NCBI GenBank assembly: GCA_965205505.1 | Contig: CBDBHB010000006.1 | Location: 32,001 to 96,000 of the forward strand | DNA: 64,000 bases | Origin: Acidobacteriota bacterium | GTDB taxonomy: Bacteria > Acidobacteriota > UBA890 > WLXD01 | Direction: 5' to 3' | Shown: piece after piece, positions 1 to 64,000 of the stretch | How positions within the stretch are numbered: the stretch's first letter is position 1 | How the letters are laid out: the number at the start of each line of letters is the position of its first letter | Made by a program: the position numbers and the translations under genes | The notes under the pieces: model-generated | The model's database searches: none | The model's input: the letters and a program-made list of their open reading frames with translations, nothing else | Told to the model about the DNA's origin: nothing

Positions 1-1176
1 CGACTTCAGCCAGCCGTTCTGGTAGTGATGATGACCGCCTATGGCAGCCGGCGTACCGCTGCGCTTGCGATTGATCGCGGAGCCTACGACTTCTTCACCA
101 AGCCGATCCAGATCGACGAGCTGCGCGTCGTCATGGGGCGCGCTCTGGAGCGACGTCGCTTGGCGCGTGAGGGCACCAAACTGCGCGCCCGGGCGGGAGG
201 TGCCAGCAGTTTCGGCAACATGATCGGCAAGTCGCGGGCTATGCGACAAGTCTTCGAGACCCTAGGAAAAGTCGTGCGGTCGGACACCACCGTCCTCGTG
301 CTCGGCGAGAGTGGAACTGGCAAGGAACTCGTGGCGGAGGCCATTCACTTCAAGAGCAAGCGGGCCGACGGCCCGTTCGTGAAGCTGAACTGCGTGGCGA
401 TCCCCCAGACGCTTCTGGAAAGTGAGCTGTTCGGTCACGAACGAGGCTCGTTCACCGGCGCACACCAGCGCAAGATCGGAAAATTCGAGCTCGCAGACCG
501 CGGCACGATCCTGCTCGACGAGATCGGCGACATGACCCTCGAGACGCAGGCCAAGATCTTGCGCGTGTTGCAGGAGCGTGAGTTCGAGCGAGTTGGTGGA
601 GTGGCGACCGTGCGGGTTGATGTCCGGGTGGTGGCAGCCACTAACCGCAATCTCGCGCTCGAAGTACGAGAGGGGCGCTTCCGGGAAGACCTCTACTTCC
701 GTCTCAACGTCGTCACCGTGAATTTGCCGCCTCTGCGCGAGCGCATACAAGACATTCCGCTGCTGACCGAACACTTCATCAACGAGTCCAACGAGGCGCA
801 CGGCAAGCACCTGGAGCGCATCTCACCGGCGGCGCTCGATGCCGTGGTCGGCTACGCCTGGCCGGGGAACGTGCGACAGCTTCGCCACGCGGTCGAGCGT
901 GCCGTGATCTGGAGCGAAGGCGACGAGTTGCGGCGACAAGACCTACCGGCAGAGGTCGTGCGTGGATCGCTTGTTGCTGAGCGTGCCGCCCGCACCGGAA
1001 CCGACGATAGTCTGCCGATCACCATGTACCGCATCGAGCGTCAGATTCTGATCGACGCACTACGAAGCTCAAGCGGCGTCCAGGCGACGGCGGCTCGACG
1101 GCTGGGCATCTCCGAGCGCTCGATGTGGCACAAGGTCAAGAAGCACGGCATCGACGTCGAGCGGCTGAAAGGCTGA
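1..1176 (+). CDS. Sigma-54-dependent response regulator (NtrC/PilR-like), 5' end outside the window
   Basis: Frame open from base 1. End of receiver domain (MMTAYG...GAYDFFTKP), Walker A GESGTGKE, ESELFGHERGSFTGA, LLDEIG, WPGNVRQL, C-terminal Fis-type HTH. Confidence 0.93.
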   Translation, partial: RLQPAVLVVMMTAYGSRRTAALAIDRGAYDFFTKPIQIDELRVVMGRALERRRLAREGTKLRARAGGASSFGNMIGKSRAMRQVFETLGKVVRSDTTVLVLGESGTGKELVAEAIHFKSKRADGPFVKLNCVAIPQTLLESELFGHERGSFTGAHQRKIGKFELADRGTILLDEIGDMTLETQAKILRVLQEREFERVGGVATVRVDVRVVAATNRNLALEVREGRFREDLYFRLNVVTVNLPPLRERIQDIPLLTEHFINESNEAHGKHLERISPAALDAVVGYAWPGNVRQLRHAVERAVIWSEGDELRRQDLPAEVVRGSLVAERAARTGTDDSLPITMYRIERQILIDALRSSSGVQATAARRLGISERSMWHKVKKHGIDVERLKG

Positions 1177-1331
1177 GTCGGCGGCCCTGCCGCGCGCCCG
1201 CTTTCGGGGCGACTCTCACCCACTTACACAAGCGGTCGAAGCGCCCCCTGGCCGTTGTGGGCCATGCTTGTCCGCGAGAGTACCCGCCTGTCTGGTGGCG
1301 TCCCCACCTGGCATCGACGATCCCCCCGTAG

Positions 1332-1351
1332 CGTGTAGGAGTTTCTACACG
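1332..1351. promoter_or_regulatory. Palindromic enhancer-like site (TGT-N10-ACA), candidate bEBP upstream activating sequence
   Basis: CGTGTAG-gagttt-CTACACG inverted repeat about 240 bp upstream of a sigma-54 promoter; another TGTAGG half-site at 1355-1360. Confidence 0.65.
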
Positions 1352-1380
1352 TTTTGTAGGTAAGACGATAACGCTTGTGA

Positions 1381-1393
1381 TATCAGTGAGTTA
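1381..1393 (+). promoter_or_regulatory. IHF-like binding site
   Basis: TATCAGTGAGTTA matches WATCARNNNNTTR and lies between the putative UAS and the sigma-54 promoter. Confidence 0.5.
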
Positions 1394-1588
1394 CGGTGCA
1401 AAGATCAGTTTCGATCGGCGTAATGCACGGGCGGACGGGGGAGACGCTACCAGCACCTGGGTGGCCCAAGCTGGCCGGACAGAGGCTTGTAGTCGGTCGG
1501 GAAGTATTCGATAACCCCTTTTGTTGTAGTGACTTATGGTGGCGAAGCGTACTGCGTCCAGTCGCCTCGCGGGGCACGCGCCCGAGTT

Positions 1589-1604
1589 TGGCACGGCGGT
1601 TGCT
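1589..1604 (+). promoter_or_regulatory. Sigma-54 (-24/-12) promoter
   Basis: TGGCACGGCGGTTGCT is an exact match to TGGCACG-N4-TTGCW, upstream of the HTH/pilin array and just downstream of a bEBP gene. Confidence 0.85.
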
Positions 1605-1670
1605 TACTCCTCGGGTGTCGAGCTCGGCTCGGCGCCTACCCGAACCCCGCCAACATGGGAGTACGCAATC

Positions 1671-1889
1671 GTGCAGAAGCTGTACACCACCGAGACGCTC
1701 GCAGAGCTGCTCCAGGTCTCGCCGCGGACGATCCGTCGCGAGCGCAAGGAGGGCCGACTGCCGTTTGTCCGCGTTCGCGGCCAGATCCGCTATCGCGAAA
1801 GCGATGTGCGCTCATATCTCGAGCGCAACGCCAGTATGTCGCTGGACACGGATACGTTTGCTTCGCAGGCCAACTGGGGCGAGCGCTAG
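1671..1889 (+). CDS. Small excisionase/BldC-like HTH (HTH_17-type) DNA-binding protein 1
   Basis: GTG start after GGGAG; LYTTETLAELLQVSPRTIRRERKEGRLPFVRVRGQIRYRESDV is the typical winged-HTH pattern. Confidence 0.85.
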   Translation: MQKLYTTETLAELLQVSPRTIRRERKEGRLPFVRVRGQIRYRESDVRSYLERNASMSLDTDTFASQANWGER

Positions 1890-1963
1890 GTCCTAACAGG
1901 ATCTGTACTCGCACCGCAGTTGACCGAAACCCCGCAAGGGCGGGGAAAACACGGAGGCAATTA

Positions 1964-2182
1964 ATGCTGGGTCTTCACACGACAGAGTCTCTGGCCGAGT
2001 ACTTGCAGGTTTCGCCCCATACCGTGCGACGAGAGCGTGAGGCCGGCCGGCTACCGTACATTCGCATCCGCGATCTCGTCCGGTACCGCCCGGAGGACGT
2101 GGAGTCGTACTTGCAGAGTCAGTCGCAGGATCGCTACGACGCGACGCCGCCGTTCGGAGAGCGTGTCGCGGCGATTCGCTGA
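1964..2182 (+). CDS. Small excisionase/BldC-like HTH protein 2
   Basis: ATG after GGAGG; HTTESLAEYLQVSPHTVRREREAGRLPYIRIRDLVRYRPEDV. Confidence 0.85.
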   Translation: MLGLHTTESLAEYLQVSPHTVRREREAGRLPYIRIRDLVRYRPEDVESYLQSQSQDRYDATPPFGERVAAIR

Positions 2183-2250
2183 AGATGGCCTGCGTTCTGA
2201 GTCGAGGTGTGGGCGCCGGAAAGCCCCTGCCCTCGCCAAGGGAGAATTCC

Positions 2251-2865
2251 TTGAGCCGTAACGATGGCATGACAATGATCGAGATCACGGTGATTCTCGC
2301 CGTGCTCGGCCTACTGGTGGGGCTGGTTGCTACCGCAGCCGGAGACCTGCTGGAACAATCGCATGCCGTTCGAACCGGAGAGGAAGTTGACCGTATCGGG
2401 CGCGCGATCGTGGAGTTCTATGCCGACACCGGCTACTTCCCGCGCACCAACGATACGTTTGACGGACGGCCCGGCGATCAAGAGATCGGCGCGCTCATCA
2501 GCGCCGCTCAGCTGCCGCGAAGCACCGCCTCGACAGGACTCTGGGTCGAGTCAGACCTTGGACTTCTGGCGGAGCATCTTACCTACAACGGCAAGGGCTA
2601 CCGCGTTCGCAACCCGATTGACAACCGCGGCTGGGCCGGACCCTACCTGCCTCAGGCAGTGGGCGAGGACGGCTGGGCGCACGCCTACATCGTCAACGTT
2701 TTCTGGCTGGATGTCAGAAACGTCGTCGAGGAGGCCGATGGCACACGCCTCGGCGCCGTATGGGTGTTGTCGGCTGGGCCGAACGGGATCATCGAAACCC
2801 CCTATTACCAGCCGCGTGACAATGCTCGGCTCTACGGGGACGACATCGGTTTCCGACTGCAATGA
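2251..2865 (+). CDS. Type IV pilin-like / GspG-like protein 1
   Basis: Probable TTG start after AGGGAGA; class III signal G|MTMIE plus hydrophobic helix; C-terminal WAGPYL...DGWAHAY...VLSAGPNG...GDD. Confidence 0.85.
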   Translation: MSRNDGMTMIEITVILAVLGLLVGLVATAAGDLLEQSHAVRTGEEVDRIGRAIVEFYADTGYFPRTNDTFDGRPGDQEIGALISAAQLPRSTASTGLWVESDLGLLAEHLTYNGKGYRVRNPIDNRGWAGPYLPQAVGEDGWAHAYIVNVFWLDVRNVVEEADGTRLGAVWVLSAGPNGIIETPYYQPRDNARLYGDDIGFRLQ

Positions 2866-3719
2866 GAAGCATGGACAAGATCCGAAATAGCCGCGGCTTC
2901 ACGCTTGTGGAGGTATCGATCATCCTCATGGTCGTCGTTGTTCTGTCGGCCGCCATCGCACCGGTGCTCAGCAGCGTCGTCGCCAACGCGAGGCTGACCA
3001 CGGCGCGAGCCGAGATGATCGTCATCGGCCGGGCGCTGCAGCAGTTCATCGAAGATATTGGCTGCGTCTTTGTGCCGCAGAACGAAGCCTATCAGTCCAC
3101 CTCGAGTTCGGTGGGCGCGAAGCGCACCAGCGGGCGTAGCCGAAGCGCGGCCAGCAATGTCGTCATTGCGCCGGCTTCGACGACGCCGGCTCTACCGCCC
3201 GGCGGCGGCAGGTTGGAGGGCGGTTTCGTCGACACGAAAGCGCTGGGCACAGGATGCGGCAACCCTGACCTGTGCTACGGCGACGCCGTCGAGATTCTAG
3301 TTACCGCCGGCGACATCCCGGCCTTGGGCCCCGAAGGCGGAGAGCGCTGGGCAGAGCCGGTCGACGGTACGTGGGTGGACTTCTTCGAGTACTACCTGAT
3401 CTCCAACACACCCGGAAACGATCCCGGCCGCGCATTCGCGAGCCTGGCCGAGTGTGGCGATCCGGTAGCCAACACGCTCTCGCAGTTGCATGCCTGGGGC
3501 GGCGCCTACCTGAACATCGGTCACGGCGACCCGTGGGGCAACCGCTACGCCGCCAACGTTTATTTCCTGAGCCAGACGGACGGCATTGATGTGGTGGTGT
3601 TGTCGGCGGGACCGGATCAGGAAATCGATTCGAGATTCGAAATGGACGGGTTCGTACCCGGGGACGACGACATCGCGGTGTTGTTCTCGACTGGGCCCGA
3701 CAGCGTGCCGGGACGATGA
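2862..3719 (+). CDS. Type IV pilin-like / GspG-like protein 2
   Basis: RG|FTLVEV prepilin motif; WGGAYL...DPWGNRY...VLSAGPD...GDDD. Confidence 0.9.
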   Translation: MRSMDKIRNSRGFTLVEVSIILMVVVVLSAAIAPVLSSVVANARLTTARAEMIVIGRALQQFIEDIGCVFVPQNEAYQSTSSSVGAKRTSGRSRSAASNVVIAPASTTPALPPGGGRLEGGFVDTKALGTGCGNPDLCYGDAVEILVTAGDIPALGPEGGERWAEPVDGTWVDFFEYYLISNTPGNDPGRAFASLAECGDPVANTLSQLHAWGGAYLNIGHGDPWGNRYAANVYFLSQTDGIDVVVLSAGPDQEIDSRFEMDGFVPGDDDIAVLFSTGPDSVPGR

Positions 3720-3763
3720 CGATGCGTCGAGCCGGCCACGCCCGCAACCGCAGGGAGAAAGCG

Positions 3764-4618
3764 ATGACGAAACTGGGCCAGGGACGGCACCAGAATCACG
3801 TCGGTGAGCGCGGATTCACTCTGGTCGAGGTGTCGATCATCGTGATGGCCCTCGCGATCTTGTCGGCCATTCTGCTGCCGCAGGTTGGTGTTTTCTTGCG
3901 CGACGCGCGCTTCGCCCGCGTCCGCGAGGACGTTGCCGTGATCGGCGCTGCCATGATGCACATGCTGAAAGACACCGGCGAGAGCTCGTTCCACTCCAAA
4001 CCCATGGGTGGCTCCAGCTGGCGCTCGCCCGAGCGCTACTCCGAGGGCGGTGACGCTCCGCCGATTGGCCTGCTCATCGGCGATGGCGACACGCCGGATG
4101 GTCGTAGCGAGTTCTACGAGTGGCGGGAGCCGCTGGGCTCGACGGTGGGCGACGCCGGCACCGACCTTCCCAACGTGTGGTTGAGCGGCGGAATTGTCGA
4201 CACCTTTGCCAATCACCTGATCCAGAACTACCCGGGCGACCTTGCCGACGGCGGTACTGGCCCCGACTGGAAGCGGTATCGGACCCCCGCCGACATGGTC
4301 TCGGGCGATCACAGCTCGGGTGTACCTGGCGGATTGCACTTTGACGGCAGCAGTGGCCAGGGCTTCAACTCGGAGTTCGCCTGGCGCGGCCCCTATCTCG
4401 ACGCCGCGCGTCCGGATCCGTGGGGCAATCGCTACATGGCCAACGTCGCTTGGCTGACGGTGCCTCAGGGTGGCGACTCGGTCGGCTTTATCCGGCCAGT
4501 GTTCGTGATCTCGGCGGGTCCAGACGAAGAGCTCGATACGCCGTTCGGTTCCGTCGGCGGCTTCGTGCTCGGCGACGACGACATCGCCTTCCCGGTTTCC
4601 TACGGTTCCTTGCGCTGA
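3764..4618 (+). CDS. Type IV pilin-like / GspG-like protein 3
   Basis: ATG after AGGGAG (alternative start 3716); RG|FTLVEV; WRGPYL...DPWGNRY...ISAGPD...GDDD. Confidence 0.9.
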   Translation: MTKLGQGRHQNHVGERGFTLVEVSIIVMALAILSAILLPQVGVFLRDARFARVREDVAVIGAAMMHMLKDTGESSFHSKPMGGSSWRSPERYSEGGDAPPIGLLIGDGDTPDGRSEFYEWREPLGSTVGDAGTDLPNVWLSGGIVDTFANHLIQNYPGDLADGGTGPDWKRYRTPADMVSGDHSSGVPGGLHFDGSSGQGFNSEFAWRGPYLDAARPDPWGNRYMANVAWLTVPQGGDSVGFIRPVFVISAGPDEELDTPFGSVGGFVLGDDDIAFPVSYGSLR

Positions 4619-4628
4619 AGAGACTTCG

Positions 4629-5432
4629 ATGACCCGCACTCACCTCACGACGACGCGCACCGCACGGATGGGATTACTCCCGGCGAGCGCCAGCGGCTTC
4701 ACCTTGGTGGAGGTCACGATCATCCTCATAGTGCTGACCGTGCTGAGCCTCATCCTCCTTCCTGGGATCGGGAACTACCTGCGGGACGCGCGCCTGGCGC
4801 GTGCTCGGCAAGATATCGGCACGATCCAGGAGGCTATTCTGGTGTTCATGCGTGATACCGGAGAGGGTGTCTTCCGCCGTCTCGGCAAGGCCAACAGGGA
4901 TACGTCCTCCGGAGAGGACTACGAGCCCTCGAACCCCGACCCGTTCTTCACGGTGGGAATGCTGGTCAACGACGGTGACACTCCTGACGAGGGCAACGGC
5001 GACGACCTCTGGCTCTGGCGACGCCCGTACGATGGGCACGTGGTCGACACTCTTGCCAACCATCTCGTGCAGAACACGCCGGGCAACGAGCCGTCGGCGA
5101 GCTACCGGACTCCCGAGCACATGATCGCCGATGTGCCCTCCCGGAACGCTCCGTTTGCCAACCAGCAAGGGTTTGGCGCGCACTTTGCTTGGCGCGGCCC
5201 CTACGTGTCGGCGCCGGTGCGATCCGATCCCTGGGGAAATCGTTATGCGGTGAACGTTCTGTACCTGGATCCAATCGCCGACAGCGCCACCGAGGACAAC
5301 GCCGGCTACCGCTTCGATATCTTCGTGATGTCTGCGGGCCCGGACGAGCAGGTCGATACGCCGTTCGAGATCGACGGCGTGGTAGCTGGCGACGACGACT
5401 TAATCCGCGTGGTGTCCGGGGGCAGCCGATGA
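4629..5432 (+). CDS. Type IV pilin-like / GspG-like protein 4
   Basis: SG|FTLVEV; WRGPYV...DPWGNRY...MSAGPD...GDDD. Confidence 0.9.
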   Translation: MTRTHLTTTRTARMGLLPASASGFTLVEVTIILIVLTVLSLILLPGIGNYLRDARLARARQDIGTIQEAILVFMRDTGEGVFRRLGKANRDTSSGEDYEPSNPDPFFTVGMLVNDGDTPDEGNGDDLWLWRRPYDGHVVDTLANHLVQNTPGNEPSASYRTPEHMIADVPSRNAPFANQQGFGAHFAWRGPYVSAPVRSDPWGNRYAVNVLYLDPIADSATEDNAGYRFDIFVMSAGPDEQVDTPFEIDGVVAGDDDLIRVVSGGSR

Positions 5433-6109
5433 ACCCAGTGCTGGAAGCCGATGGCGGCCACGCGCGGGCTCGCGGTGCGCGCGGTTTCACGCTGCTGGAG
5501 ATCACCATCATCCTGGCGGTGATCGCCATTCTCGGTCTGATCCTTGCTCCGTCGGTCTTCAATTTCTTGAACCAATCGCGGCTCGCACGAGCGCAAAATG
5601 ACGTGCGAATCCTGGCCGACTCGGTCTTCGAGTTCTTTCGGGACAGCGGATTTCACGCCCAGTTCGGCGACGGCCAGCGGCAGAGCCACATCGCCCTGCT
5701 GGTCTCGCCCGGCGCCGTTGGCGAGGCGCGTCCCGGTGCAGAACCGTGGCTGAATACAGACCCCACCATGGTCGATTTCATCTCCAACCAGTTGGTCAAT
5801 AATCGGCCCTCGTCAGGGGACATCGGCTATCCGTTGAAGACGGCACTCAGCGGCTCGGGTTGGAACGGCCCCTACCTCAACGCGCACATGCAGAGCGATC
5901 CATGGGGCAACCGCTACGCCATCAACGTGGAGTACCTGTCGGTGAACCCCGGTGCCTTCGAGGCCGGCGGCGTGCAGCAGAAGCGGGCCGTATGGGCTCT
6001 GTCGGCAGGCCCTGATGGTGTCTTCGACACCCTGTACCCGTCGGCCGACGCGCAGCTGCTCGGCAACGCCGCTGCCAGCCCCCTCGACATCAGCGCCCGG
6101 ATCCAATGA
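5429..6109 (+). CDS. Type IV pilin-like / GspG-like protein 5
   Basis: ATGA overlap with the previous stop; RG|FTLLEI; WNGPYL...DPWGNRY...LSAGPDG. Confidence 0.9.
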   Translation: MNPVLEADGGHARARGARGFTLLEITIILAVIAILGLILAPSVFNFLNQSRLARAQNDVRILADSVFEFFRDSGFHAQFGDGQRQSHIALLVSPGAVGEARPGAEPWLNTDPTMVDFISNQLVNNRPSSGDIGYPLKTALSGSGWNGPYLNAHMQSDPWGNRYAINVEYLSVNPGAFEAGGVQQKRAVWALSAGPDGVFDTLYPSADAQLLGNAAASPLDISARIQ

Positions 6110-6237
6110 GGCGAGCTTCGCTCACCATACTGCAACCTAGCCAGCGCGATCGACGCCTCCAGGACCACCGCTATCGATCTTCTGATCGGAACGCGCGTTT
6201 TCGCCGGACATGGCGGGCCACCGCGCAGCGGCGCCGT

Positions 6238-6266
6238 TTGCGTACATTGTTAACGAACGGTAGGGT
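6238..6266 (+). promoter_or_regulatory. Putative sigma-70-type promoter for HTH gene 3
   Basis: TTGCGT-N17-TAGGGT upstream of the 6294 ORF. Confidence 0.4.
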
Positions 6267-6293
6267 CGAGTCCAACGTACAGAGATCGAGCGA

Positions 6294-6551
6294 ATGAGCC
6301 CAACAATAGGGTCGACGCAGATGGCGGATACAACCCTCTTCACCACCTTCTCACTGGCCGAGTACTTGCAGGTCAGCGCGAGGACGGTGCAGCGCGAGGT
6401 GGCTCGCGGCCGTCTCCCGTTCGTCATGGTCGGAGGACGCCGGCGCTATCGAAAGGCCGACGTCGAGTCCTACTTGCGCTCCCGCCTGCAGCGCTCGCGC
6501 TTCCGTGTGATTCAAGGCGGCCGAAGCCGGCACGCCTCCTCCTCGCTCTGA
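6294..6551 (+). CDS. Small excisionase/BldC-like HTH protein 3
   Basis: FTTFSLAEYLQVSARTVQREVARGRLPFVMVGGRRRYRKADV; start may be ATG 6321. Confidence 0.85.
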   Translation: MSPTIGSTQMADTTLFTTFSLAEYLQVSARTVQREVARGRLPFVMVGGRRRYRKADVESYLRSRLQRSRFRVIQGGRSRHASSSL

Positions 6552-6770
6552 GGCGCGCGGCGGTCGGCGGCTCGCAGCCGGCCACCGCTACGAACGTTCG
6601 GCGGTGTCTGATGCTTTCCCGCGCGTCCCTTTGCTACCCGTCTTTGCGGTTCCGTCAGAGGTCGGTGGACCTCTGTGGCCAAGGCCGGACTCTATCTGTT
6701 GCGCGTACGCAGCGCTCGCTTCATGCTCTCCACCAAACAAGGCAAGTCCCTGAACCCCCGGTTGTGAGCA

Positions 6771-7031
6771 ATGAAGCGGCAGCGCCTCGAGACCGTCGAA
6801 ACTTTGGCAGAACGCTTCGGCCTGCCCCGCCGAACCATCGAGCGTGAGGTCAAACGTTGTCGGCTTCCCTACGTCAGCGTTGCGGGCAACTGGCGCTTTC
6901 GCGAACGCGACATCGAGCTCTGGCTGCAACGTGCGGGCGGATTGCCTAGGCTGCAGCTGATGCGGGGAGGGCTTCCGGACCGTCTTCCCGTCGTACCGTG
7001 GACAACGGAAGCCGAGAGCGGCAGTAGCTGA
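6771..7031 (+). CDS. Small excisionase/BldC-like HTH protein 4
   Basis: ETVETLAERFGLPRRTIEREVKRCRLPYVSVAGNWRFRERDIELWL. Confidence 0.82.
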   Translation: MKRQRLETVETLAERFGLPRRTIEREVKRCRLPYVSVAGNWRFRERDIELWLQRAGGLPRLQLMRGGLPDRLPVVPWTTEAESGSS

Positions 7032-7142
7032 ATCGACCGGACAGGAGCGGCCAACACCGGCCACGCGTCGTTGAGCTCCTGCGGTGGCCCGCATACGCTC
7101 CACCCAATTGTTAACCAAGCCTGGACCAGTTGGGGATCTCAC

Positions 7143-7358
7143 GTGGAAAGCAGCATTCGCGTCGAGACGGTTGCGACCCTGGCCTTGCGCCTCGAGATGA
7201 CTCGCGACGCCGTGGTGCGCGAGGTCGTCGAGGGCCGACTGCCGTACGTTAGCGTTGGTGGCCACTGGCGGTTCCGCGAAATGGACATCGCGCACTGGCA
7301 GAAGAACTATGGTGGCGACGCCGGTCTCAAGCTCGTAGGCGAACGCGATTCCGGTTGA
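7143..7358 (+). CDS. Small excisionase/BldC-like HTH protein 5
   Basis: Probable GTG start; ETVATLALRLEMTRDAVVREVVEGRLPYVSVGGHWRFREMDIAHW, clear paralogue of HTH 4. Confidence 0.78.
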   Translation: MESSIRVETVATLALRLEMTRDAVVREVVEGRLPYVSVGGHWRFREMDIAHWQKNYGGDAGLKLVGERDSG

Positions 7359-7759
7359 CGTTCGTCAAAAGTGTCGGCAACCATGCGCGCCCGCCGACGC
7401 ACCGGGGCCCGATTATGGCCGCCGATGTCCTGATTTGCGAATGGTGGGCGGCGCTGGCGATCTACCGCCAGGCTGTGGCTCGCAGGCGCGCGTTGAGCCG
7501 CCGGCCGGCAAGCTCTGGCATAGGCTGGCTGCTGCTGCCAGGGTCGACGCCGCCAGGGCACGACCGGCGGGCCAAACGCGGCCGCTGGGCGCGAATGGGT
7601 TTGGCCAAGCGCTCCTGTTGACTCTACACTGGGACCACGTAAACGACGTGGCTCATGTCGCCAGCTCTCGGCATACCGGCGCACAACGCGTTCGCCCGGT
7701 AGGTGGCGCCCGGCGCTTGCAAGAGACAGACGACGTGGCCCTTAACGAGGCCCAAGCCG

Positions 7760-8527
7760 ATGGTTTCACCCAAGGTCGCGCGCCGACGATTCTCACCAGA
7801 GAACCCATCCGAGCGGGGGTTTACCCTCGTCGAGGTCACCATCATTCTGCTTGTCCTGGTGATCTTGAGCACGATCATGCTGCCGCAGATCGGCGGCTTT
7901 AACCGGCGCGCCCGATTCGTCCGCGTCAAGGAGGATCTCGGCGCCATATGCTCACTGATCAAGGCGATGCTCGACGACGTCGGAGAAGGCGCCGTCTCCG
8001 AGGAGGCTGGCTACGATCACCCCCCGATCCGAACCTGGGCCACCGGCCTGTTGATCGGCGAGGGGGACAAGCCGAGCGGCCCGGACGGCGACTCGGACGG
8101 TCGATCCAAATGGCGGCTCGACTTCTTTGACATGTTCGACGTCGAGACCGCCACCGGCAAGGAGATCTCGTTTCAGGTCGATAGGCTCGGCAACCACCTG
8201 ATCTCCAACACACCGATGGATGATGCGGGCAACCGCTAGCGTACCCCCAACGACATGGAGCAGGGGTTCAGCAGCCTGTTCGCCTGGCGCGGCCCCTACA
8301 TGAACGACCAAATCTCCCCCGACCCGTGGGGCAACCGCTACGCAGTGAACGTGTTTGCCCTCTACAGCCCACCCCGGGTGGGGCCGCTCGATCGGTTCAG
8401 CTCCGCCGTGGTGTGCTTCAGTGCCGGGCCCGATGGCAACGTGGATACGGACTTCAACCAACCTTTTGGCTGGACCACCGGCGACGACGATCTCACCGCG
8501 CTGCTACAGGCCGGCGGACCGATGTAG
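7760..8527 (+). pseudogene. Pilin-like / GspG-like gene 6 interrupted by in-frame TAG at 8237-8239
   Basis: ORFs 7703..8239 and 8255..8527 share a frame. RG|FTLVEV N-terminus and WRGPY/DPWGNRY/SAGPD/GDDD C-terminus are both present. NR*RTPNDM aligns with paralogues KRYRTPADM and ASYRTPEHM. Confidence 0.8.
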
Positions 8528-8681
8528 CTTCGTGGCTTCAGGACCGGGCCATCGGAGGATCGATCGCCAGACCGCGCGACCATCAGCGTCGATCTTCCTG
8601 AATGAGGGCGAGGTGCTCAGGCGCCTCGCCCTTCGCTCGTCCGAGGTCGGAAACTCGACCCCTCGACAGCAGAGCAGGCTC

Positions 8682-8727
8682 CACCCGTTGGGTTGGCAAC
8701 GCTGGTAACGACGACTGGACGCGCCTG
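8682..8727 (+). pseudogene. Degraded remnant of a pilin-like gene C-terminus
   Basis: Removing one base at 8700 gives HPLGWQAGNDDWTRL, in register with QPFGWTTGDDDLTAL and QPWGWYTGGDDQTAV of neighbouring paralogues. Confidence 0.5.
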
Positions 8728-8947
8728 ACCTCTACAGCTAGGTCGGGAGCCCGGTCGCATAGCTCCGGCTGCCACTGGCTGCGGCTGCCACGGGTGTACA
8801 CGAAAACGCAGTTCGCAGGCGACAACAGCGGCCAGTAGTGAGACGGGCAGGTTGGGGGTGACTCCGTCGATTCCCTACGATTCCCTTACGACACGTGCTC
8901 GGGCGCCGTCTCCCCCGACGCACCGCATTACAGGGAGGCCCAAAACA

Positions 8948-9035
8948 ATGCGACTTCGCGAGGACCATCGCGGAGTTACCCTTATCGAGGTCTGGCCCAG
9001 GGATGATTGGTCGATGGCGCTGGCGGTGCCGGGAG
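8948..9035 (+). pseudogene. Internally deleted pilin-like gene remnant (leader joined to a C-terminal-like motif)
   Basis: GGGAGG RBS then MRLREDHRG|VTLIEV, no hydrophobic helix, followed almost at once by RDDWSMALAVPG, which resembles the terminal GDDxxAxL motif. Confidence 0.5.
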
Positions 9036-9136
9036 ACGCCGCCGGCTCCGCTCCTTTCGTCGCTGCAAGGTCTCGGTCCGGATGCGACACCAACCAAGCG
9101 GGCGTGACGCGAGCCCGCCGGCACGCGGAGGCCGAG

Positions 9137-10075
9137 ATGCAACTCTTCAAGCAGATGTGCAAGAGACGACAAGGCGCCCAGGGTCCCGAGGGGAGACGCG
9201 GTGCCCAGGATGGCTTCACGCTGGTCGAGGTGGCGACGATTCTGCTGGCGCTCGGCGTGATGGCCGGCATGCTGGTGCCAAGCATCGGCCAGTTCAACTC
9301 TCTGGCGCGCCGGGTTCGTCTGAGCGAGGACCTCGGTGTGCTATGCACGGCCCTCAAGATGATGCTCGACGATGTCGGCGAGAGCACTTTCTGGGGAAGC
9401 TACGGTCGCAGCTATCAGACCGGCTACGCGGTCTCCGGTTACGGCGCTACGAGCGGCGGGCAGTCGAGCCCAGGTATGGCGAACGCTTATTCGACCGGCG
9501 TGAGCTACAACAGCGGCGGCTCCTACCAGGCGGCCGGGTTGCTGGTCGGCAACGGAGATATTCCAGCCTCGGCGATCGGCGCCACCCAGTGGCAGCTGCA
9601 GCGCGGCGCCACGTTCATCGCCGACACCGACGCGTACTATCAGGTCGGCCTGAGCTTCGTGGTCGACGGATTCGCGGACCAGCTCATCCACCATGGCGTG
9701 GTGACCACGTCCGACGCTATCGATGCTGGCGGCTATGGCTACAGTGGCCCACACAACCTGGGTCGCTACCCTGGGACGGTGGACTCCATGGACATGTTCC
9801 ACTGGCGCGGTCCGTACATCGCCGATCGCATCAATGCCGATCCGTGGGGCAACCGCTACATGGCAAATGTCTTCGCCCTGCACCTGCCGCCGGCTACGCT
9901 GTACAACACCCATGCGTACTGGCGCCGCCATCAGCCGTTCTTCAGCTCGGCCGTGGTCTGTTACTCGGCGGGGCCGAACGAGCAGATCGAGACCGCCTTC
10001 GACCAGCCCTGGGGCTGGTACACGGGTGGCGACGATCAAACCGCCGTGCTGGCAGGGGTAGGCGGGATCCGGTAA
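9137..10075 (+). CDS. Type IV pilin-like / GspG-like protein 7
   Basis: ATG after GGAGG; DG|FTLVEV; Gly/Ser/Tyr-rich insert; WRGPYI...DPWGNRY...YSAGPN...GGDD. Confidence 0.9.
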   Translation: MQLFKQMCKRRQGAQGPEGRRGAQDGFTLVEVATILLALGVMAGMLVPSIGQFNSLARRVRLSEDLGVLCTALKMMLDDVGESTFWGSYGRSYQTGYAVSGYGATSGGQSSPGMANAYSTGVSYNSGGSYQAAGLLVGNGDIPASAIGATQWQLQRGATFIADTDAYYQVGLSFVVDGFADQLIHHGVVTTSDAIDAGGYGYSGPHNLGRYPGTVDSMDMFHWRGPYIADRINADPWGNRYMANVFALHLPPATLYNTHAYWRRHQPFFSSAVVCYSAGPNEQIETAFDQPWGWYTGGDDQTAVLAGVGGIR

Positions 10076-10130
10076 TCCGGTAATTAGTCACCTCAAGCTA
10101 TTTTTGGCCATTCTTGACCGCTCAGGATAT

Positions 10131-10170
10131 GACAAGGACGGCCATGGACGGACAAGTGCTGTCATGGGAA
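10131..10170. repeat. Head-to-tail direct repeats with 10-bp period (GHCAWG) in the intergenic region
   Basis: GACAAG 10131, GCCATG 10141, GACAAG 10151, GTCATG 10161; GGACG at 10136 and 10146. Confidence 0.55.
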
Positions 10171-10298
10171 TGAAAAAATTGCTTATGTCATTATGAGCTA
10201 GCATCGATCTGTCCGGATTAGCGAAGATTTGGCCGTCGGGAGGCTGCGAATAACCTCCCGGCGGCTTTTCTCGTCTGTCCTTCCACCCCGGACGTTCG

Positions 10299-11270
10299 AT
10301 GATCCACATCGAGAATCTGACCAAGTGCTTCGGTTCGGTCGCCGCCCTGGACCGCGTCTCGTTCGACGTCGCTGCCGGCGAGGTTGTCGGGCTGCTGGGT
10401 CCGAACGGCGCTGGCAAGACCACCACCATGCGTATCCTGACGGGTGCGATGCCCCCCACCTCGGGCTTAGTCCAGGTTGCCGGGCGTGACGTCGCGCGCC
10501 AGCCCTTGGCGGTGAAGCGGCACGTCGGCTATCTGCCCGAGGTTCCGCCGCTCTATCCGGAGATGCGCGTCCGCGCGTACCTGATGTTCGTGGCCGAGCT
10601 CAAGGGTTTGCGCAAGTCGGAGCGCGCCGCCGCGGTCGAGCGCGCCCTCACCCTGTGCTGGCTCGAGGATCGAGCCGGGCAGCCAATCGAGCAGCTTTCC
10701 AAAGGCTACAGGCAACGCGTCGGGCTGGCGCAGGCGATCCTGCACTCACCTGACCTGCTGGTTCTCGACGAGCCGACCTCTGGGCTCGACCCGCGTCAGA
10801 TCATCGAGGTACGCCAGCTCATTCGCGAGCTCGCCGGCGAGCACACGGTGATTCTGTCGAGCCACATCCTCAACGAGATCGCCGCGTCCTGCGAGCGGCT
10901 CGTCGTGCTGCACCGGGGAGCGGTCGTTGCCACCGATACGGTGGCGGCGCTGACCAAGCGATTCAGCGGTGGCCAGAAGATCGTATTGCAGGCTCGCGGC
11001 GACGTCGACGCGATGCGTCGCGCGCTTCGGACCGTCGCCGGCGCCGACAACGTCGCCCTGGTCGACGACACCGAGCCCGGTTGCTGGCGCTGCGAGGTTG
11101 CGACGCCGGCCGACAGAGACCTCCGCCCGCAACTCGCGGCGGCGATTGTTAACGGCGGCTGGGAGCTTGTCGGCATAAGCCGTATCGAGCTCAGCCTCGA
11201 GCAAATTTTCCTACGACTTACCGAGGAGCCCGATTCTGATGACGTCGACGAAGAGCCGCGTGTAGCCTGA
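10299..11270 (+). CDS. ABC transporter ATP-binding protein (GldA/PilH-like)
   Basis: GPNGAGKTT, LSKGYRQRVGLAQA, LLVLDEPTSGLDP, SSH. Confidence 0.93.
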   Translation: MIHIENLTKCFGSVAALDRVSFDVAAGEVVGLLGPNGAGKTTTMRILTGAMPPTSGLVQVAGRDVARQPLAVKRHVGYLPEVPPLYPEMRVRAYLMFVAELKGLRKSERAAAVERALTLCWLEDRAGQPIEQLSKGYRQRVGLAQAILHSPDLLVLDEPTSGLDPRQIIEVRQLIRELAGEHTVILSSHILNEIAASCERLVVLHRGAVVATDTVAALTKRFSGGQKIVLQARGDVDAMRRALRTVAGADNVALVDDTEPGCWRCEVATPADRDLRPQLAAAIVNGGWELVGISRIELSLEQIFLRLTEEPDSDDVDEEPRVA

Positions 11271-11285
11271 CGGAAAAGGAGAAGG

Positions 11286-12083
11286 TTGATGCGCGGAGCC
11301 TGGGCAATCTGCAAGCGTGAGCTACACAGCTATTTCGTGTCGCCGGTAGCGTACGCACTCATGGCGGTGTTCTGGCTCGCCGAGTCAGTGTTCTTCATTT
11401 CCATTCTGAACTATTGGGCGGTGCAAGGACGCAGCGCCGACGTTCGGGCCGAGCAACTCGGGCCGCAAGGCAACTTGCTCAACGTGCCGGCAATGATCGG
11501 CACCAGCTTCCTCGATATCACGGCGTGGCTGCTGGTGTTCATACTGCCGATCGTGGCGATGGCGCTGCTGGCGGAAGAGAAGCGACGCCGCACCATGGAG
11601 CTACTGCTCACCTCACCGGTCACCAATGCCGGCATCATGTGGGGCAAGTTCTTCGGCGCCTATCTGTTCTTGGTGGCGTTGCTGGCACCGACCTTCTGTT
11701 TCCAATACGTGCTCGCGTACTTCGGCGCCAACGAGCCGGCGGTCTGGATTACCGGTTACCTCGGGCTGCTGCTGCTGGCCGCGGCCATGCTGGCCGCGAC
11801 GCTGTGGGTATCGGCGCTAACCGAGAGCCAGGTTGTGGCGGCGTTCGGCGGCTATGGCCTGCTGCTGATCTTCTGGTTCGTCGACGCGCCCGCGAACCTG
11901 CTGCCCAGCATCTGGCAGGACGGCGTTCGCTGGCTGTCATTGCATCACCACTTCGGCGACTTCCGCGTCGGTGTGATCAGCCTGCCAGACGCCAACTACT
12001 TGCTCTGGTTCACCGCCTTCTTCTTGTTCATGACCCACCTGGCTCTCGAGAGCTTGCGGTGGCGAGGAGTGCGCAGCTCATGA
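11286..12083 (+). CDS. ABC-2 permease (GldF/PilI-like)
   Basis: KRELHSYFVSPVAY, AEEKRRRTMELLLTSP, GKFFG; multiple TM helices. Confidence 0.9.
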   Translation: MMRGAWAICKRELHSYFVSPVAYALMAVFWLAESVFFISILNYWAVQGRSADVRAEQLGPQGNLLNVPAMIGTSFLDITAWLLVFILPIVAMALLAEEKRRRTMELLLTSPVTNAGIMWGKFFGAYLFLVALLAPTFCFQYVLAYFGANEPAVWITGYLGLLLLAAAMLAATLWVSALTESQVVAAFGGYGLLLIFWFVDAPANLLPSIWQDGVRWLSLHHHFGDFRVGVISLPDANYLLWFTAFFLFMTHLALESLRWRGVRSS

Positions 12084-13516
12084 GCGCCGCCGTCAACCCC
12101 GAGCCACGCCTGCAACGGCTTCGGCAGCTGTTCGCTACCAGCCTGCGAGTGACCGAGTGGACGTTCGCTGGCCTGCGCCTTGTGCTGTTTCTGGTCTGTG
12201 CGTTCCTAGTGAGCTGGGTGGTCACCTACAACCCGCTGACCTGGGACTTCACCGAAGCACAGCTGTTCAGTCTGTCGGCTTCCAGCCGAGCGGCGCTGAA
12301 CACGCTCGATCAGCCGGTGACCCTGACGGCGTTTGTCCAGGGCGCCAAGGATCCGAGTGTCGAGCGTCTGTTGAAAGCCTACGCCGACGGTTCTTCCATC
12401 GAGTATCGGCTGGTCGACCCTGAGGCTGAGCCGGCGCTCGCCCAGGCGCACCAGGTACGCACGTATGGGACATTGATCATCGAGGCCGGCGACTCCGTTC
12501 GCCGCGCCGACGGTCCGAGCGAGCCGGCGATCACCAACGCCATCCTCGCGGCGACGCGGGGCGATGCGGTGCCCGTCTGCTTCTTGTCGGGGCACGGCGA
12601 GCGGGTACCTGTCGACAAGGGTCGCGGCGGCTTCTCGGCTGCCGTCACCGCATTGAGGCAGGTCAACTACGAGCCACTTCAGCTCAACCTGGCCATGGGT
12701 CAGGCGGCCGACGACTGCCGCGTCATCCTCATCGCCGGGCCGAGCACCGACCTGCTGTCGGAGGAGCGCGCCGCCCTGGAATCCTATCTACAGAACGGCG
12801 GCCGGCTGATGGCGATGCTCGAGAGCAATACCGACCTGCCCGAGATCGAGGCCTTGGTCGCCGCCTATGGCCTTCAGATCAACGCCGATTTCATCATCGA
12901 TACCGGGCGCAACGGACAGGACTTTGGCCTCGGCGTACAGGTGCCGATGGTCGATCGGTACGAGCCCCACCCGATTACCGACGGCTTCGGCGCCATGACG
13001 CTATTCAGCATGCCGCGATCGATCACCATCGACACATTGCCCGAAGGCATCGACGCCCGCGCCCTGGCCAGTAGCACCCCGTCGTCGTGGGGCGAGACCG
13101 ATTTCGAGCGCGCGTCGATGGCGCGCTGGGACGAGGGGGTGGATCGTCAGGGTCCGCTGCCGCTCGTCGTGGCGGTGTCGGAGTTGCTCGACGAGACGCC
13201 CCGAGCGTTCCGCGAGCGTCAGCGCACCGGCGAGCCGGCACCGGTGGGTGAGCCGATCCTGGTCGCCATCGGTGACGTCGAGTTCGCCACCAACGCCTTC
13301 TTCAATTGGCAGGGCAACGGCGACCTGTTCGTGAATTTGGTGAGCTGGTTGGCCGGGCAGGAGGAGCTCATCTCGATCCTTCCGAAGGAGGTATCGAACA
13401 AGCGCGTCCTGCTGACCGAAGGGCAAAAGGCCCTCACCTTCGCACTGCTGGTGATCCTGCTCCCCGCCGTACCTGCCGTTGCCGGCGTCGTCATGATGGT
13501 CAAGAGGGTTAAATAA
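12080..13516 (+). CDS. GldG-like ABC auxiliary membrane/periplasmic protein
   Basis: WDFTEAQLFSLS, FLSGHGE, LIAGP, SSWGETD, GNGDLFVNLVSWL; N- and C-terminal TM segments; ATGA overlap. Confidence 0.85.
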   Translation: MSAAVNPEPRLQRLRQLFATSLRVTEWTFAGLRLVLFLVCAFLVSWVVTYNPLTWDFTEAQLFSLSASSRAALNTLDQPVTLTAFVQGAKDPSVERLLKAYADGSSIEYRLVDPEAEPALAQAHQVRTYGTLIIEAGDSVRRADGPSEPAITNAILAATRGDAVPVCFLSGHGERVPVDKGRGGFSAAVTALRQVNYEPLQLNLAMGQAADDCRVILIAGPSTDLLSEERAALESYLQNGGRLMAMLESNTDLPEIEALVAAYGLQINADFIIDTGRNGQDFGLGVQVPMVDRYEPHPITDGFGAMTLFSMPRSITIDTLPEGIDARALASSTPSSWGETDFERASMARWDEGVDRQGPLPLVVAVSELLDETPRAFRERQRTGEPAPVGEPILVAIGDVEFATNAFFNWQGNGDLFVNLVSWLAGQEELISILPKEVSNKRVLLTEGQKALTFALLVILLPAVPAVAGVVMMVKRVK

Positions 13517-13606
13517 GGTTTTCGAGAATGTTCTACAATGTTATTCTGTGAAATATTAACTAATACAGTTTATTAAAGGCCAACGTAGTCTCTCAGAGGT
13601 CCGAAC

Positions 13607-15361
13607 ATGCAGCACGTAGACAACCAGAACGCCTACGGTGGCTCCAATGGGCATTCGCCCAGTGGCCCTGTGTCGGTGCGTCTCGGCGACTATCTCGTCG
13701 ATCGCCGCCAGCTGACGCGCCAGCAGCTCGATGACGTGCTGGCGCGGCAGATTGCCGGCGATGGTGCGCTTCTCGGACAGGTACTGGTTAATCAGGGCCT
13801 GCTCACCGAGGAGACGCTGGCGCGTGCCCTCGCTGACATGGCCGGCGTTGCCTTCCGCGAGTTCCGGCCGGATGAGGTCGAGAACGCCGCCGTGCAGGCG
13901 GTACCGCGCGACGTACCACCACGCTTTCAGGTCATGCCCGTGGCCGTTTCCGGCAGCAGCCTGCTGGTCGCCTGTGCGGATCCGTTCGACATCCTCGCCA
14001 TTGACGAGATCGAGCGTCGTACAAACTTCCAGGTGAAGCAGTTCTGCGCCACCGAGGGCGACGTTCGCCGCGCCATCGACCGGTATTACGGCGGTGCCGG
14101 CGTGCTGGAGGGCCTGGTCAGCGAGACGGTGCAGCGACAGGACGCCGAGCGCCAGAACGTGGCGCGCGGCGGCATCTTCGTTTCCGACCCCGGCGCCTCC
14201 GCCGATGAGCCGATGGTGCGCCTGGTCGACGAGATCCTCAACCAGGGGCTACGCCTGCGCGCCACCGATGTTCACATCGACCCTGAGGAAGAGATCGTAC
14301 GGGTGCGCTATCGCGTCGATGGGCTCCTGCAGCAAGGACCGTTGCTTCCGAAGCAGATCCAGCACTCGCTGATTTCGCGCATCAAGATCATCGCCAGTCT
14401 CGATATCGCCGAGCAACGACTGCCGCAGGAAGGCCATCTTACCTACCGCGTTGCCTCCAAAGAGGTCGATCTTCGTGTCTCCTGCTTCCCGACGGTGTTC
14501 GGCGAGAAGGTTGCCCTGCGTCTGCTCGAGCGGCAGATGCTATTCCGCGGGCTGGGCGAGCTCGGCCTCGAGGGCTCCACGCTGGAGATGCTCGAGGACT
14601 CCGTGAAGCGAACCAAGGGAATCGTGCTGCTCACCGGGCCGACTGGCTCGGGTAAGACGACGACCCTCTACACGATGCTGTCGCACCTCGACATGCTCGC
14701 TAACAACATCGTGACGCTCGAGGATCCGGTCGAGTATCGCATTCCGGAGATCCGCCAGAGCCAGATCAACACCCGTGCCGGCTTCACTTTTGCGACCGGT
14801 ATGCGTTCGGTGCTGCGGCAGGATCCAGACGTCATTCTGCTCGGTGAGATTCGCGATCCGGAGACCGCAGGGCTGGCCATGCGAGCCGCGTTGACCGGCA
14901 TCCTGGTGCTCTCGACGCTGCATACCAACGAGGCGGCGGGCACGTTCCCGCGCCTCATCGATATGGGGCTCGAGCCCTATCTGATCGGCTCCACGATGAT
15001 CTCCACCGTTGCCGAGCGGCTGGTACGCAAGGTGTGCAAGCACTGCGCCGAGGTCGTACAGCCCGACATGGGGATGCTCGTGCGGCTTGGCCTCGAGGGT
15101 GAGCCACTGGATGGCGAATGGTTGCGCGGCGCCGGCTGCCACCTCTGCGGAGATAGTGGCTACGTTGGTCGCACCGGCATCTTCGAGATCCTGATGGTCA
15201 GCGACGCGATTCGCGAAACGATCAAGCACCAGGCAGATACGCGGGCGATTCGCGAGATCGCCATGCGGGAAGGAATGCGCACGCTCATGCAGCACGGCCT
15301 CGAGGTCGTGCGGCGTGGCCAGACTACTTTGGAGGAGCTCGGGCGCGTCGGGCGCGAGTAA
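13607..15361 (+). CDS. pilB: PilB/GspE/MshE-family assembly ATPase
   Basis: N-terminal RLGDYL...LLGQVL (MshEN-like), ATDVHIDP, GPTGSGKTTT, TLEDPVEY, LRQDPDVILLGEIRD, STLHTN, CxxC...CxxC. Confidence 0.93.
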   Translation: MQHVDNQNAYGGSNGHSPSGPVSVRLGDYLVDRRQLTRQQLDDVLARQIAGDGALLGQVLVNQGLLTEETLARALADMAGVAFREFRPDEVENAAVQAVPRDVPPRFQVMPVAVSGSSLLVACADPFDILAIDEIERRTNFQVKQFCATEGDVRRAIDRYYGGAGVLEGLVSETVQRQDAERQNVARGGIFVSDPGASADEPMVRLVDEILNQGLRLRATDVHIDPEEEIVRVRYRVDGLLQQGPLLPKQIQHSLISRIKIIASLDIAEQRLPQEGHLTYRVASKEVDLRVSCFPTVFGEKVALRLLERQMLFRGLGELGLEGSTLEMLEDSVKRTKGIVLLTGPTGSGKTTTLYTMLSHLDMLANNIVTLEDPVEYRIPEIRQSQINTRAGFTFATGMRSVLRQDPDVILLGEIRDPETAGLAMRAALTGILVLSTLHTNEAAGTFPRLIDMGLEPYLIGSTMISTVAERLVRKVCKHCAEVVQPDMGMLVRLGLEGEPLDGEWLRGAGCHLCGDSGYVGRTGIFEILMVSDAIRETIKHQADTRAIREIAMREGMRTLMQHGLEVVRRGQTTLEELGRVGRE

Positions 15362-15365
15362 GCAC

Positions 15366-16571
15366 ATGCCGAGGTTCAACTACGTCGCCAAGAACGAGGC
15401 CGGCGCCACGATCAAGGGGATCGAGAGCGCCGCGTCGCGCGAGCGCCTGGCCGATCAGCTCGCTGGTCGCGGCCTGTACCTGGTGCGCGCCCAAGGCGGC
15501 GACCTGTCAAGCATCCACATCGAGCTCATTACCAAGAAGGATCTGGTGCTGTTCACATCGCAGCTCATCCCCATCGTTGCGACTGGCGTGCCGATGTTGA
15601 CGGGACTCAAGGACCTCGAGGAAGCGGTCCAGAAACAGAAGCTCAAGAGCGTCGTGCGCGGTCTGCGCGCCGGACTCGAGCGAGGCGAAAGCCTGTCGGG
15701 TGCGATGGTGCGTTATCCGAACGTCTTCTCCGAAGTCTACGTAAACACGGTGCGCGCCGGCGAGGAGTCTGGACATCTCGAGGCATCGCTGGTCGAGTTG
15801 CGCGACTTTCTCGAGTGGAACCTCGACATGCGGCAGCGCATTCAAAACATCCTCGCGTATCCGCTGCTGGTTGTCTTCGCGCTCATCGGCCTGAACGTCG
15901 TGCTGGTGACGTTCGCGATCCCGAGATTCGAGCAGCTATATACATCGTTGCAGACCAACGAGGACTTCGCGCTGCCTCTACCGACCCGGATCGTGATGGC
16001 CTACAGTCGGCTGTTTACCGACTTCTGGCCGGCGGTGCTCCTGGTGCTACTGGGCGCAACGATCGCTTTTCTCGTGTGGACGAGCACGCGGGCTGGCCGC
16101 ATCGGTTGGGATCGCCTGAAGCTGCGGCTGCCGATCATTGGCGGTCTGCTGCGCAAGGTCTGCTTTTCGCGTTTCGCCCACCACTTCGGAACCATGCACT
16201 CGTCTGGAGTGGGCGTGACCCGGGCGCTCGAAGTGGTCAAGGGCGCGGTGGGGAACGAGTATCTCGCCAGCGTGGTCGAGTACGTCAACCGCCGCGTGCG
16301 TAGCGGCCAAGGGCTGGCGTCGGCGATGCGCGAGACAAACGAGTTCCCGAGCGTCGTGGTGCAAATGGTATCGACTGCCGAGCGCACCGGAAAGATGCAG
16401 GAGGCGCTCGCCAACGTCATCCGGTTCTTCGATCGCGAGGTCGACGCCGCAGTACGCCGCGTGACCACTTATATGGGCCCGATCCTGCTGATCGTCCTGG
16501 CAGCGGTCCTCGTGCTCATGGGTACGGCGTTCTACCTACCGCTCCTCAGATTGGTGACCACGATCCAATGA
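15366..16571 (+). CDS. pilC: PilC/GspF/MshG inner-membrane platform protein
   Basis: GESLSGAM..YPNVFS, AGEESG, LAYP, FAIPRF, LPLPTRIV, AFYLPL. Confidence 0.93.
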   Translation: MPRFNYVAKNEAGATIKGIESAASRERLADQLAGRGLYLVRAQGGDLSSIHIELITKKDLVLFTSQLIPIVATGVPMLTGLKDLEEAVQKQKLKSVVRGLRAGLERGESLSGAMVRYPNVFSEVYVNTVRAGEESGHLEASLVELRDFLEWNLDMRQRIQNILAYPLLVVFALIGLNVVLVTFAIPRFEQLYTSLQTNEDFALPLPTRIVMAYSRLFTDFWPAVLLVLLGATIAFLVWTSTRAGRIGWDRLKLRLPIIGGLLRKVCFSRFAHHFGTMHSSGVGVTRALEVVKGAVGNEYLASVVEYVNRRVRSGQGLASAMRETNEFPSVVVQMVSTAERTGKMQEALANVIRFFDREVDAAVRRVTTYMGPILLIVLAAVLVLMGTAFYLPLLRLVTTIQ

Positions 16572-17434
16572 GCATGATCGAGCTGAAATCGAGCCTCAGG
16601 CGAGCGCCGGGATCCGAGCACGGCATCGGCATGCTCGAGATGACGCTGTTGCTCGGCGCCATGGTGATTCTCGCCGCCGCCGTCGCCCCGTCGTTGCTAC
16701 GCGTCTTGCAAGACCAGCGCCACGAGCAGGTGATGGACGAGTTGAAGGCCATCCACACTGCCGTCAACGGTGACGAGTCCGACAAGACCTTCGGCTTCGT
16801 TGGCGATATCGGCCGCTTCCCGGTGCAGTTGACCGAGCTCGTCGAGGCCGTCGATCTCCAGCCCTTCCGTATCTCCGAGGAGACCGCAGTTGGCTACGGC
16901 TGGAGCGGGCCCTACCTGAATCGTGGGATCGGTACCGAGGACTGGGCCACCGATGCATGGGGCAACCGCTACGACATCGGCGCTGTTGGCGACGGCCAGG
17001 TTCGCAGCGCCGGCCCGAACGGCAAATACGACGACGACGATGACCTCGTCTACCCGCCCGGTCCGGTGAACCCGTATGGCAACGTCGTGGTGACCATCCG
17101 CGGCCATGGCGATGGTGCCATCGTCAGCGACCCCGAGGGCTGTGGCGTCATCCTGTTCTATTCGGAGGAGGGCGAGGAGGCTCAGGTGGTCGACGAGACG
17201 GCTCCCTACTCGTTCACCAACGTGCACCGCGGTGTCCACGCCGTCTACATCGCTTGCGATCGACACGACGGTGGTGTGGCCGAGGAGATCGGCATCGTCA
17301 CGGTCCGGGGCGGTGGCTCGCAGCAAGTAGTCGAGCTCCACGCCGCGCTCGGCGACACGGTCATCGACGACGCCGAACCCGCGGACGACGCGTCTGAACT
17401 CAACCGGCAGCGGCCGGTCAACGGCCAGAGGTGA
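16568..17434 (+). CDS. Pilin-like / GspG-like protein 8 with an extra C-terminal beta-rich domain
   Basis: Atypical G|IGMLE motif plus hydrophobic helix; GFVGDIGRFP, WSGPYL, DAWGNRY, SAGPNG..DDDD. Confidence 0.82.
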   Translation: MSMIELKSSLRRAPGSEHGIGMLEMTLLLGAMVILAAAVAPSLLRVLQDQRHEQVMDELKAIHTAVNGDESDKTFGFVGDIGRFPVQLTELVEAVDLQPFRISEETAVGYGWSGPYLNRGIGTEDWATDAWGNRYDIGAVGDGQVRSAGPNGKYDDDDDLVYPPGPVNPYGNVVVTIRGHGDGAIVSDPEGCGVILFYSEEGEEAQVVDETAPYSFTNVHRGVHAVYIACDRHDGGVAEEIGIVTVRGGGSQQVVELHAALGDTVIDDAEPADDASELNRQRPVNGQR

Positions 17435-19242
17435 TCATGGGTTTCATGGATAAGCTGCGCGGCGGCGGTCGCGTCGGCATCGAGCTCGGACGCAGCGTGG
17501 CTGCCGCTGAGCTGCGAAGCGACCCGCCGCGTGTGGTCGGTGCCGGCCATGCCGCTCACGCCGGCTTCAGCGGTCGCGAGCTGGGGCAGTGGATTCGCCG
17601 TTGGTTCGAGACCGTGGGCATTGGCAGCCGAGCTGCGCGCGCCGTGGTGGTCGACGGCGATATCTACCACTACCTGGTCAACATGCCCGAGATGTCGGAT
17701 AGCGAGCGCCACTTGGCCGCAGGTGCCGAGGTGCGCAAGCTGGCGCCGGTTCCGGAGAGCCAGCTCGTGTACTCGCACATGGCGGTTGGCCATGTGACCG
17801 AGGGTGGGGTCGTCAAGCAGAAAGTACTGATCTCGGCGATCGACAAGTCGACGATGCGCAATGCCATCGACGCTGTCGAGGCTGCCGGCCTCAGCGCCGA
17901 TGCAGTGACCACGGTACCCGCAGCGTTGGCGCAGGCGATGGAGCTGTTACCGCCGATCGCCGGCGGCACCGCGATCGCTTACCTGTCGGCCGGCCGCTCC
18001 TACCTGTTGGTCTTCCAGGACGGCACCCTCGAGCTGGTGCGCGACTTTGCCCTGCGCGGCGAATCCGATTCGATGGCCGATCTGGTGGCCACCGAGCTGC
18101 GTCGCTCGTTTCTTTACTTCGGGCAGCGTGCCCAAGGCGCTACCGTGCAGCGGCTGGTGCTCGCCGGGCCCATGGAGGATCTCACCAACCTGGCGTCCCA
18201 CCTACGCGAGTCCCTTGGTGTAAACGTCGAGCTGTTCGATGTCAGCGACCACGTTGATCTGAACGGCGCCATTGACCCGATCGAGCAGCCGGCACTTGCG
18301 GTGGCTTTCGGGGCGGCGTCGATGGCCCGGAAAGACAGCGGCAACCTGGTGTCTCCCGAACAGGTCAACGAGGACCGCACCCGTCGGGTGATGTCGGTCG
18401 GCCGTGTGGCCGCCGCCGCTTTGTTGCTCTTCCTGGTGGGCTGGGGGGTGCTTGCCCTGCTGAACTCCGCAGTCAACAGCAATCGCATGGCGCAGGTACA
18501 GGAACAGGTTTCGCAGCGGCAGCTGGAGCTACGAGAGGTCCGCGCCACGGCGCAGGAGCGTTCGAATCACGCCGCACGGCGAGCACTGCTGGAGCAGCGC
18601 TCGCTCGAGACAACGCTGATGGGCGCAGTTCTGCAACGTCTCAGCCAGCGGGCCCCGGAAGAGCTCGTCATCGAGAACGTCACATGGCATCCGGTCGCCG
18701 GCCCGCGCGGTGAGCGCTACTGGGATGCCGTCGTCCAGGGCCTGGTGCTGGGCGACTCGCGCTCGGGCTCGCAGGCTGTCTTCAACCGTTTCTACAGCAT
18801 CATGGTGAGCGATCCGATCGTCCACGACGTGCATCTGATCGAACCGCTGGTGATCGGGTCGGAGGGCGCGCGCAGCGGCCCGGCGGTGTTGCAGCAGGCC
18901 CGACAGTTGAGCGCTCAGGGCGGCCGCTCCGCTTCCGGGGGAGCGTCATTCAACCGCAACTTCCAACGCGGCCCCGGCGCATTCGGTCCAATTCGGTCAC
19001 GGTCGTTCAATGACAGATCGTTCAGCAACGGGCGACCCGCGGTGACGCGCGACGATCGCAATAGCAGCCTGTGGCTGTTTGATCGACAGTGGCCCGGCCG
19101 CGGCGCGGTAACGAGTGGTCGCCGTGATCAGCAACCTCTACGTACCACGCTGGATGAACTGCCGGCCTTCGGCCCGACGGCAACGTCGGTCGGTTTCAAG
19201 GTCGCGGTTCAGCTCAGGTCGATCGCCGGAGGCGGACAATGA
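17431..19242 (+). CDS. PilM-PilN-like fusion (alignment complex)
   Basis: N-terminal VGIELG and actin-like PilM features (ELRRSFLYF, LVLAG), central TM helix, coiled coil and PilN-like C-terminus; lies before pilO. Confidence 0.72.
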   Translation: MIMGFMDKLRGGGRVGIELGRSVAAAELRSDPPRVVGAGHAAHAGFSGRELGQWIRRWFETVGIGSRAARAVVVDGDIYHYLVNMPEMSDSERHLAAGAEVRKLAPVPESQLVYSHMAVGHVTEGGVVKQKVLISAIDKSTMRNAIDAVEAAGLSADAVTTVPAALAQAMELLPPIAGGTAIAYLSAGRSYLLVFQDGTLELVRDFALRGESDSMADLVATELRRSFLYFGQRAQGATVQRLVLAGPMEDLTNLASHLRESLGVNVELFDVSDHVDLNGAIDPIEQPALAVAFGAASMARKDSGNLVSPEQVNEDRTRRVMSVGRVAAAALLLFLVGWGVLALLNSAVNSNRMAQVQEQVSQRQLELREVRATAQERSNHAARRALLEQRSLETTLMGAVLQRLSQRAPEELVIENVTWHPVAGPRGERYWDAVVQGLVLGDSRSGSQAVFNRFYSIMVSDPIVHDVHLIEPLVIGSEGARSGPAVLQQARQLSAQGGRSASGGASFNRNFQRGPGAFGPIRSRSFNDRSFSNGRPAVTRDDRNSSLWLFDRQWPGRGAVTSGRRDQQPLRTTLDELPAFGPTATSVGFKVAVQLRSIAGGGQ

Positions 19243-19904
19243 GTTGGTCGGATCTGCAACCCCAGGTTCGCGCTGCCATTCTCGGCATGGCGGTCCTGTT
19301 TGTGGCGCTCTTGCTCTGGTTGTGGTTCGTACAGCCGATGCGCGCGCGCGCCACAGCGGCCACCAACGACATCGAGGCGGCCGAATCACGGCTCGACCAG
19401 ATAGAGCGTGAGATCGAGAGCATTCCGCCCGCTGCACCGGCCGAGCGCGCCGCCTGGCAGAGCTCTAACGACGAGTTGATGAGCCGCCTCGGCCCGGAGT
19501 CGGAGCTCACCCTGCTAATCGAGTCGCTCGTACGAATGGGGGAGGCCGAGGGGATAGAGCTGTTCATCACCAGTGAGAGCGCCGCGCCGGTGGCCGGGAC
19601 CGGTGGTGCACCGCCGGAGTCTGCCCGCGTGATCGGCGCCGTGCCGGGCGCCAGTTACGTGCCGCTCAACTGCCGTGTGTTCGGCGACTTTATCGCCACG
19701 AGCCGCTTCATTGCTCAGGTCGGACGTCTCGGTTGGGTTGTAGAGGTGGCGGGCCTGGAGATGCAGCGCGCCTTCCCTGAAGTAGTTACCGATCTACGTC
19801 TACTCGTTTACTTCCGCCCCAGCACCACGGATGCCTCGTCTGGCGACGCGAATCCAGGTCGCTCCCGCGGACCCGTCGGAGCTCAGGGAGGCGGCAATGG
19901 GTAG
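19239..19904 (+). CDS. PilO/GspM/MshJ-like protein
   Basis: N-terminal TM helix, coiled coil, YVPLNCRVFGDF..RFIAQVGRL; operon position. Confidence 0.75.
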   Translation: MSWSDLQPQVRAAILGMAVLFVALLLWLWFVQPMRARATAATNDIEAAESRLDQIEREIESIPPAAPAERAAWQSSNDELMSRLGPESELTLLIESLVRMGEAEGIELFITSESAAPVAGTGGAPPESARVIGAVPGASYVPLNCRVFGDFIATSRFIAQVGRLGWVVEVAGLEMQRAFPEVVTDLRLLVYFRPSTTDASSGDANPGRSRGPVGAQGGGNG

Positions 19905-20484
19905 CCGAAACATCCTGACCGTGCTGATCATCGTCTTCGTGGCCGTGCTGCTGTACAACGCGCTCTACTTCACTGGAGTGGTGGGAACCTTCGGCGGCGA
20001 CACTGAGATCGGACCACTGACCCAGGATCCCAACCTGAGCCCACCGGGCTTTGAGCAGCCGGGGGCTACGCCCGGTCAGCGGCCGGTGCCGAGCTCACCG
20101 CGATCGCCGACCCAAGCGACGCAGCGCCGCGGCGAGTTGACCGCCGCCGATCTGACGATCGACTCGAACTGGGGTCGCAATCCATTTTTCACGCCGCGCG
20201 AGATCTGGGCGCTCGACAACTTCGCCCCGGTCTATGTCGATGCTGGCGTCAGGATGGATGAGGGCCTGTACTTGTCAGCGATCGTGACCGATAGCACTGG
20301 CCGCCGCGTAGCAGTGATCAACAACGAAGTCGTGACCGTCGGCGACAACATCGCCGGCATGCAGGTAGTCGAGGTAACCGATGAGACCGTGGTCTTCGCC
20401 TCTGGAGGACAACGGCATGTCTTGAGAATGGCTGACGCCGCGATCGGTCTGAGCTCGCGCAGCGGCACCGTCGGGAGGTACTGA
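19897..20484 (+). CDS. MshK/PilP-like protein
   Basis: N-terminal TM, Pro-rich linker, RNPF, LSAIV...VAVINNEVVTVGDNIAGMQVVEV; precedes the secretin. Confidence 0.68.
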   Translation: MGSRNILTVLIIVFVAVLLYNALYFTGVVGTFGGDTEIGPLTQDPNLSPPGFEQPGATPGQRPVPSSPRSPTQATQRRGELTAADLTIDSNWGRNPFFTPREIWALDNFAPVYVDAGVRMDEGLYLSAIVTDSTGRRVAVINNEVVTVGDNIAGMQVVEVTDETVVFASGGQRHVLRMADAAIGLSSRSGTVGRY

Positions 20485-22283
20485 TGAGCCCGCTGAGAGA
20501 TGGATTGAGGAGATCTGGGATGACAAGCCGAAGCGTACGAACGTCCCGTTGGAAGACGGCCGCCGCACTGCTACTTGCCGTTGCCGTGATTCCGGGTTGC
20601 GTGTCGCGTGGGTACAACAACGCCCAGGCAGCGCCGGCCACATCGGTAGCTGCAGCGCCCTCGCCGCCCAGCTCGGACGAGCCCGGGCGCCCGTCGTTCG
20701 ACGAGCTGAGTCCGCATGCGCAGATCGCCGAAGCACCGGCCACGTCGATCGAGGAGTCGCTCGACGACACCGGCTACGACCCCGGCCGCGCCTATAGCCT
20801 CAGGGTGCGCGAGACCGACGTGCGCGCCGTCTTGCTGGCGGTGGCGCGCGAGTCTGATTTGTCGATAGTCATCGAGCCGGATGTGTCCGGCGTAGTGACG
20901 CAGGACATCGTCAACGTGACGCTGCCGGTTCTGCTGGACAGCTTGCTGACCCCGCTCGGGCTCCAATACCGAGTCGAGAACGGGGTGCTGAAGATCCGGC
21001 TTCGGCAGATGGAGACACGCTTCTTCTTCCTCGATATCGTGCAGACCGACCGGAACGGCTCGCGTACGATCGGCGTAAGCACCGGTGGCCAGGGTAACAA
21101 TGGTGGCTTCAACGGTGGTGCCAACGGGGGCGCCGGTGGTATTGGCGGTGGTATTGGCGGTGGTCGACGCGGCGGCGGCGCCGCCAGCGGCGGCGGCTCC
21201 GCCTCCGTGCAGTCGAGGGATCCGAGCTTCATCTGGGACGACATTACTGAGGGAACTCTTTTTCTCATGGGCTCCGGATACGGCGGCGGTTTTGCCGGCG
21301 GTGGGTTCGATCCGCTTGATCCCAACCGCCAGCGGCTGCGCGGTGGGCTCGGTGGCTTCGGTGGCGGCGCGGGCTTCGGCAGCGCCGATGGCCCTGCGTT
21401 GCACGTCAATCGCAGCGCCGGCACGATCATGGTGCGTCATTATCCCGACGTGCTCGACGAGATCGGTGAGTACTTGGCGATGGTCGAGGAGATTGCCCAG
21501 CGACAGGTGCTGATCGAGGCGAAGATCGTCGAGGTGTTGATGCACCAGGAGTTTGCCGCCGGCGTCGATTGGAGTGCCGTGTTCACCGATCTTGGTCTGA
21601 CCGCTAGCCAGACGGTTGGCGCCAGCGGCCTGAACATCTTCCAGGCCAGTGTCCAGCGCCAGAACTTCAACGCCATCCTCGGTGCGATGTCGAATCAGGG
21701 CGATGTCGACGTGCTGTCGTCGCCGTCCGTCGTGACCCTGAACAACCAGGTCGCGCTGCTGAGCGTCGGTACGCAGGAGGTGTTCTTCACCACGCAGACC
21801 GTGTTCAACGCCCAGGGGGGACTGGCTCAGACGGTGACCAACCCCGGCACCGTCACCAACGGCGTCATCCTCTCGGTTACGCCGCAGATCTCGGCCGATG
21901 GTTGGATCACGATGAGCATCCAACCGGCGATCACCAGCCTCGCGGGCGAGGCGATTTCGCCCAACGGCGATCGCTTCCCGATCATGGACGTGCGTGTGAC
22001 CGACAACGTCATCCGTGTTCGGGAGGGCGAGACCATCTTTATCGGCGGTCTCCTTGAGGACGTCGCACGCGAGAGCGTGTCCAAGACCCCGATACTTGGA
22101 GACATCCCGATCCTGGGCGCGTTGTTCAGGCGCCAGGATCGCAGCACCCGCAAGTCAGACCTCATTGTGATGATCACCCCGACGATACTCAACGGCGACC
22201 GCATACGCGAGATCATGCGTGACCAGCTGCAGCGCCTCGAGATGCGCCGCCGCTCCCGCGCGGGTGCGCGTCGCGGGCAGTAA
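20484..22283 (+). CDS. Secretin (MshL-like, lipoprotein)
   Basis: Lipobox VIPGC; STN/N domains; Gly-rich inserts; QVLIEAKIVEV, GVDW, LSSPSVVTLNNQ, GVILSVTPQI, PILGDIPILGALF, LIVMITPTI. Confidence 0.92.
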   Translation: MSPLRDGLRRSGMTSRSVRTSRWKTAAALLLAVAVIPGCVSRGYNNAQAAPATSVAAAPSPPSSDEPGRPSFDELSPHAQIAEAPATSIEESLDDTGYDPGRAYSLRVRETDVRAVLLAVARESDLSIVIEPDVSGVVTQDIVNVTLPVLLDSLLTPLGLQYRVENGVLKIRLRQMETRFFFLDIVQTDRNGSRTIGVSTGGQGNNGGFNGGANGGAGGIGGGIGGGRRGGGAASGGGSASVQSRDPSFIWDDITEGTLFLMGSGYGGGFAGGGFDPLDPNRQRLRGGLGGFGGGAGFGSADGPALHVNRSAGTIMVRHYPDVLDEIGEYLAMVEEIAQRQVLIEAKIVEVLMHQEFAAGVDWSAVFTDLGLTASQTVGASGLNIFQASVQRQNFNAILGAMSNQGDVDVLSSPSVVTLNNQVALLSVGTQEVFFTTQTVFNAQGGLAQTVTNPGTVTNGVILSVTPQISADGWITMSIQPAITSLAGEAISPNGDRFPIMDVRVTDNVIRVREGETIFIGGLLEDVARESVSKTPILGDIPILGALFRRQDRSTRKSDLIVMITPTILNGDRIREIMRDQLQRLEMRRRSRAGARRGQ

Positions 22284-22302
22284 TGGATTTCGGAGGCCAG
22301 CA

Positions 22303-23664
22303 ATGTATCTAGACTTCCACGGGCTCATCGAGAAGCCCTTCAGCCTGACCCCCGACCCGAAGTACTTCTTCGCCTCGGGGTGCCACGCGGAGGCACGCGA
22401 TTTGCTGCGCTACGGTGTGCGTGAGCGCGAGGGCTTCATGTGCTTCGTCGGGGCAGCTGGCACTGGCAAGACGACGCTGCTGCGCACCGTGCTCGATGGC
22501 TTCGGCGACGACATCGTTACGGCGATCGTCCTGAACCCGTACCTGTCCGAGCAGGACTTGCTGCGCATTATCCTGCAGGACTTCGGCGTTGCCACGCGGG
22601 CCGAGTTCGAGGGTGGGCAGAGTCGGGAAGCGAGCAAACAGGAGCTCGTCGATCGGCTGAACGATTATCTGATCGGTCTCAGCATGCAGGGTCGCGCCGC
22701 GGTCCTCGTCGTGGACGAGGCGCAGAACTTGCCGCTGCCGGTCATGGAGCAGATCCGCCTGCTGTCGAATCTCGAGACCTCGAAGCAGAAGCTGCTGCAG
22801 ATTGTCCTCGCCGGGCAGCTCGGCCTGCGGCGGTTGCTCGCCTCCCCCGAGCTCAGCCAGCTGGCACAGCGGGTTTCCGTTCGCTACACGCTGCAGCCCT
22901 TCGGGCGTGACGAGGTCGGCCGCTACATCGACCATCGACTTCGCATCGCCGGCAGCGATGGCGACGTGGTGTTCGACGACGCGGCCCTCGACAGTCTGTA
23001 TCGTTATACGGAAGGTGTGCCACGCTTGGTCAACCTGTTGGGCGACCGCGCTTTGCTTGCCGGTTACGCGCAGCAGACTCGACTGATCGATGCCGGCATC
23101 ATCGATCGAGCCGCCGCCACACTCGATTTGACCGAGATGGGAGCAGCGCCGATCGAGCGGCCGCAGCCCATGCAAATGGTCTCGCAGCCGCAGGCACGGG
23201 AGCGGTCGGCGAAGCCAGTGCAGGCGCTCGCCGGCATCGTGCTGGCTGCTGCGGTCAGCGCCGGCGGCTACGCTGCCTGGAACGCAAACCAGACCACAGC
23301 GCTCGCCGATCCGCCGCCGCCGCGCGCCGAGGGCAGCCTCAGCGCGGCACCGAACGACGTGACCTTCGGGAGCGGCAATGTAGTCGTCGATCTGGCGATG
23401 CCGCAGAAACCCTTCACCGTTTATCTGAGCTCATTCCGGCAGCCCGACGATGACTACCTCGTCGAGCTGCGCGGACGTCTGAACGAAGCTGGGTACGTCC
23501 ACTTCCTGATCGGAGCCGACGTTCCCAGCATGGGCACGATGTATCGACTCACCGTAGGTGAATTCGACGATCAGGCCGCGGCACGCGAGACCGCCTCGAA
23601 GCTGAAGGAGTCGGGGCTCGCCCACGCCGAGGCAGTCGCTGTCGCCGACGCCACCGGGAGCTAG
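22303..23664 (+). CDS. ExeA/GspA/MshM-family AAA ATPase with C-terminal SPOR-like domain
   Basis: MYLDFHGLIEKPFSLTPDP, GAAGTGKTT, VVDEAQNL, GVPRLVNLL; TM helix then FTVYLSSF...YRLTVGEF. Confidence 0.88.
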   Translation: MYLDFHGLIEKPFSLTPDPKYFFASGCHAEARDLLRYGVREREGFMCFVGAAGTGKTTLLRTVLDGFGDDIVTAIVLNPYLSEQDLLRIILQDFGVATRAEFEGGQSREASKQELVDRLNDYLIGLSMQGRAAVLVVDEAQNLPLPVMEQIRLLSNLETSKQKLLQIVLAGQLGLRRLLASPELSQLAQRVSVRYTLQPFGRDEVGRYIDHRLRIAGSDGDVVFDDAALDSLYRYTEGVPRLVNLLGDRALLAGYAQQTRLIDAGIIDRAAATLDLTEMGAAPIERPQPMQMVSQPQARERSAKPVQALAGIVLAAAVSAGGYAAWNANQTTALADPPPPRAEGSLSAAPNDVTFGSGNVVVDLAMPQKPFTVYLSSFRQPDDDYLVELRGRLNEAGYVHFLIGADVPSMGTMYRLTVGEFDDQAAARETASKLKESGLAHAEAVAVADATGS

Positions 23665-23672
23665 GAAAGCCA

Positions 23673-24971
23673 ATGAGTGTCATCCTCGATGCCTTGAAGC
23701 GGGTGCAGGACGAGAACCGGCGCCGCGGCGCTGCACCAGTGGTGCCGGATCCGGGTCCGATGCACGGCTCGAACGCGCTGTTGCGCCGACTGAGAGCTCC
23801 CGAGGCCCCGCGGGTGTCCGTGCGTCGCCGGCCTGGACCAGCTGTTTGGATCGGGGCATTGGCCGCTACCGGCATCGCTGTCGTGGCGACGGTGCTGTGG
23901 TGGATGCAGCCGAGCTTCTCCGGCCCGCGAGCCAACGACGGCCGCGCGCTGTTGACGGATCTCACTGCGAGCCCGCGTGATTCGGTGCGTTTCCCGCCGC
24001 CGGACGCGGCCCGTGGTGGCGCTCTCGAGTCGTCCGGCGGCGACCTCGGCACGGGCGCTCTGATGGCGGGTGCGGAGCCGCTGCCGGGCGCGGCAGCCAA
24101 CCGCGAGATGAACGACCTTTCGGCCAACCTGCCCGAGATGCCGGCGGCGTCCGCGAATGCGAGCGAACGCCAACCCGAGCCCAGCTTCAGTCTCGAGGTG
24201 GAGGACCGAGCCGCAGCTTCGAGCAGCGGAAGCAACATCGACCTGACCTCGAACCGCCCCGCCGCCCCCAGCGCCAGGCGTGCGGCGCCCGGCCGCAGCA
24301 CGGCATCGGCTGGTGCAAACGTGGCTGCCGATCGCGGTCGTGGCGTGCCCCCTGCGAGCAAGACGCTCGTCGATCCAGGAGTCCGTGATGCCTTCGCGGC
24401 GGGCGTGCGTGCCCAGAAAGAGGGCGCGCTGGCTCGCGCCGAGGAGGCCTACAAGCGAGCGCTGCGGCAAGATCCGCACAACGCCAAAGTCAACGCAAAC
24501 CTGGGCGTTCTGTACGAGCAACAAGGGCGTTTGGAGGCGGCTGAGCGTCACTTGCGAGAGGCTACATCGGTCGAGCCCAACAATGCGTCGGTGCACAACA
24601 ACCTGGGCGTGGTGCTGTACCGCAAAGGCAACTACGATGGCGCGCTGATCGAGTTCAATCGCACCCTGTCGCTGGATCCGGAACGCCTCGATGCCTATAC
24701 CAACAAGGGTTTGATCTTCACTCGATGGGGACGCTACGAGGACGCAGAGCGCGCCTTCATGCAGGTACTGGCGCTGAATCCCGACGATCCGTTGGCCAAC
24801 TACAACCTGGCTCTGGTCTACGAGGAAGTCGGCGACGCCAGCCGCGCCGTCGACCACTATTATCGATTCCTCGCGGCTGGCGGAGCCAATCACCCGAAGA
24901 TTGCCCGCTACCTCTCTCAGCATCTCTCGTGGCTCGAGGGTCGCCTGAATGGTGGTGCCCAGCGTCGCTAG
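23673..24971 (+). CDS. MshN/GspB-like membrane-anchored TPR protein
   Basis: MSVILDALKR N-terminus, TM helix, multiple TPRs (ANLGVLY, NNLGVVLY, YNLALVY). Confidence 0.85.
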   Translation: MSVILDALKRVQDENRRRGAAPVVPDPGPMHGSNALLRRLRAPEAPRVSVRRRPGPAVWIGALAATGIAVVATVLWWMQPSFSGPRANDGRALLTDLTASPRDSVRFPPPDAARGGALESSGGDLGTGALMAGAEPLPGAAANREMNDLSANLPEMPAASANASERQPEPSFSLEVEDRAAASSSGSNIDLTSNRPAAPSARRAAPGRSTASAGANVAADRGRGVPPASKTLVDPGVRDAFAAGVRAQKEGALARAEEAYKRALRQDPHNAKVNANLGVLYEQQGRLEAAERHLREATSVEPNNASVHNNLGVVLYRKGNYDGALIEFNRTLSLDPERLDAYTNKGLIFTRWGRYEDAERAFMQVLALNPDDPLANYNLALVYEEVGDASRAVDHYYRFLAAGGANHPKIARYLSQHLSWLEGRLNGGAQRR

Positions 24972-25578
24972 TCGCGTCGGCAGGCTTTCTTGTCTGATGG
25001 CGCTCATGGTCTGTGTGGCCTCAACGGCCGTGCTCGCCCAGGGCATGTCGGAGCCCTGCGTCTATACCGCCGACGATGGCGCCATGGTGATTACCGACAG
25101 CGCCACGGACTCGAGCTGCCACCGCCGGTTGCCTACGATCTTCCGGCCGCCGGGTCGTCTGCGCCTTACGTTCGCTGTTGCGGAGCTCATCTCCTTGAGT
25201 CATGACGTCGCCGAGCGTGGTGGCGTCGACCACCGGCTCGTCGAGTCGCTGGTCGAGATGGAATCGGGGTTCAACCCGCGCGCCGTGTCCCGCAAGGGCG
25301 CCATGGGACTCATGCAGCTCATGCCGAACGTCGCCCGCCAGTACGGCGTCGACACGTCCTTCGATCCGTGGCAGAACCTGGATGCTGGCGTGCGCCACCT
25401 GCGCGGGCTGTTGCAGAGATACGACGGAGATCTCGAGCGCTCGCTAGCGGCCTACAACGCCGGTGAGGGCGCGGTGCGTCGCTACGGCGGCATACCGCCA
25501 TACGCCGAAACCCAGAACTACGTGCGCCGCGTTCTCTACAGGTATCGGCAGCGCGTTGAGGGTGTTCGCCTGCACTAG
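24949..25578 (+). CDS. Lytic transglycosylase (SLT domain)
   Basis: ESGFNPRAVSRKGAMGLMQLMP, LAAYNAG, PPYAETQNYV. Confidence 0.92.
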   Translation: MVVPSVASRVGRLSCLMALMVCVASTAVLAQGMSEPCVYTADDGAMVITDSATDSSCHRRLPTIFRPPGRLRLTFAVAELISLSHDVAERGGVDHRLVESLVEMESGFNPRAVSRKGAMGLMQLMPNVARQYGVDTSFDPWQNLDAGVRHLRGLLQRYDGDLERSLAAYNAGEGAVRRYGGIPPYAETQNYVRRVLYRYRQRVEGVRLH

Positions 25579-25931
25579 TGGCCTGTAACAGATGATCGTT
25601 GCATATCGTGGTGGCGAAATGGGACCGGATGCCAGGCGCGACGACGAGACGATGTTTGCCCATCTTGGAGGAGGAGCAACGCCGCAGACGCGCCGTTGGC
25701 GGCGTAACCCGTAGGGCAAGTGGGAGTCACGGGCGATGGCGGCGTCTCTCCTCCTCGACGATGGCTCCAGCATCGCCTCATCGTCGATCCTTGCCCTAGC
25801 CCGTGAGTCCCACTTGCCAGACCCACCACACTTCCATCACGGCCTGCTAGCATCGACATCCTCGCCGCGCCTTGATCTCACCCGCAAATCCTATCTGCGA
25901 TATGCAACGATCATCTGTTACAGGCCACTAG
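25575..25931. mobile_element. Non-autonomous MITE, probably IS630-derived
   Basis: Perfect 37-bp inverted repeat at 25572-25608 and 25898-25934, CTAG at both ends, no transposase inside; each end reads ...SSVTGH* outward, like IS630 transposase C-termini. Confidence 0.8.
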
Positions 25932-25997
25932 TGCCCCCGTAACAGGCCGTGCCAACTGCTTTCGCACGGCACGCTGGGGCGCTGTAGAGTTATTGAC

Positions 25998-26699
25998 GTG
26001 CTCGGACTCCGCAGTCGCGTTGTGGTGCCTGAGGTCATGGATCAGCCAGGCCTCGACCCAAGTTCCCATCGACAGGCCCTCGCTGGGTTGGCTCGCGTGA
26101 ATCGGTTTTCGCGCGTGCCATCCACGATATGGCGCTCGGTGTCTCAGTCGCTCGATCGATCGAACGAGCTCAGCGTGCTCGACCTGGGCTGTGCTTCTGG
26201 CGATGTAGCGCTGGGGCTGTACCAGTGCGCCCTGGCCGCTGGGGTTCGACTTCGAGTCGAAGGTTGGGACATGAGCCCGTTGGCGATTGATCAAGCACGA
26301 AGAGCGGCAGAACGGTTGCGCACTCCGGCGCGCTTTCGCGTCGCTGATGTCCTTGTCGACGAATTGCCGAGTGGTTACGACGTTGTCATGAGCAACCTAC
26401 TGATCCACCATCTCGACGACGCTGACGCGGTTCGCCTGCTGGCGCGCATGCGCCAGGCCGCTGGTCGACTCGTGGTAGTCGACGATCTCGTGCGCGGGGC
26501 AGCCGGATATCTCCTCGCGTTCGTCGGAACACGCGTTCTGAGCCGGTCGAGCATCGTGCACACCGACGGGCCGCGCTCGGTACACGCCGCGTTCAAACCG
26601 GCCGAAGTTGTCGCGCGGGCACGCTCAGCGGGCCTGCGGCACGTGCGCATCCGCCGACACTGGCCGCGCCGATACCTGTTGCTGGCCGCGCCTCGATGA
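25998..26699 (+). CDS. SAM-dependent methyltransferase (type III PKS-associated)
   Basis: EVMDQP, VLDLGCASGD, DVVMSNLLIHHL, DGPRSVHAAF. Confidence 0.88.
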   Translation: MLGLRSRVVVPEVMDQPGLDPSSHRQALAGLARVNRFSRVPSTIWRSVSQSLDRSNELSVLDLGCASGDVALGLYQCALAAGVRLRVEGWDMSPLAIDQARRAAERLRTPARFRVADVLVDELPSGYDVVMSNLLIHHLDDADAVRLLARMRQAAGRLVVVDDLVRGAAGYLLAFVGTRVLSRSSIVHTDGPRSVHAAFKPAEVVARARSAGLRHVRIRRHWPRRYLLLAAPR

Positions 26700-27841
26700 C
26701 CAGCGCGGCCCTGACGGTGCCGACCGTGCCAATGCCCGGATCAGAGGAGCTCTGGGACGTGGTGGTCATCGGCGCGGGACCCGCCGGGTGCGCGGCGGCG
26801 ATCGCCGCGCGACGCAACGGCATGCGCGTGTTGCTCGTGGAGCGGTCAAAGCTGCCGCGCTACAAGGTCTGTGGCTGCTGCCTGTCGCCCAGGTGCCTAG
26901 CTCACCTGCGTTCCCTCGAGATCCCTGTCGATGCTGTTGGAGAGCCGCTTCGGGCAGTAACCATCGGTGGCTGGGGCCACCAAGCCGAGCTACAGCTCTG
27001 CGATGAGGTCGCCGTATCACGCGCCTGGCTCGACGCGAGCCTCGCACGGCGGGCCGTGGCGGCCGGGGTCGCTGTACTGCACCCCGCCACGGCGCGCCTG
27101 GATGATGAAGACGCCGTGCACCGGCGGCGTGTCACGTTGCGATCTTCGGTTGGTTCGCGGAAGGTAAGGACGCGCCTGGTGATCGCGGCGGACGGGCTTG
27201 CGGGTGCCACCCTCGACCGTATGCCGGCGCGGAAGCCGCCTTACGTCGGGGTGGGTGCGACTTTCGCCGCCGACACGGAAGGATTTGAACCCGGCACGGT
27301 CTACCTGGCGGTTGGCGGCGCCGGCTACGCAGGTGCCGTTCGTCTCGCCGATGGCATGGTCAACGTCGCCGCCTCCTTGCGAAGCCGGGCCGTGGCCGAG
27401 GCCGACTTCGTCGCCGTAACGAACCAGCTGTTTCGCGACGCCGGAATGCCCCGATTGCCGGACGGAGGTGTATGGCGCGGCACCCCGGGATTACGGTTCC
27501 GGCCGGCGCGCGCTACCCGGCAGCGGGTCATCGCCGCGGGCGACGCAGCGGGATTCTGGGAGCCTTTCACCGGAGAGGGCATCGGCTGGGCGCTCGAGGC
27601 AGGCGGTCGCGCCGGTGCTGCGGCGGCCGAGCTAGCGGGTCGTTGGAGCCAGACACGTGCACGCAGCTGGGCGCGTGAACAGCAGCGCTGGATCAGCCGT
27701 CGTCAGCGGCTTAGCCGTGCCGTCGGACTGCTTGCGGAGTGGCCTTGGATCGGAGCGCTAGCGCTCCGTGCACTGCGTGTGCGGCCGGATCTGGGTCGGT
27801 TCGTGATGCCGGGGCCGCATGCTCCGGCGATAGTGTCGTGA
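26696..27841 (+). CDS. FAD-dependent oxidoreductase (geranylgeranyl reductase-like)
   Basis: DVVVIGAGPAG, RYKVCG, IAADG, GDAAGFWEPFTGEGIGWAL. Confidence 0.88.
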   Translation: MTSAALTVPTVPMPGSEELWDVVVIGAGPAGCAAAIAARRNGMRVLLVERSKLPRYKVCGCCLSPRCLAHLRSLEIPVDAVGEPLRAVTIGGWGHQAELQLCDEVAVSRAWLDASLARRAVAAGVAVLHPATARLDDEDAVHRRRVTLRSSVGSRKVRTRLVIAADGLAGATLDRMPARKPPYVGVGATFAADTEGFEPGTVYLAVGGAGYAGAVRLADGMVNVAASLRSRAVAEADFVAVTNQLFRDAGMPRLPDGGVWRGTPGLRFRPARATRQRVIAAGDAAGFWEPFTGEGIGWALEAGGRAGAAAAELAGRWSQTRARSWAREQQRWISRRQRLSRAVGLLAEWPWIGALALRALRVRPDLGRFVMPGPHAPAIVS

Positions 27842-28908
27842 ATATCCGCGGTATCGGCACGGCGTTGCCGCGCTTAGCAATCGCACAGGACGACGCTGCG
27901 ACGCTGAGCGCTGGGCTGGTGTGCCGCGACTCGCGACAGGAGCGTGTGTTGCGCACCCTCTTCCGCCGAACAGGGGTCGAACGTCGATACAGCGTCTTGC
28001 TCGAATCAGCGACGATGCCATGGCAGCGGTTCTATCCGCCGCGCCAGGGCGAAGCCTGCCGCGGCCCGTCGACCGGCGATCGGATGGAATCCTACGAGCA
28101 GCACGCGGGCGACTTGGGTGACATCGCTTCACGGCGCGCGCTTGCCGATGGCGATGTATCGCCGGGCGAGATCAGTCATCTGTTGACGGTGTCGTGCACG
28201 GGTCTCTTTGCTCCGGGGCTCGATGCCGGCCTGGTCTCGAGGCTCGGACTCAACCCCGAGGCCACCCGCACCCACCTCGGGTTCATGGGTTGCCACGGCC
28301 TGTTCAACGCGCTGGCGTTGGCGTCCCCGATCGCACGGAGTAGCGCGGAGGCCCGGATACTGGTCTGTGCTGTCGAGTTGTGCAGCCTGCACTACAGCTA
28401 TGCGTGGGATTCCGAGAAGCTGGTTGCCAACGCCCTGTTCGCCGATGGTGCTGCGGCTCTCGTGGTCGGAGGCTCGGGGCCGTCTATTCGCGTGTTGGCG
28501 CAGGGGTCGATACTGCTACCGGACAGCTCCGACGCCATGACCTGGCGGATTCGCGATCACGGGTTCGAGATGACGTTGTCGCCCATCCTACCCACACTGG
28601 TCCGAGATGGCGCCGCCCAGTGGGTGCTCGGCTGGCTCGCGTCGCAGGGTGTTCGTCCTGATGAGGTCGAGACATGGGCCATACATCCGGGTGGCCCACG
28701 CATTCTTGGCGCGTTTGCCGAGGCCCTGGATTTGGACGCCGGAATGCTGGCCCTGTCGCGGAGAGTCCTCGAGCGCCACGGCAACATGTCGTCCGTCACG
28801 ATCGGCTTCATTCTCGCTGCTGCACAGGACCAGAAGCTCACCGGGCCTGGCGTGGCGATCGGTCTAGGACCTGGGCTTACCGTCGAGGCGATGCTATTCG
28901 ATATGTAG
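27838..28908 (+). CDS. Type III polyketide synthase (chalcone/stilbene synthase family)
   Basis: Catalytic triad motifs GFMGC, HPGG, GNMSS; VSCTG, ELCSLH, LFADGAAA, GPGLT. Confidence 0.93.
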   Translation: MNIRGIGTALPRLAIAQDDAATLSAGLVCRDSRQERVLRTLFRRTGVERRYSVLLESATMPWQRFYPPRQGEACRGPSTGDRMESYEQHAGDLGDIASRRALADGDVSPGEISHLLTVSCTGLFAPGLDAGLVSRLGLNPEATRTHLGFMGCHGLFNALALASPIARSSAEARILVCAVELCSLHYSYAWDSEKLVANALFADGAAALVVGGSGPSIRVLAQGSILLPDSSDAMTWRIRDHGFEMTLSPILPTLVRDGAAQWVLGWLASQGVRPDEVETWAIHPGGPRILGAFAEALDLDAGMLALSRRVLERHGNMSSVTIGFILAAAQDQKLTGPGVAIGLGPGLTVEAMLFDM

Positions 28909-28962
28909 CACGCCGATCGAAGCACGGGTGTGGGTACATGCGCGCGGCACGGCGCGCAGCGC

Positions 28963-31218
28963 TCAGAAACTCTGCTGCCGCAGACGCAGCGCGTTGGCAA
29001 CGACCGTCAACGACGACATTGCCATCGCCATCTCGGCAATCACCGGATGTAGAAGCCCAAGCACGGCGATAGGAACGGCCACGATGTTGTAGAAGAAGGC
29101 CCAGAACAGATTCTGGCGGATGATCGTGAACGTCCGGCGTGCGATCCGCACGGCGCGAACGACAGAATCGAGATCGCCGCGCACCACGGTGACGTCGGCC
29201 GCCTCGATCGCGATGTCGGTGCCGGTGCCGATAGCGATGCCGACGTCGGCTTGGGTGAGGGCGGGGGCGTCGTTGATCCCATCGCCCACCATGACGACCT
29301 TCTGGCCTTCCTGCTGATGCCGACGAATCCGTTCCAACTTGGTGTCGGGCAGCAAGCCAGCTTCCACTTCGGTAATGCCGACTCGTGCGGCGATTGCACG
29401 GGCGGTGCGCTCGTTATCGCCAGTAAGCATCAACGGCTCGAGGCCGAGCTGGCGCAACTGCGCGATCGCCGCTGCGGAATTTTCCTTGAGCGGGTCACTG
29501 ATCGCCAGCAATCCGGCCAACTTCCCGTCGATGGCCACGACGATGGCGGTCTCGGCGGCATTCTCCACCCGAGCAGCGTCGGTCTCTAGCGCCTCGAGCG
29601 CAATGCCGCGCTCGAGCATCATGGCCGGGCTCCCGACGACGATCTCTCTGTCGAGCGCTCGAGCCACCACGCCGCGACCGACAACGGCCTCGAAATGGTC
29701 GGCGGGTGGGAGATCGAGGCCGCGCGCACGTGCGGCCTCGACAACCGCCGCGGCCAGGGGGTGTTCCGAGGCGTTTTCTACCGCGGCGGCCAGCCTCAGG
29801 ACCTCGTTCTCATCGTAGTCTGGCGCGACGGTCATGCCGGTCAGTTGGGTGCTGCCGGCCGTCAGCGTGCCGGTCTTGTCGAAGGCAATGACGTCGGCGT
29901 CCACCAGGGCCTGTAGCGCCGCTCCCGAGCGGAATAGGATACCGTTCTCCGCGGCGCGTCCGGTTCCCACCATCAGCGCCGTCGGGGTGGCGAGGCCGAG
30001 AGCGCAGGGGCAGGCGATGACTAGCACGGCGACGGCGGCGAACACGGCTAGCGAGACCACACCCAGATCCGGGTTTACCCAGGGGAGTATGGTTGCTGTG
30101 GCGCGTGCCACGGTGCCGAGAGGTCCCGGTGCTACCACCCAGGCGATGAACGTGAGCGACGCGATCAACAGCGACGTGGGGACGAACACGGCAGTCACGC
30201 GGTCGGCGAGTAGCTGAATCGGAACCCTCGTCGATTGACATTGCTCCACCAACTGGATCACCTGCGCCAGAAAAGTATCGCTGCCGATGCGCGTGGCGCG
30301 CACTCGCAAGCGACCACGCTGGTTGAGCGTCGCGCCGATAACGTCATCGCCCGGTTGCTTGACGACCGGCAGCGGCTCCCCGGTTGCCATGGATTCGTCG
30401 ACGGTGCTGTTTCCTGCGACGACGACGCCGTCCGTAGGCACGCGCTCGCCCGGCCTGACCACCATGACGTCGCCGACCCCGACGTCCCCGATGCTCACCT
30501 CCCGCTCCTGCGCGTCGACCTCGATGCGGGCGCTCTTGGCGCCCAGCTCGACCAATCGTCGGATTGCGTCTGAGGCGCGGCCCCTGGCCTTGGTTTCGAT
30601 GTACCGCCCCGTCAGGTGAAAGGCCATGATCATCGCAGCGATGCCCGAGAAGCTGGTGATCGGTGTGAACAGGGCCAGCAGCCCGGTGGCGTAGGCTGCC
30701 AGTGTGCCGAGCGCGATGAGCACGTCCATGTTGGGGCTGCGACGACCAACCGCCGCCACCGCACTAGACAGCGTCTCGACGCCCACGACGAACAGAACCG
30801 GAAAAGCCAACATCAGCATCAGCAGCTGGTGCAGCAACGGATCGGGCCAGGGGCTGCCGAACGCCCAGCTGCCGGCCATGATCAGCATGATCGGCAAAGT
30901 GAATAGCCACGCGAAGAAGACACGTCCCTGGGCTTCGCGCAGCGCTGCCGGAGCCCTGACTTCGGCAGCGGAGGAGGCCGCGATCGGGGGCTCCGTAACA
31001 AGCTCGAAGCCGGCGGATGACACCGCCTCCGCCAGAGTGGACAGCTCAACGTCGCTGGCGTCGAATTCCACCCGTACCCTTTCGGTCGCCAGGTTGACGG
31101 TCGCATCGTTGACGCCCGGAAGAGCCTGCAGTACCCGGGCGACGTTGCCGGCGCAGGAGGCACAGTGCATGCCGCGTACCGGCAAAGTGCGGACGGTGGT
31201 TGCAGCGCCCGCGATCAC
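28963..31218 (-). CDS. copA: Cu(I)-translocating P1B-type ATPase
   Basis: GMHCASC HMA domain, [27 protein letters not shown] and MAMSS transmembrane ligands. Confidence 0.92.
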
Positions 31219-31499
31219 CTCCCACGCTCCAGCACTTGCATTACCTCGCGCACGCGCTCATCGCGTACACGCCCGCTGCCGCTCTCTGCCGCCTGTATTA
31301 CGCAGTGGAGCAAGTGACGCTCGAGGATCGAGTCGTTCACACGTTGTAGGGCGCGCTGCACGGAGCGTATCTGAGTAAGGATGTCGATACAGTATCGATC
31401 GTCGTCGATCATTCGCTGCAGACCTCGGATTTGCCCCTCGATGCGGCGCAGCCGGCGGATCTCGTCTTGATGTGGCGCTCCATGGGGAGGGCTGCTCAT
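31215..31499 (-). CDS. csoR: CsoR/RcnR-family metal-sensing repressor
   Basis: [16 protein letters not shown]...YCIDIL...HLLHC; coupled to copA. Confidence 0.9.
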
Positions 31500-31528
31500 C
31501 ACGTGTCTCGATGCTCTCGGCGATGTGA

Positions 31529-31560
31529 TCTGGATACCATAGGGGGGTATAGTATCCAGA
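31529..31560. promoter_or_regulatory. CsoR operator
   Basis: ATACCATAGGGGGGTAT (G-tract flanked by ATAC/GTAT) inside the TCTGGATAC...GTATCCAGA inverted repeat, just upstream of csoR. Confidence 0.8.
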
Positions 31561-31625
31561 GAGACACCGGGACACAACACGGGTCCGAGGATCGATAGAG
31601 AAAGGGAGACGGGTGACGGTTCCGA

Positions 31626-32150
31626 TCAGGAAACGGCCGCGTCGATCTCGCCGAACCGCCGGAAGATCTCGGCCTCTTGCTCGTCGCTGAGATAGCGGTC
31701 GGCAACCAGAAAGAGGATCTCATCCTCTTTGAGTAGATGCTCGAGCACGAGGTGGACGATGTAGAGGCCGTAACCCCTCAGCATCTGGGCGGCGAAATGA
31801 TCGTTGGTGCTGCGGCATTCCTCGAGCGTCTGCTTGAACTTACCGCTCATGATCTTGAGGTCTTCGTGATCGGCGATGCGGCCGTCGAGGTGAAGATCCT
31901 CGTCAAGGTAGCCCGCCAGCAAAGGGAAGAGCCCTTCCTCTTCCTTGCGATGATGCGTCGCCATCTCGCGATCGATGTACTGCGCCACCTCCTCGATCCG
32001 GTCGAGGATCTCGGCATCCGGCCCCTGGTTCCCGAGCGATTTCAGTGCCGACGACAGCACCTGCAGGCGATCTTCGATCTGTCGGTGCTCGTGCTTGAGC
32101 ACGTCGGTCGGTCGTAACTTGTGCGGGCGCTGGGTAGGCGCTGAGTCCAT
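31626..32150 (-). CDS. Hemerythrin-like (HHE) domain protein
   Basis: LKHEH, HHRKEEEGLFP, ADHE, EHLLKEDEILF. Confidence 0.85.
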   Translation of the reverse strand: MDSAPTQRPHKLRPTDVLKHEHRQIEDRLQVLSSALKSLGNQGPDAEILDRIEEVAQYIDREMATHHRKEEEGLFPLLAGYLDEDLHLDGRIADHEDLKIMSGKFKQTLEECRSTNDHFAAQMLRGYGLYIVHLVLEHLLKEDEILFLVADRYLSDEQEAEIFRRFGEIDAAVS

Positions 32151-32242
32151 CGTCGCGAGGGCTACAGAAACGTTCGAGGCAAGAGTAGGCGAGTAAGTAT
32201 AGGGAGGCAGCCGAAGGGGCGCAATTGGTTCGCGCGAACCGG

Positions 32243-32271
32243 TTGCCAAACGCCGATTACAACGATAGCGT
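32243..32271 (+). promoter_or_regulatory. Putative sigma-70 promoter overlapped by inverted repeats
   Basis: TTGCCA-N17-TAGCGT; palindromes at 32221-32246 and 32254-32276. Confidence 0.4.
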
Positions 32272-32315
32272 AATCGTGTCGGCTGGGGGCAACCGGCACC
32301 GGTGGGGGGCGAATC

Positions 32316-32666
32316 ATGACTCTCTGGCGCGTCGATGAGGCGGCCGATTTCCTGGGCATCCGGCCCAAGACGCTGTACGAGTGGGTCCGGACCGGCAAAG
32401 TGCCGCATCGTAAGCTCGGCTTCAACGTGCGCTTCGATCGCGATGAGCTCGAGCGTTGGGTCGAGTCACAGCCAGGAGCCGGTGGCACCGATGTGCCGGC
32501 CAATGGCGCCGGGCATTCGAATGAGCTGGCGACCACGGCCGCAGCAGCAGCGCTGCTGATGTTACGAATGGAATCCGATCTGGGACAGCATCTCAGCTTC
32601 CCACAGCGGCGGGAGATCAAGACGCTGGCGCATCGACTTCAGGCGGCGGTGGACACCGACGGTTGA
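32316..32666 (+). CDS. Excisionase-like HTH_17 DNA-binding protein with C-terminal extension
   Basis: VDEAADFLGIRPKTLYEWVRTGKVPHRKLGFNVRFDRDELERW. Confidence 0.88.
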   Translation: MTLWRVDEAADFLGIRPKTLYEWVRTGKVPHRKLGFNVRFDRDELERWVESQPGAGGTDVPANGAGHSNELATTAAAAALLMLRMESDLGQHLSFPQRREIKTLAHRLQAAVDTDG

Positions 32667-33001
32667 ACCTATTCGTCTACGGCGAGTTGTGTCGGGCGGA
32701 GATAATCGTTGGCCTGCTAGGCCGCATGCCGATCTGTGTCCCGGCGCTCCTGCATGACCACCAGCGCGAGATCAGCCCCGCGACCGGCCACTATCAGGCG
32801 CGCCCGGCCGCCGGCCAGCAGATCGCCGGTTTGCTGTTCCGCAAGGTTGCGGCCGCCGAGATCGAACGGCTCGACGAGTTTGAGGACGTTGCTAACGGCC
32901 TGTACCAGCGGGTTGAATGTGAGGTGCAATCGTTGGGCCGGACGCGTCGTCAAATCGCGGCACAGGTCTATCTAGGCGCGGGTTCGGAGGAGCCAATCTA
33001 A
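32663..33001 (+). CDS. Gamma-glutamylcyclotransferase (AIG2-like) family protein
   Basis: LFVYGEL, LDEFE...LYQRV, AQVY. Confidence 0.8.
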   Translation: MNLFVYGELCRAEIIVGLLGRMPICVPALLHDHQREISPATGHYQARPAAGQQIAGLLFRKVAAAEIERLDEFEDVANGLYQRVECEVQSLGRTRRQIAAQVYLGAGSEEPI

Positions 33002-33243
33002 GGCTCGCCATCGAGCTTGGACAGGATCTCTTCCATGTGCCACTGGACCACACGATCGTAGTGCTGTTTGATGAGATCCATGCGGATCTGGCGCTGGTTG
33101 GGGTCGGTGGCTTGGCGGTATTGGGTGATCGCGCCACGGAGTTCGCAGCCGAGATTCTCTACCGCAGGTACGATATCGGGCCGGTTCGTCGCTGACCATT
33201 CGCGAAACTCATGCCAGCGAGACAGGTAATTGTCGATCTTCAT
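32998..33243 (-). CDS. Hypothetical small helical protein
   Basis: ATG after GGAGG; protein-like composition. Confidence 0.6.
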   Translation of the reverse strand: MKIDNYLSRWHEFREWSATNRPDIVPAVENLGCELRGAITQYRQATDPNQRQIRMDLIKQHYDRVVQWHMEEILSKLDGEP

Positions 33244-33331
33244 ATGCCTCCCTTTCAGCGGAGATCATAGCATCGGATCCCGAGGCGGCAGAAGTGGGCT
33301 AGGCTGGCTTTTGCGCCACCTGACGCGGCCA

Positions 33332-34696
33332 ATGAGGTCACTCGGACCGGCGGCGCTCGTTGTCGGAATTGGGGGCTGTGCGGGCGCCGGACCCGGTATC
33401 AACAGCCCGGCGATCTTGGTTCAGTCCGAAATCCGTGAGCTTCTGGACGCCGGCGAGATCACCGACGCGCTGACCAGGGCAGTGTCGTACGAACGCCGTG
33501 CCCCGGGACCTGAGTCTTGGAGTTGGCTCGGACGGGCGCTATGGCGCTCCGGCGAACTGCTCGAAGCTGAGAGCTTCTTTCGTCGTGCGGTGGGATCGGG
33601 GTCATCGGAGGGGGTTCTCGGGCTAGCCCGTGCCGCCGCTGCCCTCGGGCGGCTCGATGAGGCGGGGTCGCTGGCCGAGCAGTTGGCGACGGACGAACGG
33701 ACGCGAGCCCGTGCGCTGCGGTTACTGGCTGCGCTCGCCTGGCGACAGGGGAATTCGACCGCGGCGGCCCAGCATTTGAGCGCCGCGGCCGAGGCCTCGG
33801 AAGACCCCGCCGCTGGCGCGCGCCTGGCGAACGCGGCGGCGGCGGCGGCAACCATGCCGCAGCGCTCCGGCGGGGCGGCGATCATTTGGAATGGTTTTGC
33901 CGGGACGGTGCCTTTGGAACGCGATGCCGCGGGTGCTCCGATCGTTGTTGTCCGCTTGGGTGGCGCGACGGCACGCCTGCGGCTGTCGCTTCAGTCGCCG
34001 CGATCGACGCTGTCGCCCGAGTTGGTCGGCCGGGTCGGACTGGTCGTCCACGGCGATCCGGAAAGCGGCGGCCACGCCGTAGTGCCCGTGGAGCTGGGCG
34101 ATGTGACGGCGGCGGCGGTACCGTTCGTCCTGCAGCCAGTGGACGGCGCCGATGGCGAGCTCGGTTTCGACGTCATCTCGACGCTCGGTTGGGAGCTGTG
34201 GCTCAGCGAGGATCGTATAGTCATCAGGCCGCCGCACCCCGATTTGTCGGCCGCCACCGATGCTCTGCGGTCGAGCGAGCCGCAGCTTCGTCCAGCGCAC
34301 TGGATCGATGTACGCGTGCCCATCGATGGGCTCGAGGCGCAGCTGCTGCTGTTTCCTCGATTGTTGACGGTATCGGTGGCGGCAAGCATCGACCTGTCGG
34401 GGCCGTCACGCATCAGCCGCGGTGGGCTGGCACAAGCGACCGTACACGATGCCGAGCCGATCGACCGTCGGACCGAAGAGACCGTGGTGCTCGCCACGCG
34501 GCTCGGCGGTTTCGGGTTGCCAACCATCTATCGAGTCGAGTCTTACCTCGACGCGGCTCCTGGCTCGAGTTCGGTGGCACCACAGGCCGTGCTCGGTGTC
34601 GACTTTGCGGCCGCCTGGGGGTTGCGATGGTCGCCGGAGCTGCAGCAGCTCTCGCTCGTCGTGACGGACGCTGAGACAGTCGGGCTGTCGAGATAG
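33332..34696 (+). CDS. Putative lipoprotein with TPRs and two retropepsin-like domains
   Basis: Lipobox-like GIGGC; TPR-like helices; DGELGFD and QAVLGVDF resemble aspartyl-protease domain ends. Confidence 0.6.
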   Translation: MRSLGPAALVVGIGGCAGAGPGINSPAILVQSEIRELLDAGEITDALTRAVSYERRAPGPESWSWLGRALWRSGELLEAESFFRRAVGSGSSEGVLGLARAAAALGRLDEAGSLAEQLATDERTRARALRLLAALAWRQGNSTAAAQHLSAAAEASEDPAAGARLANAAAAAATMPQRSGGAAIIWNGFAGTVPLERDAAGAPIVVVRLGGATARLRLSLQSPRSTLSPELVGRVGLVVHGDPESGGHAVVPVELGDVTAAAVPFVLQPVDGADGELGFDVISTLGWELWLSEDRIVIRPPHPDLSAATDALRSSEPQLRPAHWIDVRVPIDGLEAQLLLFPRLLTVSVAASIDLSGPSRISRGGLAQATVHDAEPIDRRTEETVVLATRLGGFGLPTIYRVESYLDAAPGSSSVAPQAVLGVDFAAAWGLRWSPELQQLSLVVTDAETVGLSR

Positions 34697-34705
34697 AATG
34701 ACCGC

Positions 34706-36229
<1,524 letters not shown>

Positions 36230-36408
36230 CCACATCGCGTCGTCGACCCACCGTCGACGGCAGACGCACATCACGCCTGTCCGACTTGAATGGGTCGTGT
36301 CGCGCTGCTGGTCGACTTCGCGCTGCTGCGGCGAAGCGACTGACAGCAGGGGACTTGCCGTTGCTGGACGATGCTGGAACGGTCTCTGTGGTCTCGCCAA
36401 CCCTGGAT

Positions 36409-36424
36409 TGGCATCAAACTTGCT
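36409..36424 (+). promoter_or_regulatory. Sigma-54 (-24/-12) promoter
   Basis: TGGCATCAAACTTGCT matches TGGCAY-N5-TTGCW; about 180 bp downstream of the bEBP gene; no + strand CDS follows. Confidence 0.78.
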
Positions 36425-36434
36425 CTTGTAGAGT

Positions 36435-36562
36435 CGCGAGGCCGCCGGGCATCAGTCGGGTTGGCTCGCGGAACCGGGACAACGTCGGACGGAAGGGGAA
36501 ACAGGGGACCCTCGCTCTGAACCCGGTGAGCTAGCCCGGCAGGTGCCCGGCGGTCTTTCGCG
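36435..36562 (+). ncRNA. Candidate sigma-54-dependent structured small RNA with GGA-rich loop
   Basis: Begins at the predicted +1. 36439-36469 pairs with 36526-36556 (30 bp, one A.A mismatch, six G.U pairs). Loop 36470-36525 holds six GGA motifs. Confidence 0.65.
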
Positions 36563-36577
36563 CGAGGCTGCGGCCTG

Positions 36578-37267
36578 CTAGAGCTGGAACGACAGGAATC
36601 CGGCGATGCGGCGCATCGAGAAGAGGCGGTTGAGTAGGCTGCCGCTGCCACCGGTAATCGCCTTCATCTCCCGATAGTCGGCGCGGAAAGACACTTTCTC
36701 CGACAGATAAAAGCGAAAGCCGAGCCCGAAGGCTATCAACGGGCCCGTCTCCAGCTCGTTCATCGGCTCGATACCGAAGGTAGGCAGCGCCGCGGCCACC
36801 GGATCCCGCAACCGCTCCGTAGCATGAAAGATGCCGCCGCCCACCGCCAGGTACGGTGCTAGCTTGCTGGACCGCCCGCCGGACTGAAAGATGAAGCTGA
36901 GCAGTCCGTGGTTGATCTGGCCGTTCGGGCCGCGCGTGACACCGCCCTCGAGCTCGATGCCCACGTTGCCGGTCGAGCGCTTGAAGTAACTGGCAGCAAT
37001 GCCTGCCTGGCCTGAAGCCGAGCCACGCATCTGCACTGCTCCGATGAGGCTGATCTGGAACCCACCGACCGGGTCCGAAGGCGGTCGGTCGTCGCGCCGG
37101 ATGGTCTGCTGAAGGTCAAACAGACCGACCGTTCCGGCGCCGCGGCGTTCGTCTTCCTCATCTGCCGTCGGTGGAATCAAGCTTCCTGCCGATGACGCGC
37201 TGGCTGCGTCCGGCGCAAGCGCCAGCCCAGTCAACAGCAAAGCGGCGGGAAGCGAGCGCAGGTGCAC
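36578..37267 (-). CDS. Outer-membrane beta-barrel protein
   Basis: Signal peptide, APYLAVGGG, FGLGFRFYL, FRADYR, C-terminal SFQL. Confidence 0.78.
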   Translation of the reverse strand: MHLRSLPAALLLTGLALAPDAASASSAGSLIPPTADEEDERRGAGTVGLFDLQQTIRRDDRPPSDPVGGFQISLIGAVQMRGSASGQAGIAASYFKRSTGNVGIELEGGVTRGPNGQINHGLLSFIFQSGGRSSKLAPYLAVGGGIFHATERLRDPVAAALPTFGIEPMNELETGPLIAFGLGFRFYLSEKVSFRADYREMKAITGGSGSLLNRLFSMRRIAGFLSFQL

Positions 37268-37276
37268 GCGATGCTC

Positions 37277-38203
37277 CTAGAAGAGGACGGCTGTGCCAGA
37301 GGGAAAGGAGTCGGTCCGATTGATCAACGGGACGATCGCTCTCGGGGTCACGCCCGCCGGAACGAGTCCCTCCAGAACGATCAGCTGCGATCGAGGAAAA
37401 AAATCAATCGACCGGCCCTCGAGACTCACGGTTATGCGAGCCCCGGCAAGACTTGCGGGGAACGTGAGGCCATCGGGCGCGTTGACCAGCAGGTCATCCC
37501 CCGGACGTTCTGGGGCCGGGGCTTCGTCGGCGCAGAATCGACACCTGTCGTCGGCTTGGTCCCCGCGGTCGAACCGGCCGACACTGAGGGAGCTGCCGTT
37601 GATGTCGACGAACGTCTCATAGATCAGCGCGGCGGTAGTATCGGGCAGGCTTAGTGAAGGATCGCCGTTGCTATCGACCATCCAGAATCCAGAGGTTTCG
37701 TTGGTGTTCGGACCGTCCGTCGGAGTGAAGATCTGTACGCTACCGCCGGCGCTCGTGATCGCCGACGAGATGGGCACTGTGAGCGTCGCCACCCCTTCGA
37801 TGAAGGTACCGGAGAGAATCTGCATACCGCTTGGCGCCGTCGGCTCATCGGTATCTGACTCGATCGTGACCAGCATCCTGAGCGTCTCGCGCAAAGGGAA
37901 CTGGTCGGAGCGAAACTCACCGAGCGGGACGCCCGCGGTGTCGATCATCTGGCCGCCGGCGCCGATATTGAATGCGCCGAGGCTTTGCGACTCGTTGCGC
38001 TCGAGCAGCGCCCACAGGTAGTAGATGCCATCCGTCCCCGGGTCCAGCGGCTGCAGCAAGGTCACGTCCACCAATATCGCCTGGACCTCTCCGACAGCTC
38101 GGGGCAACGCTGTTATCTCCGTCGGCGTCTGGTTGCACGCCGGCAGCAGCAGAGCGCAGGCCACGATCAGGAGGCGGAGAGCCCCGATTCGGTTCCAGGA
38201 CAT
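37277..38203 (-). CDS. Putative lipoprotein
   Basis: Lipobox LLLPAC; two repeated acidic beta-rich domains (YYLWAL...LGAF; YETFV...VGRF). Confidence 0.7.
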   Translation of the reverse strand: MSWNRIGALRLLIVACALLLPACNQTPTEITALPRAVGEVQAILVDVTLLQPLDPGTDGIYYLWALLERNESQSLGAFNIGAGGQMIDTAGVPLGEFRSDQFPLRETLRMLVTIESDTDEPTAPSGMQILSGTFIEGVATLTVPISSAITSAGGSVQIFTPTDGPNTNETSGFWMVDSNGDPSLSLPDTTAALIYETFVDINGSSLSVGRFDRGDQADDRCRFCADEAPAPERPGDDLLVNAPDGLTFPASLAGARITVSLEGRSIDFFPRSQLIVLEGLVPAGVTPRAIVPLINRTDSFPSGTAVLF

Positions 38204-38583
38204 TATTTGCTTCCCTGCGAGTCCTTCTCGAGGTGCTCGATAATCAGCGTGTACAGCGACTCGCGGTCGCTGAGGCCTTCTTCCAGCCCGTTCTCGAGGG
38301 CCCTGGCCAATTGCGCCGGGCTAACTCCGCGGTCCACGAGCCAGGCCCGCGAATCTTCCCATGTCGGAAGCCACGCAAAGCCGCTCGCCAGAATCTCGGC
38401 GCCTCCAGCCGCGGAGGCGGTCTGATTCGGGCTGGTGATCAGGTACACGCTGGCCTGAAACGGTGAGCCGGCCTTCATGACGCCATCGATGTCAAAAATA
38501 TAGTGACCTGGCTGCGGATCCCATTGAAGTCCGGCCCCGCGCAGGCGGGCTGCCATGGCGATCTCAGACTCTGTGAAGCGCAT
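38203..38583 (-). CDS. Hypothetical protein
   Basis: ATG after AGGAG; GLQWDPQPGH and WLPTWED motifs; coupled to the next gene. Confidence 0.7.
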   Translation of the reverse strand: MRFTESEIAMAARLRGAGLQWDPQPGHYIFDIDGVMKAGSPFQASVYLITSPNQTASAAGGAEILASGFAWLPTWEDSRAWLVDRGVSPAQLARALENGLEEGLSDRESLYTLIIEHLEKDSQGSK

Positions 38584-38717
38584 AGGCTCTCCTCGACACT
38601 AGATTGTAACAACCAGGGAAAACTCGTGCCCATCACAAGTAAGCACGGGATCGGGGCCGGGGCGCTGCCGGCGTGCGAAGCGACGCCGGCAGTCGCGCTC
38701 CGGTGGGCATCAGGGCG

Positions 38718-39143
38718 TCAGGGCGTCAGGGCGACCCCGACGCCGTGCCGAAATACTGCGCTGCCGCCGAGGTAGGCCGTGACCGCAAGCGCACCCACGC
38801 CGAGCAACGCCACCAACCAGTACAAGCTGCGGCCACGCTTTGGAAGCTGTCCCCTGGCAACGAGGCGCCACGCGGCGAGCGGCGCAAACGTCAACAATAC
38901 GATCCAACCACCGAGTCGGTGGCGGATTACAGTCGCCTCCGCGGCGCCGGCCGGTAGCGCAGCGCTGTGGGCAGCATAGCCCGAGAGCACCGCGAATGCC
39001 GCCGCCAGCGCGCCGAATACCAGCGTCCAGGACGCGACGATGCGAAGATCCCCTTCGTCTACCGTGCTGGCCAGCAAATCGCATAGAACCGATGTGGCCA
39101 GCAGCGCTACCGCGAAATCTACGACAACGGTGTGCGGTACCAA
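38718..39143 (-). CDS. DUF2231-like membrane protein
   Basis: HTVVVDFAVAL, four TM helices, TAYLGGSAVFRHGVGV. Confidence 0.78.
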   Translation of the reverse strand: MVPHTVVVDFAVALLATSVLCDLLASTVDEGDLRIVASWTLVFGALAAAFAVLSGYAAHSAALPAGAAEATVIRHRLGGWIVLLTFAPLAAWRLVARGQLPKRGRSLYWLVALLGVGALAVTAYLGGSAVFRHGVGVALTP

Positions 39144-39157
39144 TTCACCGCGGCCTG

Positions 39158-39553
39158 CTAGTTCTGTCCGAGCGACGCCTCGGCGCCGTTTGGATCGGCC
39201 ACCTTGAACACGCAGAGTGCCCGGGCCATCCCGGACACGGCGGTAGCGTATGCGTACTCGACGTTGATACCTGCCCCTGCCAGACGTACCGCGACCTTTC
39301 CCAGCGCGCCCGGCTCGTCGGATACCTCCACCGCCAGTACCTCGATAGTCGAAAACGGCAAGCTGGCGTTGCGAAGCACCTCCTCGGCGCCGTCGACGTC
39401 GTCCACAAGCATACGGACGACTCCATAGTCGCTACCCTCCGAGGTTGTCATGGCACGCAGGTCGATGCCGTTTGACTCCAGCGTGTTGCAGAGGGTCGCC
39501 AGGCGGCCGGGGACATTCTCCAGAAAAACGCTGATTTGTCGCAGAACGGGCAT
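39158..39553 (-). CDS. Tandem ACT-domain protein
   Basis: QISVFLENVPGRLA; DEPGALGKV...GINVEYAYA. Confidence 0.88.
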   Translation of the reverse strand: MPVLRQISVFLENVPGRLATLCNTLESNGIDLRAMTTSEGSDYGVVRMLVDDVDGAEEVLRNASLPFSTIEVLAVEVSDEPGALGKVAVRLAGAGINVEYAYATAVSGMARALCVFKVADPNGAEASLGQN

Positions 39554-39608
39554 CTGAGAAGACCTTGTCGCTCGTTGGAGTGCTCGAAAGGAATGCAGTG
39601 CGGAGAGT

Positions 39609-40286
39609 CTATCCTGAGACACGTTCCACGAACACGCCGCCCGCGGCCGCTAGACCCAGATGGCAGATGCGGCTGCCGACTCGTACCGTCACGGGATGGT
39701 CCTGTGATCCACGATCGACGATCTCCAGCTTCACATCGGGTCGCACACCGAGCTCACCAAGGTAACGCAGCAGGTCGGCGTCGCCGTCGATTACCCGGCG
39801 CACGATCGCCGTCTCTCCGATCTCCAGCTCGGACAATGTCGGATACTCGGGCTCGTCCATCGATCCGTCGCTGGCCGGTATGGGTGCGCCGTGCGGATCA
39901 GTGCCCGGACTCTGCAGCAGACGATCGAGCGCCGCTACAAAACGCTGGCTTACTGCGTGCTCGAGGCGTTCGGCTTCAGCGTGAACCTCGTCCCACGGGT
40001 ACTCGAGGTACTCGCTCAGAAAGCGCTCAATCAGCCGATGGCGCCGGATCATCCGTCGAGCCAGGCGTTCGCCGTCGGCGGTCAGAATCACGCCTCGATA
40101 GGGTTCGTGCTCGACCAAAGCGAGTGTTGCAAGCCGGCGCATCATGTTGCTGACCGACGCGGGCCGCACTTCCAGCCGTTCGGCGATCGCCGACGTCTGT
40201 ACCGGAGCTGTGCCGCTGCCGAGCTCGAAGATCGCCTTGATGTAGTCCTCGATTGACTCGGACGAAATCAACGCGTCCTCGCTCAC
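39609..40286 (-). CDS. DtxR/MntR-family metal-dependent regulator
   Basis: EDYIKAI, RRHRLIERFL, VHAEAERLEH, DPHGAPIP, C-terminal FeoA-like domain. Confidence 0.92.
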   Translation of the reverse strand: MSEDALISSESIEDYIKAIFELGSGTAPVQTSAIAERLEVRPASVSNMMRRLATLALVEHEPYRGVILTADGERLARRMIRRHRLIERFLSEYLEYPWDEVHAEAERLEHAVSQRFVAALDRLLQSPGTDPHGAPIPASDGSMDEPEYPTLSELEIGETAIVRRVIDGDADLLRYLGELGVRPDVKLEIVDRGSQDHPVTVRVGSRICHLGLAAAGGVFVERVSG

Positions 40287-41851
40287 GAGTCACTGGGGTC
40301 GGTGAACACGGCAGGCTGATCATCCCATCCGCCAACCGCGAAGTCTTCACCGATGGCTTTTACCGTCACGGTATTCGTTGTCCCTGGGCCACCCACCGGG
40401 AATCCGGCGGTGATCACCACGAGATCACCCTCGTGCAGCAGACCCTCGTCACGGGCGGTCGCCTCGGCCTCGGCCAGCATCGCTTCGTGGGTTGGAACCT
40501 CGCGTCCCGGCAACGGGATCACGCCCCAGGTCAGCGTCAGCCTTCCCACCGTTGCCGGGTGCGTGCTGATCGCGAGGATTGGCTGACGCGGTCGGAACTC
40601 TGCCATCTTGATAGCTGTGCTCCCGGTGCGTGTCGGAACCAGAATCGCGGCTGGGTCCAGGAGGCGAGCGACCAGCGCCGCCGCTGCAGCGACCACGTCG
40701 GGTACCGAGCCGCGACGCTCCGCCGATAGTTTCCGGTCGACCTCCGGCCCCTCCATGTCGCGCTCGGTGGCCAGGCAGATACGGCGCATGATGTTCACTG
40801 CACGCACCGGGTTGGAGCCGATCGCGGTCTCCTCCGACAGCATCACGGCGTCGGTTCCGTCGTACAGCGCGTTCGCCACATCCGTGGCTTCGGCACGCGT
40901 TGGTCGCGTGGCCGTTACCATCGATCGCAGCATCTGAGTAGCGGTGATTACCGGCTTTCCGGCGGCGTTTGCGCTCCGGATGATTTGTTTCTGTGCTCGC
41001 GGTACCTCCTCCAGAGGTATCTCTACCGCCAGATCGCCGCGCGCCACGAGCAATCCGTCAGCCTGTTCGATGATCCCCGGCAGATTCTGCATCGCCTCGT
41101 GCTTTTCGATCTTGGCGATCACCGACAAATTACCACCGTGTTCGAGGATCACGCTGCGTGCCAGCTCGACGTCGGCGCTGCTGCGCACGAACGACAGCGC
41201 TATGAAGTCGACCCCGACCGCCACGCCGAGTGCGATCGCGTCTCGGTCAGCGGGTGTGATGGTGGGCAAAGAAAGGGTCCTGGTGGGAAAGTTCATGCCC
41301 TTGTGGCTGGAGACGGGCCCACCGGAGTTCACGCGGCAGTTCACTGCCGTGCTATCGGTCGATTCCACCTCGAGCTCGACATCGCCGTCGCCGATGAATA
41401 TCCAGTCGCCGGGCTCCATCTCGTCCGGCAGCCGAGCGTAGCTGACCGAGATCTCGCCGGCGTTTCCCGGCGCGTCGCCGGGTATGAGTCGCACAACGGA
41501 GCCACTATCCAGAAAGATGGGTCCGTCGGGGATGTCGCCGATCCGGAGCTTGGGACCCGGAATATCCAGCATGATGCCGATGGGGCGCTTCCGTTCGGCG
41601 GAGATCGCACGGATGAGCTTGACAGTACGGCGATGCCATTCCGGCTCTCCGTGGGAGAAATTCAACCGCGCCACGTCCATGCCAGCGTCGATGAGAGCTT
41701 CGAGCTGGTCTCGCTCCTGCGTTGCCGGGCCGATCGTGCAGACGATCTTGGTCCGGCGCGTTTGCCCGACGCTTCGCTTCACCACGTTCGCTCCAGTACC
41801 GACTCGCCGTGCGGGCGAGGTGCCAACATCGATCCCTACGGTAGGCTCCAC
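40283..41851 (-). CDS. pyk: Pyruvate kinase
   Basis: TKIVCTIGPA, ARLNFSHG, IAKIEK, VARGDL, ATQML, DAVMLSEETA. Confidence 0.96.
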   Translation of the reverse strand: MEPTVGIDVGTSPARRVGTGANVVKRSVGQTRRTKIVCTIGPATQERDQLEALIDAGMDVARLNFSHGEPEWHRRTVKLIRAISAERKRPIGIMLDIPGPKLRIGDIPDGPIFLDSGSVVRLIPGDAPGNAGEISVSYARLPDEMEPGDWIFIGDGDVELEVESTDSTAVNCRVNSGGPVSSHKGMNFPTRTLSLPTITPADRDAIALGVAVGVDFIALSFVRSSADVELARSVILEHGGNLSVIAKIEKHEAMQNLPGIIEQADGLLVARGDLAVEIPLEEVPRAQKQIIRSANAAGKPVITATQMLRSMVTATRPTRAEATDVANALYDGTDAVMLSEETAIGSNPVRAVNIMRRICLATERDMEGPEVDRKLSAERRGSVPDVVAAAAALVARLLDPAAILVPTRTGSTAIKMAEFRPRQPILAISTHPATVGRLTLTWGVIPLPGREVPTHEAMLAEAEATARDEGLLHEGDLVVITAGFPVGGPGTTNTVTVKAIGEDFAVGGWDDQPAVFTDPSDS

Positions 41852-42198
41852 GGTTCGATTGTATCGACCAGCTGAACTTTGAAGCGGCGTGGGTAGTCGG
41901 CCGGAACGCGCAGCCAGACCGCCACCATCTGCGGCCGACCCTCCTGCACATCGACGAGGCGTACCTCGCCCGCGAAGAACCGTCGCCCGTCCGAATGCGA
42001 TTGCAGCGCGTCCCAGACGACGGTCCCGAGACTATCGATCCACAGACGCTGGATCTCCAGGATCACACCTCTCAGGTTCAGCACTGTCTCGGGTAGAACG
42101 CGGCAAGGACAAAAGCGGATCGTGTGACCGCGCACTACATCCTCGATCACGAGCTCATCGATACGTGCGTACGTGCGTCTACTGACTGGCTCCAGCAT
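41836..42198 (-). CDS. Hypothetical protein
   Basis: Fills the gap between the HAD gene and pyk with overlapping ends; GGAGG upstream of ATG 42198. Confidence 0.55.
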   Translation of the reverse strand: MLEPVSRRTYARIDELVIEDVVRGHTIRFCPCRVLPETVLNLRGVILEIQRLWIDSLGTVVWDALQSHSDGRRFFAGEVRLVDVQEGRPQMVAVWLRVPADYPRRFKVQLVDTIEPWSLP

Positions 42199-42919
42199 CT
42201 CCTCCACCGGCGGTCGCTCGTTCCACACCAAACAGTGCCGCGAGCTCGTTCAGGCTTGCTATCGTGTGACTCGGCTGGTCGTTCTCGGTCTGCGGTCTCA
42301 GGCGGCGGAACTCGCCGTGTTGCATCCAGATCGTCGTCATCCCGAGCCTATTGCCGTCGCGAATCTCGCCGATCAGTCGGTCACCCACACAAATACAATG
42401 CTGCGGTGCCAGCGCGTGGTCCGCAACCAGCTCCCTGAATGCGTTGCGTTTGCTTTCGCCGGCGATCGACGACACCAGCCGTACGGCGCGGAAGAAACGG
42501 GTGATCGCTAGTCGTTCGAGCTTCCGTTGCTGGGTTTGCGGGTCGCCGGCGGTTACCAGGAACAGCGCGTGTCTGGGAGCGAGCGCTTCCAGCAGGTCCC
42601 GGCCGCCGGGGAGAAGACGTAGCGCCGTGACATCGGTAGTGAAGTAGGTACGCCGGCCGATCTCGATGATCGCCGAATCTCCGCCGCTGATCGACCCGAA
42701 GCGCTCCAGCGCGACGGCGAAGTAGTCTGCTCCTTCGCCGTGCTCGGCGAGTCGCCACATGAACTCTGCGGCCGTCGATTCGTCGGTATCGAGCCCGGCG
42801 GCGACCATGCGCGCGGCAGCTTGCTGCAACGCCGGACCGACCAGCGTTCCGAGCGTGTCGGCCAGGGTGTCGTCGAGATCGAAGAAAACAGCGTCGGCGC
42901 GGCGGAGTCGAAATGCCAT
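42179..42919 (-). CDS. HAD-superfamily hydrolase
   Basis: FFDLDDTL, LVTAG, CVGDR..EI..GNRLG. Confidence 0.88.
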   Translation of the reverse strand: MAFRLRRADAVFFDLDDTLADTLGTLVGPALQQAAARMVAAGLDTDESTAAEFMWRLAEHGEGADYFAVALERFGSISGGDSAIIEIGRRTYFTTDVTALRLLPGGRDLLEALAPRHALFLVTAGDPQTQQRKLERLAITRFFRAVRLVSSIAGESKRNAFRELVADHALAPQHCICVGDRLIGEIRDGNRLGMTTIWMQHGEFRRLRPQTENDQPSHTIASLNELAALFGVERATAGGGDAGASQ

Positions 42920-42996
42920 ACCATAGGATGGACGAGGCCATACGAGCACGGCAAACTCCGCCTCCCCGACGAACTGAACAGGCTGATGGAGGCTCC

Positions 42997-45318
42997 ATGC
43001 CCAGCCGGCGCACGTCTCGTGCCACCAAGTCGCTCCTTTTGGTGGGGCTCCTCCTGGTCGATACGGCCGCCGTCGCCGCTCAGCAGGCGCCGACAGCGTT
43101 GCGGCTGCTCGAGCTCGCCGATTACTACGAGATGGTCCGCACCGGTGACATCGAGGCCAGCCTCGACGGTCGACGTGTCGTTTTCTCGCGCACGCGTATG
43201 GACCGCGTTGCCGACGCCAGCGTGACCTCGTTGTGGGAGATGAGCCCTAGCGGTAGTGGCTTGCGCCGTCTCGTAGAGCCAGGGTCGCATCCGCGTCTGT
43301 CACCCGACGGCTCGTGGCTGGCGTACCTGCAAGACTCTCAAGTCTGGCTGCTGCCATTGAACGGTGGCGCGCCTTGGCGGCTGACCGACTTAGCGGAAGG
43401 AGTGACCGATTTCGCTTGGAGTCCGGATAGTGACCGCATCGTACTGGTGAGTCAGGAGTCCCGGGCACCGGGTCCTACGGCGTTGCCGATGCCCGGCGCC
43501 GTAGCCGAGCCGACTGCCACCGCGAAGCTGCTAGCGCCTGACCCGCCTGCGCTAGCGGAGCGACGCACGCTGCCCTGGGTAGTAATGCGGCTGCAGTCCA
43601 GACCCCACGGCATCGGGTACCTGAGCGCGCGGCGATATCATTTGTTCGTGGCTGACGTTCCTGACCACGCGGCGGCCCCGCTGCCGGTTCGTCGCCTCAC
43701 CGAAGGTCCGCAGGACGGCGCCTCGCCCACCTGGTCGGCTGACGGCCGATGGATCGCGTTCGTCTCGAACCGATCGGAGGAATCCGCCGTTGGCAACAAG
43801 TCAGAGATCTGGCTGGTGAGCCCGGAGGGCGAGCAGCCGATTCGGGTCACCAATAGCAGCGGAACCGAGGCTGTACCCGCTTGGTCGCCCGACAGCCGGT
43901 TCCTGGCCTATCGGTATACCCCCGACGACCCGCCCCTCTACGCCAACAGCCGATTGCGCATGATCGGTCTGTACCCCCCACAAGGCGAGGACGACGATGG
44001 TTCTGCGCCCGCCGAGCTTCAGATCGGAGAGCCACAGGAACTAACCGCCGAGATCGATCGCCCGATCGCTTCCGCGCCAGCCTGGTCTTCCGATCGGGCA
44101 ACGATCTATGTGACGATTCAGGACCGCGGGACCGTGCCGTTGTTGCAAGTGTCCACCGGCTTGACGCGTCTTGGTGAGCGCCGTCGCGGGTTCCTGGGTA
44201 TCGGGCGTCGTCGCGCCGCGCCAGCCGTTCCGGCAGGCACTGCGGGCGCCATTATCGCCGGACCGCGCGTGGTCGGCGCATTCACTCTCATCGGCGATGG
44301 ATCCCGGGTGCTGGCCGAGCTCTCGTGGGGAACCGAGCCAGCAGAGATCTACGCGGTTGCCACCGACGCGCAGCGGACGGCCGTACCATTGCGCGATCCG
44401 AACGCGCATATGCGACCCACCGCCTTGCCGCCGGCGGTCGATCTGGTACAACTCACGGAGCTCAACCAGCGGTGGCGTCGGACCATGCGGCTCGCGGAGC
44501 CGGAGCCGCTTCGCTTTTCTAGCGGCGAGGAGACGGTCATAGAAGGCTGGCTCATGCGGCCGCTGGACGCTGCCGAGGGTGCGCGACACGCGCTCATCGT
44601 TCGCCTGCACGGTGGTCCGATGGATCAGTTCACCTGGGCATTCTCCTGGGAGCGCCAGTGGCTCGTGGCGCAGGGCTATGCGGTGCTCTTTCTGAACCCG
44701 CGAGGCTCATCCGGGTACGGACAGGCGTTCGCGCATAGCCTGTGGACCGAGTGGGGAGGCGCCGATCTCGACGATGTGCTCGCCGGGGTGGATCACCTGC
44801 AGCAGCGCGAAGCGATCGACCCTGAACGGATCGGCGTTGGCGGCTCGTCCTATGGTGGAATCCTGACCAACTACTTGATCGCCAAGAGCGGCCGTTTCGC
44901 TGCCGCGATCTCGGGTGCCTCGGAGCCCGACAACTTCGCCTACTACGGCACCGACGAGTTGCGGCGCTGGTTTGAGCGAGAGCTCGGGCTCCCCTACGAG
45001 CCCGCCGTACGTGGGATCTACGAGCTGCTGGCGCCGATTCTCGCGGTTGACGACATTGTTACCCCGACGATGTTCATGCTCGGCGAGAACGACTGGCGTG
45101 CGCCCGCGTCGCTCAGCGAGGGCATGTTCGCCCGGCTACGCCGGCGAATGCTCGATGGCGGGCCCGACACCGGGCTGATTATCTATCCGGATGACGCCGA
45201 TCCGGTTGGCAAGCCGTCGTTCGTTATCGATCGATGGCGTCGGTACAAGGCGTGGTTCGACCGCCACCTGCTTGGCGACGACACGGCCGACCCGTTCTTC
45301 GGTGCAGGCGCCTGGTAG
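42997..45318 (+). CDS. S9-family (acylaminoacyl/dipeptidyl) peptidase homologue
   Basis: Signal peptide, WSPD propeller repeats, LHGGP, NPRGSSGYG, GSSYGG, GEND; expected catalytic His appears to be replaced. Confidence 0.88.
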   Translation: MPSRRTSRATKSLLLVGLLLVDTAAVAAQQAPTALRLLELADYYEMVRTGDIEASLDGRRVVFSRTRMDRVADASVTSLWEMSPSGSGLRRLVEPGSHPRLSPDGSWLAYLQDSQVWLLPLNGGAPWRLTDLAEGVTDFAWSPDSDRIVLVSQESRAPGPTALPMPGAVAEPTATAKLLAPDPPALAERRTLPWVVMRLQSRPHGIGYLSARRYHLFVADVPDHAAAPLPVRRLTEGPQDGASPTWSADGRWIAFVSNRSEESAVGNKSEIWLVSPEGEQPIRVTNSSGTEAVPAWSPDSRFLAYRYTPDDPPLYANSRLRMIGLYPPQGEDDDGSAPAELQIGEPQELTAEIDRPIASAPAWSSDRATIYVTIQDRGTVPLLQVSTGLTRLGERRRGFLGIGRRRAAPAVPAGTAGAIIAGPRVVGAFTLIGDGSRVLAELSWGTEPAEIYAVATDAQRTAVPLRDPNAHMRPTALPPAVDLVQLTELNQRWRRTMRLAEPEPLRFSSGEETVIEGWLMRPLDAAEGARHALIVRLHGGPMDQFTWAFSWERQWLVAQGYAVLFLNPRGSSGYGQAFAHSLWTEWGGADLDDVLAGVDHLQQREAIDPERIGVGGSSYGGILTNYLIAKSGRFAAAISGASEPDNFAYYGTDELRRWFERELGLPYEPAVRGIYELLAPILAVDDIVTPTMFMLGENDWRAPASLSEGMFARLRRRMLDGGPDTGLIIYPDDADPVGKPSFVIDRWRRYKAWFDRHLLGDDTADPFFGAGAW

Positions 45319-45348
45319 CCGGCGCGCTAGCTGTGCATTCCGAGGACG

Positions 45349-47970
45349 TCAGGCGTGCGCTGGCAGAGCGCGTATGTGAGCATCCGGTGCGTTGGTCTCG
45401 AAGGTTCTCACCAGATGACGATGGCAGGTAAACGCGAGAATCTGGTGCCCCTCGCTGGCGTAGAGACTCAACAGCGCAGCGGTGGCGCTCGCGCGGTCGT
45501 CGTCGAAGTTCACCAGGATGTCGTCGGCTACCAGGGGTAAGGGAACCGCCTGGTTACCGTAGACCTTGGCGAGCGCAAGCCGCATGGCGAGATACAGTTG
45601 CTCACCGGTGCCGCGTGATAGCGCGCTCGGGGGCAGGCGATCGCCGCGCTCTTGCTCGACCTCCAGCCGGTTCTCGCCCAGAGGCGCGATGACGCGCGTG
45701 TATCGGCCGTCGGTCATCAACTGGAAATAGCGGCTCGCGAGGCGTACAACCTCGGGCTGTCGCTCGGCTTCATACTTGCGCTTGGCCTCATCGTAGAGTG
45801 CCGCGCAAACGGCGTGCCCGGCCCATTCGTGCAGCCGCTCGACAAGGTCGGTACGCTGTGTTTCGCGAGCTTGTAGCAAGTTTGGCAGCTCGACGTCATT
45901 TTCCAGATCGTCGCTTTGCTGGCGCAGCGCGCCGAGACTTTCGTTGATCGCATCACGGTCTGCGCGTGCCGACACCAGGTGGCCCTGGGCTTCACCGAGG
46001 GCGCGAGCGAGGCTGTCTGGATTCGTGGCCTCGAGGCGTCGTTGGAACTCTGCCGCACCCTCCTCTCCGGCGAGGGCACGCAGGCCAGCGCGCGCGCGTG
46101 CGTACTCGTCGAGGACGTGTCTAATGCGCTCGCGATTCTCCTCCACCGCCTCGACTTCGGCCTGCAGCTCTCCGATGGTGCTCAACAGCGGGTCGACCAT
46201 CTTCAGCGTGTCATAGCGCAGGTCCATCGCCTGCCGGTCGAGCTGTTCCAGAACCGACAGAACTGTCATACAGGCTCGCTGTAGCTCCGCCATGGCGGTA
46301 TCTACGGTGGTCTCCGCGGCCTGCGCGCGGCGGTCCTTGTCCTGGCTCTGACGCAACCGGTCCAGCAGGTCCAGTGCGCCCTGGGTTCTTAGTCCCCGGG
46401 GCAACCCCTGCTCGCGTAACCAGTCATTCCATTCGTCGGAAACCGTCGCCAGGGCGTCGTTGGCGTCGTTGTGGCACTGCCAGAGGTCGGCCTCGCGCCG
46501 AGCGGCGAGCGATTGGTCGGAACGACGGTGCCGTAGCCCGCGCTGGTACAACCAGGTCATCAAGATCCCGAGCAGCAGGCCTACGGACAGGATTCCGAGG
46601 CTGCTTGTGAGACGCGCCGGCGCCGGAACCAGAATCGCGGTCGCCGTGATCGCTGCGGCGATCAACCCCCAGGTCGACAGGAGGGTGCCGCGACCGATCT
46701 GCTCGCGGTTCTCGAGCATCGCCTGGTAGACGAGGTTGGCGTCGGTGGCGCGCGCGTCGGCGGTTCGGATCCGGGTCTCCGCTTCCTGGAAGCGTTCGCT
46801 CCATTGCCGAATCTCGTCGCGCACGGTTACGTCGGTGCGCGCTGCTCTAACGCGATCGAGAGACCATTCGCCGCCCATTTCCTCCAGGTCGTTGAACAGC
46901 GCGTGGCGAAGGTGTCGGGCCTCGCGCTGGCGCGCGTCCACCGTTGCATGAAGCTCCCGCAGCCGCTCGGCGTTGCTCATCAAGCCGCGAATGCGGCTGG
47001 CTTGTGTGAGCAGCGCCCGCTGCGCCGCCGACATCAGATCGAGCACCTCGACCCGCTCGGCGGCGGAGAGGTCGGACGATGCTTCCTCGACCGCAACTCC
47101 CGCCCCGCCCGCCGAGCTGGACGCGTTCTCGTTGGCCTGGGTCCGCACAACGTTTCCAATCTGCAGACGCGTAGGTGCGACCCCCACCGCCTCGAAGGTC
47201 GCTTCAGCCTCGAGCAGCTTTTGGTACTGCGGCCAGGCGGTTTCCAGGCGCGCGAGGTCGTCGTACTCTTCTTGGCGCCGCTCCAACGTCGCGTGGTGTT
47301 GTGCCCGACGTTCGAGTAAACGCTTGCGTCGCCTGGCGAGCTCGGCATGCGCGTCGGCATTTCGCTGGCGGTTTCCGAGTCGATCCTGCGTTGCCTCGAT
47401 ATCGTTCAGTAGGCGCGAGATTTCCGGCTTCTTGCCGCGCGGTCGATAGAGTCGTTCCAGCGCCTCCTGAATTTGCTGACGAAAGGCGACTGGGTTGAGC
47501 GTACCGGCTCCCATTCCGGCGCTGTAGATATGTCCGGCGACGTCCTCGGCCTGCAGCGTGTCGAGGCGTTGGAGCTCCTCGAGGCCGAATGCGAATACGT
47601 TCTCGTACAGCGTCTCGGTGGTATTTTGCAGCAACGATTCAAGCTTACCGGTCTCGAACTTCTTTCCATTCTCGCCTGTTACCATCGCCTCGCCGCGCGA
47701 AGTGCCGTCGTCGATGCGGGAGACTCGGTAGCCGGTGCCACTCGTCTCGAAGTCGATGAACCCGCCGTGTCGGCCGCCTCGTAGCGGCTCGTATCGGTGT
47801 GGGTCACCGCGCCGCTTGAAGCCGAACAAGACTGCGCGAATGAAAGCCATCAGCGTTGACTTGCCACCTTCGTTGGGTGCCAAAAAAACGTTCACGCCCG
47901 GGCTCAGATCCGATAAATCGAGGTCGTGCCAGACTCCGAAGCCGTCGATGCGTACCCCACGGAAGACCAC
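45349..47970 (-). CDS. YhaN-like (AAA_27) SMC-like coiled-coil ATPase
   Basis: APNEGGKST, long coiled coils, LSRGTGEQLYLAMRLA, DDILVNFD. Confidence 0.88.
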   Translation of the reverse strand: MVFRGVRIDGFGVWHDLDLSDLSPGVNVFLAPNEGGKSTLMAFIRAVLFGFKRRGDPHRYEPLRGGRHGGFIDFETSGTGYRVSRIDDGTSRGEAMVTGENGKKFETGKLESLLQNTTETLYENVFAFGLEELQRLDTLQAEDVAGHIYSAGMGAGTLNPVAFRQQIQEALERLYRPRGKKPEISRLLNDIEATQDRLGNRQRNADAHAELARRRKRLLERRAQHHATLERRQEEYDDLARLETAWPQYQKLLEAEATFEAVGVAPTRLQIGNVVRTQANENASSSAGGAGVAVEEASSDLSAAERVEVLDLMSAAQRALLTQASRIRGLMSNAERLRELHATVDARQREARHLRHALFNDLEEMGGEWSLDRVRAARTDVTVRDEIRQWSERFQEAETRIRTADARATDANLVYQAMLENREQIGRGTLLSTWGLIAAAITATAILVPAPARLTSSLGILSVGLLLGILMTWLYQRGLRHRRSDQSLAARREADLWQCHNDANDALATVSDEWNDWLREQGLPRGLRTQGALDLLDRLRQSQDKDRRAQAAETTVDTAMAELQRACMTVLSVLEQLDRQAMDLRYDTLKMVDPLLSTIGELQAEVEAVEENRERIRHVLDEYARARAGLRALAGEEGAAEFQRRLEATNPDSLARALGEAQGHLVSARADRDAINESLGALRQQSDDLENDVELPNLLQARETQRTDLVERLHEWAGHAVCAALYDEAKRKYEAERQPEVVRLASRYFQLMTDGRYTRVIAPLGENRLEVEQERGDRLPPSALSRGTGEQLYLAMRLALAKVYGNQAVPLPLVADDILVNFDDDRASATAALLSLYASEGHQILAFTCHRHLVRTFETNAPDAHIRALPAHA

Positions 47971-47972
47971 CG

Positions 47973-49307
47973 TCAGTTAGCCTCGGTCGGGGCGAGGTGC
48001 TCGATAGCGTGGGCCTCGGCCTGGGAGACGATCTCTCTCCATCGGAGTGCGAGCCACGGGTCCGAGCCCAATGCTCGCGTTAGCCGCGGATTGTCGAGAA
48101 GCTCGGCGAGCTCGGCCCGCACGCTGGCACCGACCCCGCTAGGAACGCCGGCCGGGGGGCGCTCGTCGCCGACGGTGGCTGCGCTCGGGATTGGTGGAGC
48201 ATCTCGAATCTCCGCTGCGAGCCGAAGCATGTCCCCCAGGTAATCCTGCTGGTTACGGAGCCGTTCCATGTCGTGCGTCGCGCTCGTGGCGATGTCCAGA
48301 CGCTCCAGCCACACTGGGTCACCCTGGCCGCGTACTGCCTGCGCGGCGCGCAACACATGGCAGAGATCTGATTCGGTCGCCGGCCGGCAGAGCTCCGCAT
48401 GCAGGGGGCCGCTGCCGGTGAGGGTCCAGCGAACCAGGTGGATCCGACTCGGGGCCGAGCCGCGGATTGATCCTGCCAACTCGGCGAAAGTGCCGATGAG
48501 ATCGTCGATCACCTCGAGCTCGTCGATCGAAGTCCGGACACGATGCCAGCGCGCCACATCGCTCCATATCGGCTCCAGTTGCACACGGCCACTCTCGTCG
48601 ACAGCGACTAGCGTCGCGCCTCGCGCGCCGGGCTCGCGCGTATGGAGACCCTGCGGGTTACCGGGATAGTGAACAATCGGTGCCCGCGAATGCAGCGTCG
48701 CGCGGGTGTGAACGTGGCCGAGCGCCCAATAGTCGAAACCTGTTTCGGTGAGGTCGCTGAGCTGGCAGGGAGCGTAGGGGTCGTGGCCGACCTGGTCGCC
48801 GACGTTGGTATGCAGCACGCCGATCGCGAAGTCGCCATCGGGGTTGCGCGGGAAGGCCGCCGCGAGATTCTCGTAGGTGGCGGACTTCGGATAAGAAACA
48901 CCGTAGATTCGCGCTAGCTCGGTGCTGTCTCGAAGCAGCGGCACAGACTCTACGTCGGGTCCGAAAACGTAGGTCGACTCCGGCAACCGCACCCCGGTCG
49001 ACAAGGTCCCGAGCGGGTCGTGGTTGCCGGTCGCGATGAAGCTCGGTATGCTGGCGTCGTCGAGGTATTGCAGTTGCTCGCGGAGCTCGGCGTGAGCCCG
49101 CAGATTCCGGTCATCGGCGTCGAACAGGTCGCCGGCCACGATGACCGCATCGACCTCACGGTTGATCGCGGTGGCCACCAGTCGTGCGAGCGCTGCGGTT
49201 GGCGCATCGCGAAGCTGCTCGCGCAGGCGGCCTGGCAGTCGGCCGAGACCGCGCACCGGTGCCCCCAGATGAATATCGGCGCAATGCAGAAATGAAAACG
49301 CCTGCAT
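47973..49307 (-). CDS. YhaO/SbcD/Mre11-like metallophosphoesterase nuclease
   Basis: HCADIHLG, AGDLFD, GNHD, DYWALGHVH, YPGNPQG. Confidence 0.9.
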   Translation of the reverse strand: MQAFSFLHCADIHLGAPVRGLGRLPGRLREQLRDAPTAALARLVATAINREVDAVIVAGDLFDADDRNLRAHAELREQLQYLDDASIPSFIATGNHDPLGTLSTGVRLPESTYVFGPDVESVPLLRDSTELARIYGVSYPKSATYENLAAAFPRNPDGDFAIGVLHTNVGDQVGHDPYAPCQLSDLTETGFDYWALGHVHTRATLHSRAPIVHYPGNPQGLHTREPGARGATLVAVDESGRVQLEPIWSDVARWHRVRTSIDELEVIDDLIGTFAELAGSIRGSAPSRIHLVRWTLTGSGPLHAELCRPATESDLCHVLRAAQAVRGQGDPVWLERLDIATSATHDMERLRNQQDYLGDMLRLAAEIRDAPPIPSAATVGDERPPAGVPSGVGASVRAELAELLDNPRLTRALGSDPWLALRWREIVSQAEAHAIEHLAPTEAN

Positions 49308-49449
49308 GCGGACCACCCCGCTAGGTTCCGGACACGACATGCCCCCATTACGAGCCCGGACACCGTTCGCTAGAATGTCGACCAGTCACGTTGCACCATG
49401 AACGCGTGCCAACTCGGATCATAGTCTGAGCGCGCGCGGGGAGGTACCC

Positions 49450-51438
49450 GTGGAGAAACAGTCTCACTGTCCGCTCGATTGCCCCGACGCTTGTAGCTTG
49501 ACCGTCGAGGTCGAAGGCGACCGGGTTGTTGCGGTGGACGGTGACCGGCGCAACCCGCTCACTGACGGGTTTATTTGCAGCAAGGTGCGGGCGCTGCCCG
49601 AGCACTTGTACGGGAGCGAGCGCGTACTGGAGCCGCGGATCCGCGTCGGAGCGAAGGGCGCGGGTACCTTCCGGCCAGCGACCTGGGACGAGGCGCTGGA
49701 CTTGATCGCCGAGCGCATGCGCGATGTGGTAACTGAGTTCGGTGGTGAGGCCGTTCTGCCGCTCAGCTATGGTGGCTCCAATGGGGTGCTGACCCAGGAC
49801 ACCACCGATGCCAGGTTGTTCCGTCGCCTCGGCGCCTCGAATCTGGCACGCAACGTATGTGCCGTTCCGACCGGTCTGGCGGCGATGGGCATGTACGGCA
49901 AGATGCCTGGCGTCGCTTTCTCCGACTTTGCCCATGCCGAGCTCATCGTCATCTGGGGATGCAACCCTGCCGCTACCGGAATCCATCTTCTGCCGCACAT
50001 TCAAGAGGCGCGACGCCGCGGCGCCAAGATGGTGGTGCTCGATCCGCGCCGCAATCGGCTGGCGCGCCAGGCTGATCTGCATTTAGCCTTGCGCCCCGGG
50101 ACCGACGTTGCGGTGGCCCTCGCCGTGGCCAACTGGTTGTTCGAGAACGATCGAGCCGATCTCGAGTTCCTGGCCGACAATGCGCTTCAGGTCGAGGAGT
50201 TCCGCAGCCGCGCGGCGGAGTGGACGCTGCAGCGTGCAGCCTCCGTCGCCGGGATCGCGGCCGCAGAGATCGAGACGCTGGCGAGCTGGTACGCCGACTC
50301 CAGTCCGGCGGCTATCCGTGCTGGCTGGGGTATGGAGCGCAACCGCAACGGCTGCTCCGCGGTGGCTGCGGTATTGGCGCTTCCGGCGATAGCTGGCAAG
50401 TTCGGCGTCCTCGGCGGCGGGTACCTGCTCAGCAACGGCGGCGCGTTGCCGCTCGACGCAACGCTCGCCGCCAACGAGCCGCCAAGTAGTGCGCGCACGA
50501 TCAACATGAACCGCCTCGGACGTGTGTTGCTCGCTACCGACGACCCGCCCGTGAAGTTGCTGTTCGTGTACAACTGCAACCCAGCGTCGATCCTCCCGGA
50601 TCAGGAGCGTGTGCTCGAGGGGCTGCGGCGCAACGACTTGTTCACCGTAGTCTTCGAACAGGTAATGACCGATAGTGCGCTCTACGCCGACGTCGTGTTA
50701 CCCGCCACCGTCTTTCTCGAGCACACCGAGCTGCGCAGCGGTTACGGTGCGCTGGTCGTCCAGAAGGCGGACGCCGTGGTCCGCGCAGCTGGTGAGGCGC
50801 GACCGAACTACGAGGTCTTCGATCAGCTGTGCGCGCGGCTGGGATTGAATCGCGACGGCGATCCGCACGGTGCTGACGAGCTGTCCTCGGCGATTCTCAC
50901 CGACAATGGCTTTCGAGATCCGATCGCCCGTGAGGGCATCGCGATTCCCGACATCAACACCGGAGCTGTGCAGTTCGTCGACATGATGCCGCGCACGCCA
51001 GACGCCAAGGTTCATCTCGTGCCGGAAGCGCTGGATCGCGCCGCCATCGGCGGGCTCTACGCGTTTCGCCCCGATCCGGCCACTGCCGCGCACCCGCTGT
51101 CGCTCGTCTCGCCGGCGACCGGTCGCCGGATGAGCTCGACGTTCGGACAGCTACACCGCGGGCAGGTTGCGCTGAGCATCCACCCCGACGATGCATCGCC
51201 CCGCCGCATCGTCGATGGCTCGCGCCTACGCGTGTACAACGAGACCGGCGAAATGCACTGCCTGGCGAAGGTCACGGACCGGGTGCGGGTAGGCGTGGTG
51301 TTCATGCCGAAGGGACTGTGGAAGCACAACACCCTGAACGGGCGCACCACCAACGCACTGGTGCCTGACGACTACACCGATGTCGGCGACGGTGCGTGTT
51401 TCAACGATGCCAGGGTCGAGGTGGCGCCGCTCAGTTGA
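49450..51438 (+). CDS. Molybdopterin-dependent oxidoreductase (4Fe-4S N-terminus)
   Basis: CPLDCPDAC...ICSK, TWDEALD, IWGCNP, YADVVLPA, C-terminal bis-MGD binding domain. Confidence 0.9.
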   Translation: MEKQSHCPLDCPDACSLTVEVEGDRVVAVDGDRRNPLTDGFICSKVRALPEHLYGSERVLEPRIRVGAKGAGTFRPATWDEALDLIAERMRDVVTEFGGEAVLPLSYGGSNGVLTQDTTDARLFRRLGASNLARNVCAVPTGLAAMGMYGKMPGVAFSDFAHAELIVIWGCNPAATGIHLLPHIQEARRRGAKMVVLDPRRNRLARQADLHLALRPGTDVAVALAVANWLFENDRADLEFLADNALQVEEFRSRAAEWTLQRAASVAGIAAAEIETLASWYADSSPAAIRAGWGMERNRNGCSAVAAVLALPAIAGKFGVLGGGYLLSNGGALPLDATLAANEPPSSARTINMNRLGRVLLATDDPPVKLLFVYNCNPASILPDQERVLEGLRRNDLFTVVFEQVMTDSALYADVVLPATVFLEHTELRSGYGALVVQKADAVVRAAGEARPNYEVFDQLCARLGLNRDGDPHGADELSSAILTDNGFRDPIAREGIAIPDINTGAVQFVDMMPRTPDAKVHLVPEALDRAAIGGLYAFRPDPATAAHPLSLVSPATGRRMSSTFGQLHRGQVALSIHPDDASPRRIVDGSRLRVYNETGEMHCLAKVTDRVRVGVVFMPKGLWKHNTLNGRTTNALVPDDYTDVGDGACFNDARVEVAPLS

Positions 51439-52408
51439 TCGCCAGCTCGTCGAAGATCGGCTCGAGGTGGGCGTTGCTCAGGCCGTTTTCGTCGGCGATC
51501 GTCTTCACCGCCGGTGCGTGCGCCGAGTAGCTCGGCATGCGTGCGCCGAGTCGGGACGCGAAGCTGGTCACAGCACGGTTCTCGAAGAACAGGCCGGTCG
51601 GAATATAGTCGCCCCAGCGCTGTGACATCTCCATGAAGTCGCGCGTGCGCTCCCAGCGCTCGTCCTCCGACATCTCGGGCTCGATCACCGGATCGTAGTC
51701 GTCCGGCAGAGGTTGCACGCGCGGGCGCACCTCTTCGAGGTCCTTACCGGCGAACCAGTCCTTGGTGTGCAGGTTGTTGTAGGTCGGGCAGGGCTGCAGC
51801 ACATCCAGGAACGATAGCCCGGGATGCGAGATTGCTTGAACAAGCAGGCCCACCAGTTGTTTTACGTTGAACGAGTAGCCGCGTCCGATCCACGTGAACC
51901 CGCTGGCGTACGCCATCATCAACGGATCGAGCTTCATCTGAATGTTGGGCTCGGGAAGGCTCTTGGTCTGCATGCCCATCGGCATCGTCGGCGCCGCCTG
52001 CCCCTTGGTCAGGCCGTAGACCTCGTTGTTGAACATCACGTACGTCAGGTCGACGTTACGGCGCCCCACGTTCACGAAGTGACCCGCGCCGATGCCGAGC
52101 CCGTCGCCGTCGCCGCCGGCAATTAGCACCGTCAGCTCCGGGTTCGCCAGCTTGATCCCGGTGGCATACGGGATCGGGCGGCCATGCAATGTGTGCACGC
52201 CGTACGTGCCCATGTAATAGGGCGCCTTGCCGGAACAGCCGATGCCGCCGACGTTCACGGTCTTGGAGGGGTCGAGGCCGAGCTTGGCAGACGCCTGTTG
52301 CATGGCGTTGAGGATGCCGAAATCTCCGCAGCCCGGGCACCAATCATTGGGGCTCGCCTGCTGGAAGTCCTTGACCTTGTATTCCGTCTTGGTCGGTGTG
52401 GTGGTCAT
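51431..52408 (-). CDS. 2-oxoacid:ferredoxin oxidoreductase beta subunit
   Basis: WCPGCGD, GIGCSGK, HTLHGR, GGDGD, YGLTKGQ, QPCPTYN. Confidence 0.93.
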   Translation of the reverse strand: MTTTPTKTEYKVKDFQQASPNDWCPGCGDFGILNAMQQASAKLGLDPSKTVNVGGIGCSGKAPYYMGTYGVHTLHGRPIPYATGIKLANPELTVLIAGGDGDGLGIGAGHFVNVGRRNVDLTYVMFNNEVYGLTKGQAAPTMPMGMQTKSLPEPNIQMKLDPLMMAYASGFTWIGRGYSFNVKQLVGLLVQAISHPGLSFLDVLQPCPTYNNLHTKDWFAGKDLEEVRPRVQPLPDDYDPVIEPEMSEDERWERTRDFMEMSQRWGDYIPTGLFFENRAVTSFASRLGARMPSYSAHAPAVKTIADENGLSNAHLEPIFDELAIN

Positions 52409-52418
52409 GTCAGCCTGC

Positions 52419-54386
52419 CTATTGGTGCGGGTTGCGAAGCACGATGCGGGCCGGTGCCTCGCCGGCGCGAATCTCGTTGAGGGCCACGACGAGCTCTTCG
52501 GCCGAGATCGGCCGGCCGTTGTATTTCACGATCAAGTGATCTGGCTTGATTCCGGTGTGCTGGCGCAGCAGTTGGCTGAACTGACCGGAGAAGTTCGACT
52601 CCACGATGACCAACGGGGCAGCGCTCTCGAGCAGCTCGATGAACTCGTCGGCGGGGAAGGGCAGCATCAAGCGCGCCTGGAGGAAGCGTGCTGCGGCGTC
52701 CTCCTCCTCGAGAAGATCGAGCGTCTCCAAGATGGCTCCCTTGTTGGAGCCCCAGCTGAGAATCGTGAAGTCGGCCTGGCGATCACCGTAGACCTTGATC
52801 TTCTCGTCAAGAGAGATCTCGCTCGCCGCCAGCTCCATCTTTCGGGCTCGCTTCTCGATCTGTTGCTCCCGTATGACCGGATCCTCGGTGACGCGGCCTT
52901 GTGGAGTGTGCTCGCCACCGGTCATCCAGTGTGCGTTACCAGGCTGACCGAGCAGCGTACGCGGTGAGACACCCGACTCCGTGACCTCGAAGCGCGGGAA
53001 GGCGGTGCCATCGCTCTCACCGCGGGGAGCAGCGATGTTGCCACGGTCGACAGTGACCTGATCGAGATCGAAGTAGGGCAGCGTGCGCGACGAGCTAGAC
53101 AACGCCTTGTCGACGATATGCACGACGACTGTCTGATAGCGGTCGGCGTAGTTGAAGCACTCGGCGGCGTCGTAGAACGCTTCGACGATGTCGCCCGAGG
53201 CCACGACCATGAGTGGGAAATCGCCGTGCGCCCCGGCGGTCGCAATGCGCAGGTCGCCCTGCTCATTGCGCGTCGGCATGCCGGTGGAAGGCCCGCCGCG
53301 TTGCCAGAGCGTAATTACCAGCGGCACCTCGTTAATGCACGCCCAGCCCAGGCCCTCACACATGAGCGCGAAGCCTGGCCCCGACGTCGCAGTCGACGAG
53401 CGAGCGCCGGTAAGCGCCGCACCCGCTGCCATGGTGATCGCCGAGATCTCGTCCTCGGTCTGTACCACCAACACGTTCGTGGCGCTGCCGTCGCGCGTGC
53501 CGAACTCCTCGTGCGCCTCCAGGAACGTGCTTTCGTCAGTTGCCGGCGAAATCGGATAGTAGCTCTGTACGGCGACGCCACCGGCGAGCTTGCCGAGCGC
53601 AACCGCCTGGTTGCCGTTGATGAGCATGCGCTTCTCGGTGGTCTCGGCGGGATTTAGATCGATCGAGAAGTCGCTCCGGTCGAACTGTCCGTCGACGTAG
53701 TTGTATGTCAGCTCGACTGCCTCGACGTTCAGGTCGATGATTTTCTGACGGCCCGGCCAGGTGCGCTCCAGAGCTTTCTTGACGAAATCGCGCCGGAAAT
53801 CGAGCAGCGCTGTCGAGACCGCCACCGCCAGGGTATTTCTGGTACGCGCCGCGACCGCTTGTGGCACCTCTAGCAGCTCGGCCAGCTGGATCACGATATC
53901 GTCGTAGTTGACCTCGAAGCACTGTACGGCACGATTGCGCGCGTCTTCGAGCAGGCCGGCGGTGGTGGCGGGAAGCTCGCGCTCTTCCAGGTAGGTGGTC
54001 AGGTCGTCGGTCAGTCGCCCATCGAGAAACGTGATGCTGGTGAGCGCGACGTCGGCATCGGCGGCCGTGTAGACCAGGCCTCCGCCCTCTCGAACGGCGA
54101 GAATATGTCGGACTAGCGTTTCGGCTTCGAACGTGGTCAGCAGGTCGACGGTGTCGCGATGCGCTGTGCGGGGGATCTCCGAGACGCGGACGTCATAGTA
54201 GCTATGTCGCCCCATGATGTTGGAGTAATACTCCCGTCGACCGAATAAATGCAGGCCGGCTATACCACAAGCGCGCTGGAAAATGAGCGCCGCGGTGTCG
54301 ACGCCGCTGCCCTGAGCACCTCCGACGCGCCAGGCAAGGTCCTGGCTCGTCCGAGTACCGTTTCCGGTATTGCTGTTGGGGGCCAC
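52419..54386 (-). CDS. 2-oxoacid:ferredoxin oxidoreductase alpha subunit (gamma-alpha fusion)
   Basis: GGAQGSG, YYPISPA, QTEDE, ATSGPG, QRGGPSTGMPT. Confidence 0.93.
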   Translation of the reverse strand: MAPNSNTGNGTRTSQDLAWRVGGAQGSGVDTAALIFQRACGIAGLHLFGRREYYSNIMGRHSYYDVRVSEIPRTAHRDTVDLLTTFEAETLVRHILAVREGGGLVYTAADADVALTSITFLDGRLTDDLTTYLEERELPATTAGLLEDARNRAVQCFEVNYDDIVIQLAELLEVPQAVAARTRNTLAVAVSTALLDFRRDFVKKALERTWPGRQKIIDLNVEAVELTYNYVDGQFDRSDFSIDLNPAETTEKRMLINGNQAVALGKLAGGVAVQSYYPISPATDESTFLEAHEEFGTRDGSATNVLVVQTEDEISAITMAAGAALTGARSSTATSGPGFALMCEGLGWACINEVPLVITLWQRGGPSTGMPTRNEQGDLRIATAGAHGDFPLMVVASGDIVEAFYDAAECFNYADRYQTVVVHIVDKALSSSSRTLPYFDLDQVTVDRGNIAAPRGESDGTAFPRFEVTESGVSPRTLLGQPGNAHWMTGGEHTPQGRVTEDPVIREQQIEKRARKMELAASEISLDEKIKVYGDRQADFTILSWGSNKGAILETLDLLEEEDAAARFLQARLMLPFPADEFIELLESAAPLVIVESNFSGQFSQLLRQHTGIKPDHLIVKYNGRPISAEELVVALNEIRAGEAPARIVLRNPHQ

Positions 54387-54741
54387 TGGGTGTCTTTCTC
54401 CGAGATTACCTGGAGGACTCTCTAGGTGAGGCGCATCACGAGCGCAAGCAAATCTGTGGAGGTACGGGTGATCGCCCGCTCGCTGATCAGCGGGCTTGGC
54501 GAGAATCGATCTGTGCCGCTACTCCTGCGCTGATGCGCGCCTCGACCGAGCAGTGGAAGTGACGTAAGCATAACCTGTGATCCAAGCGCGAGTGACCGCA
54601 TGAGCAGACTTGCGCGGGCAGTGTTCGTAGCGCCGATCACTCGGCGCGCGAATCTTTCTGCTCAGCCGGTGGCCGCTGCTATTGACCGTGGCTCTCGGGC
54701 CTTGCTAACGTCCGTCTTCTGAGCGATACGAGAGGTGAGAG

Positions 54742-54927
54742 TTGACAGGTCACAGAAGCGAATCTGACGCGCGACGACCCTCGCCAGGGCCGCATGGGGT
54801 GCGTGCGCTGCTGGCTTGGTCGTCTCTCGGACTTTCCTCGAGGCTGCCGAGCAGCCTTCTTCTTACCGGCCCCATCGGCAACCTCGGCGTCGTCGCGATT
54901 CCGGGGAATGCGGGGGCCGCCGACTAG
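54742..54927 (+). CDS. Putative ilv leader peptide (start may instead be GTG 54799)
   Basis: Leu/Val/Ile-rich (ALL, LLL, IGNLGVVAI); ends just before a terminator upstream of ilvB. Confidence 0.5.
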   Translation: MTGHRSESDARRPSPGPHGVRALLAWSSLGLSSRLPSSLLLTGPIGNLGVVAIPGNAGAAD

Positions 54928-54953
54928 ACGCCGAAGACACCGAGGTGAATCGC

Positions 54954-54982
54954 GGCTCCCGCAGGGCGCGGGGGCCTTTTTT
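54954..54982 (+). terminator. Attenuator terminator upstream of ilvB
   Basis: GGCTCCCGC-agggc-GCGGGGGCC-TTTTTT; an identical GCGGGGGCC at 54910-54918 can form an antiterminator. Confidence 0.8.
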
Positions 54983-55206
54983 GTAGCTAGTGTCCTGCAA
55001 CGAACCGCGTTACATGACACTGATTCGAGTCCGTGCTGTTGGCGGACCTGGAGACCGGGTCCGATGAGATCCGATCGCATCAAGCAGAGGTTCGAGGGGG
55101 CTCCGCACCGAGCTCTCTTGAAGGCTACCGGTGGCTGCGACGCTACTCGAGCATGGTCAGCAGGGCCCGCGATGTCGCTGTGTTCCTCGAATAGGAGGGT
55201 CGTCCG

Positions 55207-56907
55207 ATGAAGCTCACCGGCGCCGAGATCGTATGGGAGTGTCTCGCCCGCGAGGGCGTCGACATCGTGTTTGGCTATCCGGGCGGCGCCATCCTGCCGA
55301 CCTACGACGCGCACAGCAAGTATCCGCAGGTTCACCATGTGCTCACACGCCATGAGCAGGGCGCCGCGCACATGGCCGACGGCTACGCCCGCGCCAGCGG
55401 CAAGGTGGGGGTGGCGATTGCCACCAGCGGACCTGGCGCTACCAACCTGGTGACGGGCGTTGCCACCGCGATGATGGACTCGTCGCCGGTGGTGTTCATT
55501 ACCGGTCAGGTTCCGCAGCACTTGATGGGCACGGATGGCTTCCAGGAGACCGACATCATCGGCATCACCCTGCCGATTACCAAGCACAGCGTCCTGGTGC
55601 GCAGCGCGGCGGACCTCGGCCCGGCGATCCACGAAGCGTTCCATGTCGCCCGCAGTGGCCGGCCGGGGCCGGTATTGGTCGATATTCCCAAGGACGTACA
55701 GCTGGAGACCGCCGAGCTGGGGCCTCGGCCCGTTCACGCCGACGAACGGGCGGCAATTCCCAGCGAGGAGCTCGAGCGCGCCCATGAGCTACTGCGCGCC
55801 AGCGAGCGCCCGGTCATCCTGGCTGGCCACGGGGTCATCATTTCGCGAGCCCATGACGAGCTCGTGGCGTTCGCCGAGACGTTGCACATTCCGGTGACCC
55901 AGACCCTCCTCGGGAAGGGCGGTTTTCCGCAGGCGCATGCGCTGTCGCTCGGCATGATGGGGATGCACGGAGAGGCTGCGGCCAACAATGCCATCCAGGA
56001 TGCCGATCTGTTGCTAGCGCTCGGCATGCGGTTCGACGACCGTGTCACCGGGAAGCTGGCGGAGTATTCGCCCCACTCCAAGAAGATTCACATCGACATC
56101 GACGCGGCTGAGATCAACAAGCTGGTCCATGTGGAGGTTGGCACCGTCGCCGACGTGGGTGACTGGATCCGGGCGATGGCAGCGGGGCTCGAGCCTGCTG
56201 ATCATCAGCGCTGGATCGACAAGATCCGCACATGGCAGAGTGCCGATGCCGATCGCGACATCCTCACGCACCCGCCTGACCCGGACAGCTTCCTGGCAGC
56301 GCACGCCATCCACGAGCTGTGGCGTAGCACCGGCGGCGAGGCGATTTCGGTTACTGACGTGGGTCAGCATCAGATGTGGGAAGCGCAGTACTACCCGCAC
56401 GATCGTCCCGGGACGCTGATCACCAGCGGTGGTATGGGAACGATGGGCTTTGCGCTACCGGCAGCAATCGGTGCGAAGATGGCGCGCCCCGAGGAAGACG
56501 TGTGGGCGATCGTCGGCGACGGCGGCTTCCAGATGACCATGCCGGAGCTCGCAACCGCCGTTCAGGAGGGCGTCGAGGTCAAGATCGCCATCATCAACAA
56601 TGGCTACCTGGGCATGGTTCGTCAGTGGCAGGAGTTGTTCCACGAGCGACGCTACAATGCCACCCCGATGTTCCATCCGGACTTCCGCCGTTTGGCCGGT
56701 GCTTTCGGCATTCCGGCGTGTCGCGTTACCGAGAGAGACGAAGTCGATGTGGCAGTGCGCCAGGCGCGGGAGCACCGGGGTACGCCGTTCTTGATCGAGT
56801 TCGTCGTGGAACAGCAGGACGTGGTTTATCCGATGGTGGCGGCGGGAGCGGCGCTCAACAGCATGATCCGGCGGGAACCCAAGCCCATGCAGAAGGTCGA
56901 GTCGTAG
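55207..56907 (+). CDS. ilvB: Acetolactate synthase large subunit
   Basis: FGYPGGA, RHEQGA, TSGPGATN, RFDDRVTG, DVGQHQMW, GDGGFQM, LGMVRQWQ. Confidence 0.96.
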   Translation: MKLTGAEIVWECLAREGVDIVFGYPGGAILPTYDAHSKYPQVHHVLTRHEQGAAHMADGYARASGKVGVAIATSGPGATNLVTGVATAMMDSSPVVFITGQVPQHLMGTDGFQETDIIGITLPITKHSVLVRSAADLGPAIHEAFHVARSGRPGPVLVDIPKDVQLETAELGPRPVHADERAAIPSEELERAHELLRASERPVILAGHGVIISRAHDELVAFAETLHIPVTQTLLGKGGFPQAHALSLGMMGMHGEAAANNAIQDADLLLALGMRFDDRVTGKLAEYSPHSKKIHIDIDAAEINKLVHVEVGTVADVGDWIRAMAAGLEPADHQRWIDKIRTWQSADADRDILTHPPDPDSFLAAHAIHELWRSTGGEAISVTDVGQHQMWEAQYYPHDRPGTLITSGGMGTMGFALPAAIGAKMARPEEDVWAIVGDGGFQMTMPELATAVQEGVEVKIAIINNGYLGMVRQWQELFHERRYNATPMFHPDFRRLAGAFGIPACRVTERDEVDVAVRQAREHRGTPFLIEFVVEQQDVVYPMVAAGAALNSMIRREPKPMQKVES

Positions 56908-57438
56908 GTGGACACCGAGTCGTTGGAACAGCAGACACTGGTTGTCCTGATGCGTTCCAGTCAGGACAGCGTCGCGCGCGTCACCGGGTTGCTGCGCAGC
57001 CGCCAGGTGCAGCTGGAGACCATCAGCGTGTCGCGTACTGCCGACGACGGCAAACTACAGTTGACGCTGATGATACGCGGCGACGCGGACGATGCGCTCA
57101 GGGTCACCAAGCAGATTGCCCGGTTGATCTCCGTACAGCATGTCGAGAACATAGTGCCCCGACCGCACGTTGCTCGTGCGCTGGCGCTGATCAAGGTGGC
57201 AGGGGCAGGCGATAATCTTCCGCGTATCAACGAGGTTTGTCGCGAATACCGAGCCCATGTCATCGATGATTCGCCGGGGGCGTTGATCATCGAGATGAGC
57301 GGAGAAGCCGACGAGATCGACAGCCTGACAAGCAAGCTCGAGCCGCTCGGGATTCTCGAGATGGTCCGACACGGCGCCATTGCCCTGGGCAAGGGCGAAC
57401 GAACGTTGCAGCGAGCGATACAGGACAAGCCCATCTGA
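56908..57438 (+). CDS. ilvN: Acetolactate synthase small (regulatory) subunit, divergent
   Basis: Between ilvB and ilvC; KQIARLISV, RALALIKV, GILEMVRHGAIAL. Confidence 0.85.
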   Translation: MDTESLEQQTLVVLMRSSQDSVARVTGLLRSRQVQLETISVSRTADDGKLQLTLMIRGDADDALRVTKQIARLISVQHVENIVPRPHVARALALIKVAGAGDNLPRINEVCREYRAHVIDDSPGALIIEMSGEADEIDSLTSKLEPLGILEMVRHGAIALGKGERTLQRAIQDKPI

Positions 57439-57456
57439 AGGTGGCGAGGAGCGACC

Positions 57457-58518
57457 ATGGCACGCATCTACTACGACAAAAACGCCGATACCGCCAACAT
57501 CATCAACAGCACGGTGGCGATCATCGGCTACGGCAGCCAGGGGCACGCGCATGCCCTCAACCTTCACGACTCCGGCGTGCGGGTCATTGTCGGCCTACGG
57601 CCGGGTAGCCCCAGCCGAGAGGAGGCGACCGCCGCCGGCCTCACGGTGGCGAGCATCGAAGACGCCGCCGAGCAGGCCAATGTGGTGATGATCCTGGCGC
57701 CGGACACGTGTCAGGCGGACGTCTATAGCAACCAGATCGCACCGTTCATGAAGCCTGGCGACACCCTCATGTTCGCGCACGGCTTCAACATTCGTTACGG
57801 CCTCATCGACCCCGACGAGGGAATCGACGTATCGATGGTGGCGCCGAAGTCTCCGGGGCATCGAGTGCGCGAGCTGTTCCAGGAAGGAGCCGGCACACCG
57901 GGCCTGGTGGCAGTCGAGCGCGATCCCAGCGGCCGCGCCATGCAGAACGCCCTCGCCTACGCGGCCGGGATCGGTTGCGCCCGTGCCGGGGTGGTGGAGA
58001 CTACGTTCACCGAGGAGACCGAGACCGATCTCTTCGGTGAGCAGGCGGTGCTGTGCGGGGGCATGTCGGCCCTGGTCCGCGCCGGGTTCGAGACCCTTGT
58101 CGAGGCCGGCTACCAGCCCGAGATCGCCTACTTCGAATGCATGCACGAGCTCAAGCTCATCGTCGACCTGATGTACCAGGGCGGGTTGTCCTACATGTGG
58201 CACAGCGTCTCGGATACCGCCGAGCACGGCGGCTACCAAGGTGGCTCGCGCCTGGTCACCGAGGAGACGCGCGCGGAGATGCGGCGGATACTCGCGGACG
58301 TGCGTGACGGCACGTACGCGCGAGGCTGGGTCGAGGAGAACCGCACCGGTCTGGCGGAGTTCAACGCCCGTCGCGCCCGCGAGCATCAACATCCGATCGA
58401 GGAGGTCGGTGCTCGCCTGCGCCGCCGGATCCCCTTCCTCGAGGCCAAAGAAGTCGACGGCGGCGAATCGAGCAAGACGGCTGAGATCAGCGAGCCGGTG
58501 GCCGCCGGCAAGGAGTGA
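57457..58518 (+). CDS. ilvC: Ketol-acid reductoisomerase
   Basis: [41 protein letters not shown]. Confidence 0.97.
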
Positions 58519-58522
58519 CGTG

Positions 58523-59077
58523 ATGTTTGGCTTCCTCGGTTTTCTGGGGCTGTTGGCCGCTGTCGGCGCCTGGCTGGTCGGCGTCTACAACCGGTTGGTG
58601 CGGCTGAAAGTGCGCTGCCAGGACGCCTGGGCGGCGATCGATGTGCAGCTCAAGCGCCGCTACGACCTGATCCCCAACCTGATCGAGACGGTCAAGGGCT
58701 ACGCCAGCCACGAGCGTGAGACCTTCGAAGCCGTAGTCAAAGCTCGGCAGGCGGGAATGGACGCTGGCACCGTGCAAGAGCAGGCGCAGGCCGAGAACAT
58801 GATCAGCGGCGCGCTGCGAAAGCTGTTCGCGCTGTCGGAGGCCTACCCTGAGCTGAAAGCGAACCAGAACTTCGGTCAGCTGCAGGAAGAACTGTCGTCG
58901 ACCGAAAACAAGATCGCCTTCGCGCGCCAGCACTACAACGACAGCGTACGCCAGTACAACACGCGCATCGAGAGCTTCCCCGACAACTTCTTCGCGGGGA
59001 CGTTCGGTTTCCCACAACGCGACTTCTTCGAACTCGAGGAAGCGGAGCAGCGGGAGGCTCCGCAAGTCAAGTTCTGA
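58523..59077 (+). CDS. lemA: LemA family protein
   Basis: YNRLV, IDVQLKRRYDLIPNL, EAYPELKA, ENKIAFAR. Confidence 0.95.
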   Translation: MFGFLGFLGLLAAVGAWLVGVYNRLVRLKVRCQDAWAAIDVQLKRRYDLIPNLIETVKGYASHERETFEAVVKARQAGMDAGTVQEQAQAENMISGALRKLFALSEAYPELKANQNFGQLQEELSSTENKIAFARQHYNDSVRQYNTRIESFPDNFFAGTFGFPQRDFFELEEAEQREAPQVKF

Positions 59078-59105
59078 AGGCGGCTGAGTCAGGGGGCGGG
59101 CGGGG

Positions 59106-60032
59106 GTGACTTACCACGATCTGATCGCCCGGAACCGTCGCAACAGCGCGCTGCTGGTGATCGTGTTCGTGCTCTTCATCGGTCTGCTGGTGGGGGTTCT
59201 GGGCGCCGGTCTGGTCGACGCGGGTGGGAGCGAGGCGCTGGCGCTCGCCGCCGTTGCCAGCGGCGGCGCGGTGTTGGTGGCGACCTGGAGCTACTACGGC
59301 GGCGGTGCCGCGATTCTGGGAATGAGCGGCGCTCGCAAGGTCAGCCGCGACGAGGATTCGCAGCTCCACAACGTAGTCGACGAGCTCGCGATTGCCGCCG
59401 GAGTGCCGGTGCCGGCGGTCTATCTCATCGACGACTCGGCGCTAAATGCCTTCGCCACGGGGCGCGACCCGGAGCACGCGGCGGTGGCAATTACCACCGG
59501 GCTACGGCAGCGTCTGTCGCGCGACGAGTTACAGGCCGTGCTCGCGCACGAGCTATCTCACGTTCGTCATTTCGACATCCGCTTGGCAATGCTCTTGGCC
59601 ACTCTCGTCGGGACGGTCGTGCTGATCACCGATTTTTCGTGGCGCAGCATGCGCTATCGCGGTGTGTCCAGGAGCTCCTGCGGCGGCGGCTCGCGCGATG
59701 GCGGCGGCGGGGCGGTGTTGCTCATCCTGGCGATCCTACTGTCGCTGGCCGCACCGATGCTGGCGAGGCTCATTCAGCTGGGGGCATCGCGTGAGCGCGA
59801 ATACCTCGCCGATGCCGGCGCGGTCGAGCTGACGCGTAATCCCGATGCCATGATCGCCGCCCTACGCAAGCTCGGAGGTGACCGCGAGGTGCTCGAGGTG
59901 GCCAATCGAGCCACCGCACACCTGTATATTGTGCAGCCCATCAAGCGCTGGGAAAAACGGGCCAAGGGACTGTTTTCGACCCACCCACCGATCGAGGATC
60001 GAGTTCGCCGAATCGAGCAACTCGTAGTCTGA
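59106..60032 (+). CDS. htpX: HtpX-like M48 zinc metalloprotease
   Basis: NAFATG, AHELSH, SREREYLAD, STHPP. Confidence 0.9.
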   Translation: MTYHDLIARNRRNSALLVIVFVLFIGLLVGVLGAGLVDAGGSEALALAAVASGGAVLVATWSYYGGGAAILGMSGARKVSRDEDSQLHNVVDELAIAAGVPVPAVYLIDDSALNAFATGRDPEHAAVAITTGLRQRLSRDELQAVLAHELSHVRHFDIRLAMLLATLVGTVVLITDFSWRSMRYRGVSRSSCGGGSRDGGGGAVLLILAILLSLAAPMLARLIQLGASREREYLADAGAVELTRNPDAMIAALRKLGGDREVLEVANRATAHLYIVQPIKRWEKRAKGLFSTHPPIEDRVRRIEQLVV

Positions 60033-60083
60033 GTCGGGGCGTGGCTCCGGTGCCGTTGCGAGTCCGCGGGGTAGTGAACAGGC

Positions 60084-60740
60084 ATGAGCAGTAAGGCGCA
60101 GAAGCGGCAAGTCGCCGAGGCCGCGCTGGAGTTCGTTCGGCCTGGCGAGGTGCTTGGCGTCGGCAGCGGTTCGACCGTCAACTATTTCATTGCCGCGCTG
60201 TCTGCGGTCGCCGATCAGGTGCCGGCGGCGGTCTCCGCGTCGCAGGCGAGCTCGGAGCGGCTGCGGGCAATCGACGTCAAGGTGGTCGACTTCAACCAGG
60301 TAGAGCGTCTCGCGGTCTACGTCGACGGTGCCGATGAGTTCGATCCCGGTCTGTCGCTGATCAAGGGAGGTGGCGCGGCGCTGACCGCCGAGAAGATCCT
60401 TGCTTCGGTGGCGGAGATTTTTGTTTGCATCGTCGACGGAACCAAGCGCGTCAATGTGCTCGGCGAGTTCCCCGTTCCGCTCGAGGTGATTCCGATGGCC
60501 GTCGAGGCGGTATGTCGGCGGGTTCGTGAGCTCGGCGGTGACCCGTTGCCGCGGCCTGCGACGATCACCGATCATGGCAACCCGATTGTCGACGTTCGCG
60601 GGCTGCGCGTCACCGACCCGTTGGCGCTCGAGCTCGAGCTCGAGACAATTCCCGGAGTTGTTACTTGCGGCGTCTTCGCTCGGCGCGGAGCCGACATCGT
60701 GCTGATGGCATCCGCTCAGGGCTTGCAGCGGTTCGGCTAG
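60084..60740 (+). CDS. rpiA: Ribose-5-phosphate isomerase A
   Basis: GVGSGST, DGADE, IKGGGAAL..EK, PLEVIP. Confidence 0.95.
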   Translation: MSSKAQKRQVAEAALEFVRPGEVLGVGSGSTVNYFIAALSAVADQVPAAVSASQASSERLRAIDVKVVDFNQVERLAVYVDGADEFDPGLSLIKGGGAALTAEKILASVAEIFVCIVDGTKRVNVLGEFPVPLEVIPMAVEAVCRRVRELGGDPLPRPATITDHGNPIVDVRGLRVTDPLALELELETIPGVVTCGVFARRGADIVLMASAQGLQRFG

Positions 60741-60818
60741 CAGGCCGTGGTGAAAGTGTGGTGGCTCTGGGCCCGGCCTGCTAGAGGGATCGTCCTCTCG
60801 ACTCGCTAGCTGCGAAGC

Positions 60819-61376
60819 TCAAGTCGCAAGCTCCGCGGTGGCGGCTCGCAAGTATGCCTCGGTAGCGGACGGTCCGAAAAGCACCATCCTCACGACCTTG
60901 AGGCCGGAGTCTGGCAGTGCTTCGGCGAGCGTGCGCAGGGCGATCGGAGCGGCAAGCTCCAGTGGAAACCGGTACGCTCCGGTCGATAAGGAAGGGACCG
61001 CGATACTGTCGATTCCGAGCTCCGTCGCTCGCGCTATGCAGGCGCGGTAGGCGGCGGCGAGCAGTGCCGGTTCATCGTGTCTGCCGTCCTCCCAGATCGG
61101 ACCGACGGCGTGGATTACGTAACGCGCCGGTAGGTCGCCCGCGCCAGTTGCCACGGCGGTACCGGTGGGACAGCCGTCGATCTCGCGGCATTCGGCCATG
61201 ATCGACGGGCCCCCGGCGCGGTGGATCGCCCCGTCCACGCCGCCGCCGCCTCGCAGGCCGCTGTTGGCAGCGTTGACGATGGCGTCGACGCGTTGCTGCG
61301 TGATATCGCCTTCGACCAGTTCGAGTCGTGCCTCACCGACCAGGTAAGATTGCGCCGCTTCCGAATGTTCCTGCAT
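60819..61376 (-). CDS. Macro domain protein (O-acetyl-ADP-ribose deacetylase, YmdB-like)
   Basis: GDIT, AIVNAAN, GGGGVDGAIH, IHAVGP, STGAY. Confidence 0.92.
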   Translation of the reverse strand: MQEHSEAAQSYLVGEARLELVEGDITQQRVDAIVNAANSGLRGGGGVDGAIHRAGGPSIMAECREIDGCPTGTAVATGAGDLPARYVIHAVGPIWEDGRHDEPALLAAAYRACIARATELGIDSIAVPSLSTGAYRFPLELAAPIALRTLAEALPDSGLKVVRMVLFGPSATEAYLRAATAELAT

Positions 61377-61394
61377 CTGTTCTCCGGAGTTGCC

Positions 61395-62531
61395 ATGAAT
61401 CCTAGCCCACCCGCCACGGCGCGCCGCGCCGCGCGTGTCTTGTGCATCGCCGGCGTGTGGGGTCTGGGTTTGGTTGGCCCCACCGCGAGGCTCGGTGTGC
61501 CGCCAGAGCCCGCCGTGCACGCCGCGCCGCAGCGGGCTGCGCCCCGCGCTCATGTCCGGGTCGTCGCCACCGGGGGAACGATCGCCGGCCGGGGCGATCC
61601 CGGGAACGTCGCAGGGCACCGGTCCGGGGCGATCCCGATCGAGGAGCTGCTGGCCGCGGTCCCTGGATTAGACGCGGTTGCCGACGTCAGCTCCGAGCAG
61701 TTCAGCAACGTTGGCTCCACCTCGCTCGCGCCGGCCGACTGGCTGGCGCTAGCACAGCGACTCAACGCCATCTTGCTGGGCGGTGCCGACAATCGCGAGG
61801 TCGACGGCGTGGTGGTGACGCACGGGACAGACGCCCTCGAGGAGACGGCATACTTTCTCAACCTCACCGTTCGGACCCCCAAGCCGATCGTGCTCGTGGG
61901 GGCCATGCGCCCCGCGACCGCGACCTCGGCCGACGGTCCACTGAACCTGCTGAACGCCGTACAGGTGGCGGCGTACCCGGATTCTCGTGGTCGCGGTGTG
62001 CTCGTAGTGCTCAATCAAGAGATCAACGCGGCGCGCGATGCTACCAAGACGCATGCCAACCGCGTGCAGACATTTCAGTCGCGAAGCTGGGGTGCGATCG
62101 GCACCGTCGAGCCCGACGGACCGATCTTTCACCGTCGGGTCGAACGCCGGCACACCTTCCGGAGCGAGTTCGACGTGTCCGACAAGACCACCGACGATTT
62201 GCCACGTATTGATATCTCGTACACGTACAACGGTGCCGACGGCACCGATATCCGGGCGTTCGCGGCGGCCGGCTCTCGCGCTATCGTGCTGGCCGGCTCC
62301 GGCGCCGGGTCAACGACCCCAGGTCAGCAACAGGCGGCCTGCGAGGTGGCCGAGGCCGGCACCTTCATCGTCCGCTCCAGCCACACGGGCGCGGGCTGGG
62401 TCGGGCCCGGTGGCTGCGGCACGCTCGCGGGCCACGACCTGCTACCCCAGAAGGCCCGTGTTCTGTTGATGGTGGCGCTGATGCACACCGAAGACGCGGA
62501 CGAGCTGCGGCGAATCTTCGGCGAGTACTGA
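61395..62531 (+). CDS. L-asparaginase (type II-like, exported)
   Basis: Signal-like N-terminus; ATGGTIAG; THGTDALEET. Confidence 0.9.
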   Translation: MNPSPPATARRAARVLCIAGVWGLGLVGPTARLGVPPEPAVHAAPQRAAPRAHVRVVATGGTIAGRGDPGNVAGHRSGAIPIEELLAAVPGLDAVADVSSEQFSNVGSTSLAPADWLALAQRLNAILLGGADNREVDGVVVTHGTDALEETAYFLNLTVRTPKPIVLVGAMRPATATSADGPLNLLNAVQVAAYPDSRGRGVLVVLNQEINAARDATKTHANRVQTFQSRSWGAIGTVEPDGPIFHRRVERRHTFRSEFDVSDKTTDDLPRIDISYTYNGADGTDIRAFAAAGSRAIVLAGSGAGSTTPGQQQAACEVAEAGTFIVRSSHTGAGWVGPGGCGTLAGHDLLPQKARVLLMVALMHTEDADELRRIFGEY

Positions 62532-62537
62532 CGGCGA

Positions 62538-63401
62538 TCAGCTCAGCGGCACGACGCCCAGCACCCGTGTTGGCCCGCCGGTCCCGTCGGCGATCTTGAT
62601 CGGCAGCGCCAACAGCATCGCGCCGCTTTCCGGCAACGTGTCGAGATCGGTGAGGTTCTCGAGGTTGAAGATGTTTGCGGCCGCCAGGACACGGTGAGCA
62701 CGGAACGCGACATCGTTACCCGGATCGATGCTGGCGGTGTCGATGCCCACGCCCACGACGCTGCGATCGACGATCGCCTTTGCTGCCTCCGCCGAAACGC
62801 CGGGAAAATGCAGCGTCGTGGTGTCGAAGGCATCGTCACTGCCGTAGTAGCTGCTCCAGTTCGGCCAACGCTCTGACCAGCGGGTTCGCACCAGGAGGAT
62901 TGAGCCCTCCGGCATGGTTCCGTGGCGCGCCTCCCAGGCCGCCAGGTCGCTCGGCTGTAGGGTGGTGTCGATGTCCATCGCCGCGCGCTCGCTGATGTCC
63001 ACAACAACGGCAGGACCGAGGAAGCGATCGACGGGAATCTTCGCGCTCGTCCAGCCGGCGGCCGCGAAGTGGATGGGCGCATCCAGATGCGTGCCTAGAT
63101 GCTCGGGCGTAGAGAACCGAGCCATCGCGTACCAGTTTCCATCGGTGTCGAATTCCCACCCCTGCCGTTCGTGCTCGAACGGCTCGCCGTTGGGCCAGTA
63201 TAGGCTGTCGGGGCTCAGTGCGTGGGTCAGGTCGACGAGGTTCCAGCCGTCGTCGTCGCGCAGATCGAGCACCGAGGTGGCTTCGGGATCGCTAGCTGCA
63301 GGGTCGGCGCGGTCGGTGATCGCCATCATGGCGAGAGCGCCGGCTACGAGTCCGGCCAACGCCGCTATGACGACATATCGTGAGCTCGGGGCTGCTTGCA
63401 T
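62538..63401 (-). CDS. Cyclase / kynurenine formamidase family protein
   Basis: EHLGTHLDAPIHF, GIDTASID, ENL, GGPTRV. Confidence 0.9.
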   Translation of the reverse strand: MQAAPSSRYVVIAALAGLVAGALAMMAITDRADPAASDPEATSVLDLRDDDGWNLVDLTHALSPDSLYWPNGEPFEHERQGWEFDTDGNWYAMARFSTPEHLGTHLDAPIHFAAAGWTSAKIPVDRFLGPAVVVDISERAAMDIDTTLQPSDLAAWEARHGTMPEGSILLVRTRWSERWPNWSSYYGSDDAFDTTTLHFPGVSAEAAKAIVDRSVVGVGIDTASIDPGNDVAFRAHRVLAAANIFNLENLTDLDTLPESGAMLLALPIKIADGTGGPTRVLGVVPLS

Positions 63402-63513
63402 GCGGGCCTCCCAGGTTGGGTATTGCACCGCTCAGGCTACAGCGAACGGCGGCATGATGACGAATCATGCGCACGCCTCGCTCACGTCGCTCTCTTCTTC
63501 GCCGACAACGAGT

Positions 63514-63891
63514 CTACGTTTCCGGCAGGATCTCGATGGCGTCGGGCAGGTTGGGCACCATGCAGAGGAATTCGAACGGTTCCTCGATTACCTCGTACGA
63601 GTGGGGGACACCCGCCGGGATGTAGACAGCGTCGTCGGCCTTTACCTCGTGTACAGCGTTGCCGATGGTGATTCGCGCACGGCCCTTCAGCACGTACTGC
63701 TCGTGTTCGACGGCGTTCGTGTGCCGCGGCATGCCGCCGCCTGCGCCCATCACGAAGCGCCGCATGGCGAAGTTAGGGGCGCCGTGCTCGGTGCCGATCA
63801 ATACCTGGGTTCGAGTCGCGGTACCCGCCGGGACCTCGGTGAGCGCCACGTCGGTGCTGCGCCGCACCCTGCCAGTCTGCGGCTCAGCCAT
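63514..63891 (-). CDS. Cupin domain protein
   Basis: FAMRRF, PRHTNAVEHEQYVL, IPAGVPHSY. Confidence 0.88.
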   Translation of the reverse strand: MAEPQTGRVRRSTDVALTEVPAGTATRTQVLIGTEHGAPNFAMRRFVMGAGGGMPRHTNAVEHEQYVLKGRARITIGNAVHEVKADDAVYIPAGVPHSYEVIEEPFEFLCMVPNLPDAIEILPET

Positions 63892-64000
63892 CGCTTTCTC
63901 TTGCCACGATGCCCACCGGGGCCTGGCGGATGTATAGGTCACGCTTGGGGTAGGGGATCTCGATGCCCGCAGCATTGAATCGCAGCTTTATCTGCTCGGT

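Follow-up and report, generated by a model that had tools for sequence, protein, structure and literature searches.

What type of filament machine is encoded by a locus in which an array of pilin genes, several very small HTH_17 genes and an assembly operon stand together, and whether its filament subunits are selected or mixed, were the questions raised by positions 1-25578 of the window, the 64-kb stretch of an uncultured acidobacterium's genome analyzed here. Annotation with Pfam and NCBIfam models revealed that this part of the window is a single type IV filament (T4F) locus; all elements that an earlier note had listed for it were recovered, and all lie on the + strand, to which the coordinates below refer. 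The locus begins ~1.7 kb upstream of the window start, and its last gene encodes a lytic transglycosylase (24949..25578; SLT 98.3 bits), conserved at the locus end in relatives. A MITE is located at the same end. Three small ORFs (6106-6297, 7355-7621, and 8602-8838) were rejected as genes, since they showed either dN close to dS or no conservation. Neither a prepilin peptidase nor a retraction ATPase was found in the locus; the single prepilin peptidase gene of the genome is at C6:270007, adjoining a canonical T4aP cluster that is separate from the locus and includes PilT.

The complete gene order is kept in five of the six relatives' contigs examined, and the arrangement is identical in independent strains from three other studies. 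G005 and the L003 assembly are two relatives in which the machinery is missing at the corresponding place; both retain the HTH genes along with the first set of pilins, and either decay or misassembly accounts for this state. The pilin family is present in all 10 sampled genomes of the host's bacterial family, and HTH-less forms of the system were found in other Acidobacteriota. Conservation is thus strong, yet narrow in range, and the synteny of HTH and pilin genes, on which the earlier note had staked its proposal, is present in other genomes.

The first gene of the window, cut at its 5′ end, encodes a PilR-like sigma-54-dependent response regulator (1..1176; Pfam Sigma54_activat 240 bits, AAA_lid_14, HTH_8, and partial Response_reg) with 51% identity to the N-terminal part of PilR from the genome's T4aP system, and its partner histidine kinase (HisKA and HATPase_c) is encoded upstream of the window at L001:16279-17781. 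This pair lies directly ahead of a conserved sigma-54 promoter and an upstream element. The promoter (−24/−12; TGGCACGGCGGTTGCT, 1589..1604) is the sole zero-mismatch sigma-54 match in the 64-kb window, and a sigma-54 promoter precedes HTH1 at the corresponding position in 11/11 family loci, with one promoter found per locus; behind it follow HTH1, HTH2, and then the pilin array. The upstream element, the inverted repeat TGTAG-N6-CTACA-N6-TGTAG (1334..1359), is placed ~255 bp ahead of the promoter. Its CTACA and TGTAG columns are invariant in an alignment of 11 loci, and among nine sequences spanning the promoter region, the exact three-part pattern occurs in six and at least one half in all nine, once per locus. 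Judged from these sequence patterns, the element is probably the binding site of the activator.

The five tiny HTH_17-like genes described earlier all exceeded the Pfam HTH_17 cut-off of 27 bits: HTH1 (1671..1889, 72 aa, GTG start; 56.5 bits), HTH2 (1964..2182, 72 aa; 41.6 bits), HTH3 (6294..6551; 51.0 bits), HTH4 (6771..7031; 35.6 bits), and HTH5 (7143..7358; 31.5 bits). For HTH5, the GTG at 7143 is the likely start, and a longer frame from the TTG at 7071 is unlikely because a 4-nt insertion after 7089 in sister strains would break it. Purifying selection acts on all five genes, with dN far below dS in comparisons with relatives (HTH1, dN/dS of ~0.02 to 0.11 against six relatives; HTH2, dN of 0.02 to 0.20 versus dS of 0.30 to 1.13). 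The 5.98-Mb genome contains 25 HTH_17 matches, and 6 of them fall within 10.7 kb here, so that the clustering is above chance; upstream of the window, on the opposite strand, stands one more HTH_17 gene, the sixth and of a more ordinary kind (L001:14620-14850). With membership set at ≥77 bits, the subfamily formed by the HTH genes occurred in 10/10 sampled genomes of the family versus 0/390 other sampled Acidobacteriota, and in the host genome it is confined to the locus (100 to 125 bits; next best, 34.6 bits). The number and positions of the HTH genes recur across at least five genera. A repeated motif specific to the HTH proteins was not found in the inner intergenic regions.

We infer that these proteins are co-transcribed BldC/Xis-like regulators. 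BldC, a MerR-like protein of 68 residues, is described as binding to direct repeats in multimeric form (PMC5859096). Like the small MerR-like HTH_17 proteins of the BldC/Xis kind, which have ~70 to 85 residues and a single HTH_17 domain, the products of the HTH genes carry no effector or dimerization domain, and they match TIGR01764 (41.5 bits for HTH1) and, weakly, the BldC model (29.4 bits for HTH1). They nevertheless fall outside the BldC family, since the BldC model, which has a cut-off of 77 bits, yielded 22 to 29 bits where it matched and left HTH4 and HTH5 unmatched. They also differ in that five paralogues, whose DNA binding is putative, sit within a pilin operon, and we know of no link between them and recombination or development.

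The pilins encoded here have 200 to 300 aa and a GspG fold with large insertions. PIL1 (2185..2865), the most divergent, has the leader ...G/MTMIE, a T2SSG match of 21.6 bits and a TIGR01710 N-terminal match; PIL2 (2862..3719) and PIL5 (5429..6109) were identified by N_methyl and T2SSG, PIL3 (3716..4618) by a TIGR01710 N-terminal match and alignment with its paralogues, and PIL4 (4629..5432) by T2SSG (23.3 bits) and an AF2 model. When this model (mean pLDDT, 84.4) was compared with 48,161 chains, only two reached a Z of ≥5, namely EpsG (Z, 6.8) and PulG (Z, 6.5), which bears out the previous description of the pilins as T2SS GspG-like. PIL6 (7703..8527) contains an in-frame TAG at 8237-8239, with dN << dS in both halves; the codon is TGG (Trp) in contigs of three of four runs, from three other studies, and TAG in the run identical to the window, indicating that the nonsense codon is strain-specific. 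PIL7 (9137..10075; N_methyl and T2SSG) forms a long branch in the tree and belongs to the variable downstream set, and PIL8 (16568..17434; TIGR01710, 23 bits), whose fold model was poor, has an extra C-terminal beta-rich part and forms a separate clade. PIL8 always follows PilC, a position shared with distant Acidobacteriota loci. A further N-terminal remnant (...HRGVTLIEV) is seen in the translation at ~8948..8992; colinearity with the closest relative ends at 8992, where the relative has ~7 kb bearing additional pilin genes (L058 3211-10186), and the remnant is a deletion scar. Hence, where seven intact and three broken pilin genes had been counted, the seven intact ones (PIL1 to PIL5, PIL7, and PIL8) stand, while the broken ones resolve into PIL6 in two pieces and one scar, giving eight GspG-fold pilin genes with the TAG-bearing PIL6 included.

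There are 6 to 17 pilin paralogues per genome. In the pilin tree, PIL1 to PIL6 form separate one-to-one orthogroups spanning genera, and dN of the pilins, including PIL1 and PIL2, is far below dS in comparisons with relatives. PIL1 to PIL6 and PIL8 are old paralogues, each under purifying selection. None of the known minor-pilin sets (GspH-K, FimU/PilVWX, and MshB-D/O-Q) was recognized with Pfam, NCBIfam or comparison with E. coli proteins, and the priming roles of the paralogues are therefore only guessed.

Downstream of PIL7, the ABC transporter and the assembly operon were as previously described. The transporter comprises a GldA-like ATPase (10299-11270; ABC_tran), a GldF-like permease (11286-12083; ABC2_membrane_2), and a GldG-like auxiliary protein (12080-13516; ABC_transp_aux, 87.5 bits). 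The trio (10299..13516) matched TIGR03522, TIGR03518, and TIGR03521 at 288.8, 119, and 38 bits, all under the cut-offs, and loci of other Acidobacteriota and of Victivallales/Lentisphaerae likewise have it next to the pilin family. The assembly genes span 13607-25578, beginning with a PilB/MshE-like ATPase (13607..15361; T2SSE 386.8 bits) that has an N-terminal MshEN domain (58.5 bits) with an intact c-di-GMP motif; its sequence shows two repeats of the RLGxx[LV][LV] type, the consensus of that motif, and NF053729 agrees with the presence of the motif (46.1 bits; cut-off, 38). This ATPase scored 523 bits with the PilB model versus 522 with the GspE model, and 465 to 412 bits with PilF/PilB chains in the PDB versus 334 with GspE; among its 38 named relatives, the name PilB occurs 31 times and MshE never. 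It is followed by a PilC/GspF/MshG-like platform protein (15315..16571; T2SSF 162 bits, two repeats) and, after PIL8, by a PilM-PilN fusion (17431..19242; PilM_2 35.4 bits, with weak TIGR01175 and Amuc_1101 family matches), the architecture of which resembles GspL or MshI. Next come a PilO/GspM-like protein (19239..19904; T2SSM 28.8 bits, cut-off 27.8; PilO 18.2 bits, under cut-off) and a small membrane protein at the MshK position (19831..20484) with a weakly GspB-like C terminus (T2SSB 23.3 bits, under the cut-off of 28.4). The latter is kept in relatives with dN << dS, and purifying selection was likewise found on the ATPase gene.

The secretin (20484..22283; Secretin 140.8 bits), a probable lipoprotein (...AVAVIPG/C) with a Gly-rich linker, had been classed as MshL type, an assignment that the present data support: its best NCBIfam model is TIGR02519 (MshL; 203 bits, under the cut-off of 250), 21/31 named relatives are MshL, and in the tree it groups with secretins named MshL by PGAP, separated from GspD and HofQ of E. 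coli and from the host genome's PilQ. Overlapping its 3′ end is the gene for an ExeA/MshM-like AAA ATPase (22219..23664; AAA_22 90.4 bits) with a C-terminal peptidoglycan-binding SPOR domain (35.1 bits), which matched the pepcterm-ATPase model TIGR03015 at 266 bits (under the cut-off of 324.5), followed by a TPR protein at the MshN position (23673..24971; many TPR families, best match the PilW model at 104 bits, under cut-off). Given an MshL-like secretin, an ATPase whose relatives and best-scoring PDB chains are PilB-like, and GspG-like pilins, the term chimera in the earlier note is a fair description, and its reading that hallmarks of different systems are mixed holds; the undescribed subtype that it proposed stays a candidate.

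Do the HTH genes and the pilin array have to be read as parts of one filament system? The HTH genes might be excisionase leftovers of mobile elements, or unrelated small regulators, with no role in the filament; HTH_17/TIGR01764 is the excisionase family, 25 HTH_17 matches are spread over the genome, and a MITE marks the locus end. We regard this as highly improbable, as a scan of the locus and of seven ORFs in the upstream 18 kb revealed neither integrase nor recombinase, the five genes are under purifying selection with number and positions recurring across at least five genera, their subfamily is absent elsewhere in the host genome, and HTH1 and HTH2 come first behind the conserved promoter. 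The pilin array could in turn be a store of alternative major subunits among which the cell chooses by phase or antigenic variation, in line with the "selectable" subunits suggested before. Copy number of the downstream array does vary in close relatives (behind the HTH trio, loci in which the downstream set is present have 2 to ~8 pilin matches), nonsense codons hit different pilins in different genomes, and the 70 to 77% DNA identity of pilin N-terminal segments could allow recombination. However, all genes are co-oriented behind one sigma-54 promoter, no recombinase, inverted gene, invertible segment, pilin-flanking inverted repeats or silent cassettes were found, the arrangement does not differ between independent strains, and PIL1 to PIL6 are old, separately conserved orthogroups with low dN/dS and not variable cassettes. 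Nothing supports DNA-level pilin switching, and such a store is very unlikely.

A further reading is a type II-like secretion machine, in which a short periplasmic GspG-fold endopilus would push protein or polymer cargo through the secretin, with the GldAFG-like transporter supplying or handling the cargo and no surface pilus. As in T2SS, the GspG fold and the T2SSG C-terminal acidic motif are found in the pilins, a GspL-like fusion and a GspM-like protein make up the platform, a weakly GspB-like protein accompanies an ExeA-like ATPase equipped with a peptidoglycan-binding domain, and a retraction ATPase is lacking; moreover, the secretin aligned better with solved GspD chains (117 to 107 bits) than with PilQ chains (89 to 64 bits), and the ABC trio is syntenic with the pilin family across phyla. 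In contrast to T2SS, GspC and GspH/I/J/K were not recognized with Pfam, NCBIfam or E. coli protein comparison, the secretin falls into the MshL-named group, a BLASTP comparison of the ExeA-like protein with E. coli GspA yielded nothing at an E of ≤1e-3, the ATPase carries MshEN and is nearer PilB than GspE, and the many large pilin paralogues depart from the scheme with a single major pseudopilin and four minor ones. We therefore consider a type II-like machine possible but unlikely.

We prefer, with moderate confidence, to read the locus as the genes of a single MSH-like type IV filament machine of Acidobacteriota. On perceiving a signal, the kinase would switch on the 8.5-kb HTH-pilin operon via sigma-54, and c-di-GMP would license the assembly ATPase. 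The pilins, cleaved by a peptidase presumably shared with the T4aP cluster, would be polymerized by the PilC, PilM-N, and GspM-like platform into a mixed filament, in which conserved paralogues may take major and priming or tip roles instead of serving as alternative cassettes. The lipoprotein secretin would offer the filament its passage, and its placement through the wall may be aided by the ExeA-SPOR ATPase, the GspB-like protein, the TPR protein, and the transglycosylase. Expressed along with the pilins, the five putative DNA-binding HTH proteins may adjust how the locus is transcribed. Examples would be an architectural helper role at the sigma-54 enhancer and feed-forward regulation of the ABC and machinery operons. 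Points counted against the MSH-like reading were the lack of MshE among ATPase relatives, the MshL, GldA/F/G, pepcterm-ATPase, and PilW scores under cut-offs, the missing minor-pilin set and HTH-specific motif, the two relatives without machinery, and the PIL6 nonsense codon.

The proposed link to deltaproteobacterial T4aP is borne out by gene order. As in the Myxococcus-type arrangement (pilS-pilR-pilA-pilGHI) described in PMC6060248, a kinase and a sigma-54 regulator directly precede the pilin gene(s) and ABC transporter genes lie immediately 3′ of them; the same source reports tandem pilA arrays, up to seven, in some myxobacteria. The closeness of the ATPase to PilB is a further likeness. 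Unlike that type, of which the host genome has a separate cluster with PilT and PilD, the locus has no PilT, PilP, PilQ-type secretin or FimU/PilVWX/PilY1, and it contains GspG-like pilins and HTH genes.

From the mannose-sensitive haemagglutinin (MSH) pilus system of Vibrio and its relatives (PMC6668835), the locus differs in its large GspG-fold pilins, which replace the MshA/B/C/D/O/P/Q set, in the placement of the ATPase and platform genes before the platform accessory genes, in its own kinase/sigma-54 regulator, ABC transporter, and five HTH genes, in ATPase relatives annotated as PilB, and in its host, as Acidobacteriota are outside the phyla given for MSH in that source. According to the same paper (Denise et al. 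2019, TFF-SF), MSH loci are single loci without a peptidase, with mshA, E, G, L, and M as mandatory genes. The locus shares with them the single-locus organization, the absence of a prepilin peptidase, the MshEN c-di-GMP domain on the ATPase, the platform protein, the lipoprotein MshL-type secretin, the ExeA-like MshM, the TPR protein at the MshN position, several pilins, and PilM-N-like, PilO-like, and small proteins at the MshI/J/K positions. Judged by its genes, the machine resembles MSH and agrees well with the published MSH definition.

We examined the type IV filament (T4F) gene cluster at window 1-25578 in the setting of its source genome, G000, which comprises 5.98 Mb in 9 contigs and in which the window is G000:C6:32001-96000; the relatives identified through its pilins all bear the label Acidobacteriota. 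Because the GC content of the window is ~64%, many of its open reading frames (ORFs) are spurious, and genes were chosen by third-position GC, domain matches and conservation. This revealed that all genes of the locus lie on the + strand, confirming the co-oriented T4F locus that the earlier note had described. It opens, as judged by domain matches, with a sigma-54 response regulator whose 5' part is cut off by the window start, followed by two HTH_17 genes, five pilin genes and three further HTH_17 genes; a TAG-bearing pilin gene, a pilin remnant and a further pilin gene come next, and then a GldA/GldF/GldG-like ABC transporter. Downstream are a PilB-like ATPase with an MshEN domain, PilC and the eighth pilin, then a PilM-PilN fusion, a GspM/PilO-like protein and a small protein whose end is weakly GspB-like. 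The last stretch of the locus, to 25578, holds a secretin and a SPOR-bearing ExeA-like AAA ATPase, followed by a TPR protein and a lytic transglycosylase. The partner histidine kinase was found directly upstream of the window, at 16279-17781 of L001, the stretch of G000 preceding it, and beyond the kinase lie a secreted protein of no known family and, on the opposite strand, a sixth HTH_17 gene of the ordinary kind. Small ORFs at 6106-6297, 7355-7621 and 8602-8838 were ruled out as genes, since their dN was close to dS or they were not conserved.

The locus ends at a 363-bp MITE-like element (window 25572-25934), directly 3' of the last locus gene; its terminal inverted repeats are perfect over 37 nt, and it also contains nested imperfect palindromes. 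A search of its own genome with this element returned 145 match rows from dozens of places, one of which (C6:284092-284452) adjoins the canonical type IVa pilus (T4aP) cluster. The genes that follow are unrelated to the locus: a SAM methyltransferase, an FAD-dependent oxidoreductase and a type III polyketide synthase (window 25998-28908, + strand), a heavy-metal P-type ATPase (28963-31218, - strand) and, at 32316-32666, another HTH_17 protein of 116 aa that is of the ordinary kind, outside the locus subfamily.

The eight pilins (PIL1 to PIL8) can be aligned over their full length and have in common G|FTLVE-type leaders and the motifs W-x-G-P-Y, D-P-W-G-N, S-A-G-P-D and G-D-D-D. They scored 16.5-23.3 bits with the Pfam model T2SSG, around its cut-off of 21, and 24-43 bits, over the N-terminus only, with the NCBIfam GspG model TIGR01710, whose cut-off is 88.85. 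An AlphaFold2 model of PIL4 had a mean pLDDT of 84.4 (85 family sequences), and an alignment-free search of 48,161 chains with it yielded just two at Z>=5, both T2SS major pseudopilins: Vibrio cholerae EpsG (Z 6.8, 102 residues aligned, rmsd 2.5) and PulG (Z 6.5). These Z values are modest, yet they agree with the sequence motifs; Foldseek of the same model against the PDB gave nothing at E<=0.001, the top rows being PulG and EHEC GspG (E 3.7-5.4). The fold model of PIL8 was poor (mean pLDDT 55.5 from 7 sequences). Judged by sequence and model together, the pilins have the GspG fold and motif, but they are not the GspG equivalog. The conserved acidic residues D186, D242 and D243 (pilin alignment A3) may occupy the position of calcium binding in GspG.

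When 43 pilins of seven genomes were placed in a tree, PIL1, PIL2, PIL3, PIL4, PIL5 and PIL6 each formed a supported orthogroup spanning genera, the downstream members were more fluid, and PIL8 fell in a separate distant clade. The pilins showed dN far below dS, and neither a recombinase nor an inverted segment was found in the scan, which covered the proteins of window 1-31 kb and seven ORFs in the 18 kb before it. The cross-genus orthogroups and the low dN indicate that the pilins are long-kept distinct subunits and not interchangeable cassettes, so that the proposal of selectable subunits found no support in these data. Solitary copies or fragments of the pilin family also occur in G000 far from the locus (C9:1021001-1021732 and C9:779796-780035), and relatives likewise carry single-pilin loci (e.g., L017-L019 and L024-L027), one solitary copy having an in-frame TAA.

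The earlier note had counted three broken pilin genes. Two of these pieces proved to be the halves of a single gene, PIL6, split by an in-frame TAG at 8237-8239, and the third is a short N-terminal remnant at ~8948-8992. The closest relative (~80% DNA identity) is colinear with the window up to 8992 and then carries ~7 kb extra (3211-10186 of its locus L058) with further pilin genes; because the colinearity skips this pilin-bearing DNA, we regard the remnant as the mark of a deletion. When contigs of four public runs were compared over 1500-10300, the codon at 8237-8239 read TAG in the run identical to the window and TGG (Trp) in three runs from three other studies, and the arrangement across the scar was identical in all four. 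These data suggest that the TAG is a recent strain-level change and that the deletion is older. A mutated Tyr codon, considered as the source of the TAG, was dropped since the sister strains read TGG.

All five small HTH genes (HTH1 to HTH5) passed the gathering cut-off of PF12728 (31.5-56.5 bits versus 27). With the BldC model NF033787, HTH1-3 reached 21.8-29.4 bits against a cut-off of 77 and HTH4 and HTH5 gave no match; by this test the five would not count as BldC family members. No integrase or recombinase of the kind that partners Xis was present among the proteins scanned in window 1-31 kb and in seven ORFs of the upstream 18 kb. Within G000 the HTH subfamily is confined to the locus, and the HTH proteins are real, selected and locus-specific. 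Their position behind the promoter, together with what such small domains do, BldC being one example (PMC5859096, in the portion available), suggests that they may regulate the locus. Small strain variants occur here in the contigs of two runs from other studies: an additional T after 6990, where the tail of HTH4 is not conserved, and an additional CGCA after 7089. This variation speaks for a start of HTH5 after 7089.

TGGCAC-N5-TTGCW is matched perfectly only once in the 64 kb, at 1589-1604, and 67 nt separate this site from the GTG of HTH1; all 11 loci from the bacterial family to which G000 belongs have a sigma-54 promoter in this position. About 255 bp upstream of it is the element TGTAG-N6-CTACA-N6-TGTAG, which occurs once per locus; when the 11 loci are aligned, its CTACA and its second TGTAG do not vary, and more conserved blocks follow it. 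On sequence, promoter and element together have the usual layout of an enhancer-dependent promoter, and the protein binding the element would be the adjacent regulator. Looser sigma-54 matches (e.g., 5174-5189, 1992-2007 and 6355-6370) all are inside coding sequence; they total 36, a count attained by only 1 of 100 shuffles, and were treated as chance. A motif found in two inner intergenic regions, TTGTTAAC, was rejected because it is not conserved in relatives.

Neither a second sigma-54 promoter nor an intrinsic terminator was found within the pilin array, and when 1100-13700 was scanned for terminators and sigma-70 sites, there were fewer than in shuffled sequence, with zero intergenic. We therefore took HTH1 to PIL7 (~8.5 kb) to be transcribed mainly as one unit. 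AT-rich gaps precede the ABC genes (51% GC) and the ATPase gene (36% GC), and these probably hold separate promoters.

Comparison of the locus ATPase with models and solved structures placed it near PilB: it scored 523 bits with the PilB model TIGR02538 (cut-off 676) versus 522 bits with the GspE model, 465-412 bits against solved PilF/PilB versus 334 bits against GspE, and it is 41% identical to the T4aP PilB of G000 itself. Among its 38 named relatives, 31 are PilB and none MshE, and of the 814 plasmid records matched by tblastn, the 60 listed bore only GspE or generic names. Its MshEN c-di-GMP domain (58.5 bits; NF053729, 46.1 bits versus a cut-off of 38) is present in the T4aP PilB of G000 as well. 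The secretin has a lipoprotein-like signal and scored 203 bits with the MshL model TIGR02519 (cut-off 250), 165 with the GspD model TIGR02517 (cut-off 351) and 151 with PilQ; 21 of its 31 named relatives are MshL. A quick tree, its rows drawn from the query's own matches and thus biased, with just four long-branched outgroups, placed the secretin with PGAP-named MshL from Gammaproteobacteria and Methyloversatilis in a clade of 22 rows (SH-aLRT 99), apart from Escherichia coli GspD (branches SH-aLRT 99), HofQ and the other two secretins of G000, including PilQ.

The platform protein (T2SSF, 162 bits) and the ExeA-like protein (AAA_22, 90 bits), which adjoins the secretin, bring mshG and mshM into the same locus, and the platform accessory consists of the PilM-N fusion and a protein above the T2SSM cut-off. 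The best model for the ExeA-like protein was a PEP-CTERM-associated ATPase, under its cut-off, and BLASTP against E. coli GspA gave no match. GspC, GspH-K, PilT, PilP and PilY1 were not recognized in the locus with Pfam, NCBIfam or comparison with E. coli proteins; BLASTP of the locus against E. coli GspC and GspH-K returned N-terminal helix matches only. With GspG-like pilins, a PilB-like ATPase bearing MshEN and an MshL-type secretin in one locus, the mixture of hallmarks suspected from the sequence is real.

G000 contains further T4F genes. Its canonical Myxococcus-like T4aP cluster (C6:266-284 kb) comprises PilB, PilT, PilC, PilS, PilR, PilA, ABC and PilD, and its PilMNOPQ genes are on another contig (C8:~215 kb). 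The only Peptidase_A24 match in the genome, at C6:270007, ~210 kb from the locus, is its sole prepilin peptidase and adjoins the canonical cluster. In this region (L073, G000:C6:266001-284000), PilT is split into overlapping ORFs (13978-14721 and 13656-14168) and PilR into two (8987-9838 and 8420-8932), and the ABC ATPase has just 158 aa; these may be real frameshifts or assembly indels. The adjoining stretch (L074, G000:C6:284001-300000) carries a third set, with a PilC-like protein, an MshEN-bearing ATPase of 545 aa, two proteins of no known family, a 728-aa secretin that has TPR and cohesin domains, and a pilin-like protein of 374 aa.

When one genome per species was scanned by pattern, the pilin family turned up at 61 loci, mostly in Acidobacteriota (several labelled Vicinamibacterales), with a few in Victivallales/Lentisphaerae, Planctomycetota and others. 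It was present in 29 of 401 Acidobacteriota, G000 and the unpublished genome G071 counted and at most 7 candidates scored per genome; within the family, all 10 sampled genomes had it, each with 6-17 matches. The HTH subfamily (>=77 bits) likewise occurred in 10 of 10 family genomes, usually in five copies, and in 0 of 390 other sampled Acidobacteriota, six of which had 51-53-bit matches in frames of ~200-250 aa. The order regulator, two HTH genes, pilins, three HTH genes, pilins recurred in nine loci from six assemblies and in four further relatives, and the full locus order was kept in 5 of 6 contigs examined. Thus, the association of HTH and pilin genes reported from this one locus is conserved. 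At least seven loci in other Acidobacteriota are without HTH genes (L009, L020, L022, L029, L030, L034 and L035); taken together, they contain the ABC trio, secretin, ExeA-like and TPR proteins, PilM-N, PilO-like and small proteins, sigma-54 regulator, ATPase, PilC, a PIL8-like pilin and 4 to 13 pilin matches. Two relatives, G005 (C1:26001-66000, L067/L068) and L003, retain the regulator, HTH genes and first pilin set; there the second pilin set is partly or wholly absent, as are the ABC transporter, ATPase and PilC at that place and, in G005, the remaining machinery. These gaps may reflect either real decay or assembly collapse at repeated pilin sequences.

Taking these data together, the system would probably work as follows. 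The kinase would sense a signal, and the regulator, with sigma-54 and the promoter, would switch on the HTH and pilin genes; the shared peptidase would process the pilins, which a c-di-GMP-gated ATPase and the platform would polymerize into a filament passing through the MshL-type secretin. The wall-binding ExeA-like protein would help to install the secretin, together with the GspB-like and TPR proteins and the transglycosylase. The synteny of the ABC transporter with the pilin family across phyla, and the precedent of PilGHI in Myxococcus (PMC6060248, in the portion available), argue for a functional link between transporter and pilins.

Acidobacteriota are an abundant, largely uncultured phylum whose surface machines have hardly been studied. 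The parts of this locus come from three textbook T4F types, so it offers a useful test of how these types are delimited, and it raises the question of why one filament should have six or more separately conserved GspG-fold subunits. Five small HTH genes within a sigma-54 pilin operon, in every sampled family member, represent a new kind of association. Practical impact is modest. Public pipelines already name parts of it (MshL, PilB and "hypothetical" pilins); our literature search found no paper describing such a locus in Acidobacteriota and none connecting HTH_17 genes with pilins. The broadest reading, which we put forward tentatively and consider rather doubtful as a whole, is that the locus represents a T4F lineage outside the T4aP, T2SS and MSH models, limited to part of the Acidobacteriota and a few bacteria of the PVC group and built on large GspG-fold pilins and a GldAFG-type ABC transporter, and that in one family a dedicated Xis/BldC-like HTH quintet has joined the sigma-54 pilin operon and adds a new layer of regulation to it, for instance as enhancer-architecture proteins or as setters of the pilin-paralogue ratio in a mixed filament.

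The main rival to the working scheme outlined above holds that the machine may be a T2SS-like endopilus secreting cargo instead of a surface pilus. The locus resembles the T2SS in that its pilins have the feature of a GspG-type major pseudopilin, whereas no GspC or GspH-K was recognized in it and its secretin is not of the GspD type. With the type IVa pilus it has in common the PilB-type extension ATPase, and it differs in being without PilT, separate PilMNOP genes and a PilQ secretin, which G000 has elsewhere. By sequence, the gene content appears to fit the published MSH model best; that model requires mshA, E, G, L and M in a single locus without peptidase (PMC6668835, in the portion available). 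The same source, in the main text available, reports MSH only in Gamma- and Epsilonproteobacteria and Chrysiogenetes, without Acidobacteria, which appear in those of its supplementary files that were searched only in remarks on Tad. Like MSH, the locus combines an MshL-type secretin with a platform and an ExeA-like ATPase in one place and has no peptidase there; as to an mshA-type major pilin, the profile of its pilins matches solved MshA in the N-terminal helix alone (23.8 bits), and their globular part matches GspG instead.
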